A DNA stretch of 64,000 nt, from contig OZ076409.1 in assembly GCA_964187785.1 (NCBI GenBank), positions 36,334,001 through 36,398,000 on the forward strand, in the 5' to 3' direction. The notes under the pieces were generated by a model. That model was not told the origin of the DNA, searched no databases, and saw only the letters and a program-made list of their open reading frames with translations. The position numbers and the translations under genes were made by a program. This stretch comes from Amphiscolops sp. MND2022. Taxonomy: Eukaryota. Below are positions 1 through 64,000 of the stretch, one piece after another (positions within the stretch are counted from its first letter, which is position 1; every line of letters begins with the position of its first letter).

Positions 1-2687
1 TGGTCCTGAAATTGTTGGTATAATCAAAACGTTTGATTGACTTTCCTGAAACGTGACATATGAGCCACCCCGGAACGTCAGACATCTCCATTTATTAAAT
101 GTTATTTGGCACAGCGCTCGAAATATGAGGCATGCATTATAATAGCAGACACGTTAGCACAACTTTTGTGCTTTCTTGTGACATATCTCTCCGATTCAAA
201 GCACAGTCCAATTAGATGTCCTATCTGAGAACAAATGAGACAACTTTGTTTTTTGGTCGGCGCCCCTGAACAAGATTATCACAATGACCATTTTTTAAAT
301 TTTTTTTCAGCCTCAAACTTTTTGTTCAATTTATCGTCAGCGGTTTTACAGAAGACTCTTTGGGATTTTTTTGGTACTGTGGTATTTTTTGACGGTTTTT
401 AATTTTTTTTACCCACCAAAAACTCTTTGAGTGCGCTATGCCTGTATCCGAAAATATCGAAAACAACCATAGTATCTCAGCTTATTTTCTAGTTCATTTT
501 TTTTTCAATTCTTCACAACTTTGCAGCTCCGAATTGAATGGCACCACTTTTTTTGAGATAAATTCATCTACAAAAAGGAGATTTGATTGCAAAAAGAAGA
601 TTGAATTTTCTCCAGGAGAACTGATATCACGTTTTAACGAACGAATACTTTTCACAGAGTAAGCATGTTTTGCAAAGCTATGAAAGGGTAATTTTAGCTA
701 GAATCGTTTGAGAAAAGAGGTGAACTCTTCGTTGAGATAAAATAAGATTTAATTCGATTTCATTGAGTAGCCTAAAAATGCAACAATATGTGTTTGAATG
801 CACCCAATTGGGACGTAAAAGGAGCAAAGATGCTAATCAAACCTACGCCCTTCGAAGGCAAGTTAAAAACCGAATAAACTTGAATCAATGCAGAAAAGGA
901 CGCTTTAAAAGTTCTTTTATTGATCATGTTTAAATAAGGTGTCATCTTGGATACTTGTTGCCGTAAGCGACGAGACACTTTCCAGATTGAAAAAGGAACA
1001 TGATCAGTGTTTTTAAACCAAATAAATGCTTTTCGAATTAAGCAAAAACTTTTCACTAGTAGCAGTTCAACAAAACGTTTTTCTCTGGACTTCAAGTTTT
1101 TATCAATCCGGACACCCAACTACTTATATGATTTTTTATAACCAATCAATGTGGATACCCAACTAGTTATATGATTTTATATAACCAACTTCTGTCGCCA
1201 GTGCGCACGTATCGTGCTTGTTGCAGCCTGAAAACATTGCCTAGTGGTGATACGTTTCTATAGTCAAGTTGCTTTTTCAAACCATTTGAAAGCAGCTAAA
1301 ATGTCATGTTTGGGGCATTAATGAAGGTTATCGGAAAAAATTTGATTTGAATAGATTTGCAGAGATGTGATTACCCTTAAAGGTAAAGAAGAAAGTAAAG
1401 ATTCCGATTTCGTAAGTAAAGATAACGTATCTCTCCTCTGGATCATTGCCGGTTCGATATGATCGTCCTTGTCAACAAAGATATGTTTCAGGAATTTGTT
1501 AACACCCCAATCTTTCCACACTTGACGCTTGTAATCATCATTTGGTTTTTGAATACCCATGGTTTTTGCTCAATTTAAAAGTTCTTGATTTTTAAATTAG
1601 TTTTTCCGTTGTGTTTTACAGAGAAATCAAACGAAAAACCAATCAAACGATTTTTCAAAAAGAACTGAGGAAGGACTCTGATCCATATTTCTTATGTTTT
1701 TTAAAACTAATTTAAAAGAAGGTAGCTTTTATTCCTGGTGGTTTGACTGGGTTCCAGACGGAAAACAGCTCATGACACACTGCCAGATCTAATGGTCCCA
1801 TCTGTTCGCCAAATTGCTTGTAAATTACTGTTACCACATCCTCCATTATCAATCGACCAGATAGTAGTAGTACGTTCCGGAAGCTAATGCAGTCTTCACT
1901 AGAATATTATTCAATCTCATAAATTTTTGATACAATACGTGGCCTCGTTTTTGAGTTGGATATTAGCCACATCATTAACTTTGAGGCTTTTTTTATTAGT
2001 AGTATGATAGTCCTTCAGCGGTTCATAAATATCTGAGCTTAATATCGAACGAGATGTTTCTCTTTTTTTTTCAGTTTACTGTGAAAGGGGAATACTTTCG
2101 TTTCTGCGGGGTTTTGTGTTCGTTTTTGGAAAGAATATGTTTTCCCACAGTTTCTGACAGAAACAAAATATTGGAACTGTTAGTTCATAGCCAAATTGTT
2201 GTATCCGGTTGTCTTTTTCAAATGTGAATGACTTGGAAACAGTTGTAGTGGGATCGAATCTCGCTAACGACCAAATTTTTCTTGTTCACAAACTGGACAC
2301 TTTTTTCAAATCATTTTTCGAAATGACATAAAAGCGTTACATTCGAATTATTTTAGGTCTGGTCTGGCAAAACTAGGCATCTAACCAATCATCTAACCTG
2401 TCTTTTTGTGAGATTTGAACAATTATGTTACCGTTTCCTAATTTAAAAGGCTGGAAACTCTGCTGCATCCTAACTGGGACCACAAAAATTATTTTCTCTA
2501 GACTTTTATCTGGGTGTTTCACATATGCGATCCGGAATCTGAAGGCCATAATGATATTACTCGATTTTTCCAAAAAACAAAAATATTCTGAGTTTTCCCA
2601 GAGAGCTATTTCATTATGACAATAACTATACAGTCATTCAAGTTAGCTCCTCAGAAACTTTCTAGAAATATTTTACTTCAAATTTAG

Positions 2688-2896
2688 AACAAGACTCCCG
2701 CTAAACACCGGGATACTTTCCTCCTTCTCAGAAAAGTGCCCGATAGATAGGTGTACTACCAACTGAGCCATAGTATCTAAAATGGTAACCATCTGAAATG
2801 GAAGGAGATTGTGAAGATTTGACAGAATTTGGAAACAAAACGCAACACAGGTGATAACTTTCTTCCCTTGAACAAAAAATTGTGGCGCGGAAAATA
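2688..2896 (-). mobile_element. Helentron-associated non-autonomous element (HINE/DINE-1-like), family B
   Basis: On the minus strand it starts TTTTCCGCG with a nearby partial inverted repeat and ends GGAGGAAAG-TATCCCGGTGTTTAGCGGGAGTCTTGTT (subTIR, CCCG/CGGG hairpin, CTTGTT). The same end recurs at 7600, 11422, 14714, 49841 and 56405. Confidence 0.65.
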
Positions 2897-3415
2897 TTAT
2901 TATCAGGAATTCCCAAATATGAGGACGTCTTACCATGTAAGCTTGTTTACAATTCAACGTCAAGTAATTGAAGGTTATAGGACAGCGCCGAGACAAGATC
3001 AAAGTTCAAAAATTTCGAAATAGGCGTTCGTACATTAGGCTCATTATTACTCTATCAACATACGTCCACTGGTAACCCTGGTAGAGCATGGTAGAGCATG
3101 GACATCCAAGTGAGGGAGTGAAGAGAAAAATATTTGCGGAAACGCGAAACCATATCTTTAAGCATGATGCCCCAAAAACAGACCCTTTTTCTTTTGAAAT
3201 TGTTATTCTTTGTTAGTTCTGACTGCAAGTGTAATGCTTTTTGAAGCTCTCGTGTCTCACTGTTATCCTTAATTCCTGATTCTTCAGTCGTGATTTATAC
3301 ATTTGTTGCTCAAATGTTGATAAGGTATTTGTTTCTATCGGGGGTTCTTTTTTGATTTTCAGCAAAATCCAATATACCCAGATCAAGTGGAACTTCTTTA
3401 GTACACTTTCGTGAA
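2688..3415. repeat. Copy 1 of a ~730-bp dispersed repeat (partner 11422-12180)
   Basis: Continuous alignable sequence, e.g. both copies contain GGTAACCCTGGTAGAGCATGGTAGAGCATGGACATCCAAGTGAGGGAGTGAAGAGAA. Confidence 0.9.
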
Positions 3416-3806
3416 AGTGTTTAGACGTTGGCTTCAATTATTTAGCTCATTTGATTAGCCACCATTAGAAGTTATCACAGCCTAAGGAGAATATTTAGCT
3501 TCTCGTCCTCAGAAAGTGTAGCTTTTTAGTATTTTGAAGTCCTACACCTTTTGAATCAAGCCCACTGGATTTTCCTCATGATTTTTCGTGCAGGTTTCTT
3601 CAAACCACTTACGAAGCAGCTTTTTCAATTACTACGTCAACATCCTTTTCGCTGGAGTTTCACGTCGAGGGAAATATTGATGTTGACGAAATCTTGTTTT
3701 ACATTTTTTGGCAATTGAAATTGCTTGTTTTCCATGACAAAGAAACTCTGCTTTCGACGTTGTGGCTTTTAGGAACTGGCTGTTTGGAAAATTTATTTAA
3801 CCGAGA

Positions 3807-4234
3807 TTTTTAGTCGGCGCCTTTTCCTTTAAAGGAAAAAAGCCCGACTATTGCAGTGACTAGTTTTTTTCCCCAAACAACAGAATGTTTGCGTAGTGGA
3901 CACTTTTTCTACAAAACTACTAAACTACTGTACCGGCCAAGTCGGGCCCGCGTAAACGCATCTAAGTTATTGCAAAGGGTTCCCCCTTTCGTGTACTCAA
4001 TTTTTAACGTAAGATACAAAACCGTACGGGACTATAGGGTCCCCCTTTGATTTTTTTCGGCACCGTGCGACATTTTTTCGAAATGTTTTGTCTCCAAAGG
4101 GTCCCTCTTCAATTTTTTAAATAATTTGCAGCAAACTGAAGTTTCAAAAAGCCCAAAAGCTCTTTTACAATTTTTAAAATTCGCGCTTTTTGAGCCTTAG
4201 ATATAGCGCCGACTAGAGACATTCCCGTCTTGTT
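3807..4234 (+). mobile_element. HINE/DINE-1-like element, family A (complete)
   Basis: T-run, 5' subTIR AGTCGGCGC (3812) folding back on CCGACT, 3' subTIR GCGCCGACT (4206), short hairpin remnant, then CTTGTTT. Confidence 0.75.
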
Positions 4235-5523
4235 TCAGTTTGAAGTGTCAAGGCAACTATTGAGGAACTTTTCGAAACCTTTGTAACGATATCAACTCTT
4301 TTATCTCATTCTCTTGTTGCAGGTTGAGAAATGATATATACCTTGAAGAGGACAAGATCCGTTTTTTCCTCTAGAACAATTTTTTGAAAAATTTCGAAGA
4401 CAAGCCTATTTGCCTGCATAAATGTCCGTCGCACAATCAAAGCTCCAGTCGACAAGTGGATTGAAGCCTAGAAGTATGGATGAAAGATAATGGTATCTTT
4501 TCACTCGAGTGGATTAGTCTCAATCCACCAGGTGTTTTACGAGTGTTTGGTTTGGTTGCGTAAGATGTTACGTAAGGAGTTTGGCAAGTAGTTACAGAAG
4601 ATAATGACATCATTTTAGTGAAGTGGATTAGTTTCAATTCCACCAGGTGTTTAAAAAAGAGTTCGGTGCTTTTACCGCACGACATTCAAGAGATGAAATG
4701 TCTGAAATATTCATATACCTCTAATAGCTTTGGCTGTTTGAGTAACTAATGGCTTAATTTTGACCATAATCTCTCATCTGTCGTCACTAAAACCAGATTT
4801 CGTTGATATATTTCCTTTAAAATATCGGGATATGTTGCTTTGCTCAAAAAAACCTTTGGAATAAACGTATCGGAATTACCCGAACGTTCTCTGAACTAAC
4901 TTGAAACATAGATATTATTGCTAGAATCGTCGCAGCAAACTAGACTAATTATTTCTGTCATATTCAACTAACAATGGAAATTTCTTCAAGTATGGACCAG
5001 AAAATGTGCAATTTCATCATCAATTTTTTTGGAAAAAGTATTTCCCACAAAAGTGAGCACAGTGTCTAAAGATCACAAAAAATGATCAACTCTTACTTTT
5101 TTAACGTCAAACTTAGATTTCTTTTAGATGTCTGAACGATAGTTAATCGACAAGCGCAATGATCAGCAAAAAATTGACATCAGAAATTGAATGATTTCCT
5201 CTGGTGACAGAAATGGGTGATTCGTCAAAAATGAGCTAGTGTAGTTGACAGGTGGATGCGTCGTTTTGAAGTCTTCATTCCCAACGCGATGATCATGAAA
5301 TATTTCGCTCACAATTTTTCAAATCATTACTCGTTCAATTCATTATCAATCTCACGAGAACTTGTGACAAATGATGATTGAGTTGTCCGTTCGTCAGTTA
5401 GGTCAAACTCAACTCAAAACAATTAAAGCATCAATGGATGACAAAGAATATTAGCTGCTCTTCATTTGTTCACGAAGCTCACATTCGTCTAAGTTTTGGC
5501 TTCTGAGCGAAGCTGTTCAAGTA

Positions 5524-6004
5524 TTTTTAGTCGGCGCCTTTTCCCTCAAGGAAAAAAGCCCGACTATTACAGTGAGTAGTTTTTTTTCAGTTGACAATCT
5601 CACTCTGAGTGGTCCACTTTTACAATTTGTTCATTTGTTCAACTTCGACCAATTTTCTGAACCCGGAGAGCGTGGGTTCGATTTCGCACTAAACCATATT
5701 TTTTTATGATTACAAAAGTACAAGTGAGACCAAAGGGTTCCCCTTTGGGTTTTTTCGGCACTATGCGACTTTTATCGAAATTTTCGAATTTTATCAAAGG
5801 GTACCCCTTGCATTTTTTTGAAGTTTTAGGTTTGTAAAAAACGTTTAATGAGCCTAAAAGACCTCTTTTTGGGTTTTTCAGCATTGTGCGACTTTTTTAA
5901 CCAAATACTTTTTTTTGAAAAAAATCCAAATGTTTCCAATAGTTGCTCCTTGAATATTTTTGAGCCTCAGATATGCCACCGACTTGGGACGTTCCCGTCT
6001 TGTT
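5524..6004 (+). mobile_element. HINE/DINE-1-like element, family A (complete)
   Basis: TTTTTAGTCGGCGCCTTTTCC..GGAAAAAAGCCCGACT at the start; CACCGACTTGG-GACG-TTCC-CGTC-TTGTT at the end. Confidence 0.75.
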
Positions 6005-6189
6005 GTATCTCGTCTAAGTGTGCCGAGTTGATCTTGATACAAAAATACTCATTCAGATTTCCTTAACAATCTTCAAGGCGGCCATGGCTGGTAACTGCGA
6101 TAAACTCACAAAGAATTCCATAAACATGTATCAAAGTCATAAAACTTTGGAAGAAGTGTAAGGTAGCATGAAAATCATAAAACAATCAT

Positions 6190-7215
6190 AAAAGCAAGAA
6201 GTTGAAGCAAAATTAGCATAATGTAGTCAAGTATTGCATACATAAATAGAATTATTGAGTATTTTCTGAAACTGACGACAATTTGAAGATGATGAATGCT
6301 ATCTTGCACAAGTCGTTGAATGGTATCGTGCAAAAGCCATGAACAAATGCATAACAGCAAAAATTTTTTCCGAGTGTTTGAAAGTATCAGAAGTCATTCC
6401 TCTGTACAAGAAATGTGATGAAAAATGCCGATGAAACTATAGACCTATCAGTTTATTGACCCCTTTAAGCAAAGTTTTCGAGTCTATTCTCCTTAGAAGG
6501 ATGTTAAGTTTTAGTGAAACGTGTAAAAACCTACCATTATATCAATCGGGTTCCGGATCTAAAAAAATCTTGTATCCGTGAGATCGCTAAAACTACTGAA
6601 AATATCAGAGATTGAATTGACACAATGGAAACAGGGTAGGCTTGCTTCATAAATATCAAGTTTTGTTACGCAAACTGGAAATAAATGTTTTCAGAGGAAA
6701 GATTTCAACCTAACTGAAAATATCATAACAAACAATTACAATACATTAATTCTCGCGAAGAGACATTAAAGGAAGGAATAACTTCATATGGCGTTCCATT
6801 GCTAGGCTTTTTTCTTCTTTACAATAATAACATAGAGAATGCTTACACTAAAAGTTCATTACCATTATCAGCCGATGACACTACAGTATCAAAGCCGGTC
6901 TCAGAATTGATTCTATTATCCGCGAAGATGTGAGAGTTTTATGCTAGGAGATTGTCTCTCAATGTCAATAAGTGTGAAGCTGACCATTTTGGAAGGGGCA
7001 TAGCCGATGAAGTTCAGATCAAAGACATGCTGCTACTTTACAAAACATTTTGTATATATGTTGGTGTTTACTTTGATCCACCTCTGCCACCAAGTTGAAT
7101 AAAATTTAGTGTACCACGTAAGGCATCCCGAAACTGATTGTTAATGTTTTATAACGAGTAAGCTAAATCTATTATGACATATGGCTCAATAAATTACGGA
7201 GCTGCGACCAAATTT
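6190..7215 (+). pseudogene. Decayed non-LTR retrotransposon (CR1/L2-like) reverse transcriptase fragment
   Basis: Manual translation across stops and frameshifts gives CLKVSEVIPLYKK..NYRPISLLTPLSKVFE (from ~6376), ADDT (~6870), LNVNKC, YVGVYFD and LMFYN..SIMTYG, in the usual LINE RT order. Confidence 0.8.
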
Positions 7216-8637
7216 GATCTATCCTTATCTATCACTATAGAGCGTGATCTTTACACTCAGAAAGATTGTTCGCACCAATTGTATCTCGAAGTGTAATCAA
7301 GAAAAATTGTTTTGCAATTTTCTCATTGAAAGCAATAATAAGTTGACTGAATTAACCCGCATACCACCTAACTTGTTAAATTTGAGCCAAGAGTAAATGG
7401 AAAAACATTTAAAATTTGTTAACGACGCATACATTACTGACAATAAAGTATTCTTTAGCCTACATTTTTGTGCATAAAACATATAATATAGCAAAATAGC
7501 TTGCAAGTTAATGAAAGTTGGTGCTTCAACAAACTCGAAAAAGGCACCCGAAGAGCAATTAAAGTAGACTTGTGTCCTAAATGGTTTTGATGTATTCTGA
7601 ACAAGACGCCCGCTAAACACCGGGATGTTTTCCGCCTGTCGCAGGCTGCCGTACAGCTATAACAACTACCGAAAGAGACCAGGAGATTATCCAAGGTACT
7701 TTGCCGACATTTTAAATACAAACTAGCAAACTTTTAGTAAAACTCATATGCATTTTGTTTTGTCCATCTATTCATAGTTTTGTACCTTAACGGAGTTTGT
7801 ATTAGTCTGTTAATAGTACGACTTCGGAAATTCAAATTCAATTGCTAAGTTTAATTGAAAGGCGCGGTAGAAGTGAATCAAATCAGAATGAGTTGAGTAC
7901 AACTATACGGTAGTAAAGGAAAGTGTCCAAGTGTAGCTTAGTGCTACTCCGAAAGCGTCACTTGTGCGCAGAGCATCATCCAATCAAATTGCTTCATTTA
8001 CAGTATTATTAATGATTTCAACTAGTGATTGCCGAATAAGGCCTGTTGACTTAATACGGCCGATTTAATCAGTACTCTAGTCAAACGGCCGGTTCTGGTT
8101 ATTTTGTGTAAAGTGATGCTGTGATACCAAATATGTTTATAACTAACCAGTTGTATTGTGTTTGCGCTTCTTGTACCAGATAACCTTTTTTGTGCAGTAT
8201 TATCCAATACTCTAGATTTAGAATTTTTAGACGGCTAAGGCCATTTGCCTATTTTTTACCGATATTCATTTAATATTAGGGATTTGGCCTATTCCGGTCA
8301 TATTGTGGAAAATGCTTTTGCTCTGATCTTATTATAGTAGTAAACGGATAAACTGGATTGTGCCAAAATGTTACATTAGCTTATGCATGTACTATTGTAC
8401 TTTCACTCCTTGTTAAATTCATCAGTGTTCGCGTTGATAGCTAGTGATATTTGTTGACACTCTAGTGTTAATGTTTTCATTGATAATTTGTTTGACGTTG
8501 CAGTTTAAACTAAATGCCTCATGAAATGCTGCTCGTAAACTTCCCGAAATATGTAGAATATCGTGAAATTATTTTTAGATCATGTATCATGTGATATTGT
8601 ATGGATGCGAAGAATGTGAAAGTCATGCCGTAGTGGG

Positions 8638-8645
8638 TATAAATA
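8638..8645 (+). promoter_or_regulatory. Putative TATA box of the LTR promoter
   Basis: GGGTATAAATA 129 nt upstream of the ORF ATG. The diverged copy keeps it at nearly the same spacing (63849, ATG at 63977). Confidence 0.6.
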
Positions 8646-8766
8646 CTCATCACTCACTTGGGAGACACAACATTGTAAACTCCGATTGAAAACAGATTCA
8701 TCCAAACTCACGAAATTTAGTTTTCCGATCTGAAGAAATTCAATTATTATTACTCGGACGTTCTCA

Positions 8767-9349
8767 ATGACTACTACCAGAAAGCAAAAGAAAGCTAGGA
8801 AGTCAAGAGGACTAGAGATGCTCCCTGATATTGAGAATCTAGACATAATGCTTTGTGAAAACAATTTTGATACAGTGGAAAGAAAGGAAAGTTTAAATAG
8901 CAATCTTGCTAGAAGGCCTGAAAGTGCCAATAGCAATAACTTTGAAAACGATGATGAAAATATGTATCTGATTTCAGGGGTTATCAACCCATGTATTAAC
9001 GCCGATTACGGCCGAACCTCAGCAAGTGCCAACTCTAGTGCTGAGAATAATGGATTGTGAAGTGAATTGAACTCCAGGATATCTAGTGAAATGGATGAGA
9101 TGATGAACAGTGTCAGTGTCCAAATCTAAAGGGCCGTTAACGATGCTATTAGCAATCAGGTTTTACCCCAGATTCAAAAAGTCATCTTGGCCGGTTCAGG
9201 ACATATGACCAAGAAAGGATGGATCGTTCCGTCCGAGGGACCGGAAACTAATACCGAAGTTCTGCGAAACGAAAAGGCCAAAAAAAATTCGAAAAGTGAG
9301 CTTGTCCAAAATCGTCTTAGTGACGAGACCATAGATAATGCTGATGACA
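8767..9349 (+). pseudogene. N-terminal ~194 codons of a retroelement ORF lying inside the LTR
   Basis: ORF-track entries 8767..9060 and 9187.. are in the same frame and read as one protein (MTTTRKQKKARKSR...SELNSRISSEMDEMMNSVSVQI...) across two in-frame stops. It is cut at the LTR end. The start is conserved as MPTTRKQ at 63977. Confidence 0.65.
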
Positions 9350-9611
9350 CCGCCTTATCAGAAAAATCAGGCGAAGGCGAGGTTCAAACCCAAAACCTAC
9401 TGATTGATAGTAATTGAAATAGTCGAGTAACTAAAGTAGTCAAGTAACAAAAATAGTCAAGTAGTGGATGGAGATGATGGAGAAAAGGCAAAATTTGTAA
9501 AAAAAACGCATCACAGATCATGATTTTCGTCCCCCATTATATGTGGGCGGAAAATAACAGATCATGATTTTCCTCCCCCATGATATGTGGGCGGAAAATA
9601 ATAATAGATAA

Positions 9612-10080
9612 TTTTTAGTCGGCGCCTTTTCCCTTAAGGAAAAAAGCCTGACTATTACAGTGGGTAGTTTTTTTTCAGCTGAAAATCTCACTCTGAATGG
9701 TCCACTTTTCTTACAATTCTTACAATCTGACAATTCTCCATTTCTCAATTTCTTACAATTCTTAGCTTACGAAGTAGTATTTTTATATCATCTAAGAAAC
9801 GGGGCCAAAGAGTGTTTTCGGCTCTGTGACTTTTTTTTCGAAAAATTTTTTTTCACCGAAGGGTCCCACCTTCAATTTTTTGATATTTTTGGACAGAATG
9901 GATTTTGAAAAATCCCAAATGGTCCCCCCTTTCAGTTTTGTTTCGGCATTGTGAGACTTTTTTCGAAAAAAAATTCCATAAAAGGGTTCCCAAATCACCA
10001 CTACTTTGACATTTTGAAGTCCTTTTGGTATTTTTGAGCCTTAGATATGGCGCCGACTTGGACCGATCCCGGCTTGTTTT
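9612..10080 (+). mobile_element. HINE/DINE-1-like element, family A (complete)
   Basis: AGTCGGCGC at 9617; GCGCCGACT at 10050; then CCG-ATCC-CGG and CTTGTTTT. Confidence 0.75.
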
Positions 10081-11059
10081 TGTGTTATTATTTGTCTCAT
10101 GATATTCGGTTAAATTAACTTCTTCTTTTTTGTGCTATCAAACCGGAAAATACCACTACAGCTAACAAACCTTGCCATGTTCTAAATACTATTTTAGTCA
10201 TTACTGGATTTGAAGTAAAAGTAACCTGGCTTGTTCGGCTTCTTATGGCCGAAAGAAAAAACTATTATATGTTCGCTTTTTCACTTATGCAAAGTTACTA
10301 TGGAGTGCTGATTTACTGAGAGGTGAGGGTCTTAGTAGTTTCGAGACCAAAAAAGTTTGAATCCCTCCAATGATGACTTTTTGCTTATATTGAAGAAATC
10401 AGTCCGAGCTCAGATTCGAACCAATGACCAAAACGCGGTAGCTGATGTTGTTTTTCATATTTAGACCTGTGTCCGGTTTCGTTTGATACTCGAAAAAGTA
10501 AATTACAGGTAACCTTTCGTTTTGTGCGTTTAGTATAACTGCATCGGAGGTATTTTTTGAAGTCTTCGAATTTCTTGATACAAAGTTTGATGTAACTGTC
10601 GATCAGAACTAGCAGTGGTTTTGGCGGTCCCCGATTCCTCCCGTTTCTTTGCAAAATGCAGGAGCAAACTTTCAAAAGTAAAGTGTCGACTCGTAGTGGC
10701 GCTGATGTCTACTTCTACTGGGCTCGTCTATTCTAATTCCTTCGAATTAGGCAAACCTTCGACCCCAATCTCACTTTCGACTGCTTTGACTCTTCTTTTC
10801 CGGAAATCGTACGTCCAAAACATTGATTGAATGTCTGGTGACAAATGTTTTGCTTAGTCTTGCTTTTGTCCTTAGTCTGGCTTAGACCTTAGTCTTGCTT
10901 TTGTCCAAGATCGTACAAAGAACTTCTTGCTCGAGTCTTTAATAATCGACTATACAACGTTTCTGTAGGTCTAAGGCTTACGGCAACTAATGTTTCTACA
11001 CGAATAACAACTGTTTTGTGATTGGTTTTGTCCTCTGATTGTTTCAGAATATCTGATTG

Positions 11060-11290
11060 TTTTTAGTCGTCGCTTTACCTCAGAAAAAAGCCCGACTCTT
11101 GCAGTGGGTAGTTTTTTTCAGTTCACCCTGAATGTTCCACTTTTTTGTTCATTTGTTCAAACAATTTCAAAATTCGGTTACAACGTTTCGACGTTCGCTT
11201 GTAACGGTTTCGAAGTTCGGATATACCGTTTTCAAAGTTCGGATATAACGTTTTCAATGCGAATCTTCCCAGTCACAACCGGTCTAACTT
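11060..11290 (+). mobile_element. HINE family A, 5' fragment with internal ~22-bp minisatellite
   Basis: TTTTAGTCGTCGC..AAAAAAGCCCGACT start, followed by repeats similar to TTTCAAAGTTCGGATATAACG. Confidence 0.55.
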
Positions 11291-11421
11291 CGAACCCGTT
11301 TATTTACTCTACTGCTGTTAAAGACAATTAAATTAGAAACGTTTTTATTGGTGTTCGGATTATGGTAATATATTTGATTAAATTAAAATTGAATTTAGCG
11401 GTTTTTCACGCTACAACTTTA

Positions 11422-12199
11422 AACAAGAGGCCCGCTAAGAACCAGAATATTTTCCGCCGAGTGAAAAAGCCAAGCGAAGGCGAGATTCGAACCCACTTTC
11501 TACTGCCTGATATGCGGGTGTACTACCACCTGAGGCACCGTAACTAAAACAGTAACTAACAACCGAAGTGGAGATTGAGGAGATAAGGCAGAATTTGGAA
11601 AAAAACGCACCACAGATGATCCCTTTCTTCCCCTGCAAAAAAAATTGTGGGGCAGAAAACATTATTTTCAGGGATTCCCAAAAACGATGACGTCTTACCA
11701 TGTAAGCTTGTGTACAATTGAACGACATGTAATTGGAGGTTATAGGACAGCGCTGAGACAAAATCAAAGTTCAAATTGTTTGCAATAGGCGTTCGTACAC
11801 TACGATCATTATTACTCTATCAACATACGTCCAATGGTAACCCTGGTAGAGCATGGTAGAGCATGGACATCCAAGTGAGGGAGTGAAGAGAATAATATTT
11901 GCGGAAACTCGAAATCATGTCTTTAACTATGATGCCCCATAAACAGACCCTTTTTCTTTTGAAATTATTACTGTCTGTTAGTTCTGACTGCAAGTGTACT
12001 GCTTTTTAGAGCGCCCGTGTCTCACTGTTATCCATAACTCCTGATTCTTCAATCGTGATATATACATTTGTTGCTCAAATCTTTATAAGGTATTTATTTC
12101 TATCGGCGATTCCTTTTTGATCTTCAGCAAAATCCAATATACCCAGTTCAAGTGGAACTTCTTCCTCATACTTTCGTGAATACTTTTGTGGGAGGAAAA
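11422..12199 (-). mobile_element. Composite HINE family B element (copy 2 of the ~730-bp repeat)
   Basis: Family-B 3' end at 11422, an inner 5'-type hairpin near 11620-11659, and a second outer 5'-type hairpin (TTCTTCCTCATAC..GTGGGAGGAAAA) at 12160-12199. Confidence 0.6.
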
Positions 12200-12201
12200 T
12201 G

Positions 12202-12381
12202 ACAAGACGGAAATGTTCAAAGTCGGCGATATATTTAAGGCTCAAAAAGTTTTGAAAATTGTAAAAGGGCCCTTTGGACTTTTTGAAAGTCCAGTTTGTT
12301 GAAAAAAAAATCAAAAATTGAAGGGAAACCCTTTGGAGATATAAGAAAATTTCAAGAGAAAATCTCACAGTGCCGAAAAAA
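12202..12381 (-). mobile_element. HINE family A, 3' fragment
   Basis: ACAAGACGGAAATGTTCAAAGTCGGCGATATATTTAAGGCTCAAAAA is the reverse complement of the family-A 3' end. Confidence 0.65.
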
Positions 12382-14130
12382 AAATTATTCATCAATCAAT
12401 TTATAATTTTACTCCAAATACCACAGCTTCGCGAAGATTTGAATTTTCCTCAAAGTTTAAGTCAAAAGTTTTGACGTAGAAGTCTGTCAGGATGTTTTTC
12501 GTAATCACTAGCGCCAGCTTTTGGAAAAGTTAGTTGAAAATTTTATCGTTTTTCAGAGGTCCAAGATATTTCAAGATTCAACAGGAATTTTTAGGGAAAT
12601 CCAAGAGTTCCAAGAGTTCACAATGTTCACAATAAAGCCCGCATTGAAAGGTTCGTTTTATTTGACTCTCATTGTGGAAATAGAGTAAATTTAGTATAAG
12701 CCACTTTTTGAAGAAAATTGAGGTGGAAATGAATTCTTCAAATTTGCAATGAATTCGGAGCGGAAGCTAATGAACAGAGTAATATGGTAGTGAAATAAGG
12801 AAACAGGCTAATTGCATTTTAGTAGCAACTTTTCAGATGAAAGATTTGCAAAGCTTTGCTAATTGACAACAGATCTGTTTTTTGTCTTGAAGATAACATA
12901 AACGCCAAAAAAGTCAATTTGAAAATCAGTTGTTCTTGAAAGTTTCCGGTGAAGGTATTTATCTTCTAAATACCAATCAGTTCAATTATAAAGAAAATTT
13001 GTGTTATGACGTCTTTCAATCTGCACTAGTTAGTTGTTCACCAATTGCATACAATTTGTTGCAAAATTGTTGTTTCTTTCACAAAGAAGAGCTTTAATGC
13101 CTCAAAACGGACTTAGTTTGCAATGAAGTTTCAACTTGTTCACATTACATATTTGTTGTGTTTCAGATTTCTTCAATTCAGCCAAAATGTTTTGGTGGGA
13201 TTACACGAAAAAATTCCTCCCTTTTTCTTCAATTCTGCTAATTATAAACTCTTCGTGTTATAACTTGAAGAATACATCCATTAAGGCTTATTGTCAACAA
13301 TGAAAGTGAAACATGAATACCTGTTTTCAATACCTATCTTTCGGTTTCATATTCCTACTTTTATCTCTCGCACTTTAATAATTTACAAAAATGTTTTGAG
13401 AAGATACGAATGTATCCTCAAAAGGATTAAGTAGCAAACGAGAGGATAAAATAGCTATTTTAAGTCGTTTTGTGCTCTGTGGAAATGCATGTTTTAACAA
13501 TCTAGTAAAGATAGAAATGAAGGATCCTCAGCGCAAAATTTAATAAAAACCATTCACACCTCAAATTGGAAAATGGTACAACTCATTACATATAGCAGTT
13601 AATGTATAATGATTTAGTGGAATGTTCAAAAACGCATTTGGCTCAGAAATGCATCATAAAAAGAGCGATGGAGAGCAGTCAAGCTTCTGTGCAAATCACT
13701 TTGAAACAACAGCTTGAAGCCTTTATCCACAACCCAGTTGAACCAGGACGATTGAGTCCCCAATGAAAAAAAAAACCGACATTTGAGTCCCAAATTGAAT
13801 CCCAAATTTAACTAAATTCAGAAGGGAGAGAATTGAGTCCTGCGACAATCGAGTCCCAAATAAATTAGTTCTATTTCCATTGCATCCTATTAGGATTAAT
13901 TTCAACACTAACAACAGCATATTAATTCAGAAATCGGAACCAAAACTAATTGTTTTGGTTAGAATAAAATATTAATAGTAAATTACTTAATTAATAACCC
14001 CTTCTCTAACACCTAAAATCCTGACTCGCGCTATGTTACATTTCATCTGAAATTGCACACGTACAAAATTCTTCTAAAATGAACTTGAAAATATCCAAAA
14101 CTTTGAAGCTATAGAATTATAATTCAATAA

Positions 14131-14714
14131 CCCAACAGGAATCACAAAAAAATCATTTTTTAAATTTTTGTCTGGTAAAGTTCTACGATGGCGAAACGAG
14201 TTTCAGCTTGCAAAACTACTTTTCTCAATCGGAAATCAGCTATGAAAGCAAGGGGGTACTCTTTGACCAAATGGAAGTTTCGGAAGGACGCACATTGTCG
14301 AAAAGACTGAAATAAGGTAATTTCCACAATCAATAAGAAACCTCGTCAGTTCCATATGATCAAAAGTAGCAAAGAAGTCATTCGCAAGACTCGGGGAACT
14401 TACTTCCTTTACAGAAAACCTCAAAAACTGAAAATTGCGGAAAAAGTTTTTCGAAAAATATTTTCAAAAAATTTATTAAAATTTTTTTTTTCTTGGTAAG
14501 TCGCATAGTGCCGAAAAAAACGAAAAGTGGCCAGCTTTCGCAGAAATAATAAATTAGGGGTTTCCTTTAAAGTAGGCTATGATGAATGAAAGCTTTCTTT
14601 TCTCCGAACTTCTTTGCGTTTTTATCCTGTATTGCTATTCTTGAGCCTCAAATTTATGTAGTTGTAGAACAGTCTGGAGCGGAAAATATCTCGCTGCTCA
14701 GCGGGCGTCTTGTT
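14131..14714 (+). mobile_element. HINE family B, long variant (partner 49279-49841)
   Basis: About 580 bp alignable with 49283-49841; ends GCGGAAAATATCTCGCTGCTCAGCGGGCGTCTTGTT. Confidence 0.7.
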
Positions 14715-16011
14715 TAAGTTTTTCTCCAATCAATCTTTGAAACTACCAGTAGAATGATAATCGATGTTTTAACATAAACTATAAATGTTTTTGAGTTTCA
14801 AATATATCTGTATTTGTGACAAATCACGAAATCTCTCAAAAATTTCAACCAGGTAATCATGATCATGTTTCTGCAACTGCCTCTATGTTTTTGATACGCT
14901 TTGATACATTTTTTGAAATACATCGTTCCTGATTCAAACTTGCAAACAAAATAGCTTCCTGGAACACAGACGTGACTGGCGTGCGGACTATTGATGACAG
15001 GTTGAATTCATCGCAGTAAATAGGCGCCATCATTATTGTAATGTCAAGTTTTTATATCCCGATTTGAATACGCACATAGGAAATGAAGCAAAAATGTATG
15101 GTACCTTATCAAACAGTCAGATATCATTTTGGGGAGTTCAAATGCACTGGTATACTTTCACCTGACTCTTTGTTTCAGTTGAGGCACAATTCTCACATGA
15201 AGTTGACTTATGAACTCTGCTGTATGTTTGAATATGGGATTGAATTTACGTACTGAATTCACTTAGCTTTGTTTGACAGACTAGCACTGTGAAAACGTTT
15301 CTTATAGATAGTTTTGTTTTTGAAAAGACGAATGAATGCTTGTACTCTGCTACAGGATTTTCGGTCAAAAGCGAGTAGTGGTAACCCAGTGTTCAATAGA
15401 ACTAAAAAGCGCTCTTGATATTTTTAAATAAAAGCAATTGAAACTTTCCTAGTGGTTTCATTTTGTCATGGAGCAAATTTAAATTGCATCTAACACAATA
15501 TCGCAATGCTAGACAGTACCCTTTGGGGGTTTGTCGACACTGCGCGACATTTTTCGACAGTTTTTCTATACTACTGAAAACCCTTTAATTTTCGTTTGTT
15601 TTCAGTTGCTGAAAAGCTTTTATTAGCCCAAAAGTTTTCCAAAAATTATTTTCTGAGCTTCTAGTGCCTTAAGTGAGGCGCCGACTCGTCTCTACCTTCT
15701 GTTCAGGAACCTTGTTTCTACTCTGTAGTGAGGTTTTTTGAAAATGTATGTTCTTGTTCCAGCCTAAATTGATCAAACCAAAGATTTACTCGATATGGAA
15801 GCTTACTTTAGAAAACAGAAATGCTTCTAAGGCTCCGCGAAATTGGGAAATAAACTTTTTCTTGCTTCCTCACAATGTTGTTGAATTGTTTGACATTCTG
15901 AGACACCCGGATGCCTCACTTCTAAACTATTTTTGCTGATTATAGTAGACATTTCAGCACATTTTGCGCTAAACGGATGCCAACAGGTTTTACAAATTTT
16001 TTCTAGACAAC

Positions 16012-16173
16012 ATCTATTGATTTCGATTAATTTTAGACATAGTCTGCAGCCTGGGAAAAAACTGAAAAGAGCCCGCTGACCTTTATTGAATTAATTCAAT
16101 AAAGGTCGGCGGGCTCTTTTCAGTTTTTTGAAAACCTGCAGATTATGTCTAAAATTAATAGAAATCAATAGAT
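16012..16173. repeat. Near-perfect 162-bp palindrome with no loop
   Basis: Centred on GAATT|AATTC (16092/16093); arms ATCTATTGATTTC... and ...GAAATCAATAGAT. Confidence 0.95.
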
Positions 16174-16300
16174 CAAATTAGCTCAGAATCTTACACACCA
16201 GACAATCACTACTACTTGATATAATTGTATCAATTGATTTAATTATATCAAGTAGTATGTAGTGATTGTCTGGTGCGTAAGATTCTGAACTAATTTATCT
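16170..16300. repeat. Second ~130-bp palindrome abutting the first
   Basis: Centred on ATCAA|TTGAT (16233/16234); arms AAATTAGCTCAGAATCTTACACACCAGACAATCACTAC and GTAGTGATTGTCTGGTGCGTAAGATTCTGAACTAATTT. Confidence 0.95.
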
Positions 16301-16931
16301 TGCTCAGCCAGTCATTTGGGAAAGGGATGAAATGGAAGTTAAATGGACCGGAAGAGAAGTTACTTTGGGTTGAGAGCGGATGTCATTTGAGAGATACCAT
16401 ACTTTTTGACAATATGCCTCTCTCTTTAATGGAATGAAGGCAGTTAGGTAATTACTGCAGTTAGGTTTTAAAACTATCACAAGTCATCACTCAATTAAGG
16501 AACAATTTCACAGGAATGGCAAATCCATTTTTCTATGTTTTTCATTTTTTGCCAATATTTCGCATGGGGGAAGGAAATTCAGTTTCTTTACCACTGAAAA
16601 AAAACAATTTTAAAAATTTTTGCGTCCAGGACTATTCTGAGAGTTCTATTCTGAGAGCAAAGTACCTAAAATGAAAAAGGACGCCCATAAAAAATCAGTT
16701 TTAACTGTCTACGCTCAAGCCCTAAAAATTTGTTGTCTCTGAAATATTGTACGTAGGATTTATGAATCGAGAACCTTCATGATTGAAAACAACCTCCCTG
16801 ATGGGAACGTCTAAAGTCGGCGCTGTATCTGAGGCTCAAAAAGCGCCAAGTTGTTAAAATTGTAAAAGGGGATCCTTTCGGCTTTTTGAAAATCCAGTTT
16901 GTTGCAAAATATCAAAAAAATTGAAGGAATT

Positions 16932-17102
16932 TGTTGACTTCTTCTTATGCAAGCTTAGTATTACGTTATTATGTAATCTTGTTCAGCTTGATTAGTTTTT
17001 TTATGATCTGACTAATACAGCTGCCTCTTGAAAAACTTTGTCACAGCTGCGATTTTCATTTAGGTTTAGACAACTCATTAGGGAAATTCTAAGAAACCTA
17101 AA
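16932..17102 (+). repeat. 5' LTR of the CsRn1-like element
   Basis: Direct repeat of 40462-40634 (3 substitutions and a 2-nt T-run difference by manual count). It starts with TG, but the shared sequence ends TAAA rather than CA. Confidence 0.9.
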
Positions 17103-17103
17103 T

Positions 17104-17121
17104 TGGTAAACTCGACGTGAT
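17104..17121 (+). other. Primer-binding site, tRNA-Trp type
   Basis: TGGTAAACTCGACGTGAT matches the canonical tRNA-Trp PBS TGGTGACCCCGACGTGAT at 15 of 18 positions, 1 nt after the LTR. Confidence 0.8.
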
Positions 17122-17528
17122 TCAAAATCCCACCCAAAAAAAGAGAAAAACTTTCAAGAAATTTTATATCATTGTCCCGTAAACCTCTTTCGTTTTCTCC
17201 TTCCAGTAAAAAACGTGTATGAAAAAGAACAAAAAAAGAAGGAGAGCTCAAAAAAATTAAAATACAGTAAAGCAACAAGAAGAAAACGAGACAGTAACGA
17301 AACCCGAATATCATTACCAGAATATTGTATAAAGAAACCAGAATTTTCGCCAGAAACAATATCCATAACCCCATAACCAAATATCCATACCACCAGAATG
17401 CAGAACACCATCGAAATTGGATCCGGAGACAACACTACAACTTCAACATCATCTCACCCAGAACCACAACACGCACCAGTCAACAGAGTCACCATGAAGC
17501 CAACTCCATTCTATCGCACGAACCCGAC

Positions 17529-18272
17529 TGTAACGGCAAGCTCTGGTACAGCAATATCAACCAACTTTGCAACTTCGACATGTTTAGAAAATTTTGTCAA
17601 AAATTCGTTCAAATCTGACGTGGCACTCAAACATGCTCAAGACGAAGTACCTGCCAGAAAAAGCACCCCAGAAAAGCAGAAACCGCCGCTCGCGACAAAC
17701 AAGCACCGGAGACGACAAAAAAGACGTCCCAGACGCATACAGAACACGGTATTGTGTCAATCTCTAGGAGATATCCATTACTACAGTAAAGGAAACCTGT
17801 GTTCCAGATGTTCGCCTGAGTATCCCTGCGGTGTCCTGTGTGGCAACTAGCGCTAGCGCTGGGAACCCGAGGTCAATTTTCATCAAATGACTCTGAACTC
17901 TTGATTTCTTGTTGTATTTTTTGATGTGGTAAATTGATATGCTCGAGAGCTGTTGTTTGACTTCTGTTTATCCAATTTGACGATTTTATCAGATTCTCCA
18001 ATATTACGGTTCAACCTTCATCGATTTTCAGCCCAATTTTTAAAGGCTAGTTGAGCAGTGGTCTTGAGTCTTGCAAGATGCCTGTTACTTTTATCAGTTA
18101 CAGACTAGGACCAGGCCAGAGAGCGTCCTACAAGACGGTTCCCCCACCTTGGGACTGGCTCCTTCGGAGGAAAAATGAGCTAGGGCCGCGGAGATCTAGG
18201 TCCCAGATTATATTCGCTGTTCTAGTTCCTCCACTCTACGTTGCGGTTCAAGCGCCAGCGCTTATCGTTACA
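17529..18272 (+). repeat. 5' LTR of the giant element
   Basis: Direct repeat of 35563-36293; by manual comparison about 9 substitutions plus one 13-bp indel. Confidence 0.97.
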
Positions 18273-18287
18273 TAGAAACTCATTTTT

Positions 18288-18305
18288 TGGCGACCACAGA
18301 GGGAT
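18288..18305 (+). other. Primer-binding site, probably tRNA-Arg type
   Basis: TGGCGACCACAGAGGGAT resembles the complement of the metazoan tRNA-Arg(UCG) 3' end, TGGCGACCACGAAGGGAC (first 10 nt identical). It lies 15 nt after the LTR end. Confidence 0.65.
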
Positions 18306-19439
18306 CGTCTTGGGAAGCTTTCCCTAGCGGTTTTTAAAAGATCTGGCCCCCTGGTGTTCAGCGCCAAGCCCGTTTTCGACTCTGGACAGGAGAAAAGAGC
18401 AGAGTTTTACTTCTTTTTAGTCGTATTACGTCTTACTGGAACTGGGAGAGGCGTTGAACCAGAGAAAATGCCGAAGAAAGCGTGTTTTCAGGTTCGAAAA
18501 TGGTATTTTTGGGCATTTTAGAAGGAAATCGCTCTTTATGTGTGATGTGTTGTGTACCCATCAGCGGGTACCTTTTTGCAGGTATAGAGGACCGTAGCAC
18601 GTGGCTACGGGTGTCTAACAGGTTTTTTGAGCTATTTTCAGCCATTTTATGCCATGCAAGAGGGTAACGGATGGATGGTTGACCATGCTCCAGCGAGGCG
18701 AAGGAGGGGACAAATCTTGTGTTGCCTACTTCCTATTCCCATTTCTCGTGGAGACGTCCTAGAGACAAGGTTTTTGGTGGACAGCAAGTACAACGACAGA
18801 CGGTGCTAACGGACCCACCAGCGTGTTTCTATCTGGTCTAGATGTGGAGAAATAACGTGGTGAAGTTGCACCCCCTATGACCAGATGAGTCGCTCAGATG
18901 GAGTATGGTTGGCGAAAATTTTGAAAATACACCTCTTTCGATGGAGAATCGTTGGTGCAGGTCAGTGACGTTCTACTATAAATGTAACGACACCCTACGA
19001 AGTGCTTTTCTGCGAAAAAGATAGCACTTGGAAAAAAACCCTCATTTTTGCGTTTTTTTGGTGTTTTTCTTGGTTTCGAGCACTAGTGCTCACAGAAGCC
19101 AGGAAAGTGTGGTGGAAAGTTTTGAAAAAGCAGCTGCAAGGCTCGAGAAAGCCGGCACGAGGCACGAAAGGCGAAGTTGAAGCCTTTGATTGTGATAAAA
19201 GCGCCAATTTGATGCCGAAAAATGTGAAAAAGTGGAAATTTGGCCAAAAAGGCACCCAAAATGTGAACGTACACGAGTGTGGAAGTGTAAAATGACAGTG
19301 TACGGCACTATCCCAAGTGTAGTTGACCCTCAGGATACTAATTGCAACTTTTGTAGCGGACTCAGGCAGCCTGGGGCTGATACAATGCGAAAAACTTGTG
19401 ATTTTTGGCATTTCCGAGTAGAGAAAGTGCATTAACCAA

Positions 19440-19780
19440 AAACACCCAGAGCAAAGCTTATTCGAAGAGAGCGGGCTCGAGCGCTCTCATTTTCGATTGT
19501 AGCAGCAAAAACGACGCATTGTGGTGAAAACCGCGTGCAAAAATTCCTTTTCAGCGTTGAGAAAAGTTGAAAAACCTTGATTTTTGGCCAGTTTCAGCAG
19601 TGCCAGAGTGCATCATTAAAACCTCTGGGGCACTCAGTGTTTTCGAGACCGGGGAGCCCGCGCGCTCCTATTTTCTGTTTTTATAATACAAACAACGCAT
19701 TGTGGTGAAAATTGCGTGCAAAATTCCTTTTCAGTGCTGAGAAAGGTGGAAAAACGCACTGAATTTGGTCAATTTTCCAC
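19440..19780 (+). repeat. ~180-bp diverged tandem duplication in the 5' leader
   Basis: The core ACGCATTGTGGTGAAAAxxGCGTGCAAAA(A)TTCCTTTTCAG occurs at ~19514 and ~19696. Confidence 0.85.
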
Positions 19781-20990
19781 AAAACCGGACTGTCTCTGAG
19801 CTAGGGTCGGGTCATCGATTCCTGAACCCTAGCCAAAAAGTGGTTGCATTTTCGTAACCACCACAAAAATTACCGTTAATGCCGAAAATTTGGCGAGCGT
19901 ATCGCTCACCAAAGTCGAGAAAAGCTCTCTGACGTTTCGACTTCAGAAAAGCACATAAAAGCTGAAAAAATCCAAAACTACAGGACTGTCAGTGCCTTAT
20001 ACCTAACGGGCACGACCAATTGAGGGTTTATCCCAGTGCTAAGGATAGTGGGGCAACACGTTGGTCCCATTTTGCCCGCCGTATCACTTCCTGAGGTGAT
20101 CTTCTTGGTCAAATTGTGAAAAAAGTAGTCAAAAACAGTGTTTTTTCGTGTACAACGTGCATAGTGGGTCGAAACCTCAAATAAGCGCTCGCGCTTCAAT
20201 TCGACCATTTGAGTGGCATTGTAGGTGCCTGCTGGCATAGACTACCAAGTTTGGTGCCGATCTGTCTGATACTTGTCGAGAAAATAGAAAAAACGTGGAG
20301 CCCAAAAAGGTGTCCAAAAAGGCAGTTTTTTCCTTAAGTTTTCCAAGTGACACGGGCACCTTAGCCAACGGGTGGGGCTATATTGCAGCCCACCATCGTA
20401 ACTTGTGCTAGTTCCTACGTTGTTGCAGAGAATTTGAGCTTGCTAGCTCTTTCCCGTGGACCGCAATCTTGAAAAAGACGTGAAAAACAGTGTATTTCGG
20501 TACATAGTGGTACCGCACGTCTGTACCTAGGTGAAACTGTGTAGAAAGGGCGCAGCTCAAAACTGTGTTCATTTTCGTAAACCGACGTGTACCTAAGATC
20601 TGCTGGTCAATTTTGGGCTTGATACAGCGCTTCCAGCGCACACACGAGCCTCTTGGGTGTTGTTGTGCGATTTTTGGAAAATTCAAAAATTCTGTGAAAA
20701 TCTCCCTGTGAGTGACCGCAGACTTTTTGCCCCAAACCAAGTTGATTTTCTAGCCCAGTGCGCCCGTGGGAAAACGCTGTGCAAATTTGAACAGCCTACG
20801 AGCTCTAGAACGTGTTTCGAAAAACCGAGGACGTTGAATACCATTAAATTTCTTAAGTGCTGACCGGGACGACCAAGGGATCAGCTTCCAATTGAAGACC
20901 CTGGTGCGTTCGGCGACCCAATTTGAGTTTGCCGAGTAATCGTGAGCGGTAACTCGATCGCTATTGATAAACGCGTTGGCCACCGAACCG

Positions 20991-23900
20991 ATGGCGGTGT
21001 CCCATACTGGTTCACAATCATGGGTCACGATAGAGGATTCGCGTTTTTCAGACGACATGTCTGACGAAGTCACTATCGAACAACAGCGAAAGAAGGAATT
21101 GGCCGCTATGGTTCCTCCCTCAGAGAACTCCAGTGTTTCTGCAAATTCGTGTCGAACTGAGCAGTGGGTCGACGAAACCTGCCGCGATAGAGCTAATGAA
21201 GTGGAAGAGGGCTGGCCTAATTCGAATGTGACCGATGAACTGGCGGCTGAGGAAGGGTGCTCGCGCGCACCCCCGGCTGGAGAAAGACAACTTGGCTCAC
21301 AAACTGACATGGAGCAGGACCTCACTTATGTGGGAGGCATGAGTTACGCGCGACAGCGGGGACTCGGGACAACTCGAGGACCTACCCGGGTCTGTGCCTA
21401 CGGGAAGCACAAGAAGATGCGACCACCTATACTACAGGTAGGCGAGCCACGTCAAGAGGTACCCCGTGTCAGGAGTATGACAGGCTCATTGGCCTCATCG
21501 CAACGGTCTTCAGTATACAAGGCAGCACTATTGGATGCCCAGGCCGAAACCCAACGGGCCCTAGCAGGTCTGGCCAGCACTCGTGCTGAATGCAATGAGC
21601 AACATCTTGCAATCGTAGAGAACATTAAAGTGATGCAGACGACGATGCGTGAAGGCCTGCAGGTCAGCGATCAATTACGCACCGCGCAGAATGTGCAAAA
21701 CGCTCGAGTGGACACATTGGGTCACCGGATAGGAGAGATGAATGACACGTTGATGGCTCGCGAGTTGCGCGTGGAAACGCAGATCAACGACTTGAGCAAT
21801 CAGATGCACACGGTACTCAATGCCATTGATGTCATGAGGCGTGAGAGGTCACTCCCGCGGCAGCCCAGTGCAAGTGGAGGCGTGCGGAATGGAGGTACAG
21901 TCCGTGTCTCGGAGCCGACGTGCCCGAGCCAGGTAGTGAAATCGGAACTGCCGAGCGCGCTAAAGCCTAGCACTTCCAGGCCGGCCGTGCCTGCGCCCCG
22001 GAAAGATGAAGGAGTAGCCGGAAATTTGGTGATAGCCACGCCTGAGGCAGAGCGCAAGCCTGCACGAGTGCAGATGAGGGGACATCACGACTCAGCAGAA
22101 TCATCGATGCCTTCTGCAATCCAGAGTACTACTCGAGATCAAGGCGTGGACCCGATGTCGACCATCTATCTTGATTCCTCGGTTGAAGTCGACCTATCTA
22201 ACACCAAAGCAACCCTAGGCTCTCAAACCGAGGGAGCAACGTTTGCAACTGCCCCTATTTCGATGTCAGGACCAGATTCCCTATACTTGACTGCAGACTT
22301 GTTAGCCGATCATGGATTGCCCTCGGGCACTCCCTGTGCTAGCAGCACTCGTAAAAAGGACGAAATCGCTGACCTGTCGATACAAGCCACTCTTGGTAGT
22401 CATGACAGGACGCGCGAGGGGGAGGCCAAGGCCGATGAAGGAGAAGCCATATCCCCCGAGCAGCTGAGATTCACGGCCGCCATATCAAAGGCGATGTCAA
22501 AAGAGTTAGCGCCCTTACTCGCCGGCAGAGACTTGGCTCAGGCGAGGCCCAATGTGTATCGCGGGTCCAAAGACGGATCCATTGATGGGTGGATCCTTGT
22601 TATGCAGAGATACCTGAAGAGAACGCAAACCAAGGTCTCAGCCGAGGACCAGGCTTGGAGCATCATCGGTCACCTTGAGGGTGAAGCCCGCAACTACATC
22701 ATTAACAAAACGGAATCCGAACGTGACACCCCTGAGAAGGTGTTCGAATTGTTATCCAGCCGCTTTGGCGCTGGAGGAAACCGTATGCAAGTGCGACAAG
22801 CTTTCCAGAGCCGCATTCAACAAGAGAAAGAAGACTGGATACAGTATTTAGACGCTCTAGAGGGTCTTCGGAGTCAAGGATTCCCACAAGAGGCAATCAC
22901 CACCAAGCGCTATGAAATCCTCCAGCGCTTCATGGAAGGTGTACGAGACCCAGGGATGAGGTGGGAGCTGGCCATAGTGTATGCCTCGGAAGTCTTCCTG
23001 ACCGAGCCACCTACGGTGGAATCCCTCCGCTTCACCACCCGCCAATTGCAGCGCAACCGTCCCAAACCTAACCAATTCCCTCAACCCTATGACCCCAGAC
23101 TAGCGATGAGGTCTCGACCTCATCCCTTTGCGCCACTACCCCCCAACAAAATGGTATTACCACAAGGAGTAATGCCTCCCCCACCTGCGAGTAATGCTCC
23201 CCCCAATCAAGCAGCAGTGCAGCCTGCGGCACGCCTGCCCGTTGGCGCGTGCTATAATTGCGGTCAAGCTGGGCATTTTGCCCGGGACTGTCCCACCCGC
23301 GATCAAGCTCGCAAACCAGTGGCAGCTCCTGAACCAGAAGGCGTGAAAGTCACTGCTGAAGACGTAACTGATGGCGTGTTGGAGAGCTATCCAGGCATTC
23401 ATCAGTGTGCGCACTGTGGAGTCTATGACCATGTGGATGTCCCCTGTAGTGAGCATTCTCAAGCTCCGAGGCCTAATGATGAAATGGCCTACAATCGATG
23501 GGCCGAGGTGGAATCCGCCGGTGTGGCCGCCCACACGGTACCCCTGGAAGATGATCGCGTGTTAATGCTACACCCAGCGGAGCCCCCAGCGTTTCACCCC
23601 CCACTAATAGTTACATGTGGGACAAAGCAGATTCAGACGTGCTTGGAGCCTACAACGTTCAATCCACAAGGGAGAACGTTGATCTCGATTCATCTTATGC
23701 TGGCAGCAGAGCAGGTGCGTAGACCAACGCTAACCTTGGCGAAACTCTGGGTTGAGCTATCTGTCCTCTACAACCGGATGGAATTGCCCCGCCCAAAACA
23801 GTGGCACGTCCCTGGAGAATCGGAGACCCTGACTACATACTCGCCAGTACCAGTCTGTGCAACGATGGACGGCGTGGACGTGAAGTTCGAGGCCTGTGTG

Positions 23901-24998
23901 GTGGTAGATGTAATCCCACCCGGCTTATGCTTGGGACCTCAAGAACTGAAATGCTATAATTTCAACCACCAAGAACCCACCGGGGAAGCGCGAATAGATG
24001 AGCGTGCGTCGCTCGTTGTCTCCTTTGTGGTGCCCCATGCAGCACCTATCCCACTGCGAAGCCTAGTGGACACTGGTTCCGGAGTATCCATACTAACCTT
24101 CTCCGCCTTCAACCGGGTAGCTGCACGTACCGGAGCGGTCCTGAAACCCTATCAAATTGATTTGTACGCTGCCAATGGGAAGACAATAAAGACTTTCGGG
24201 TTTGCTGAGCAGATACGCTTCCAGTTGGGAGGGTATGAACTCGAAACCAATTTCGTCGTGGTAGATGACGCAATGGGCGTGGAGGACTTTCTGTTGGGTA
24301 GAAACTTCCTCCGTTCCTACCAAGTCTTGGTAGATCTGACCTCCATGAAGATAGTGGTGCGAGCACCCGTGAAGCCCGTCTGGCATCATGCACACACCCA
24401 GGTAGGTGACACTTCGTTAACTACCCCCATTACCCTGGACAGTGACCTAGTCCTACAGCCTTTCGAGCGTACAGTGGCAAAGGCCAAACTTGTCACCAAC
24501 GCGCTTGAACCATTAATTTTCCAGACCGTTGCGCTTAACGCCTCGTTGTCTGATCCCTCATTGCAAAATACCATCTTCTTAGAGGACAGCGTGGCCACTG
24601 TCAGTGAGACAGGAACACTGTATGTGAGCCTGGTAAACCTCACCAGCAACCAGCAGCGTGTACGATGTGGTGCCCACCTAGGCACGGTAGTGCCTGTGTC
24701 TCTAATATACCAGGCTGTGCCCCAAAAGCTGGATGCTACTGTGGAAGCTGACCACAAAAGTGAAGCCGACAACAGTCGAGCAAATTTTGTATATAAAGTG
24801 TACAGTGAAATGAATCTATCCACTGCTTCTGAGTTAACTTCTTCATCTGAATTTGAGTTTTTGTCTGCTACGGATCCAAGTGAAGCGGGGCTTTCGGAGC
24901 GCGAGATTCGCAAGCGCACCGATCCCGACCTATTGGCCCCGATCCCTGGGCCCGATTCTCAATTGCAAGAAGTCAAGAAAGAAACTCTGGGGCGCTAG
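20991..24998 (+). CDS. gag: Gag-protease polyprotein of the giant element
   Basis: First ATG at 20991 within the 1344-aa ORF. Likely coiled-coil N-terminal part, capsid-like region (RPNVYRGSKDGSIDGWILVMQRYL), two CX2CX4HX4C knuckles (23250, 23406), and retropepsin LVDTGS (24069)...LLGRNFL. Confidence 0.92.
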   Translation: MAVSHTGSQSWVTIEDSRFSDDMSDEVTIEQQRKKELAAMVPPSENSSVSANSCRTEQWVDETCRDRANEVEEGWPNSNVTDELAAEEGCSRAPPAGERQLGSQTDMEQDLTYVGGMSYARQRGLGTTRGPTRVCAYGKHKKMRPPILQVGEPRQEVPRVRSMTGSLASSQRSSVYKAALLDAQAETQRALAGLASTRAECNEQHLAIVENIKVMQTTMREGLQVSDQLRTAQNVQNARVDTLGHRIGEMNDTLMARELRVETQINDLSNQMHTVLNAIDVMRRERSLPRQPSASGGVRNGGTVRVSEPTCPSQVVKSELPSALKPSTSRPAVPAPRKDEGVAGNLVIATPEAERKPARVQMRGHHDSAESSMPSAIQSTTRDQGVDPMSTIYLDSSVEVDLSNTKATLGSQTEGATFATAPISMSGPDSLYLTADLLADHGLPSGTPCASSTRKKDEIADLSIQATLGSHDRTREGEAKADEGEAISPEQLRFTAAISKAMSKELAPLLAGRDLAQARPNVYRGSKDGSIDGWILVMQRYLKRTQTKVSAEDQAWSIIGHLEGEARNYIINKTESERDTPEKVFELLSSRFGAGGNRMQVRQAFQSRIQQEKEDWIQYLDALEGLRSQGFPQEAITTKRYEILQRFMEGVRDPGMRWELAIVYASEVFLTEPPTVESLRFTTRQLQRNRPKPNQFPQPYDPRLAMRSRPHPFAPLPPNKMVLPQGVMPPPPASNAPPNQAAVQPAARLPVGACYNCGQAGHFARDCPTRDQARKPVAAPEPEGVKVTAEDVTDGVLESYPGIHQCAHCGVYDHVDVPCSEHSQAPRPNDEMAYNRWAEVESAGVAAHTVPLEDDRVLMLHPAEPPAFHPPLIVTCGTKQIQTCLEPTTFNPQGRTLISIHLMLAAEQVRRPTLTLAKLWVELSVLYNRMELPRPKQWHVPGESETLTTYSPVPVCATMDGVDVKFEACVVVDVIPPGLCLGPQELKCYNFNHQEPTGEARIDERASLVVSFVVPHAAPIPLRSLVDTGSGVSILTFSAFNRVAARTGAVLKPYQIDLYAANGKTIKTFGFAEQIRFQLGGYELETNFVVVDDAMGVEDFLLGRNFLRSYQVLVDLTSMKIVVRAPVKPVWHHAHTQVGDTSLTTPITLDSDLVLQPFERTVAKAKLVTNALEPLIFQTVALNASLSDPSLQNTIFLEDSVATVSETGTLYVSLVNLTSNQQRVRCGAHLGTVVPVSLIYQAVPQKLDATVEADHKSEADNSRANFVYKVYSEMNLSTASELTSSSEFEFLSATDPSEAGLSEREIRKRTDPDLLAPIPGPDSQLQEVKKETLGR

Positions 24999-27900
24999 CG
25001 CCTGCGAGTCCTTAGACAACACTCTTAACGAGTTTGATGACCTATTCATGAAACGCAAGGCGGATATTGGCCGCTGTACCATTGCTAAACACACCATAGA
25101 GGTAGAGCCTGAGGCTGTACCGCACCGTGAAGGAGCTCGCAGAATGTCCCCCGAAAAGGCTGAACGAGCCAACCAGGAGGTTCGGAGCTTATTGGCCTTA
25201 GGGATGATACAACCTTCACTGTCCCCATGGGCAAGTGGTATCGTAATGGTAAAAAAGAAAAGCGGGGAGTTACGTTTTTGCTGTGACTTCCGATCGCTGA
25301 ATGAAGTAACCATTAAGGATGCCTACCCCCTGCCCCGTATCGATGAAAGCCTGGCGCGACTGGACAATGCAAAGATCTACACCAGCATAGATCTTGCCTG
25401 GGCTTTCTGGCAAATTCCCTTGCGAAAGGCGGACCGCCACAAAACAGCCTTTGCCTGTGAGTTGGGACTCTTTGAATGGCGAAGAATGCCATTTGGCTTA
25501 TGCAATGCATCAGCCACCTTCCAGCGAGCAATAGCGCGAGCGCTGCACAAAATAGTCAATCGCAAAGGCAGCATGGTCATGGCGTACATCGACGACATAG
25601 TTATAGCAACTGAGACTGTGGAAGACCAAATGGCGCGTTTGCGCGAGGTTTTTGAATGCCTCCGCGAAGCTGGCTTCAAGTTGCGCGTGGCCAAATGCGA
25701 CTTCATGAAACCAGAAATCAAATATCTGGGACGCGTGGTCTCAGCAGAAGGTGTCAAACCGGACCCGAAAGCTGTTGCCAAACTGCGCGATTGGGACATC
25801 CCCCGCAACAAAACTGAAATGCAAAGTTTCCTGGGATTCGCTAATTATTATCGCGAATTCATCCCGTGGCATGCCAAGCTGGTGGCGCCCCTCCACGCCG
25901 TTACGGGACTGAATGCCACGTTTGCATGGGGTCCTGACCAACAAAAAGCCTTCAACGAAATCAAGACAGCATTGATCGAGGCGACTGCGCTCGCGCAGCC
26001 TGATTCAGAAGGAGAGTTTGTGCTGGACACAGATGCCAGCGCTGTTGCCATTTCCGGTATCCTACACCAGTGGCAAGGAGCTCCAGGAGAGCGACGCCTA
26101 CGACCGGTCATATACGGCAGCAAGAAACTGACCACCACCCAAGCCAAATATGGGGCACCCAAGCTGGAGATGTTTGCTGCCTACTACTTCATCCTCAAGT
26201 ACCACAGCTACCTTTGTCCCCGAAAGTTCACCCTGAGAGTCGACAACCAAGCCCTATCCTGGTTGAAAACCTACTCCACGGACAAAGCATTGATTGGACG
26301 TTGGATTATGACACTGGACAGGTATCACTTTCGTGTGGAACACAGACCACGAACGCAACACCGCAATGCTGATGGCTTGAGCAAACGAACCAACGATTAT
26401 CGATGCCGAGAACAGCAGCTTGCGCAGCTGCCAGCTACTGGAGAGCGTTGGAACTTCCTCTCGGCCGAGGAATTCGACAACCTCCCCATAGCCCCATGGT
26501 TCGACCTGCAAGGTCGAATCATTCCAAATCATCCTGACCTACCACCGCATCTGCAGAACTTGGAGCCTAAGGCTCCTGACCAAGCACTCCGTGTGCTTCG
26601 CCGAGTGCAACGAGCGAACAAGCGAGAACGACAGGCGAAGGCGCTAGCCGCGCCTTTACCACCTCAGCCTCCACCCGTACTGCAAAAACACGAAGACTTC
26701 TACCCAGACTATCCTGAAGACTGGATAGACGTCACCACTGAGGCGAGTGAGGATTACCTGCTGCCAACACATGCAGTAAATGTCCCCTCGCGCACCATCT
26801 ATTCTGTGACGGGAACGAGTAACGCCATGCTACAGAACTCTCCTGGTGGCGTGCGCGAGTCGATCATGGCCCTCAAGGACATAGACACCGAGCTCCATGA
26901 ACACACTCATACCGTGCATGGGATCAAGGATTTGGTGTTAACCCAAAACCGCGATGTCCATGTGCTAGCGCTGAAAAAGCTCGTGCAGTGTGAATCCCTA
27001 GATAATGATGTGTTTCCCGAGAACGTGCGTGAGTTCGCACGTAATTACTTCCGCCAGAAAAAGGACCTCTTGTTCATAAACAAAAATGATGTCCTTTGCG
27101 TGCAATACTCCCCCACCCAACGCCCACTGCACGAACGTCCGTGCATGATCATAATGCCTCAGCTATACCAGCACGAGATTCTGTTCCGCGCGCACGACGC
27201 AATGGGACACCAAGGTATCTCAAAGGTAGTAGCTCGAATTCAAGAGCGCCACACCTGGCCCGGCATACAGCGCAGTGTCGGTCGGTACGTCGGCCAATGC
27301 CTCACCTGCCAACAAGTACGTGACAAGCCTGGCGACGTACGATTTCAACTGAAAAACATTCAGAGCGGCTACTTCAACGAGTTCGTCCAATATGACCACT
27401 TAAAAATCTGCCCCTCTGATAACAACAACACTGGCATTTTGTCCATCATCGACCATTTCTCCAAATTTGCAGAGGCAGTCCCTTGTAGTCATCATGACTA
27501 TGACGCAGTGACCACCTCACGATTGCTGCTGCAGAAATGGTTTGCCCGCCACGGCACCCCCACTCGCATGCAATCAGACAATGCTCCTAACCTTACTGCC
27601 GAAGTCTCTAATGAGTTCCTAAAGGCAGCTCACGTCACTAAGGTGACCTCCACCGCCGGACATCCACGAACTCAAGGCTTGGTGGAACGGCAAAACCGCA
27701 CCCTCTTAACCTTGTTGCGAGTCTTTTGCTCACGTCGCATGCGCGACTGGGACCAGTGCTTAGATGAAGTAATCGGTGCCTATAATTCCACCAGGCACGC
27801 CACTACAGGCTTCTCGCCCTATATGTTAACAAGGGGTGTTGAGAAAGCAATCCCCCTCACCTTTTTATACCCTGAATTTGCAGCCAAGTCCTTCGATGCG

Positions 27901-28413
27901 CATGAAGCATACGTGGATCATGTGTTGGCTCGCCAACAAGAAATTCACGACTTGGTCCGGCGCAATACGCACCAAGCCCAATTGCGCCAAAAGCTGAAAT
28001 ATGATCGTGCTATCCGAGCACGAGCTTACCAGCCGGGAGAGCTTGTCTGGGTTTTTTGCCGCTACGTGCCGCAAAAAGGCTCCCCAAAACTGATGCGCGC
28101 CTGGCGTGGCCCGAACAAAATAGTGCAAGTTTTTCAAGAAGGACATGTCTATGTATTGGACACAGGCCAAAAGGTTAATTTTGAGCGCCTGAAACCTCAT
28201 CATAGTGGGCCCCTTGAGCTCGCCACCGCGCAAGCGGACAGCGGCGAAATAGTGGTACTCATGGACCCTGACCCTGAACGTTCTGTTGAAGCAGTTGACG
28301 ACGATAAGTCCCAGCCTTCATATAAAACTGAACAACTACTTTCAGAAGCATCTGACGTGTCCTTGCCTCCGCGCAAGCAACATTGGATGGATACCCGTCT
28401 GCGCACAAAGTAA
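24853..28413 (+). CDS. pol: Pol: reverse transcriptase, RNase H, integrase (+1 frame relative to gag-pro)
   Basis: SPWASGIVMV, DFRSLN, MPFGL, YIDD (25585); RH DTDAS..NADGLS; IN HDAMGH..CLTC, D..D..E core (YDHL, SDNA, VERQN) and WRGP. Confidence 0.97.
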   Translation: MSFCLLRIQVKRGFRSARFASAPIPTYWPRSLGPILNCKKSRKKLWGASACESLDNTLNEFDDLFMKRKADIGRCTIAKHTIEVEPEAVPHREGARRMSPEKAERANQEVRSLLALGMIQPSLSPWASGIVMVKKKSGELRFCCDFRSLNEVTIKDAYPLPRIDESLARLDNAKIYTSIDLAWAFWQIPLRKADRHKTAFACELGLFEWRRMPFGLCNASATFQRAIARALHKIVNRKGSMVMAYIDDIVIATETVEDQMARLREVFECLREAGFKLRVAKCDFMKPEIKYLGRVVSAEGVKPDPKAVAKLRDWDIPRNKTEMQSFLGFANYYREFIPWHAKLVAPLHAVTGLNATFAWGPDQQKAFNEIKTALIEATALAQPDSEGEFVLDTDASAVAISGILHQWQGAPGERRLRPVIYGSKKLTTTQAKYGAPKLEMFAAYYFILKYHSYLCPRKFTLRVDNQALSWLKTYSTDKALIGRWIMTLDRYHFRVEHRPRTQHRNADGLSKRTNDYRCREQQLAQLPATGERWNFLSAEEFDNLPIAPWFDLQGRIIPNHPDLPPHLQNLEPKAPDQALRVLRRVQRANKRERQAKALAAPLPPQPPPVLQKHEDFYPDYPEDWIDVTTEASEDYLLPTHAVNVPSRTIYSVTGTSNAMLQNSPGGVRESIMALKDIDTELHEHTHTVHGIKDLVLTQNRDVHVLALKKLVQCESLDNDVFPENVREFARNYFRQKKDLLFINKNDVLCVQYSPTQRPLHERPCMIIMPQLYQHEILFRAHDAMGHQGISKVVARIQERHTWPGIQRSVGRYVGQCLTCQQVRDKPGDVRFQLKNIQSGYFNEFVQYDHLKICPSDNNNTGILSIIDHFSKFAEAVPCSHHDYDAVTTSRLLLQKWFARHGTPTRMQSDNAPNLTAEVSNEFLKAAHVTKVTSTAGHPRTQGLVERQNRTLLTLLRVFCSRRMRDWDQCLDEVIGAYNSTRHATTGFSPYMLTRGVEKAIPLTFLYPEFAAKSFDAHEAYVDHVLARQQEIHDLVRRNTHQAQLRQKLKYDRAIRARAYQPGELVWVFCRYVPQKGSPKLMRAWRGPNKIVQVFQEGHVYVLDTGQKVNFERLKPHHSGPLELATAQADSGEIVVLMDPDPERSVEAVDDDKSQPSYKTEQLLSEASDVSLPPRKQHWMDTRLRTK

Positions 28414-28431
28414 CGTGCTGGAGGTTCCCGC

Positions 28432-30351
28432 ATGCACTACCAGCAATTCGACTACTCAACTTCGGGCACTGACGACGAGTTGTCCGAAATCATGCTACCG
28501 GTACCTCCTGATCCCGTTGATGCTGATCGCAGGGAGCCCGAACCCCAACTCCCTTCAGACCAATCAACATCACCTACCCATCATCTGCCTCAACTATTCT
28601 CCGACCATGAGCGCGCGCGCTCTCCGTCACCACGAATATCCTCTCCCGAAAAACAGCCCTCCTTACTGGGAACATCGGCCCCACTACTGACAAATCCATC
28701 ACTAACGAGTTTCCTCAACAACTATCCCATTTGGCCGGCCGCTACTTGCCTTCCTCTGAAATCCGCCACTGAGGATGACGACGCTCAGTCCAATGTCCCT
28801 ACTCTTCCCACAACATTGCCCGGAGCGGGGACCGCTCCTTCTTTCAAAAGGGGGAGGGGGAGACCACCCAAAACGCGAAAAAGGCTGGTCAGAGCGAAGG
28901 CAAGAACGAGGAAGAAAGAAACAACAACAATAATGCCGTCGGAAACAGTAATACCGACCGAGACTTCTGAGGGTCCCCGATACCAGCTGAGAAGCAGGCG
29001 GCAGCCACGCTATAAGTGCGGGACCTGTGGGCTGCGAGACTGTGTTTGCTGGCTAGCCGTCAATGAGAACCGGAGGGTTCCCACTGGAGCCCGGGCAGTC
29101 CCTCCAGAGCGGGGAGAAAATCTAGTACATCGCCTTACGGTGAGAGCTGAAAAGACTTATTCCTCCCTGGAACGACACGGAGACCATCCCGTGGATACTA
29201 TCCTGGAGAAGTTATCACTACCTGGAGTACCGAAGGCCCCATGTCCTCGATTTAAGGAGTGGACTAGCGACGGAAAAGGGTTAGAGTTCACCCTCGCAAC
29301 GGTGATGCCCCCAGTACCCAGCAATATTGCGTTTGGACCCTTCAACTTCGAGCGGGAGCCTGTGCAAATGGTCCGATGCATCACCGCTGATCTTCTCTGT
29401 GACAAATACGGAATTCACGTGGATCCGGGCGGAGTATACAGCCCAGCGCCGCACTGGTGGTTGCTGGTCACTGCTCCACGAGTGGAGGCAATAGTGGAAC
29501 CATTGCACCTGCTGTCCTGCTTGGAAGGTCTGAGGACCCTCACTACCGCGGACTTGATACTTTGCTTCCACATCAAAGACTGGTATCGTGGCAAAGTGAA
29601 ATTCGCGTGGTGGTTGGAGCTGATCATCACTTGTTTCCCCAATTATCCTCGCATTAGATTGCTGGACGAGTGGACTCATACTTTCGAGATTCCGCTTCCT
29701 CCGAAAGCCGTTTTGAGCACCCTAGACACATGGGTTAGGGCGGGCAGTGATAATCGAGCGATGCCACGCTCGGTATGGCAAGACCTGGCTGCAATCCAGG
29801 GGCGTACGCCCCGCGTATGCTTGCTTGCCGACAATGGGCCGGGGAGAGAGATTATCTACCCGGGAATCCTGCATCCAGCCCCAACAGAGCACCTCTCATT
29901 AGATGTGACTGATTTTCTTCAAGTAGAAGGTGATATGGTGTTAGCGTGTCCCGCTGACCTAGAGACCAACTCAGCTGCCCTACGGTACGTGCTACGAGAA
30001 TGCGGCAAGGAGAATGTATTCTCCTTGCGTCCTAAGGTGGGGGAGATTCTCACCATTCCTCCCGATATCAACCCAAATCCCAATCAGAGTATTCACTTGC
30101 TAATAATCAGAGCAAACCAGCGTACGCCGCTGCTCACAGACGACTACCTACGTTGTATGACGCACTTGATACAGCGTTTGATGGAGAAAGGATCCACGAG
30201 GGTCCACCTACCTATACTGGACCCAGAGCGACCCGCCCTTTCATTGGTAAACTTATACCATACCCTAACGAATTTGCTGGAGGGCACCGGCATTCACGTG
30301 GTGCTGCATAACCGCGTGTATGTGTCCATTCTGAACATAGGGCTGGAGTAG
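28432..30351 (+). CDS. In-frame post-integrase ORF: AT-hook, Cys cluster, two TARG1/OARD1-like macrodomains
   Basis: 639-aa ORF in the pol frame, 18 nt after a single TAA. Contains KRGRGRPPK (28846), RYQLR, CGTC-GLRD-CVC, and two blocks (~29323-29670 and ~29890-30318) that align by eye to the TARG1 macro fold. Confidence 0.7.
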   Translation: MHYQQFDYSTSGTDDELSEIMLPVPPDPVDADRREPEPQLPSDQSTSPTHHLPQLFSDHERARSPSPRISSPEKQPSLLGTSAPLLTNPSLTSFLNNYPIWPAATCLPLKSATEDDDAQSNVPTLPTTLPGAGTAPSFKRGRGRPPKTRKRLVRAKARTRKKETTTIMPSETVIPTETSEGPRYQLRSRRQPRYKCGTCGLRDCVCWLAVNENRRVPTGARAVPPERGENLVHRLTVRAEKTYSSLERHGDHPVDTILEKLSLPGVPKAPCPRFKEWTSDGKGLEFTLATVMPPVPSNIAFGPFNFEREPVQMVRCITADLLCDKYGIHVDPGGVYSPAPHWWLLVTAPRVEAIVEPLHLLSCLEGLRTLTTADLILCFHIKDWYRGKVKFAWWLELIITCFPNYPRIRLLDEWTHTFEIPLPPKAVLSTLDTWVRAGSDNRAMPRSVWQDLAAIQGRTPRVCLLADNGPGREIIYPGILHPAPTEHLSLDVTDFLQVEGDMVLACPADLETNSAALRYVLRECGKENVFSLRPKVGEILTIPPDINPNPNQSIHLLIIRANQRTPLLTDDYLRCMTHLIQRLMEKGSTRVHLPILDPERPALSLVNLYHTLTNLLEGTGIHVVLHNRVYVSILNIGLE

Positions 30352-30719
30352 CCCACTCAAAACATTTTTGTTGCCCCCCTATTCAATTTACCCACCCGAT
30401 AATCGTTATGCCTGGGAGGAAGTCTTAAACCATCCCATGAAATGATTACATTGTAACGTAGCGTTAGATAACTTCTATCTTTGTGTTCTAATTAGTTAGT
30501 TGAACTACAATTTAAACTTGTTGCGGTTCCCCTATGGAACCATCTTTGTACTATTGCTGCTGAGCGATGAGCCTTAAGCTCTCCCCACAATGCACTGGGT
30601 AAGCCTAACGGTTATCCTTTTTAGACCTATGATATAATGGCTTATTACCCCAACAACACGGTACCTTTTACGACGGGACCTCACGCCAATAGGACTCAAG
30701 AATTGCCTGCGCGAGCGCA

Positions 30720-31157
30720 GTGGCCGCCCTACTCACCCAACTAGACACAATGCAGACGCTGCCGGGCGTATCCGTGTCTCTGGTGACGGAAGTAGCCGGT
30801 TACCGTCGCACCCTAACCTGCCAAAACAATGCGTGGGATGGCCACGATCTGACGCACCAGTTCCTGGATGAACGTTCTACCACAATGCTCGGGCCCAGCC
30901 AAGGCACGAGATTCGAGCAAGAAGCCTCACTTTGTATGGTGCCTGCCAGCGTAGCAACAATGCCTCCTCCTCAGATGGTCGCATTGCCCCCACCAGCACC
31001 AAATCCAGGACCAATGACGCCAACTTATTCCGGTTCGCCTGCCTTTGGAACCTCATATCGAGCACCACACATGGTACTGCAAACCACTACTAATGCACCA
31101 GTCTCTGATCGGGAGCCCTCGGGTCCCGGTTACCACCCATACCCAACCCAGAGCTGA
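30720..31157 (+). CDS. Small Pro-rich accessory ORF of unknown function (start uncertain)
   Basis: 145 open codons with the same GC-rich composition as the other element ORFs. No recognised domain; may be a disrupted N-terminus of the downstream ORF. Confidence 0.4.
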   Translation: MAALLTQLDTMQTLPGVSVSLVTEVAGYRRTLTCQNNAWDGHDLTHQFLDERSTTMLGPSQGTRFEQEASLCMVPASVATMPPPQMVALPPPAPNPGPMTPTYSGSPAFGTSYRAPHMVLQTTTNAPVSDREPSGPGYHPYPTQS

Positions 31158-31339
31158 CGGGAAGGAGTACCAGCGAACAGGCCGTAATTGTGGCCTTGCA
31201 AGCAGTGGCGAACCATCCCAACTCCACCGATTTCGTCCGTGCCGTGGAGCAGAGAATCCCTGGACTAGCCACGTATCTGCAAGCTGCTGCTTAGCCCGCG
31301 GGCTGTGACCCTCCTGCGCCCCTAGTCGAAACGGCATCT

Positions 31340-34300
31340 ATGGAAATGGAAATTGTCGCTGGACCGAGTAACAGCGCAAGCGCTGCCACTGGCACACGAG
31401 AAGAAGCGGGGAGAAAGCGGCTAACTGAAGAAACTGTCTCAGTTACCCCAGCTGGCTCGGTAACCGAGAGCCCAACTAGTCGTCCCCCTCCCGACAAGCG
31501 CGCTGATGTACCTCGGCCCCAGCTGAACAGTGTGGTCATCCCTAGGCCTCCGTACCGGGTGGGTCATCTAGGCCGAAGCGCACCTCAAATGTCTTTAGCA
31601 GACGCGATCGAACAGTATGGAGATCCGGATGCAGGCTCGGAAGTGAGCTCTGTGCCCTCGGGCACCAATCTAGTAAATATGTCCCTGGAGATACCTGAGA
31701 CGGTGGAGGAAGCCCATCCTCCAGCTTTCCTCCCTCCATCTGACGACGTATCCGGCTCAGTAGTCACCAATGATAGCAAACGCATTTGGATGGCGGCTGA
31801 GCATCTCTACCCCAGTCAATGCGCTATCAAGAAAAGGACTGAAACGGAGCAAAAGGAGATCAACCGGACCACGATACCGGCGCAAGTCACGCGTTCGCTC
31901 CGCCCCCGTGACGCAGACATGTCGGAGCAGGCTTGGGAACAGCGTGCTCGAGAGCAGCTGCCTATGACAACCAACGATTATATGGCGCCCCTGCAACACA
32001 ATATCACTGAGCAATTCCCCGCACGGTATGTGTTGCGAGAAGGTGAGACATGGGATGCGAACGCCCGCTACGCTCGCAACCTGAGATCTTTGAAACCCCT
32101 ATTGAAAGCAGCTCTGCAGCGCGCGCGCTACTGCATGGCAGTTGATTCTACTTGCCGAAGTGACCTCCCTATTGACAATATAATGCCTGACGTGCTGGTG
32201 CTAACTATGCCCCTGTCTCGCTTCGCTGAGGTCGCTGAGATGGTTGGAGCCATATACGATCCAAACTTAAGAGGATCACAAAAGGAACCACCCCCACAGC
32301 GAGTGATCTTTGCCAATCTTCTGGATCACATGGCTTGCGAAGGGTTGCTGCACGACCTGGACGCCATAATGTCCAATGTCAGACGACTTGGAGACATTGC
32401 CGCCCTGGTAAATGAGGTGGTCGGTGCAATGGAACGTGCCGCAGGGATCCTTCGGGGTCGTCTGGGAGCGCTCGCGCTCTTTGTATCCCCACCAGGATTT
32501 ATGTATTGGCCACGAAGTCTGCAGCAGTTCGTCTACATTCTGTTGGAGGTGTGCAAGGCGCGCAGAGTCGAATTCGCCATCTGTGCACCGAACTTGCGCG
32601 TGGACCGAGAAGACCTGCGCCCAGATACCTTATCGTATCCAGCCTTCTTTGCTGCCGTATCTAGAGCGCTCGTGGCTATAGAACGCTCGGGAAACGCCCA
32701 ACTAACCATTGACGATGCTATCCTCTATGATTATGGAATGCGGATGGGCAGACTGGCCTTTGACCTTGACGGCAACCGCATTGCCCGAGAATCTAATGTA
32801 ACCGAACGAGAGGCTGTTCGCCGGTATAATTGGCTAGTGCGAAGAGATAAAGAAATCCCAGTGCGCGCAGAATTAGCCGACCTGACAAAACAATTTGGTG
32901 CATGGCCTGCAGCGCGCACCGTCGAGAGAACAATTCCTCAGATCCACTTCGCCTCGGGAATCGAGCCCGTGAAGCTGCCTGTAGGGATGCGGTGTATCGT
33001 AGCAATGGAAGCAACAAACCTGAAAGCAGAAGTCGACGCCGCAGCCACCACTTATGCTTATTGGTACCAGACTAGGTTTGCCACCAGAACCCTGGCAGAA
33101 GTAGCTCGAGAGCTCAATTGTCCATTGGAAGCCTTCTGTACCAGTCTTGGGCTGGGATGGAACCTAAAGGTACTGACTTCTGAGTTCTCGCTGACCTCTA
33201 CGCAAACGGACAAGCTGCTAGAAACGATTGGAGAGGCAACCGTCGGAGAAATACTAGCGCTCGCGCTAGCGATGGGCCCAACCAAGTTTGTAGCCGGACC
33301 ACTGGCCTTGTTAGTCGACATAGTAATTGCCTGCGATCTCACCGTGTTCTACAGCTATTTGGTCCTGGCACAAGGACAACTACGCAGCCTGACCCGATGG
33401 GGACACTTGATGACTTCCAAAGACCAGCAAGACTATTCCGCCCAACTGGAGCGCATGCGTGCGTCAATCCAGCACTGGCTATACTCCACCCTGGTATTCG
33501 CCTCCGGCCTATTCGTGGGCGTAGACCAATCCCAACCCCTACATAACTCCGACCAGCAGATCCCACGGGAAACGGCAGGATTCCCCATGCCGCAGCAGAT
33601 TGCAGATCTCACCCTGGCTGAAGTAGAAGATTTTGTGGCAGCAATGGCTCCTGTCTTGGCCCCTATCTTTGGCGCAGTGGGCGTGTGCCGATACCCAACT
33701 AAACCATTGGCAACAGCCGTCCAAGTGCACATGGTCTCCTTCAGTACCTACCTGCGGGGCCGTCCCTCACTGGCGTATCCAAGGGTAATAAATGCAGTGC
33801 TGAGTGGTGAGGTGCCGCATGGGTACACGACCATAAAATCCGAAAGAGAGTTGGAGGAGAACCTGATGGGTTTGCTGCGCGCGCGCACCAGGAAAGCATG
33901 TTCTCTACCCCGAGAGCATGGACCTGTGAACTGGTATTCCGCACCTCTCAGTTTGGAAGGGGTCCCCTTTAGGTTCCCCTGGAGTCAGGAGTTCATAAGG
34001 AAGGCGATTCGCGCCAGCACTAGTGCTGGTCCACCCGTAGATCCTTTATACTGCTTCAAATGCATCGCCTTCCCAAACCGCTATTGGAAGGAGCCGTTAG
34101 GTTGGCCCAGGGCAAAACCCGTTGGACGCGCCCCAGAGGTGTTCAACCGCCAAATCCAACACTTGGAGTCAGCCCAGATCCCAGGATGGATTGAAGGCGC
34201 TGCGCAGATCAGGCAGAGGAATCTCCAATCCCGCGTTATCCCATTCCCCAGGAAGTCGGCATGGAAACCTACGGGAAAGATGACCATATCTGGAGATATG

Positions 34301-34519
34301 TCCATCGTCCAGCATGATGAAATAAATTCCGTGTTGGGCTCAACAGAACGAGCGAGATGGGAAGAGTACTGTCTGAAGTTGGAGATTGTAAGCTTCCCTA
34401 AATGGAAGAGAGCTTGCGAGCTCTGCAGCCAATCTGGATGGATCTCACGCCGTGTAGCACTAGCGGTAGAAGGTAGAGCAGAGATAGCGAGACAACAGGC
34501 GTTCGCCGATCACTATTAA
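31340..34519 (+). CDS. Large accessory ORF (1059 aa) in env position with an SGNH/GDSL esterase-like domain
   Basis: Uninterrupted 1059-aa ORF between pol and the 3' LTR. Residues at 32129-32680 align by eye to SGNH blocks I-V. No signal peptide. A Ser/Pro-rich tail in another frame (to 34805) may belong to it. Confidence 0.8.
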   Translation: MEMEIVAGPSNSASAATGTREEAGRKRLTEETVSVTPAGSVTESPTSRPPPDKRADVPRPQLNSVVIPRPPYRVGHLGRSAPQMSLADAIEQYGDPDAGSEVSSVPSGTNLVNMSLEIPETVEEAHPPAFLPPSDDVSGSVVTNDSKRIWMAAEHLYPSQCAIKKRTETEQKEINRTTIPAQVTRSLRPRDADMSEQAWEQRAREQLPMTTNDYMAPLQHNITEQFPARYVLREGETWDANARYARNLRSLKPLLKAALQRARYCMAVDSTCRSDLPIDNIMPDVLVLTMPLSRFAEVAEMVGAIYDPNLRGSQKEPPPQRVIFANLLDHMACEGLLHDLDAIMSNVRRLGDIAALVNEVVGAMERAAGILRGRLGALALFVSPPGFMYWPRSLQQFVYILLEVCKARRVEFAICAPNLRVDREDLRPDTLSYPAFFAAVSRALVAIERSGNAQLTIDDAILYDYGMRMGRLAFDLDGNRIARESNVTEREAVRRYNWLVRRDKEIPVRAELADLTKQFGAWPAARTVERTIPQIHFASGIEPVKLPVGMRCIVAMEATNLKAEVDAAATTYAYWYQTRFATRTLAEVARELNCPLEAFCTSLGLGWNLKVLTSEFSLTSTQTDKLLETIGEATVGEILALALAMGPTKFVAGPLALLVDIVIACDLTVFYSYLVLAQGQLRSLTRWGHLMTSKDQQDYSAQLERMRASIQHWLYSTLVFASGLFVGVDQSQPLHNSDQQIPRETAGFPMPQQIADLTLAEVEDFVAAMAPVLAPIFGAVGVCRYPTKPLATAVQVHMVSFSTYLRGRPSLAYPRVINAVLSGEVPHGYTTIKSERELEENLMGLLRARTRKACSLPREHGPVNWYSAPLSLEGVPFRFPWSQEFIRKAIRASTSAGPPVDPLYCFKCIAFPNRYWKEPLGWPRAKPVGRAPEVFNRQIQHLESAQIPGWIEGAAQIRQRNLQSRVIPFPRKSAWKPTGKMTISGDMSIVQHDEINSVLGSTERARWEEYCLKLEIVSFPKWKRACELCSQSGWISRRVALAVEGRAEIARQQAFADHY

Positions 34520-35540
34520 CCTTCCAACCCATAACTTGGAACCAGACCCAGTTGGCCCGCCCTCGTCGCGAACGAGCCCTCAGTCCTCGCAGCAGCAGTC
34601 CGGAGAGCACACTGCCGAATTGACTCCCAATGCAGCACTAGTGCAGCCTATTGCCGAGTTGTCGCTTCCCGAAAGTCCGTCGGACTCTGAAACAGTTACC
34701 ACAGAAGTTTCTCCCAGACGTCGAGCGTCAGTGTCGACTGATAACCCAGAACAAAACTCAGATGATGCCACTAAAGAGCGGACCCGACGCAGTTCAGCTC
34801 AATAAACCCAGCCGCTAATGGGAGCGTTCGCGCTCCCTATACCCTCATAAACTGCCAACAAACAGTGCCTCAAAACTTCTCATCCAGAACGGTGCTATAG
34901 TACAAAGTGCAATTTTTGTTCTTAGTTATGGTTATATAATTAGTGTACCATTAGTGTTGCACTGGGTGTACGGCCAATAGAGTACGCCTGCCCCAGTGGC
35001 TTGAGTGACCAAGCAGAAAGAAAAGAAAACTATTGTTCAAAAAAACTATCATTTTCGTTGCGAACCGTTCGCGGTGTTTTTGAGTTGTCACAATCAAAAG
35101 AAGTCTTATCCCTCTTGATTGCGTTTCTTTCTAGTCTAGTGTTCTTCATCAATTTGGTTGTTCACCGTAAGAGCCCCCAAGCTCTAAAAAAAGTTTTTAA
35201 TCGCCTGAAATAAACTGAAGACTTGTAGTCTCAAATGGTAAGGAAAAGAAATTTTAGCTGACTTTGGTCGCAAAAAAGTTTTTACATAAGTTGACTGCCC
35301 AAACGAGTTTTAACCGGCTGAAAACTGTAGCTCTCGAGCTGGTGCTAAAACCTCGTTCATGTTTTGTACGAATAGCCAGGCAGTAAGCCCTTTTTTTTCT
35401 CGTATAAAACCGCAAAGTCGACCAAAATTGTTGCCGAAAAACAAGGACTCGTCCTTGTTCCCCGATGTGTGGATGATGGTTCCCAGCGGTCACTGTGATG
35501 CAGTTCCCAGACGATCCAGACGCCGCTTGCCAGGGACGAC

Positions 35541-35562
35541 AAGCCAGGAGCCTGGGGAGTGA
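35541..35562 (+). other. Imperfect polypurine tract of the giant element
   Basis: AAGCCAGGAGCCTGGGGAGTGA directly before the 3' LTR TG; purine-rich but interrupted. Confidence 0.5.
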
Positions 35563-36293
35563 TGTAACGGCAAGCTCTGGTACAGCAATATCAACCAACT
35601 TTGCAACTTCGACATGTTTAGAAAATTTTGTCAAAAATTCGTTCAAATTTGACGTGGCACTCAAACATGCTCAAGACGAAGTACCTGCCAGAAAAAGCAC
35701 CCCAGAAAAGCAGAAACCGCCGCTCGCGACGAACAAGCACCGGAGACGACAAAAAAGACGTCCCAGACGCATACAGAACACGGTATTGTGTCAATCTCTA
35801 GGAGATATCCATTACTACAGTGTTCCAGATGTTCGCCTGAGTATCCCTGCGGTGTCCTGTGTGGCAACTAGCGCTAGCGCTGGGAACCCGAGGTCAATTT
35901 TCATCAAATGACTCTGAACTCTTGATTTCTTGTTGTATTTTTCGATGTGGTAAATTGATATGCTCGAGAGCTGTTGTTTGACATCTGTTTATCCAATTTG
36001 GCGATTTTATCAGATTCTCCAATATTACGGTTCAACCTTCATCGATTTTCAGCCCAATTTTTAAAGGCTAGTTGAGCAGTGGTCTTGAGTCTTGCAAGAT
36101 GCCTGTTACTTTTAGCAGTTACAGACTAGGACCAGGCCAGAGAGCGTCCTACAAGACGGTTCCCCCACCTTGGGACTGGCTCCTTCAGAGGGAAAATGAG
36201 CTAGGGCCGCGGCGATCTAGGTCCCAGATTATATTCGCTGTTCTAGTTCCTCCACTCTACGTTGCGGTTCAAGCGCCAGCGCTTATCGTTACA
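35563..36293 (+). repeat. 3' LTR of the giant element
   Basis: TGTAACGG...CGTTACA; direct repeat of 17529-18272. Confidence 0.97.
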
Positions 36294-36976
36294 GACTGTT
36301 TGGTTTCGACAAATGGAATCCCAGTTTGTCTTGGATGGAATTACCAACGACACCACCAAATATCACCACATCCTCGCATCAATCCCAGAAGACGTCGCAA
36401 TCAACTTGCCAATGGAAATTGAAGATTACAGCAGCCTCAAGGATAGCATCACTCAAGTCTACCAGAAGTCAAAAACAGAACTGATTGAAGAAGCATTAGG
36501 AACGATTTCACTGGATGGACAAAAGCCCTCAGTTTGCCTCTTGCGCATCCAGCGCAAGCTTTCAGAATGTTATCTGACAATGGACAACGATGTAATCAAG
36601 CACCGCCTCATGCAAGCCATGTCTATCTCAACGCGTCCTCACTTTCCGCACATTTGGACCTGCCACCCGACAAATTCGCCAAACAAGCTGACACCATATA
36701 CAGCTACTCGAAGGACACTTTTCAGGACAACATGCACGTTTACGCCACACAGCACTCATCGTCATCGTCCTATACACGACAGCCGCAACTAACGCCAAAA
36801 AACAGCACAGCCGACAACAATATTCAGCCATTCTCACCCGGACAACGACCGAAAATTTGCCGCTTTCACTTGTTTTTCGCTAACTCCGCCAAACGTTGTA
36901 AGCCCTGGTGTAAATGGCCTGAACCAAAACCCGCACATATCGAACCGTCATCTTGCGCACAATCACCCGCCGCACA

Positions 36977-37022
36977 GGGAAACGAATAGCCCCACTCGTG
37001 TGCGCGGCAACGATTGGGGATC
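36977..37022 (+). other. Programmed -1 ribosomal frameshift signal (gag to pol)
   Basis: G GGA AAC heptamer in the gag frame just before the TAG; pol is in the -1 frame; CCCCA/TGGGG stem follows. Confidence 0.8.
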
Positions 37023-40000
37023 CTATTTGCATCCGCCTTGCCGCCCCAATCAACTCACAGAAGACTACTTTCATCGCCGACACTGGATCTATGGTATCAA
37101 TCATCAAATCAACGCTCGTCAACACCGATTACGCCACGCTGACAACAATGAATCTCAAAACAGTAAACGGAGACCGTATCAAAGTTCACGGAAAAATGAC
37201 GCTCACAATCGTCATACCCTCCCTCCGACGCAACTACAATTTCACCTTCTACATCGCCGACGTCAACGACAACATTCTAGGACTGGATTTCCTCAAAGAC
37301 AAAGACATAAATATCAATTGCCGCAACTTAACAGTAACCGACAACGTCACAAACCTCACTTCAACACACAACAATTCACCCGCACTGCCAAGTCACAGCC
37401 CTGTTCTAGCCGTTTCTCTGGACCTGTCTCAAATAACCGACACAGCTCTCAGAGAGATAATGGAACAGCACTCATCTATTTTGAGAGACGCCGACTTCAA
37501 CACGCCATGTACGCACAACACCACTCATCGCATCGCCGTTTCGTCGCAACCTAATTTTTGTACGCCTAGGAAGCTTTGCCCTGAAAAGCTATCGATCGCC
37601 AAATCTTCTTTCGACGAAATGCAGCGTTTAGGAATCATTCGACCATCAAAAAGCCCATAAGCATCGCCTCTGCATATGGTACCGAAAAAAGACCCCGGAG
37701 ACTGGAGACCGTGTGGAGACTACCGCGCCCTCAACCAAATCACCGTTCGCGATTCGTACCCACTGCCACAGCTTTCATCGTTCGCACTTCACGACAAACA
37801 TGTCTTCAGCAAACTCGACTTAGTCAAAGCTTATCACCAAATACCCATGCACCCCGACGACATTGAGAAGACAGCCATTACGACTCCATTTGGACTATTT
37901 GAGTTTCTTCGCATGCCTTTCGGACTCAAGAACGCCGGTAAAACTTTCCAACGATTCATCAACGAAGTCACCAACGGATTGCCAAATGTGCTCGCCTACG
38001 CCGATGATTTACTCGTCGCCAGCAACAATTTGTTTGATCACATCAACGCACTCACAGAACTCTTCACCCGCCTCGAGAAGTTTGGACTATGCGTTAACTT
38101 CAAAAAATGCCAATGGATACAACACCAAATCGACTTTTTAGGATACACCATAACATCGGAAGGAATCAAACCACAGACAGCAAGGATAAAGACGCTCGCA
38201 GAACTACCAGAACCAACAGATTACAAAGCACTTCGACGTTATCTGGGAATGTTCTCATTTTATCGACAACATATCCCACACTACGCACATATAGTTGAAC
38301 CACTACAACAACTTCTCAACGCAACCCAGCCGAAACAATCCTACCGCAGGAAGAATTGCCAACAACAATCAGCACCAACACCTTTCATCATGTTAGAAGA
38401 TCACCGCAAAGCCTTCTCTACTTTGAAGACCGCACTCGCTAATGCAACACTTCTTCATCACCTCACAGAAACCTCAACACTCTCTCTTACTACAGATGCT
38501 TCTGATTCAGCCATGGGAGCCGCCTTACACGACATAACAGACAACAGCAGCCGCCTTATTGCATTTTTCTCTCGCCGACTCACTGCAGCCGAAAAAAATT
38601 ACAGCACATTTGATAAGGAACTCCTCCCCTATCTTCGCAGCAACACTAAAGTTCAAACATCTGATTGAAGGACGCCATACCGTTGTTTTCACAGACCACA
38701 AACCCATCACCTGTTCTTTTCAACGAAGCCAAACCAACACCAACAACCCTCGACAGTCTCGACAATTTTCTCTACTAGCAGAATACATCGACGAAATTCA
38801 ACAAATCTCAGGATCAACAAACGTTGTAGCCGACTGCCTTTCTCGACCACCAACCGACGACACATCATTAACCGTAGCATCAACATCAACAGTTTCCATC
38901 GAAACCTATGATCTACTAAGAATTGCCAGCCTTCAAGACACTTCATGAGATGTCAGAACAATACCAACAAGGAACACAGATGATCAACATCGGAACCACG
39001 ACTCTCACCTGTGATAAAAGCATTCCTCCGTGTCCTATTCTGCCCGAACAATGCCGTTATCCAATCTTCACCCAATTCCACAACCTTTGCCACAGCAACT
39101 GGAAATCAACGTCACGTATGATCCTCACCCGCGTCACGTGGCCCAATGCTCAACGCACTATCAAAGAATGGTTCCACAACTGCCTCACTTACCAACAGAT
39201 GAAAATCACTCGCAATATTTATCCAACACGCCAACTCAATGAAGCCGTCGCCCGTTTTACCCACGTTCACATGGATATCGTAGGACCACTACCTGCAATC
39301 AACAATTCGCCATTCCGATGCCTTGTTACCTTCATCGACCGCAGCACCAATTGGATTGAAGCCCACCCAGTCCATTCCATCACAGCCGAAGAAGTTTGCC
39401 ACGCTTTTCTCACATCCTCGTTTTCTCGCTTCGGAGTACCATTGTACATCACGACTGCCCGCGGAACTCAATTTGAAAGTCAACTGTTCGCTCAACTTTC
39501 TCAAACTCTAGGATTTTGCAGACTCCGTACAACTTCATATCATCCACAGAGCAATGGAAATGTCGAACGATTTCATCGAACCCTCAAAGCAGCGTTAATG
39601 TCTTCAAAGACCGACTGGATAGCAGCACGCACTACCCGTAGTTCTTTTCGGATTGAGGTCAAAACCGGACATCAATCTCATTTCACCGTTAGCAGCCACA
39701 ACAGGACTAGATGTACTTTACCCGACAACAGTTGCAGGAAAGACAGCACCCATCACTCTCGCCTTCATCAAAAACATTCAGGACAACCTCGAACAGCTAG
39801 CTTTCACAAAAGATATCAGACAACATTCAACACGAAAGACCTTCATCCCAGATGCATTCGACAACTGCAAATTTGTATGGTTGCGCGTCGACCGAGTAAA
39901 GCAACCTTTGGAAGCACCCTACACTGGACCTCATGAACTCATCAAACTCAACAGAGACTCATCTACAGCAACAATTAAGAAAAACAACGACCATATCATC

Positions 40001-40321
40001 GTCAGCATTCAACGCCTCAAACCATGCACATTATCATTTGATCGCGAAAAGAAAAAACATCATCACCTACAGTCATCCACAGTACCCACCGAAGTTTATT
40101 GCTATTGCCAACAACCGTACAACAGGGAAAAGATCAAATGTTGCAACAACAACTGCCAAATTGCATTGTATCATTATGATTGTGTATCACTCAGAAAACA
40201 TCCACTAACAACATGGTTTTGTCCAAGCTGCAGAACTTCGACAACTAAAAGAATAACGATTGTGGAACCCGCAGATGCAGAACCGAATGACACCAGATGC
40301 CGACGACACAAACAACCTTAA
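36977..40321 (+). pseudogene. pol: pol of the CsRn1-like element (PR-RT-RH-IN-PHD), several stops and frameshifts
   Basis: [66 protein letters not shown] and a terminal PHD finger, spread over ORF fragments 36953-40321. Confidence 0.92.
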
Positions 40322-40446
40322 ACAGTTTCAACTTTCATTCTTTTAAAAACTTTTTTTTTGTTAAAATTTCTTTGTACCTATAAAAATCGCAGTTGTAAGC
40401 TAGTGTAAACTGATGATCACACAGCCTTACATGTGGACTCCGTCTT

Positions 40447-40458
40447 GGGGGAAGGAAG
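40447..40458 (+). other. Polypurine tract of the CsRn1-like element
   Basis: GGGGGAAGGAAG, 3 nt before the 3' LTR. Confidence 0.85.
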
Positions 40459-40461
40459 CCG

Positions 40462-40634
40462 TGTTGACTTCTTCTTATGCAAGCTTAGTATTACGTTATT
40501 ATGTAATCTTGTTCAGCTTGATTAGTTTTTTTTTATGATCTGACTAATACAGCTGCCTCTTGAAAAACTTTGTCACAGCTGCGATTTTCATTTAGGTTTA
40601 GACAATTCATTAGGGAACTTCTAAGAAATCTAAA
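40462..40634 (+). repeat. 3' LTR of the CsRn1-like element
   Basis: Direct repeat of 16932-17102. Confidence 0.9.
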
Positions 40635-41699
40635 AACTCATTGGAGCCCTTTGGATATTTTTAAAAAATTCGAAAATTTTTTTGGAAAAAAATTCCAAAA
40701 AAAAACGAAAAATGAGAATAGTCTTCCTATAGTCTCGTCCGGTTTTGTATCTTACGTTAAAAAGGGAGTAAATGAAGGGGGGACCCTTTGCACTAACTTA
40801 GATGCGTTTCCGCTAGCCGGTCCAGTAGTTAGTAGTTCTGTAAAAAGTGTCTGTTAGCATGCATCCTGTTATCTGACGGGAAAAAAAGAAAAAAACTTGC
40901 CACTGTAATAGTCGGGCTCATTTTGTTAAAATGCGCTGACTGAAAACAAGAGGTGCAGTGAAACTGAGATTTTTTGTATATTGTTGAAACAGACATCTTC
41001 ATAGGGAATTCCAAGGTGAAAAATATTTTTCCTATCTGAAAATACCACGAAAACACAAAACTTTTCGAACTTTTTTTCAAAAGACGTCACAGTGCGCAAT
41101 TAACCCAAACATAAGATCTGCTCCTTCATGCTCCAAACACACCTACGCGCAAAGGATTACAGTCTCTTTGTGGAGAAAATCGAGTGAAACTTTTACTTCG
41201 TGTGAAAAGCCGTTTCCAGCTTAAAACGGTTGTAACCTCGAAAAGCGAAAAGTCGTTCAATTGTAATAAAAAGCTGTTTTCGAGACAGATGTGAACTTTG
41301 TTCAAAAAGTATGCTCCTTTGGACACTCAAAAAGGAATCTTTTGTGAAACGAAAATTTTTCGAAAAAATTCAAAGGAGCACCTTTTGATCTCTTGTAGCT
41401 TTGAATATTCGAAAATTCGACGAACCGAACATTCGAAAAAATCGAAAATTCGAATTTCATTGAATTAAGGCCTTTAATCACCTTCGTGAAGTTCTTAAAG
41501 AACAAAACGATTTTTGATCATATCAAACAAAAGAAGAAACGCTTATCAATTGTCAACGCTCAATTACTGCGTTCACAGTTATATATATTCAATTACGAGA
41601 TTTTTCGACACTAACACGCCACCGCAACCAAGATGGCATCAAGTACTTTGTGCAAAAGTAGAAACGTTCTTCTAATGAATAAGGTGGGGGTGTAGATGA

Positions 41700-41912
41700 G
41701 TAGGTAAGTAGATGAGTAGAGGGAGCAGGATGTATTCGCCCTGTAATATGGTCGTAGTAGGTTTGAACCTCACTCAGCTCACCATTGTTTGACCTTGAGC
41801 AAGTCCTTCATCCTAGTTCAATGGTACAGTCATAACAAAAACAACGCCTTTAGCGACAACATTTGAGTAGAAGCAACTGTGGGCATTTGTGTGACCTTGA
41901 GAAAGTCACTCA
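41700..41912 (+). mobile_element. Degenerate tRNA-derived SINE relic
   Basis: B-box-like GGTTTGAACC (41760) followed by TGACCTTGAGCAAGTC and TGTGTGACCTTGAGAAAGTCACT, similar to the GTGACCTTGGGCAAGTCACTT motif of CORE-type SINEs. Confidence 0.45.
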
Positions 41913-42844
41913 GGAACTACAGCTCGAATGCGACCATTGATTGACGGCTGGCTGCAAGTATGGCGCCATAGCTTGACATCTGGAGGGGAAAGTATGCAAA
42001 AAGGGAGCCGACTTAGAAACGCAGAACTGCCAACGTATTTCACTGTCGACTCCTTACATCGATACTGTTGCTATGAGCAATGGACAAGGCACGATCTTAG
42101 TGAAATTTTTTAGCAGGTAGATCAACTAATTTTCGAATTAATAACGCAAAATTTTTAAACTCCATTTTTGAAGACTTTGTGGATGAACAAAATAAGTGAT
42201 GTTTTTGAATATAGAATATTTGCTGAATTGATTTAAAACATTATTTCAATTCAGAAATCATGCCTATTTGTGTCAAAACGAGTTTTTTCCAGCATGGAAG
42301 ACATGTATGACATGCATTTCTGGAATAAATGGATCGGAACTTTGTTTTTGGCACTTTTTTCAACTTTTCCTGCCAACCATTGTCGCAACTAAAACATGCT
42401 TTTTTCAGCTAAAAGGTTTACCATGGTCAAAGTTCAATAGACAATCTTCTTTTGTTTCAGACCTACTTTTTGAAAAAAAAAATGAGTTCTTTGCTTCAAT
42501 TGTGTCTAAATAAGGTTTTTCAAAGGAAAAAAGAGTGAAAGTTGCAATCAAAAACGTTGGGAAGCATTTAGTGAACGTTCTGAAACAATTATTGAATTTT
42601 TTCGCAGAGTGCACTTACGTAAAATTTGAATATATTCCCTTCGTACTTGTCCAAAAGGACAAAAAAAAGACAGTGCCACAGCACCTGAAATGCCAATCGA
42701 TATAAACTTGGACCTCTGGCTTGTCAATAACAGCTGCTTAAAACAAAAGAATTTAGAGGAAAATAATTCACAAAAAAGTGTCACAAAAAATGGCTAGTGA
42801 CACTTCGAGAATTTTCGGTAAGAATCTCTACCTTTAATGGGCCA

Positions 42845-43070
42845 TGTGAGAGAGTGACCTTGACTCTCGAACTAATCTCACAAAAAGAGCAACTAAAATA
42901 ATTAAATTGAGCAAGTTGTAAATAAATATTACTAACAACATATATATTATTTAGAAACATAACTGTAAAGGAGTTTATTCAAGAGCAAACCATTTACAAC
43001 AAGGTCTTATCCAAAATACAGTATTGCTCAATATTATTCTTCTCTGACTTGTCATCGAGAGACTATAACA
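42845..43070 (+). repeat. 5' LTR of the Mag-like element
   Basis: TGTGAGAGAG...CTATAACA; direct repeat of 47624-47849. Confidence 0.95.
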
Positions 43071-43082
43071 TGGCGCTGCGAG
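43071..43082 (+). other. Primer-binding site, probably tRNA-Ser type
   Basis: TGGCGCTGCGAG immediately after the LTR CA; close to the complement of metazoan tRNA-Ser(CGA/UGA) 3' ends. Confidence 0.65.
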
Positions 43083-43087
43083 ACAAT

Positions 43088-46000
43088 ATGGACTCGAGCG
43101 GAGGAGCAGCTTCGAGCAGTCCGTCAGCTTTGGCGGGATTGCCAGCATTCTGGGACACAGCCGAATCATTAAAACAGAGTTGGAAAAGTGGTGGGATGTA
43201 TTTGTTGTAGCAGTCAACGCGAAACATTCAATATCGGTACAAGAATTATTGAGAGCACCCACCGAAAACAATCCAAGACAAACCGCACTAATCAACAACA
43301 TGAATGAACAGGCCGCCGAACGAAAAATGGTAAGTATTCTATGCTTATCCTTGGGATCGGCAGGACGAAAGAACTTGACAGATCGACATTCATACATGGT
43401 CATCTCAACAGCGAAACTTACAGAAATAAGAGACAATTGCGAGCAAATATTCAGAAAACAGCGGAACCGCACTTTAGAAAGATACTAGTTTTTCTCCAGA
43501 AAACAACGGAACAATGAAACACTGGAATGCACTGACAGGGTTAGCAGCACGATATGATTTCGAAAATCAAACAGAAAGCCTAATCATGGATGCTTTAATC
43601 CAGAATATGCACAACTAAACGGTGCAAGAACGGCTATGTACTGAGCCGGAAGAAATTCCACAAGAGGCACTACGATTTGCAGTGGCCTTCGAAGAACGAA
43701 TCAGTCAGCAAAAGAGCTTCACGGGATCAAATGACATGAAGAAAAAACCAGTCTTCGCAATTGACAACAAAGGGAAAAACCCGTGCACACGATGCGGGAT
43801 GGAATTCGTACAGAGCCACCTAACAATCTGCAAAACCAAAAATGAAAAACGCCGAAATTGGGGGATAATTGGCCATTTCATGCGGATGTGTAAACGCCCC
43901 AAAAATTCCAATTTCAGAGGAACTGGCAGATCCTCCAATAGAAGCGGATTACGGCGAGTAAACCTGACTGGACAAGCAGCGGATCAATCAGAGGGAAGCT
44001 CAGAATTGGACGAAGACAACGTGGTGCTAAGATTAGATGGGACAGGCGTACCCCCCCCTTCGTACTAAAAGGACGAATCAGTAAACAGCCGTTTACAACG
44101 ATGATCGACTCCGGGTCACCAATTACCATCTTCACACAAGATGACGTTCGGAAGATATTGAAGAGCAACGTGATGTTTGCCAGACCACTGCCGAAGAACA
44201 AAGAATACGTCGACTACAATGGAAAACCATTAAACCTAGTTGGGTTTATCAACGTAGATGTACAAGTGGGCAAGCGAACAATCAAAAGAGCGCGAATAGT
44301 AATTGCGAGAGACGGCAAGAAATCACTAGTGGGACGAGATTGGTTGACACAACTAACCTATAGAGTAGCGGAAGCAACCAAAGAAGGTGAGTGTACAAAC
44401 ACTGTAAATATTATTGAAAACAACGTAGAATTAGCACCAGAACTGAAAAGAATTTCACAAAAGTTTCCAAAGATTTTTAGCAGACAAGGTAAGATCACGG
44501 GACACACAAGAAAAATCGAATTCAAAGAAGGGGCAAGAATAACTCAACAGAAGGGAAGAAGAGCATCATTGCAACTGCAGGCAGCGGTGGACGCTGAAAT
44601 AAAAAATCTACTGGTGGCAGGCCACATCAAACGAGTAGACAAAGTAACAGATGAGATGTTCATCCAACCGGTTGTCATCACAGTCAAGAAGGACAGAAGT
44701 GTCAAAATAGCATTAGATGCCAGGTTGCTCAATAATGCCATTTTGAAGAACAAGTATCAAATGCCAAACCTGGAGAGCTTGATGGAGAAAGTGGCAGAAA
44801 TAGTAAACGACAACAATGACGGCGAAGCGTTCTTTACATCACTGGATATGCAGTAGGCATATGGGCAAACATCTCTACACCATGAAACAGCGAAGCACTG
44901 CAATTTTCAGATTGTAGGAGGTGAATCAACCGGAACCTACGCATTCAATACAGGATTCTACGGGCTAATAATCATGCCCCCCCCGAGTTTCAGACGATAA
45001 TGGATCAACTACTACACAAAACAAACAACGCATTTACATTCATAGATGATATCTTGATTGTGACGAAAGGAACAAAAGAAAAACACCTGAAACGAGTAGA
45101 AGACGTGATAAAAGTATTGAACGAAGCAAAGGTTTTCGCTTAAAACTGGAAAAATGTCAAATCGCAAAGAAAAATACAGAATGGCTGGGATACAAGCTTT
45201 CGGAAGAAGGCATTAAACCGATAGAAGAAAAAGTCCAAGCCATCACAGATACACTCAGGCCAAAGAACTTGAAGAACCTAAGGTCGTACATGGAGCAATA
45301 AACCAGATGACCCGATTTATTCCAATTTTGGCAAACTTACGCGCCCCATTAAGACCACTCATGAAAAAGGACAACGAATGGATTTGGCAAGAAAAAGACG
45401 AAAAGGCCTTCAATGAAACGAAGAAAGCAATAAAGAACATCACAGAATTAAAACACTTCAAAAGAAACTTACCCCTCCGAATTATATGCGACGCCAGCAA
45501 AGAAGGCCTAGGGGCAATTCTACAACAACAACACGAAGGAGGATGGGAAACCACTCGCTTCGCTTCCAGATTCCTAACTGAATTCGAGAAAAAGTATTCC
45601 ATAAACGAACTTGAATTACTAGCGGTAGTATGGGCAATAGAAAATTTCAGAAATTTTGTATATGGAACAGAGTTTGAAGTCGTTTCTGATCACAAAGCCC
45701 TAACTACCATTTTGAAGGACAATAGATCAAACAAAACATTCTCATCAAGGTTAACGAGATGGGTAGATAGACTCTTACCTTTTCAATTTAAAGTAGTACA
45801 CGCACCAGGCCGTACAATGGGAATGGCAGATTACCTCTCCAGACATCCATCTGAGTCCAATAATAACGAGAACAAAATTAAAGCAGAGGAATTATGGCAT
45901 AACTGGTTACTTACAGTAAATCAAATAATGAAAACTGATAATATTGTATCAGAAATTCAGAGGCCGCAACAAAAGCAGAATCAACCAATAGGAACGAAGT

Positions 46001-47392
46001 TGGCAAGTGCGAGCGACAAGCAAGGTAACCACACGTTGGCAAGTGAGAATGAGGCCTTGAAAGCAAACAAACAGCCATTTAAACAATGGAATGTAGAGAA
46101 AGTAACCAAGAAATAGCCATAGACTTTGCAGGACCTTTTCAAAACGCCGCGATCAACGCGGAGAAATATCTTTTAGTTTAGATCGATCATTTTTTTGGGT
46201 TGGCCGGAGGCGAAATTTCTAAGGAAACCCGCCACAGATAATGTAATAGAGTTCCTCAAGATTTACATCGCAAGACACGGAATACCCCAAGTAAAAAGAT
46301 CGGACCCAGCAACAATATTGCGAAGCAAACGGTTCAAGGAATTTTGTAAAAATAGACTAATCAAACATATAGAATGCCCTATCAGAGATCATAGAGGCAA
46401 CGAGAAAATAGAACGGTTAATAAGAACCATTAACGAACGCCTAAGAACAAATAAACAAATAATGGTAACAAAGGTAACTCAGGACTTTCAGAAATTTTAT
46501 TCGCTCTCCGAATGTATCCTACAAAAAATGGAATGGAAAGTCACCATACGAGATAAGCACGGGAAGAGAACCGAACACAATGAAAAGGCTAGTTATCAAT
46601 CGTGATCAGTTTATTTCAAAGCCCACAGACTTCAAGCTGACAGAAACAGATTTTGAATTGGTGCAAGATTCCACTATTCTGGTTCGAGAACCAACGCGAG
46701 GAAGTAAACTAGAAGGCGCATATAAGAAGCGAAAAAGAATTCTGCTGGAACAGACGGATTACACCGTAACCTTCTTACCAGCCGGAAATAAACAACCAAC
46801 CATCATCTCAAAAAGAGACATCGCCAGAGAGGACGGAAAAATCAACTGTGCTGCTCAAAAGGGGCAGACCGCTGGCTACTGGCAAGTCGCGGCGAAAAGT
46901 ACACAAACGAAGAACTGCCACACAACAGCGAGACCAACGCTGAAACTGATGTATCAATCCAAGAGATTGACAGTTTCCCGCCAGAACAACCAATCAGAAT
47001 AGAGAGAGAGGAGAAGAATAAAAAGAAAGAAAAAGCAGCAATAAAAAAACTGAAAGAAAAGGCACGAAAAAATTTAGAAACAAATGAAGAACAAAAGAAT
47101 GAAACAGAACAAATCCAAAGAAAAGATGACAACAATACTAGAAGAAGAAAGTGATGAAGAAGACCACACAACAAACAAACAAAACAGCAAACAACCGATC
47201 AAACAAGAATGCGAAGAAGAAATTACGGACAATACAGAAGGCGAGAAATTGGCAATTCGAGAAGAAGTGCCACAAACAGAAGAAGTGCCACCCCGACGTG
47301 ACACGATTCAACAAGAAAACCGCATACAACGCCACAAAACGGATTTCTACGGACAAAACGTAATGATCTCCAACATAGAAAGCCCGAATTGA
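43088..47392 (+). pseudogene. pol: Fragmented gag-pol of the Mag-like element
   Basis: Paired knuckle remnants CTRC..H..C / NWGIIGHFMRMC, PR IDSGS, RT FIDD (~45040), RH CDAS..ELELLAV..ADYLSR, IN core IDFAGP. The IN zinc-finger region appears deleted near 46090. Many stops and frameshifts. Confidence 0.9.
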
Positions 47393-47623
47393 AAACCCAA
47401 ATCGAAAGACCCCAGACAAACTCAAACTGAACGTATCCCAAATACGTATTTATATTGAAGTAAAATTGGAGCCTACATTCCTTCAGTTACATTTATGTTA
47501 CTTTGTAAAGTCATACAGCCTACATTGACATTGAGCTACCCTGTAAAGTTTTACAGTTATACATTACCTACATCAATCAGTTGTGCAGTTTAAAAATATT
47601 AAATTTTTCATTAGTTGAAGGGA

Positions 47624-47849
47624 TGTGAGAGAGTGACCTTGACTCTCGAACTAATCTCACAAAAAGAGCAACTAAAATAATTAAATTGAGCAAGGTGAAA
47701 ATAAATATTACTAACAACATATATATTATTTACAAACATAACTGTGAAGGAGTTTACTCAAGAGCAAACCATTTGCCACAAGTTCTTATCCATAATACAG
47801 TATTGCTCGAAATTATTCTTCTCTGACATGTCATCGAGGGACTATAACA
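47624..47849 (+). repeat. 3' LTR of the Mag-like element
   Basis: Direct repeat of 42845-43070. Confidence 0.95.
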
Positions 47850-48179
47850 GGCTATCTTCCAAGGCTTTTAATTAATTGCCGACAAACGTTTTTCGCATCG
47901 CTCTAAAATGCTTCCGAAATTATTTTCAATCGAGAAACCTGCAGTTGTTTTGGTATTTTTCGCCCATATCCCAAATCGGAAAGGAAAATATATAAATCAA
48001 ACGGTTTTTTTTTACAAAATAGGCCTAGCACCAAACTTATATTTAACTTTAAGGCTTTTACCTATAGAATTCAACTCACACAAGTTCAGCTTCCTGCAAT
48101 ATGTGTTTGTGACGGTTTCTGGATTTTTTGGTTGACCCCATGACCCCAGAATGGTCCCGAAATGAAAGAAGTCCCAATT

Positions 48180-49010
48180 TTTTTACGTTTTAATGCAGTT
48201 TTTGTCAATTTTTTGTTAGATATCGTAAATGAGAATGTTAAAAACGTTCAACAAGGCACAAATTCATTGTCCAATAGTCTTCCATGAAGAGATAAATGCT
48301 GTTTCCCGAAAGAAAAAGATCTCAAATTGACACCGAAACTGACAAAAAACAAAAATTTCCCGATTTTTACCGTTTTTATGCAATTTCAGTCGCATTTTCG
48401 ACAGACTCCGTGAAATGGAATGTTGAAAAGAGCCAACAAGGAAAAAGTTCGTTGTCCAGTAGGCTTTTCTGAAGAGTGTATTACACTTTTCTGAATGAAA
48501 AATGTATCAAATTGGCATTGAAAATGCCAACTTTCAAAGTTTTCATGATGTTGTGAATTCGTATCTTTGAAAAAGTCAACAAGGAAAAAGTTGGTTGTCC
48601 AGTCTGCTTAGTGAGGAGACACAATTCAGTTTTTCAATCTAAAAATGTCTGGAATTGACGACAAAAAAAAACAAAATTTCGAGCTTTTCCGCAAATTCAA
48701 CATTTTTGTTCAGTTTTCGTCAAATTATTGATAGACTTCGTGGACTAGAATGTTAAAACCCCTAAACAATGGGAAAACGTGTTGCTTCAGTGAGCTTTCG
48801 TCAAGCCATAAAGTCTTTTTGTATAGGAACAATGCCTCCAATTGATCCTGAAATTGTCAAAATATTTGATAGTTCGTCGTTTTTGATGCAATTTCCGTAC
48901 AATTTCCGAGAGAATTTGTTATATGTTCCAACACACGCAACAACGGAAGAACGAGCTTTGCAGCAAAGTTCTTGAAGAGAACGTTGCAGCGTTTTTTTTC
49001 AAAAATACTT
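48180..49010. repeat. Degenerate tandem array, ~5 units of ~140-190 bp
   Basis: GAATGTT..CAACAAGG..TTGTCCA..AATTGAC-like motif recurs near 48249, 48434, 48577, 48765 and 48938. Confidence 0.7.
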
Positions 49011-49278
49011 CAGAGGGACTACAAATGAGTTCAAAAATTTTAACATCATCACAATTAATGCGACTTATGTGTACTTTTTGAATCGTTTTGTAATCAGAAT
49101 ATTGGCAAACAATTAACATATATTGAACTCATAACTTGGTAGGCTTTTAAAGAAATACTTGCAGACTTCAGTTGGAAAATGACTAATTATTGACAGCAAA
49201 AAGTCGAAAATGTAGAATTTTGCAGGTTTCTCTGTGCCAAAAATTATCCCAAAAAAACGCCTGAGACACGGAAACCAC

Positions 49279-49841
49279 TTTTCCCCAACAGGAATCACAA
49301 AAATTCAATATTTTCAATTTTTTGGTAAAGTCCTATGATGGAGAAAAAAGTTTCAACTCGCAAAATTACTCTCCCAAGCCGAAATCAGGTATGAAAGCAA
49401 GGGGGTACCCTTCGACCAATGAAAGTTTCGGGAAGACACACAAACCCGAAAAAACTGAAATGAGGTATTTTCCACAATCAGTAAGAAAACTCATCAGTTT
49501 CACATGATCAAATGTAACAAAGAGCTCACCCTCAAGACTCGGGAAACTTATTACCCCTACAGAAAACCTACTCAAAAACTAAAAATTGCGATAAATTTCT
49601 CTTTACTCGTTAAGTCGCATAGTGCCAAATAAAAACGAAAAGTGGCCAGCTATCGCAGAAATAATAAATTAGGTGTTTCCTGCAAAATGGGCCTGAAAAT
49701 GGGCTAAGCTGAATCAAAGCTTCTTTTCTTCGAATTTCTCTGCGTTTTTATAGTGCATAGGCTATTCTTGAGCCTCAAATATATGTAGTTGTAGAACAAT
49801 TTGGGGCGGAAAATATCTCACTGGTCAGAGGGCGTCTTGTT
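49279..49841 (+). mobile_element. HINE family B, long variant (partner 14131-14714)
   Basis: Starts TTTTCCCCAACAGGAATC; ends GGCGGAAAATATCTCACTGGTCAGAGGGCGTCTTGTT. Confidence 0.7.
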
Positions 49842-52800
49842 ATATTTTTGATCAATTTCCAAGACTTATTTTTCGACACTTTATTCTTTTTTTCCATTCA
49901 TTCGCTAAATATCTGGCTCTGAATTACTGTTTTTCTGGGTGAGTAATAGAAACCGTTTTCATGTTTTTGCCGAAATATGCGTTGGGATTAAATGAAATCA
50001 AGTGGCAGACGACTATATCACAGAACAGTTAGCGCAAATAAAAAGGAATTACTTATATGCGAGTTACAAAGTTATCTTCGAATGGCAGAAGTTCTAGGTA
50101 GGTACAAGGATACCAGGTGTTGAACGTTTTATTCATTTTAGTGCAGACGGAATGGCATTTCTAACTGGAAAAAAAACGAAAAGTTTTGAAAAAAAGTACT
50201 GACTCCAAAAAAAGAACACCATATCAGCAAAAGAGTAATTGGCTACTTTGTATGTATGTATATCCATGATTGTTCGTATTTCCAAGATTTGGTCATGGTT
50301 TAAAACAAATAGCTAAAAGTTCCCAACTTTTCCCTAGCCAGTTCTAAAGACGGATAAGGAAAAGCTGCGCTCTCAAGCTTTATCAAGTTTTTCAACCTTA
50401 TCTTGGTTGAATATTACCTGCTGATTTGTTCCTTTTTCCTGCTTCTGAAAAATAGAACGGCAAACGACTTGCTTATACAACACTGGAGTAAGAAGACACG
50501 CGGTGTCAAATTTAGATTTTGGCATATAAGCTTGATGAATCAATCGTCCCTGAATCAGGCAAAATTCGTGCCAAAATTGCTGCATTGCTCCGTCTGATTG
50601 AAAAGAGTCTTCAAATATTATTTCACGAGTACTTAGTCCCATCTTACCATTTCAGTTTACTCCACTAGCGCCAATCGTAGCGTAGTTTTTCCCTGATATT
50701 ACTTTATTTCAAAAGGTAACAAACTCTCATGGGATTGAATTTTCTTCGCATCAATTATCTTCTCTAATTACATTAGAGATACTTCTGTAATGAGCATTAA
50801 AAAACCGTATTTCGACAAATATCTTTAGAATGCTTCCAGTTTTCTCGTGGACATGTCAAATTGATCCGATAAAACTGCTATGAATGGCAAGTGACATATG
50901 TCAGAGCACGAAGCGGCTTTAACTCTAATTAAAAAAGTTGTTCGTCAAATCTGATTGCAAAAAGCTGCAATTTCTAAATTGATTTTTTCTTCATATTAAA
51001 AAACTGGAAGCACTTTCAAGTAACATCCTGGCCAGTTGAAATTTAGAAAAAAAAAGAGAAAACTGATCCGCCTTGTAGCAGAAAGATTTATTCATAGGAA
51101 AGAAAACCAAAACATGATTCATCAAAATGCGAGAAAATTCCGTTTACATTTTAAAATTTTTTCATTCTCGCTGAATTTTCGATGTGACATCTCGTTTGCA
51201 ATCTCGGAATTAGTTTTGTGAGAAAAGATGAAGTTTAGAAGTTTAATAAAAAGCTGTTTAATTATTCATAACTGCCGTTTGCTTTGAATAATTTTGGAGG
51301 AGCCGTAAACTCTACCCCCAGATGCAGAAATCGAATGAGCTGGTCTTAATTGTTACTGTAATTTGATCCCCCTTTCCAAATCCGCAACTTTTGACCACAT
51401 CAGTATTTTGTCGATAGAAAAACAAACATTTACGGAAACTCATACACCAGCTGATTGTTTCTGAAAACGCTTTCAACTTCCGCAGAGAAGATCAACCAAA
51501 AATGAATAGACAAAAAAGAGAAACTTCAATTAGGCGTAATATGTAAAATCTCAACAAATGTGTTCCCGATTTTAATAGAAAGAGATGCGAAGAGAAAAAG
51601 ATTGGAATACAATAGAGAAAAGTTGATTGAAAAACTCTTGAAAAACTTGACTTCAACAGAAAATTGAGAAAAAATTCGTTGAAACACTGTTCTATTCTAC
51701 TAGTCTAACTGATAAGAGAAAAGAATATTGTTGAAATTAAAATCTCTAGTTCTCGACAGTATTGAACTATAGGTAATTGTATAAATGCATCAAATGTAAA
51801 TTGTCAACAACTCTACTTACTCTAACTGGTACGTAGACAGTTTGTAGGTTTGTAGACTCTTGGTTGAGGTCATGGAATTCAGAGTGAACCGAATATGACA
51901 GTTCCCCCTCTATTCTTTTCTCGCGTAGTTTCTCTAGATTCAACTTGAGGGGCCTGGTGTTGTAGTATCCTCCGGTGGGAAATCCGCTGCTTTTTGAATC
52001 ATCTCCGGTTCGGGCGTTCCTTTATGTCGGTTCCACACAGTACCTGTATTATAGATAATGTTCATTAAACATTTTAAATTCACCCCCAGAAGTTTCCCGT
52101 GTAAGGTATACTGCCGTATCTATTCGGTTTTTACTATCCCGGTTAGATTGTCTCATTTGTGTTTTTAAATTCTCACCCGGTATTTCAATATCGGTGTGTA
52201 GCTGCAGTGTGTCTTCTTCCGGATTTGTCCGTATTGGCACATATCTCCGGTCTCTTTCGGTGTCAAAAAGATCTGACGTGGTTGAAGTTTGGAAACAAAA
52301 AAATTACCTCAAAGGCCTTTTTATAGATACCCGAGGCGCTACTAAACGCAATCAATAACCCGAAAGAGGCTCTCAGTTGAGGTAGGGAAACAAGCTTACA
52401 GCAATGTCTCGAAAAATAAGAACTTTAGACAATTTTTGTTGTTTTGGCCAAAATAGCTTGCTGGTCAAAACTTTCCGTCATAATTTCAGTACAACAGGGT
52501 ACTAGAAGGAAATTTATAAGCAATTTTTTTAAAGCTATCAAGACAAGGCTGTTAGAGGATATTAAAATACTAGGAATGCCTCGAAGACGAAGTTTTTTGA
52601 GTAAATTGAAACGCTGTTGTGTTCGAAAAACTTATGAAGTCAAAACTTGTTCAGATGGAATTATCGGCCAAAATGTAGCTCGGAAATTTGCTTGAGTGTC
52701 TACGCAAAAAAAACGAAACCGATGTTTGAAATACTTATGAGAAATAATCCCGAAACCCATTGGCCGGATGTCATGTAAGCCGGGAAGAAACATCAAAAAG

Positions 52801-53222
52801 TGCAGCAAGAAGTCATATCGCTTCTCACGAATCTAAACAAACAATGGTTTCGAGCTGATTGTTTTAAATTGTTGATGTTTTATTTGATGATGATAATGAA
52901 AATCTTCGAAGAAATCTAGGGATGGCAATTCAGTTTTGGAAACAACTGAAATTGAATTTTTGTTATCGAAGATGTGGCTTCAAAAAGACTACACTTGTGT
53001 GTTTCAAAGTTCTCAAGGAAACTTTGAAATCTAAATGATCACCCAAAATCGATAGACAAACTTGAAAATTTTAATACAAAGAGCCATTTCTGAAAGTTCC
53101 ATGAAGAACTTTCTCTAGAAGAAACCAGTTTGTTGTATGCACCTTTGAAACTTCTCCACAAAAGTTTCAAGCTACTGGTGTTTCCAAGAAAGAAAAGTAG
53201 GCCTGTCTACGTTTTTTCATTA

Positions 53223-54275
53223 CAGTGCACAAGTAAGCTATTTTGCTGCTTTTCGTGGAATCCGGGACACGAAAATTGAGAAAAGTCGTGGACTCCAGGA
53301 CAAAATTTCTCTTTGATGTTAAGGGTGTCTTGGATTCCACGACAGTGCTTGTCCTGGATTCCACGCCATTACTGCTGGTATAACGACACTTTTGCCGCTG
53401 CTCTCTGATTGGTCCGCTTATTTTGAGTGATCAATATTGGAAATGCAGAAGATCTTAAATTAAATCAATTTTATATCGATGGAACTTGTTTTGATTGACA
53501 CGAAAAGTCCCAAAGTACGAATAAAGATACTCATGACTGGTACCAAAATTGAAGCATGTCATCAAATAATGGCAGATTGTGATGATCTGGCAGTTTGTTC
53601 AAACTGGTACTAAACTTTGAAAAATACGAGTATTTGTGTAATTTAAATGTATTCATTTTGCATCATTATTATTGGAAAGGCAGAAGAATTCATATTAATT
53701 CAATTTTATATCATTGGAAATTGTTTTGATTGCCACGAAAAATCCCAAAGTACGAATAGAGATACTCATGACTGGTACCAAACTTGCAGCATGTCATCAA
53801 ATAACGGCAGATTGTGATGATCTGGCAATTTGTTCAAAACAGGACTAAACATCGAAAAATACGAAAATTTGTGTGATATTGGTGTGTTTGTCTGAATCAT
53901 TTTGGAGTATTATACGTTATTATACGAAAAGTAGTGCATAATATTATGTTTGTTTAGTCATCCACTTGAATTTAATTCAAGAAGAGATGCCGCGAATCGC
54001 GTCAAGCACAAAGTCGTGGAATTCAGGAAATTTATTTCTGCAATCTGATTGGTTCATTTTGCAAAACTTACGTTTTTGTGGAATCCGGGACACAGCGGCA
54101 TGCCGACAGTGCGCACAACTAAGCATTTGTTACTGGAATCCACGACGAAATCCGTGGAATCCGGGACATATGACGTATTTTGCCAATTTTGCACGTTTAA
54201 AGGTATGGTCGTGGAATCCGAGGTATTGAAAGCACATAGTTGCGCTTTGAGTAAATTAAGCTTGCCTATGCACTC
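53223..54275. mobile_element. Non-autonomous Tc1/mariner-like element (MITE)
   Basis: TA on both sides; imperfect TIRs CAGTGCACAAGTAAGCT / AGCTTGCCTATGCACTC; many subterminal CGTGGAATCCGGGACA motifs in both orientations; internal 235-bp tandem duplication (53436 and 53671). Confidence 0.6.
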
Positions 54276-56221
54276 TAATGTTGGTTTTACCGGCATCCCT
54301 CATTTTGAAAATGAAGTGCTAGCAGTTTTGAACTTTACATAGAAGAGACTGTCAAAGAGTGGCTCAATCAACTTCGTAATGAGATGCAACAAAAGTTTTT
54401 TCCTGAGAATATTGCACAAAACAACAAACCGACAACCCGCTGGCGTCAAAAAGGACTCTTCTGTTCGACCTATTGCAGAACTGTAGTCAGAAGGAAATCA
54501 CTAGAAAACACTTCGCGAAAAGCATTCACTTGGTTGAAGTGAGTGGACTTACTCCCGGAGAATATTGAGTCTTCCAGTAAGTTTGACCTTGAGATGCCGA
54601 AGAAAATTTTGGATACATCCAAAAATTGGGTGCTTAAACTTTAAACCGCAATATCTCCTAAACTATTCAAGTCCGACAAACGATTTATACAGCGTTCGTA
54701 AGAAGAGCACCTGGGCTTTCAAATCAATTTTTAAACTGCTGGGCTGGGGGCTCTTTGGCTCCTTGCGCGCAACGTTTTTTGCGCGAAGTCCTCCGCTGGC
54801 GTGCGGCCTCGCCGCACTGGCTCCGGGCTTTGCGCCAAAACTTTGCACGCGTCGTGTCTCTGATTGCTGTTCAGCATGTTTCAAAGCATGCTGGGGCCGC
54901 TTTGATCCGAAGTTGATACCAGTGGAAAAATAGGGCCACAACCGAAAATTGGAAAAACGGAAAATCTGCACTCAATTTTTTTGATTTTTTGGTCCCAATT
55001 TCTGGATTTCGGAGACATCACGTCAATATTCCGTGAAGAGGCGCCGAATGTTATGCATTATCGTCTGAAAATCTTATTCAAGAGTTTTCTTAACCATACA
55101 AATCAGCTGGTGCGTTCAGAATTTGCAGAAACTAAATGTGCCGAATTCGGCACAGTGGCCAAGTTAGGGTTAATTGCGTAAATATACAAAAAATCCCATT
55201 GATTTATATATTGTTGCTAACAAACATATCTACTCAACTTTTTCCTGAGCTTGCAAAGTAAAACCTTTTTTCAATTCGTCCTAATAGGTTCTCGGGGCAA
55301 GGACTCGAAGAGCATGTACGCTCATTCCTCGTCCTTTTTGAATAGATTGATAGTTATTGATAGTTATTTGTATACATCATTGTTTTGTATCTGTTCTATC
55401 ATTACATCCAAATAAATTAACGCACTTATAGTTCCCTAAGAATTTTTCCTTTTTAGTGACAACGAAGAATTTTTCAAGCGCGAAAGTCATTTTCGGTTTT
55501 GAATAAAAACGTTCTGTGGAAGAGATGGCTAAAACTGCAGTGTTTCGTAGTTAAAGATAATTTCATGCAAAAACCTAAACTTCTAAGAGCGTGTTAATAG
55601 TTTAGCAAAAACACTTAAAATGAACTTGCGGGACTTTAATCGTTCCAGTTTACATTTGTTCAATTGATTGATTTTTTTCCGCACTCTCTGTTTTTCTTTA
55701 TATCCAAAGTAGAATTTTCATGCTAATTTCTATGCCAAATCTTGTCACTGATGGGTTCTAACTTTAAATAAAAGCAACCACTTCAATTAAATTTGTAAGA
55801 CCACTGCGAAATTGCCCGATTCTGAATCGTGAGAACGTTTGCTTTCCAGAAAACCCAGCGACTCTGCAGCATGTTTACCAGACGTTTTCGATTTGTCCGG
55901 TTCACAAGTTTTACATTATAGTGCTAATTAGAGAAATGTTGAATCAGATACGTTGGGAATCATCCATCATTTCGCTGAACAAATCCACATATCCTTATGG
56001 CTTTACGAACAGTCGAAACGGAAAAGCACCTTTACTACAACTTTTAGCAGGACAAAGTTGAAACGAGGTATACTCCTTGATGAGTTTTTGACGGCTTATA
56101 CCAACAGATGAATTCTCCCCTCTCAAACTATTCTCCCCTAAATAGAAGAGCTGTTCAATCATTTCTACCTATCTTTCACTACCGTAGTAGTTGATAACTG
56201 CAATTGCAATATGTTTTGTTG

Positions 56222-56405
56222 TTTTCCGCCCGCTTAAATAGGGGAGGAAAATCACGATCTGTGTTTCGTTTTTTTTTCCAAATTCTGCCAAATCTCCTCT
56301 CAGTTTCACCTCACTTGACCAGTAACACTAGAGGTACTTGACTATTTTAATTACTTGACTATTCTAGTAGCGGAAAAGATCCCGGTGCTTAGCGGGCGTC
56401 TTGTT
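56222..56405 (+). mobile_element. HINE family B, complete miniature copy
   Basis: 5' TTTTCCGCCC..GGGGAGGAAAA hairpin; 3' GCGGAAAA-GATCCCG-GTGCTTAG-CGGG-CGTCTTGTT. Confidence 0.7.
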
Positions 56406-56653
56406 CATGATAAGACTCGGAAACTAGTTTCTTTCTAGCATGATTCATAGGACGAAGACTTTTGCGAGAGCTGAACTACTCTTTTCAAAATATTTCGAAA
56501 AAGTATTTTTGAAAACCTGTTTTTACTAGTTTTACTTTTTTCACTGGATTTTCGCTTCATTTAATTCTCTTTCAACTGATAATTTCTGAACGAACAATAG
56601 TCTTCCTGTTATGTTTTTTTCTGTATCTTTTCCTGAAAGTTTTCTTTGCGATC

Positions 56654-57127
56654 TTTTTAGTCGGTGCGTTTTCCTTTTAAGGAAAAATACCCGACTATAG
56701 CAGTGACCTTTTTTTCATACTACAATCCTCACACTGATCGGTCCACGTTTTAGAAACAATCCTGAAACCACCTAAGGCCAAGTCCGGCCAAGGCAAACTT
56801 AGTGCAAAGGGTCATTTTTTTACTTTTTCAAGGTAACCTACAAAACCGGACGTGCCTAAAGGGTCCCCCTTTAGATTTTCTTCGGGACTGTGCGACTTTT
56901 ATCGAAAATTTTTTAATGTCCTCAAAGGGTCCCCCCTTCGAGTTTTTTGATATTTTGCTACAGAATGTATGTTAATAAATCCAAAAGGGTCCCCCTTTCA
57001 CATTTTTCGGCACTATGCGACTATTTTTGAAAGAAAAAAATTTCAAAAAATTCAAGTTTTTTTCCAAAAAGAATGTTTTGCGCTTTTTGAGTCGAGATAT
57101 AGCGCCGACTTTAGGCGTTCTCGTCCT
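56654..57127 (+). mobile_element. HINE family A (complete, diverged)
   Basis: TTTTTAGTCGGTGC..CCCGACT start; internal AAAGGGTCCCCC repeats; GCGCCGACT near 57102. Confidence 0.75.
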
Positions 57128-57218
57128 GCAAAACTGCAACAGACGGGAAGAAACGCAACTCACAATTTGCATATACCGTAGATTTACCAAATTACCAAGT
57201 GCACATTTTTTGAGCTCA

Positions 57219-57360
57219 TTTTTAGTCGGCGCTTTTCGAAGATTTTTTTAAATTTTTCCTCACGCGGGTACTGTAGAAGAGAATACTTGACACTTTGAAG
57301 TCCTTTTGCGATTTTTGAGCCTTAGATATGGCGCCGACTTGGGCCGTTCCCGGCTTGTTT
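57219..57360 (+). mobile_element. HINE family A, ~140-bp internally deleted copy
   Basis: AGTCGGCGC at 57224, GCGCCGACT at 57331, GCCG-TTCC-CGGC hairpin, then TTGTTT. Confidence 0.75.
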
Positions 57361-60300
57361 CTTATTGCTCAAGTTCAGTAAAATTATCTTGAAATAGAAA
57401 CCGGAAATTTTTGAAAACAAAAAGTTTGTTTTAAACATCGATATTGGCGAAAGATATTTCTTCTGGCACCTAAAGTCCTTGTATTGGAATTTCACACGCT
57501 TTACAAAGGTACTATATTCGAGGAATTTTGGATAAAATCGTTGAAGCACGTTGAATAATGCTACAGATTATACGTTCAAAGAGACATATCTAATGGATGT
57601 CCTATATGAGCTGGTACGCTCATTTTTAAGGTTCATAAGGGATTTTGATTGAAAAAGCAAACAAAACTGAGGAATGTCCTGATTGTTTGGGAAATACGTC
57701 TTACAAAATGAGAACCTTACTACCTTTCAAACTTGCAGAATGAGAACCCTACGAGACTGAAACTAACCATTCTAATAGAATAAAGCTACCACATTCCAGG
57801 CACTTTCCATTGTTTTTATCAGTTTCAACTGAAAACCCTTTTGTACGAAGTATATATACATCTTTCTCAGTTAGACACATACTAAAATTTACCTCAGAGA
57901 TTGACAACGTGACAAGGTGATTAAAATAGCAGCCATGTTTCCTTTCGTGCTGACATTTTTGAAATTGGATTCACTTAAAAGGTGTTTTGTTCTCGCAGAT
58001 TCTACAAAATTGAACCAATGACGAGATGGTATTCCTAGTAGGCGGACTTAACGATTTGCAATTAAATATTCCCATTTGGGCAAGGAAATAAAGAAGAACA
58101 TTAATTGGATAGGTGACAGAGAGTGAGACGGAAATTCACCTAATATGATATCACCCACTTTCTACTGCTTCAAATAATGGGCACTGAAAGAGTGGGAAAT
58201 CTATCCCCTCTTGAAACGGTGGCCAAAAGTTTCTGGAAAGGTTTCTTTTCCCTCCAACTATAGTTGCCATCAATGCAAAGCCTACCGAACATCTTGACAC
58301 CCGTATCTTACTCAGTCACCTTTTTCCCGGATCCTCGCAGCTTCATCATGTCACGTGGTAGGAAAGCTAATTTTAGCATAAAATTCTGAACAGATAACTG
58401 AAGTCGAATATCCGGAGCATTCAGCTATAAGTGCGACAAAATAACGAAAGACAAGTGAACTTGAATAATTGCGTAATTTGATTGACATTCTTGGTTTTTT
58501 GGACAGGTGGCTTACGCTTGAAATGCCAAAAGTGTCAATGACGCCGAATCTTCGAATGATCTATTTACGGATTTGAATGTGTCAATCAATTGTTTCTATT
58601 GTTAGTGCTTCTATTCCAGCCAGAATAAATCCACCTCACAGTCAGAAATACGAGTTTGATTGCCGTAATTATGTCGGTACGGAGAAACATGCCATAATTA
58701 TACAACATCTAAACATTGAAGATTGAGCGTAGAAAATGTTTAGGTCAACTCGAAAATGAAGTTTTTCTCAATCTTTTTCGAAAATGAGAAAAAAGTTGAA
58801 CAGTGTCAAAAACGCAAGAAGGGGCCTTTACGCTTCAAACACACAATAGCTTACTTAAAAACATCACTTGAAACTAAACGCCCGAGTTAATTAGAAAAAA
58901 TCTGACCTTTTGGGCTCGAAAAACATGTTTACTTTACTACAAACATAGAAACAACCGAAGAAGGAACGCACCAGTGAGTGAAATGAAAGAGGTCTCTTTC
59001 ATTTTTACTGTCTTATTTTTCGAATAGGCATGAAATCCTGAAGGGGATCAAAGGGTCCCTCTTGATTTTACTCGGCACTAAGCATATTTTCAAACATCGA
59101 AAAAAACTCGCACATCAATCATATTTCGTCATCATCTTCTTTGTGGCCTGATTATGTGTTGAGTAAGGCAGTTTTTTCTACTTCATTACTGAAGGTTCAT
59201 CAGAAGTACATTTTATCATCACTTGATGGTCTTAGTTCCACCTCTTGTCAGTCTTGACTATTGTGTTACTTCGTTTCCAATTGGATTGGAGGGGAGGGTT
59301 GACTGAATCACCAATTCCAACATTTGCAAACACGACTTCAACTTCGGCTCAATGATTGACATATGCACTATTTGTCAGTTCCTTTTTCCCACACGACTCT
59401 TGATAACAACTCTTTTCAGGAAAATACAGCTGATGGAAAAAGTTCTGCGCATTTTACAAGGACCTAAAAAACAATTTTATTTCTCATTCCAAAAAGTCAA
59501 TTTTTGGGTTACACTCTCTAAGGGCAACAAAATAGATGCTTCTTTCACAGGGGAAAAGAAAGTAGACCATCTGGAAGTGCTACAAAATTTACTCTAAGAT
59601 CAACATTCTATTTCCACTCGTTCATGGTAAAAAAGGACTAGTCAAGGACTCCTTAAGGACTAGTCATCAAAAATGAGTTTCACATATCGGGAAAAATCTC
59701 AAATTTGGAGGGCTCAGTTTCCTTCAATTTGAAAGGTACACCGTGAGGTTTATATACATCGTGAGTCCAAGCCAATAAGAGTGATTTGCACAAGATGAGG
59801 TCTCTGGTTTGTCTCAAAAATTTGGTGGCTTTTTCTGAATTTGATTTTTCGGAAAACGCTTTTTGTGCGCCATACTCTTGTGTGTCTAAGAAATACCACT
59901 TTCATTTTTCGGGGTTTCTTTGCTAGCGTGCCGCAGCGTTCTAGTTTCTATTTCATTCTCTCACCCACTCCACATCGCAAATACGCTGCAAAAGGGGCGG
60001 CTATTCTCATAAACTAATAAAAGTTTTCTATTTAATTAACACAATTTAGGACATTCATTGATGTATAACTTAGGCCATACCCTAACTTTTTTGACAACTG
60101 TAGCGGAAGTCACACTTCCGAAAGTCAACTCACCCGAAGTCAACTCACCCGAAACTTGTAAAGGCAACTCATTTTTGAAAATTCGTCAAAACTTTAAAGG
60201 AAATAATTTTCGAAACTCCCCCTGGCCAAGTTCTATTTCGGCACAAAATTCAAATTTTCAAAGGAAGCTCTCCTTTGAACGGGCTATCGAATGCTGAAAA

Positions 60301-62012
60301 CGGTTTGTTGCTATCTTTTTCCATCGTCGAGAAATCAAGTTTTGATTTTTAATTTGGATTAGGAAGGGTTATTTCGAAGTGTGCGGCTGCGATTTTATCA
60401 TGGCCACTCAGAGCGCGTTCTCAATTTCTTTCTTTTCACTTTCTAAGACACTTTGGTGAATTGCATTCTATGCTTACACCTGTCTCTGCGAAGTTTTCAC
60501 TGTGGTTTACCCTCAAACACATGTATTAACATAGCAATTTTATTACATCTCTGTTCAAAGCTAAAGATGACTTCTAGTTTATTTTCTGTGGAAATTCGTT
60601 CCTCAAAAGTCCTTTAAATTTTACTCAACATGTAGTCAGGTCAAACAGGAACACTTATTTGATTTAATTTTTTAATTATTCGCCATAGTTACCGAGATAT
60701 TCGATGTCAAACCTTCATTCCAGTTAATATTTTCAGACATAGTTTTAGGTGGTGGCTGCGGCTATACGTTGTGCGGTCGCTTCGTAGCAGCTACGAATGG
60801 TTACTTTGGTTGCCAACGAGGCTAAAGACAATAGTTTTGACATTAAACAATAAGGCGAGGTACTTGAAGTACTTACTGTTATCTTTACTTTCATATATGT
60901 CACACTCAAATAGTCTACCCTTCTGAAGGTACAAAATGTAAATAAATATCACAATAAGAACAAAAAAGTCAAAAATCCTACATATATATGAAGATTTTAC
61001 AGTTTTAAATGTAAAATGAATCTCTATTGCGTCTTTTTTTAGTTTCTGAGAATCTTGAACTGTAAAAATGGCAAGACTGTTTTCTCACTCAGTGAGCGTG
61101 CTTCAATTCTTCCATCTCGCCTTTTGGTGTTTCATGCAGCACCGGAGTATTCGGAGACTTCCATTGCTAAATATTAATTATTTCAAATTTTCCAAATTAT
61201 CTTATTCTCCATTTTCTACACAAAGGTCATTAGATCTAGTATTGCATCCCTTATACATCCAATGTTCTTCTTTCAATTGAATAGCGGTTATAAACGCTCA
61301 ATTACACATTTTTTACGTTAAATAAAGTTAAAAATTCGAAAGGTATTGTTTTTTTGCTCTGTAAATTTTACTAGCTAGCTAGTTAGTCAGTAAGGTTCGA
61401 ACAGCAGCTTAAGTCAAGATGTAATATCCCAAAATTGTAATGTTCAGTTCTTAACAGTCGACTGTTGAAGGTGAACTACAGTCAAGTTGGGACTATGAAG
61501 GTAGAATTGATCATTTGAATATGTATGAATTTCTAGAATTTCTCAATTTTCAAAAATCCCTACTTGCGTCATATTAGAAAATGTGCTTTGATCTCTGTTT
61601 TATTAGTGGGAAGCAGAAAGGACCATGGAAGTATTCAATTTCACACTTTCTTTCACAATCATGAAAAGATTACCCAACTATTTCAACTCAGCGTCTCCAT
61701 ACCACAATCAGTGCGGCAAACAATAAACAATTCCTCTTTTTTGTCAATTTAGATTTCTTTTTTTTTCCGTTTCAAATTGAATCAGTCTATCAATCTATTA
61801 AAGGTTCGAGCGGGGCGTCAAGGTGCACGTTTTACGATTTGTTGGCTATTACAAAGTGAGAAGTGTTAAAGCGAGAAGTGTAGCCAAATTGAAACACTCC
61901 ATTCTAAAATCTCGACTACAAAAATGCTAATTACACTGCTCTGGGGTTTGGGCCCTGGTGCCAGATGGATCCCTTTTGCGCGATGTTGATGAATTGTTGT
62001 ATATAAACTTTT

Positions 62013-62200
62013 AACAAGCCGTGAATGGCCCAAGTCGGTGCCCTGCTCGAGGTTGAAAAAGTGCAATGCTTTTTAAGTATGGAAAGGGTTATTATTGTGA
62101 AAATTTTAACAATTTTTCCGAACGCAAAAATAGGACACCCAAAAGGGTACCCATCGGGAGACTCATAAAACTCGAAATCCGCTTTTTCCATATAATGAAA
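62013..62200 (-). mobile_element. HINE family A, 3' fragment
   Basis: AACAAGCCGTGAATGGCCCAAGTCGGTGCC is the reverse complement of the family-A 3' end. The right boundary is approximate. Confidence 0.6.
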
Positions 62201-62651
62201 ATTTTTTATTCGGATAGGTTTCTTACTGTCGAAATCTCAAAATTAGACCCTTAAAGTTCGCAAAACGTTCTTTTCAATAGTGAGGGAGTACCTTTTTACC
62301 AAAAGAAAATTGTTTCTAAAGAAGGTCGCACGGTTGTCAAAAAAAAACGGTTCCGATCAGAAAATTCTCATCAGTCCCACGGGAGCAAAAAATAATCAAA
62401 GAGGTGACTCATAAGAAAAACAGAGTGCCGAAAAAAAGCTACAAAGGAGGAAAAGCGCCAACAGGCTAAAGACGGCTCAAGCCGGCAACCTACTTGAGGC
62501 TCACAAAACGCAAATGCTTTCAGATTGGTTCCATATCCGTATTTTAGACCAATCAAATTAGTCGCGTAGTGTCGAAGAAATCAAAACGGGATCCTTTGGG
62601 CTCTCTTCAGTTCCACGTGGTTCCAGAAAAAAAAGTTCGCGAGAAAATTAC

Positions 62652-64000
62652 TGTCGCAGGCTGCCGCCTGTGATGGAAATAATTACACTACATCGGCAGG
62701 GGAACAAAACTCGACACCAAGAACACTACCAATATACTGAATACAGGCTATGAACTTTAGAAACTTGTCCTTATTCAACGTTAGTTGTTATTTTACGTAT
62801 TCATGCAATAGTTTTGTATTTAGATGAAGTTAATATTAGTCCGTTAAAATTGTACAATTTGGAAATATCCAAATTAGGCTACTTTGTAACAGTGTGCAGT
62901 TGAAATGTAAATCGTTGAATCAAAAGCAGTACTAATAGAAGCAACTGTAAAGCGGTATAGGAAACGAGTTCAAGTGACGTTCAGCGATAATCCAAAAACG
63001 TCACTTGAGCTCACCTTTCTAACCAATCACAGCGCTTCAATTCACGAGTGCAATATGACTTTGATTTGGTAGTGGCCGAATATGGCCAATTGACTTAATG
63101 TCCACGGATTGTTTTATGCTTTGGTCAAATGGCCGATTTAGGCCGTCTTAACGTAACGAATGATGCTGAATTATTTGTACTCATAATTAACCATATTAGT
63201 TGGGGACTATTCTAGAAGTGCTTTAATATTAAAATAATACCAACGTACCCTTCAACAAGCCAAATGAACCGAGTGCTGATCAAAGGCCGGATAAGGCCTT
63301 TTACCCTTACTCCCCTCAGTATTGTGCTATTAATCAGGATTTGGCCAATTTCGGCCCTTTTAGGAAAAACCCTGTTTTAGTGATGCAATGATATTTAAAT
63401 AGATTGGGCATGTATTATTTGAACTTGCTTCCCCTACGTTGACTTATAGCCACGTGGTAGCACGTGCTAACACTGCATACCAGTGCTACGAGTCTCGCAT
63501 TCCATCAACAAGCTTAACATTTGTTGACATTGCAATAATAATATGTAGCATAGATATGTTGTTTGAAGTACCGTTAAGTGTATTTACCATTATGTCAATT
63601 GTTTGATGTTACATTTCGGGAGACAAATATGTCAGGAATTCTTCCAATCAGGATTTCACAGAAATATGTGATTGATGCTTTCCGATGATATAGAAAATAT
63701 GTAAACAGAGGTTCTTATGGTGCAGATACCTTTCAAAACCATACCTCTTAAATACCAGAGATATGTAAAAATCAAGTGCATTACATACCTTACAATGTCA
63801 ATCTTGGATGAAAATATGTAAAATATGTGAGTGTTACCCACTCAGGGGTATAAATAGTGTTTAGCCTGAGTAGGACACAAAAATCATATTAAACTACTCT
63901 AGAAAAGATTGATCTCCAAACGGCTTCGCTGTTAGTTCCGTATTGATTAATTTATTATTGATTCGGAACTGTTTCAATGCCCACCACTAGAAAGCAAGAA
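62652..64000 (+). mobile_element. LTR related to the 7637-9349 solo LTR, truncated by the window edge
   Basis: First 15 nt identical (TGTCGCAGGCTGCCG); colinear diverged blocks (CGTCACTTG, CCAATCA, GCCGAATA..TTGACTTAAT), TATA at 63849 and ATG at 63977 (MPTTRKQ). Confidence 0.85.

Follow-up and report, generated by a model that had tools for sequence, protein, structure and literature searches.

A giant Gypsy retrotransposon lineage with three-base target duplications and conserved, likely non-catalytic enzyme-derived domains

The stretch from position 17529 to 36293 of the window, 64,000 nucleotides of DNA from Amphiscolops sp. MND2022, is a Gypsy element of 18,765 nt that belongs to a distinct high-copy lineage and has recently been mobile. 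The lineage makes 3-bp target-site duplications and carries additional domains under selection, and we lean towards the reading that these are derived from enzymes and likely serve the particle as non-catalytic modules.

Results

Structure of the element

The two LTRs have TG..CA ends and are identical in 722 of 731 aligned columns (98.8%), which bears out the first-pass annotation of a young element with LTRs about 99% identical. When the element and one copy of the flanking GAC are excised from the sequence, the gag frame of the host element is uninterrupted. Besides the LTR ends, the primer-binding site and polypurine tract expected of Gypsy (Metaviridae) are present, as are the order protease-RT-RNase H-integrase, the YxDD motif and a GPY/F-type motif. 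Gag, protease, RT and RNase H, as well as integrase, are matched by Pfam. The features, all on the + strand, are as follows.

17526–17528 and 36294–36296 (+): 3-bp target-site duplication GAC, from the sequence flanking both LTRs
17529–18272 (+): 5' LTR, 744 nt, TGTAAC..GTTACA
18273–18287 (+): 15-nt spacer between the LTR end and the primer-binding site
18288–18305 (+): primer-binding site, 18 nt, complementary to host tRNA-Arg(TCG)
18306–20990 (+): 5' leader, 2.7 kb, without a long frame
20946–24998 (+): ORF1 piece 1, with a long N-terminal region, a capsid-like domain, a CX2CX4HX4C knuckle (23250) and pre-protease, protease and post-protease domains
23553–23972 (+): pre-protease domain, a likely retropepsin in degenerate form, with Glu in place of the expected D-T-G (weak profile scores)
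24000–24362 (+): aspartic protease, D-T-G at 24069 (Pfam, motif)
24390–24722 (+): post-protease domain, whose position and pattern are dUTPase-like (hhalign E 0.048–0.16)
24838–28413 (+): ORF1 piece 2, with RT (YIDD, 25585), RNase H, a 240-aa linker, integrase and a GPY/F-type motif (28102)
28414–30351 (+): ORF1 piece 3, with a linker, a Cys cluster (29017) and two macrodomains
29326–29673 (+): macrodomain 1, degenerate TARG1 type (hhalign)
29887–30333 (+): macrodomain 2, TARG1 fold without the catalytic Lys/Asp and Gly-x-Gly loop (model, Foldseek)
30637–34805 (+): ORF2, about 1,435 aa in other copies, here in several pieces with gaps near 30720 and 34506
32135–32704 (+): SGNH-like alpha/beta domain of ORF2, Ser (32147) kept, Arg (32618) at the expected His position
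32975–33694 (+): helical domain of ORF2, without a known match
35545–35562 (+): polypurine tract, ending 3 nt short of the LTR
35563–36293 (+): 3' LTR, 731 nt

The frame change at the start of ORF1 piece 2 and the stop at its end are defects of the window copy. Between this stop (28413) and the 3' LTR, about 6.1 of 7.1 kb is coding, in two frames, in agreement with the roughly 6 kb of mostly coding sequence noted earlier behind integrase. Two of the four cargo domains precede RT and do not lie behind integrase.

Copies and placement of the lineage

The genome contains 843 exact junctions between LTR and primer-binding site, and the lineage consists of several subfamilies. The LTRs of 16 full pairs are 98.4–99.9% identical. 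Intact copies have one Gag-Pol frame of about 3,130 aa, which ends in the two macrodomains, and a separate ORF2 of about 1,435 aa. Frames of 3,128–3,132 aa occur in 4 of 114 scored matches, and a 1,439-aa ORF2 frame in 6 of 20 3' stretches; frame counts among family-A and family-B copies are biased, because many (10/20 and 8/10, respectively) were picked for long frames. The cargo is present in further copies and in diverged subfamilies, a point on which the first-pass annotation had made its case depend. The layout is common to four subfamilies, and a related family in the genome (41% identical, about 19.2 kb) is organized alike. One subfamily has an RT that is 90% identical, yet its ORF2 is only about 52% identical.

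The best match among solved RT structures is Ty3 (E 8e-36), with a caulimovirus-type enzyme and foamy viruses ranking behind it by molecule name. A sister element on two metagenome contigs (L137/L154) has the same gene order, its LTRs and target site lying outside the DNA covered, and clusters with the lineage at 98/100 in a tree of unnamed elements from which six short rows were omitted. No relative was found among the metagenome contigs scanned with the macrodomain or the viral contigs scanned with RT.

Target-site duplications and primer-binding site

A 3-bp target-site duplication next to TG..CA ends was observed for 30 of 34 copies, against 24 of 1,122 in a cross-copy null; 5 of the 39 copies were excluded because one end was missing or unparsed. 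In control Gypsy families of the same genome, none of seven copies had a 3-bp duplication and five had a 5-bp one. The primer-binding site is complementary to tRNA-Arg(TCG) and lies 15–16 nt from the LTR, whereas no spacer precedes it in any of six control copies from two other Gypsy families. Neither trait was mentioned in the first-pass annotation, and together they are what most distinguishes the element.

The lineage thus has 3 bp in place of the usual Gypsy duplication of 4–6 bp, a customary and not strictly defining trait. In a survey from 2025, a Repbase curator states that LTR elements except Troyka duplicate 4–6 bp. A Gypsy lineage that has TG..CA ends and duplicates 3 bp contradicts this rule and would mean that the integrase stagger was altered twice. 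Integrase would cut the two target strands three bases apart, and some 15 surplus bases, in need of trimming, would sit at the right end of the cDNA. Some annotation tools require duplications of 4–6 bp, and because of this demand copies of the lineage would escape them.

Domains flanking the protease

In the pre-protease domain, Glu replaces D-T-G in 31 of 33 rows, and D-[TS]-G is absent. Alignment to retropepsin with hhalign gave E values of 0.034 and 0.0095, the best among the controls, over the C-terminal half only. The second retropepsin proposed earlier is thus seen at the level of the motif, and its fold is not established by a best E value of 0.0095 over half the domain. Similarly, the dUTPase-like assignment is supported by position and pattern; for the fold there is no Pfam match (PF00692), and the hhalign E values are 0.048–0.16. 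For these two domains and the SGNH-like domain below, motifs, position and weak profile scores point only weakly to the proposed identities.

Macrodomains

The structure model of the TARG1-type macrodomain (pLDDT 80.6) matched TARG1 in Foldseek with E 1.3e-8, TM 0.83 and an rmsd of 2.2 Å (PDB 4j5s), confirming the TARG1 fold at the level of the model. Macrodomain 1 aligns in hhalign to macrodomain 2 (E 1e-4) and, with E 0.002, to a TARG1-like domain that is intact, so that of the pair of TARG1-type macrodomains claimed earlier the second is well supported and the first less strongly. Both macrodomains belong to the C terminus of the Gag-Pol frame and are split off only by the stop in the window copy.

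The TARG1 signature TKx(30,35)Px[IL]GxGxD includes the catalytic Lys84 and Asp125 and the diphosphate loop (PMC6397177). It was found in none of 69 macrodomain rows and in 3 of 3 positive controls; the Lys, the Asp and both loop glycines are all replaced. Because these are missing, reading of ADP-ribose is unlikely, and the macrodomains probably do not bind it. Of the earlier claim that all four cargo folds are catalytically dead, the part concerning the macrodomains stands; for the other three it is conditional on the fold.

ORF2 and its SGNH-like domain

The serine of the SGNH-like domain is conserved in all 29 rows that cover it, contrary to the claim that this domain lacks catalytic residues, and could serve an unusual active site. 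By motif spacing, Leu stands in place of both the Gly of block II and the Asn of block III, and Arg in place of the His. Asp-x-Arg-Pro (31–33 of 33 rows) and Asp-His (31/31) are also conserved, in subfamilies down to about 41% identity.

The ORF2 model has a pLDDT of 48.8 overall, with alternating strands and helices at 60–89. With the whole model as query, Foldseek returned nothing from PDB or BFVD at E<=1e-3, its weak rows including ChoE and a GDSL protein at E 2–5, and Pfam gave no match at E<0.1 for 35 ORF2 rows. The SGNH fold was non-significant in every fold and profile search run. The esterase proposed earlier is therefore a motif-level prediction, without a significant structural match. 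An ORF of the sister element has Ser, Gly at +22, Asn at +52 and His-Pro, with the Gly/Asn spacing given for the ZfL2-1 esterase. In comparisons of ORF2 profiles with this ORF, 18–28 of 200 shuffles scored as well, and the sister's SGNH region as a single query had no match in the giant element's own genome.

An Env role of ORF2 is not supported: there is no Env-type membrane anchor, no hydrophobic segment common to three ORF2 proteins, none in P0041, and no Pfam match. Searches of PDB and of protein families with single cargo sequences yielded nothing useful; light-harvesting, ribosomal and enterotoxin rows were dismissed as non-significant or implausible.

Selection on the cargo

Comparing the window copy with four copies from a single subfamily gives dN/dS of 0.03–0.12 across the cargo, which points to purifying selection on all of it; the values are only approximate because dS (0.9–3.0) is near saturation. 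The ratio is 0.04 for the pre-protease domain, 0.10–0.12 for the post-protease domain, 0.03–0.04 for both macrodomains, 0.06–0.07 for the SGNH-like domain and 0.04–0.09 for the ORF2 helical domain, nearly matching the strength of selection on RT. The cargo is thus not neutral, the point that the first-pass annotation had proposed to settle by dN/dS.

Discussion

As judged from sequence, it is plausible that dead enzymes have been re-used for binding, and the enzyme-derived domains likely serve the element's own particle as modules for binding or scaffolding, without catalysis. The pre-protease domain would, speculatively, pair with the active protease and regulate it. Other Gypsy elements have a chromodomain behind integrase; here the macrodomains take its place, and their likely partner is a protein or a nucleic acid and not ADP-ribose. 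For the SGNH-like domain of ORF2, non-catalytic binding to membranes or lipids is likely, by which it would move or assemble the particle. Active-site mutants of the ZfL2-1 ORF1p esterase retain liposome binding (PMC3905857). A broader version of this reading is possible but tentative: an unrecognised giant Gypsy clade, with two or more distant hosts, whose 3-base stagger and offset primer site evolved independently of Troyka. In it, a captured TARG1, an esterase of the SGNH type and a protease that had been duplicated would have become pseudo-enzymes, and the duplicated protease, as a single-chain pseudo-dimer, would control how the polyprotein is processed.

The strength of selection on the cargo, close to that on RT, would also be expected if it were still enzymatic with altered chemistry: ORF2 would be a hydrolase or acyltransferase that depends on Ser and uses Arg, the Glu of the pre-protease domain would contribute to a hybrid Asp/Glu site, and the macrodomains would act on another substrate. 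The conserved Ser, Asp-x-Arg-Pro, Asp-His and Glu, kept to about 41% identity, fit this proposal, but the ORF2 Gly, Asn and His and the TARG1 Lys, Asp and loop glycines are gone, and we consider it rather unlikely. Even less probable is a counter-defence role, in which the inactive macrodomains and ORF2 would act as decoys that tie up host factors of ADP-ribosylation or of small-RNA pathways, and so explain the expansion. The high copy number across several young subfamilies is in line with this, and the mismatch between RT and ORF2 identity in one subfamily is what conflict-driven module swapping would give; selection is however strongly purifying and not diversifying, the ADP-ribose loop is lost, and large Gypsy families without such cargo are also abundant. 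It is scarcely credible that the cargo was captured as neutral DNA or came in as a nested insertion: frame breaks occur in the window copy, but the frames are continuous in other copies, the layout is alike in four subfamilies, and the dN/dS values refute it.

It is also unlikely that this is an ordinary giant Gypsy family which Repbase or Dfam already lists together with its cargo and 3-bp duplication. Every cargo type has been published separately, and Repbase reports lie outside the literature covered; against this, the literature search found no such family, and the curator's survey gives 4–6 bp for all but Troyka.

The non-catalytic modules that we favour can be compared with known systems. 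Troyka (Kuafuorterviruses), the only published 3-bp group found in the literature, likewise comprises animal LTR retrotransposons. Membership is ruled out on five defining features (PMC12440569, PMC11673190): Troyka has CG..CG ends, against TG..CA (TGTAA..TTACA) here; LTRs of 100–400 bp and an internal part of at most 7.7 kb, against 744 bp and 17.3 kb; a CX2CX8-10HX4C knuckle, against CX2CX4HX4C; IADD, VADD or LADD in RT, against YIDD; and no GPF/Y motif, against W-R-G-P. The shared 3-bp duplication would be convergent.

In the available part of its description, planarian Burro/GYPSM1 is also giant and of high copy number, with accessory domains in a very long polyprotein, where a dUTPase-like domain separates protease from RT; unlike the giant element, it exceeds 30 kb and has BIR, BCL2, MATH, ankyrin and an in-frame Env, and that part mentions no macrodomain or SGNH domain (PMC6431247). 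Vesta and Juno of bdelloid rotifers share the position of the dUTPase, and a third ORF with a GDSL/SGNH esterase, catalytic residues intact, replaces env; the available part of that source mentions no macrodomain pair or 3-bp duplication and reports inactive GDSL derivatives for Athena-L (Penelope-like) elements (PMC5408684). ZfL2-1 resembles ORF2 in having an SGNH domain on a retroelement, but there it is an active enzyme of a non-LTR ORF1, and here a predicted fold without His, Gly and Asn (PMC3905857). Macro-domain ORFs in fish retroviruses have also been published. The statement that macro and SGNH domains occur separately in retroelements was therefore correct, and because dUTPase-like giant Gypsy elements, GDSL/SGNH LTR elements and these retroviral ORFs are in print, "undescribed system" was too strong. 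What holds is that the literature yielded no report of the combination in one LTR element, Repbase and Dfam entries lying outside this comparison.

TARG1/OARD1 (PDB 4j5s) has the fold in common with the giant element, which lacks the signature in 69 of 69 rows and has two tandem macrodomains fused to integrase. Another Gypsy family of the same genome (L113–L117) has an intact TARG1 signature behind integrase at 3 of 3 loci. It too has its macrodomain at the Pol C terminus, with detectable homology to macrodomain 2 (hhalign probability 95%), but it has a single domain with the full signature, then an Env-like ORF, a 5-bp duplication and a primer site adjoining the LTR, and its RT is only 25% identical and distant in the tree. 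A retroelement-borne TARG1 may have been duplicated and then inactivated to give the two macrodomains. Both forms of a retroelement TARG1, one intact and the other duplicated, inactivated and under selection, coexist in one genome, so that the step from captured enzyme to pseudo-enzyme is open to direct study, domain by domain.

Extent, copies and selection

The giant Gypsy element interrupts a smaller Gypsy element within its gag frame. Its LTRs, of 744 and 731 nt with TG..CA ends, are identical at 722 of 731 aligned columns, in agreement with the first-pass annotation, which had described a young element with near-identical LTRs. That annotation had also described ~6 kb of mostly coding extra sequence, and ~6.1 of the 7.1 kb 3' of the stop at position 28413 is indeed coding. 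The features of the window are the following.

17529–36293, giant Gypsy element
16932–17528 and 36294–40634, interrupted Gypsy element of ~5 kb, with 173-nt LTRs (97% identical) that by alignment end in TAAA, not CA
26400–27150, linker of 240 residues between RNase H and integrase, dN/dS 0.07–0.10, fold unassigned
29017–29050, conserved cysteine cluster upstream of the macrodomains, fold unassigned
42845–47849, second ~5-kb Gypsy element, with LTRs 94% identical, a primer site abutting the LTR, and flanks GGCCA/GGCTA (5 bp, one difference)
3800–16900, 40700–40930, 49300–49900 and 56300–59100, numerous short repeats, dispersed and found in either orientation, that are probably non-autonomous DNA transposons

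The host genome (1.07 Gb) was searched using the macrodomain region, giving 4,375 candidates, and all 114 that were scored showed 96–100% identity. Because four of these 114 matches lie in open frames of 3,128–3,132 residues, a single frame encodes Gag, Pol and the two macrodomains; in the window copy this frame is broken by one frame change and one stop. Twenty family copies were fetched, 10 for their long frames and 10 by rank. ORF2 is a single 1,439-residue frame in six of them, and the 16 full LTR pairs are 98.4–99.9% identical. One copy (L038:1–664) has part of another LTR and primer site directly upstream, as a tandem or recombinant.

Homologues of each cargo region fall into bands of ~82, 50–65 and 41–44% identity, all of them unnamed proteins. 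The cargo is present in other genomic copies and in diverged subfamilies. The 41%-identical family is also young and ~19.2 kb long, with an ORF2 of ~1,440 residues and frames of 3,219–3,220 residues in 9 of 55 scored matches. Subfamily L132–L135 is 90% identical to the window copy in RT-RNase H and only ~52% in ORF2, compared with 92 and 80% for another subfamily; this contrast possibly reflects a swapped 3' module.

The window copy was compared with four copies of one subfamily (~75% DNA identity, dS 0.9–3.0). The pre-protease domain had a dN/dS of 0.04 (two of four comparisons saturated); the corresponding values were 0.10–0.12 for the post-protease domain, 0.03–0.04 for each macrodomain, 0.04–0.09 along ORF2 and 0.02–0.04 for RT. 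The bootstrap upper bounds for the cargo domains were ≤0.19, and the cargo is thus not evolving neutrally.

Target-site duplication and primer site

The first-pass annotation mentioned neither a 3-bp duplication nor an offset primer site. Among 39 copies analyzed, both ends were present in 34, and 30 of these are flanked by a 3-bp repeat (one, in an A run, also fits 4 bp); one has a 4-bp repeat only, and three have no exact repeat. When flanks of different copies were paired, a 3-bp match occurred in 24 of 1,122 cases. Control Gypsy copies from three other families gave a 3-bp repeat in 0 of 7 and an exact 5-bp repeat in 5 of 7. The primer site is complementary to the 3' 18 nt of host tRNA-Arg(TCG) and lies 15 nt from the LTR in three subfamilies and 16 nt in the 41%-identical family, whereas it directly abuts the LTR in 6/6 control copies from outside the window. 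An exact pattern of the LTR-PBS junction, covering three subfamilies, matched the genome 843 times, and the reversed control 0 times. The 3' part of the primer tRNA has 254 exact matches, most of those listed being in a tandem tRNA-Arg array of ~174-nt period (L061–L063).

Accessory domains

Among PDB entries, a 69-row macrodomain profile placed human TARG1 at the top (E 0.023), and the predicted structure contains two confident domains (pLDDT 80.6) that Foldseek matched to TARG1 (E 1.3e-8, TM 0.83). The TARG1 signature of Lys84, Asp125 and a Gly-x-Gly diphosphate loop (PMC6397177) is missing in all 69 rows; the full signature is found behind integrase in another Gypsy family of the same genome (3/3 loci). 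Macrodomain 2 aligns to this intact domain with a probability of 95%; in it, Arg takes the place of Lys, the two glycines are replaced by Asp and Glu, and the signature Asp is replaced by Pro. The alignment of macrodomain 1 is weaker (E 0.002), and its Lys and glycines are also gone. From these substitutions we infer that both macrodomains lost ADP-ribose binding as well as catalysis.

Four accessory folds had been proposed by eye, of which the TARG1 type is upheld by the structural match; the second retropepsin, the dUTPase-like domain and the SGNH esterase are unproven. In the pre-protease domain a Glu is conserved where D-T-G is expected, and the C-terminal half of this domain aligns with retropepsins (E 0.0095). 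The post-protease domain aligns with dUTPase-like domains (E 0.048–0.16). Both scores are the best among the controls and below proof. The ORF2 model is poor overall (pLDDT 48.8), although one alpha/beta domain and one helical domain are modelled more confidently, and Foldseek gave no significant match in PDB or BFVD; the weak rows include a GDSL protein and ChoE, which is an SGNH enzyme. In the SGNH-like domain the Ser is invariant across the aligned rows, and Arg replaces the expected His in 31 of 33.

Two other Gypsy families were observed. One (~13.7 kb, L113–L119) is the family noted above whose TARG1 signature, at the C terminus of Pol, is intact; it also has an Env-like ORF with a furin-type site, two hydrophobic segments and no Pfam match. 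In the other (~16 kb, L106–L108 and L122–L131), the 1.5-kb LTRs enclose a long frame, Pfam detects a dUTPase between protease and RT, and a 290–360-residue frame lies upstream of the 3' LTR.

A sister element in metagenome contigs

An RT-RNase H query against metagenome contigs identified 24 loci. Two of these, L137 and L154, are nearly identical to each other and were matched at 50% identity; they group with the lineage (support 98/100) in a tree of 27 rows, six short rows being omitted. The fetched DNA stops short of the LTRs of this sister element. For its pre-protease domain 0 of 200 shuffles scored as well, and for its single macrodomain-like C terminus 1 of 200. A separate 1,800-residue ORF contains G-D-S, Gly at +22, Asn at +52 and His-Pro at +163, the Gly and Asn spacing being that of the ZfL2-1 esterase (PMC3905857). 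A comparison of this ORF with ORF2 did not establish homology: 18–28 of 200 shuffles scored equally well, and a match at E 0.016 covered 24 columns. Toward its C terminus (L137:18899–20098), the third ORF of this element resembles a DEDD-type exonuclease by eye and has no match in Pfam or NCBIfam.

Proposed mechanism and comparison with known elements

We are highly confident of an autonomous-type Gypsy layout, a primer site complementary to tRNA-Arg, duplications of 3 bp, conservation of the cargo and an inactivated TARG1 fold. The whole reading, which joins the steps below to these features, is only slightly favored. Integration would proceed with a stagger of 3 bases, and the right cDNA end would carry ~15 extra bases. 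The macrodomain pair on integrase may serve as a partner-binding tether. ORF2 may bind membranes without catalysis, by analogy with the ZfL2-1 esterase, whose active-site mutants are reported to still bind membranes (PMC3905857). More speculatively, there may be a pseudo-subunit of the protease.

Three-bp duplications are described for Troyka, and 4–6 bp for other LTR elements (PMC12440569, PMC11673190). Membership of Troyka, as described there, is ruled out by the termini, knuckle, RT motif, GPF/Y and size. Burro, as described in PMC6431247, is giant and has a dUTPase-like domain, and rotifer LTR elements are reported to have a dUTPase and a GDSL ORF3, theirs with intact residues (PMC5408684). 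Fish endogenous retroviruses may bear macro-domain ORFs (PMC4977317), and a term search located no macrodomain passage in a review of accessory domains (PMC6338049). No family with this combination was found in the literature searched; Repbase, Dfam, subscription journals and supplements may hold one, and the supplements on Troyka and Kuafuortervirus are described as listing many elements (PMC12440569, PMC11673190). The giant element represents a Gypsy lineage that is real, multi-domain and under selection. Of its novel traits, the best supported is the pairing of 3-bp duplications with an offset primer site in a Gypsy element with TG..CA ends; the tandem module of inactivated TARG1 domains ranks second.

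Follow-up and report, generated by a model that had tools for sequence, protein, structure and literature searches.

The window analyzed here, the whole stretch of 64,000 nucleotides, lies on contig C1 of a 1.07-Gb assembly with 13 very large contigs, which was the genome searched. It carries an LTR retrotransposon of the Ty3/Gypsy type, about 19 kb long, whose last gene is a decayed copy of an accessory gene of about 1,435 codons that is conserved in a high-copy Ty3/Gypsy clade. The features of the element and of this gene are the following:

17529-36293, + strand, whole LTR element
17526-17528 (left copy) and 36294-36296 (right copy), + strand, 3-bp target site duplication (TSD), GAC
17529-18272, + strand, 5' LTR of 744 bp, TGTAAC...GTTACA, 99% identical to the 3' LTR
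18273-18287, + strand, 15-nt spacer between LTR and primer binding site (PBS)
18288-18305, + strand, PBS, complementary to the 3' end of the host tRNA-Arg(TCG)
20991-24998, + strand, gag (PNMA-like, with a CCHC knuckle) and protease, the first piece of a gag-pol frame that is unbroken elsewhere
24838-28413, + strand, reverse transcriptase (RT), RNase H plus integrase of the Ty3/Gypsy type
28414-30351, + strand, C-terminal extension of pol, truncated by a stop in the window copy
30605-30624, + strand, putative splice acceptor with its branch point (predicted), 12 nt upstream of the natural start codon (ATG)
30637-31148, + strand, N-terminal part of the accessory gene with a small conserved domain, frame lost in the window copy
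31340-34519, + strand, 1059-aa ORF, which is the longest stretch still open in the broken accessory gene of about 1435 aa
32129-32680, + strand, predicted SGNH-type pseudo-esterase domain (ORF residues 264-447) with D269-S270, N326-x-x-D329 and R427 at the His position
32978-33505, + strand, predicted all-helical globular domain (pLDDT about 90) holding two of three hydrophobic peaks
33623-33709, + strand, proline-containing hydrophobic helix
34506-34805, + strand, low-complexity tail of the accessory gene, frame lost in the window copy
35563-36293, + strand, 3' LTR of 731 bp

Layout of the element and extent of its genes

The element has these marks of the Ty3/Gypsy type: LTRs of the form TG..CA, a PBS, the domain order gag-PR-RT-RH-IN and a Ty3-type RT, whose best solved relative is the RT of Ty3 (E 5e-71). 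The junction of LTR and PBS has 414 exact occurrences in the genome. Priming by tRNA-Arg(TCG) is common to lineages A and C of the clade, while lineage D has a different primer tRNA; most of the 260 pattern matches to tRNA-Arg(TCG) fall in a tandem array with a period of about 173 bp at C9:57537654-57576046 and beyond (L176-L184). The 2.7-kb leader (18306-20990) is without a long forward ORF, and a simple pattern gave no strong splice-donor consensus there. The insertion site lies within the gag of a second Gypsy element, which continues on both sides (16932-17528 and 36294-40634) with a DUF7041 gag and a frameshifted pol; the Cys-rich end of its integrase, which we take to look like a PHD finger, has no match in Pfam. 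A third, decayed Gypsy-like element, with terminal repeats of 227 nt at 94% identity, occupies 42844-47849.

Natural copies of related lineages carry gag-pol as single frames of 3255, 3202 and 3067 aa. A 639-aa "ORF" at 28432-30351 was considered as a separate ORF3 and rejected, since copies without breaks read it in the frame of pol; being the tail of pol, it leaves the element with two genes, gag-pol and the accessory gene. About 415 aa of this tail (29101-30351) are conserved, with 39-52% identity across lineages and a dN/dS of 0.10. As a lead, the last 160 aa or so are possibly a degenerate TARG1-like macro domain (Atlas 0.87; hhalign E 0.0035 with a score of 24.5, where shuffled controls reach at most 18.6), with no macro match in Pfam or PDB at this end of pol, and the segment before it may be a second, more degenerate repeat, at a score of 18.9 that does not exceed the controls run. 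In another retroelement family of the same genome, the integrase is followed by a macro domain that looks intact (L114-L116; on C5, C12 and C7).

The first-pass annotation had described the accessory gene as a 1059-aa ORF in the env position. An ATG-to-stop frame does lie between pol and the 3' LTR, but its length is an artifact of decay, as natural copies encode 1435 aa. Against the natural protein (P0001), the window matches in four pieces in three frames (30637-30720, 30714-31148, 31121-34507 and 34506-34802). The 1435-aa ORF was found in five of the six family-A copies fetched whole, with none in the sixth stretch, and a genome search with the SGNH domain gave identities of 96-100% for all 150 scored matches out of 3,111 candidates, 31 of the 150 (by our count) having an open frame of 1430-1440 codons. 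Upstream of the ORF, lineages A, A', C and D all have a pyrimidine tract and an AG, so that a spliced message is predicted and the gene would be expressed from a spliced subgenomic RNA.

Predicted fold and altered active site of the accessory protein

All seven motifs quoted for the domain in the first-pass annotation are present (32135-32671), and the ZfL2-1 motifs cited there agree with PDB 4c1b. The likeness to SGNH esterases that was drawn from them is above chance only in profile-profile comparison (scores of 21-24, where shuffled controls peak at 16.4 in 40 shuffles and 18.3 in 100) and by structure; it is invisible to Pfam (searched with the ORF, full-length relatives and 135 aligned members), to sequence searches of PDB (whether the query was one sequence or a profile) and to the ESM Atlas, none of which gave an assignment. 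The predicted model is a three-layer alpha/beta/alpha arrangement with five parallel strands, as the SGNH/GDSL fold requires, and SGNH chains dominate both of its structural match lists. Residues 1-34 of the model have low pLDDT, and the first two strands are seemingly swapped in many alignments; the sequence register favors the canonical arrangement of strands (2-1-3-4-5, the block I Ser following strand 1), and a remote lineage has D-S and then P-G at the spacing of ZfL2-1. With the model as the basis, the domain is predicted to have the SGNH fold. At E 0.001, Foldseek found no match in either PDB or BFVD. A first model (16 sequences, mean pLDDT 43), in which SGNH and enolase barrels were inseparable, has been superseded, and a match to the TMV coat protein (E 0.008) was rejected because it came from a doubled target. 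Elsewhere in the genome there are 39 canonical SGNH matches with intact motifs (L075-L104), many of them multicopy and intronless, which probably belong to other mobile elements.

It had been proposed that the block I Ser is kept and the catalytic His lost, and both points are borne out by the alignment: Ser is present in 20 of 24 rows at its column and in all seven lineage representatives that cover it, and the His position holds Arg in 38 of 50 rows and in 8/8 lineage representatives, with His in only one of the 50 (a fragment). The proposed loss of the block II Gly applies to most members (Leu in 30/35 rows), but Gly is kept in one remote lineage (P0230, P0246, P0257). The loss of the block III Asn is true in that GxND is replaced by N-x-x-D-H, but this reading depends on the register by one position, and the near-invariant N-x-x-D keeps polar residues (N326 in 34/35 rows and D329 in 32/35). 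D269 is found in 21 of 24 rows, and for the kept pocket residues the misses are mostly in fragments. The fact that D269, S270, N326, D329 and R427 are kept gives the look of a re-tooled pocket and not of decay, and we infer that these polar residues cluster into one pocket.

The helical domain had no match in Pfam or PDB searches, an absence that is not evidence of a new fold; one of its segments may resemble an HTH. Three hydrophobic stretches are present as had been noted, at modest strength (19-residue Kyte-Doolittle values of 1.5-2.1). Two of these peaks, inside the confident globular domain, are probably buried, and the helix at 33623-33709 (hydrophobic in six of six rows, KD19 1.7-2.3) is the only candidate membrane contact. 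We also agree that the protein has no signal peptide, by eye, at the natural start as well, and that it is probably not an Env, as hydropathy reveals neither a hydrophobic N-terminus nor a C-terminal anchor and no viral fusion protein was matched.

Lineages, selection and integration marks

A protein search found 59 relatives among 8,000 candidates, all without a name, and a profile search found 597 at E 0.001, of which the best 150 were listed. The same genome contains lineage A' at about 80% identity, lineage C at about 41% and lineage D at about 28%, with ORFs of 1430-1490 codons, and the C and D copies have the element layout of A and an RT 73-90% identical to that of A. Three remoter proteins (24-36% identity) derive from contigs of 2-23 kb, and searches of the same genome with those queries gave no match. 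The architecture aligns out to the remote proteins, comprising a small N-terminal domain, a disordered linker, the SGNH domain, the helical part and the low-complexity tail. The genomic placements cover lineages A, A', C and D but not lineage B (P0031, P0053, P0240). Scans of metagenome contigs with A6 and P0230 found no relative, and a weak search for longer fused forms found none among the 8,000 candidates. One homologue labelled as a Bacteroidota MAG protein (P0165, from an 816-bp contig) is likely host DNA in a bacterial bin.

The accessory gene is under purifying selection across lineages. The SGNH domain has pairwise dN/dS values of 0.08, 0.08 and 0.04 and the helical domain has 0.05-0.07, compared with 0.11-0.29 in the linker and tail and 0.01 in RT; the values come from our own counting script, with dS saturated in 3 of 24 segments. 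The spread over lineages together with the low dN/dS means that the gene is needed by the element and is no recent capture; the first-pass annotation had left room for a recently captured host gene, which is rejected on these grounds, as copies of lineages A, A', C and D all carry the ORF.

The TSD is 3 bp long in 28/28 copies with both ends located (from lineages A, C and D, at L039-L074 and L117-L174, and in the window) and 4 bp in none of them. Among 28 family-A pairs, 11 were without both ends and the other 17 all have 3 bp, while mismatched end pairs, as a control, agree in 8 of 272; the same length was seen in three further A, four C and three D copies (a fourth D copy was not located by the script); one AT-rich site is also compatible with 5 bp. 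The spacing from LTR to PBS is 15-16 nt in all 11 whole copies looked at. Annotation defaults are a TSD of 4-6 bp and a PBS adjacent to the LTR, and annotation on this basis would overlook hundreds of full-length copies. A 3-bp TSD is unusual for Gypsy elements, and Drosophila Gypsy families have a strong preference for 4 bp in the data given in PMC3276498. No report of 3-bp TSDs in Gypsy elements was found in the literature searched; Repbase, closed journals and supplements fell outside this scope and may hold such elements.

Possible roles of the accessory protein and known counterparts

The closest counterparts by description are the Vesta1 LTR retrotransposons of bdelloid rotifers, Gypsy-type elements that likewise have an SGNH gene downstream of pol in the place of env; their GDSL/SGNH ORF3 has S, G, N and H intact and, in the passages that describe it, no coiled-coil or TM parts, whereas here His is replaced by Arg and a domain of about 185 aa sits within about 1,435 aa that include further conserved domains (PMC5408684). 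Catalytically dead GDSL derivatives are known from Athena-L/Terminon retroelements, which according to the sections on them are Penelope-like and not LTR elements (PMC5408684, PMC6431247). The ORF1p esterase of ZfL2-1 (L2/CR1/RTEX non-LTR elements; PDB 4c1b) has a similar motif spacing at blocks I, II, IV and V, but as portrayed in PMC3905857 it is an active enzyme in a gag-like ORF1 position with a basic membrane face, and the domain here has a broken triad and is near-neutral. The label of Oskar-OSK-like that had been given to the domain is an analogy only, because OSK (PDB 5a4a) stands at rank 19, tied with active enzymes and no closer; the text of PMC7250577 has Oskar as a gene of insects that includes a LOTUS domain, whereas the accessory protein has no OSK or LOTUS match in Pfam. 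Ogre and Burro are, like the present elements, long, high-copy Gypsy elements with extra coding capacity (extra ORFs), but Burro is described with BIR, BCL2 and an in-frame env (PMC6431247), and the clade here has LTRs of about 730 bp, a 3-bp TSD and a 15-16-nt spacer. No report of a dead SGNH domain in a Gypsy ORF3 was found in the literature covered, with Repbase, subscription journals and supplements, which may hold such elements, lying outside it. We know of no flanking domains shared by the GDSL proteins of Athena-L/Terminon and the accessory protein.

The accessory protein is likelier to bind or dock than to act as an enzyme or a fusogen. By analogy, we tentatively favor a reading, plausible without being probable, in which it would be a scaffold in the cytoplasm without fusogenic activity; its dead SGNH pocket would hold an anionic, lipid-like ligand and would dock the element's particle on cell membranes. 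We consider it because the membrane binding of ZfL2-1 is independent of catalysis and survives mutation of the active site, as stated in the available text of PMC3905857. The pocket (Asp-Ser, Asn-x-x-Asp and Arg) would take up an acyl ligand or an anionic lipid, further contact with membranes or RNPs would come from the conserved hydrophobic helix and the basic C-terminal region, and docking may help particles to get to the nucleus or the germ line.

A role in RNA handling, through OSK-like RNA binding or through export or localization of the unspliced 18-kb genomic RNA, with a spliced message in the manner of Rev/CERV, seems rather unlikely given that OSK is tied with many active hydrolases in the structural list and that the SGNH domain is not consistently basic, its pI of 5.1 to 9.0 across lineages giving no support to a basic face like that of OSK or ZfL2-1; the ZfL2-1 esterase also did not bind oligo(A) RNA in the assays recounted in PMC3905857. 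Distinctly unlikely, in our estimate, is a role in counter-defense, in which the protein, as a pseudo-enzyme or a decoy, would bind some host factor of silencing or signaling and work alongside the macro-like domain. In its favor, the same clade apparently has, on weak evidence, another degenerate enzyme fold where pol ends, and the elements have reached hundreds of copies, but dN/dS is uniformly low (0.04-0.09 in folded parts) and gives no hint, at the level of domains, of an arms race, and the macro assignment is a lead only, with no Pfam or PDB match.

The domain could also be an enzyme still, with a non-canonical chemistry in which Ser270 works with Asp269, Asp329, His330 or Arg427. While it is true that the polar residues are more conserved than their neighbors across 24-80% identity and that His330 is found in 31/35 rows, two remote lineages have Asp or Tyr in place of this residue, the acid of block V is not conserved, and the activity of ZfL2-1 is abolished by H282S (in the experiments presented in PMC3905857), which makes the proposal improbable. 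We give still less credence to an unrelated alpha/beta/alpha fold that merely resembles SGNH, or to an unrecognized Env: the weak sequence scores and the possible swap of two strands would allow the former, and the env position with its predicted splice acceptor the latter, but against them stand the prevalence of SGNH chains in both structural lists and the D-S and P-G spacing in the remote lineage on the one hand, and the lack, by eye, of a signal peptide or C-terminal anchor and of any viral fusion protein match on the other.

A bolder extension of the membrane-docking reading, which we regard as unlikely in its full form, is that these elements, each of about 19 kb, constitute an undescribed Gypsy clade in which Env would be replaced by a non-fusogenic delivery protein of 1,430-1,490 aa. 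This protein would combine the re-tooled pocket of a pseudo-esterase with a new fold made of helices, and would bring particles into germ or stem cells by passing across membranes or moving along them. Integration in the clade would proceed with a stagger of 3 bp and a terminal overhang of 15-16 nt, and no such intasome geometry was found in the literature searched. Since an SGNH gene in the env slot of a Gypsy element (Vesta1) and dead GDSL proteins (Athena-L) are already on record in the portions of PMC5408684 that treat them, what is new is that a form both dead and multidomain has been fixed throughout a high-copy clade whose integration marks are odd. The role of non-Env third genes in LTR retrotransposons is an open question, as is whether retroelement esterases act as enzymes or as binders, judging from the relevant parts of PMC5408684 and PMC3905857. 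A dN/dS below 0.1 with Arg fixed at the position of the catalytic His argues for selection on binding and not on hydrolysis, and the clade also offers a natural construct for testing binding against hydrolysis.
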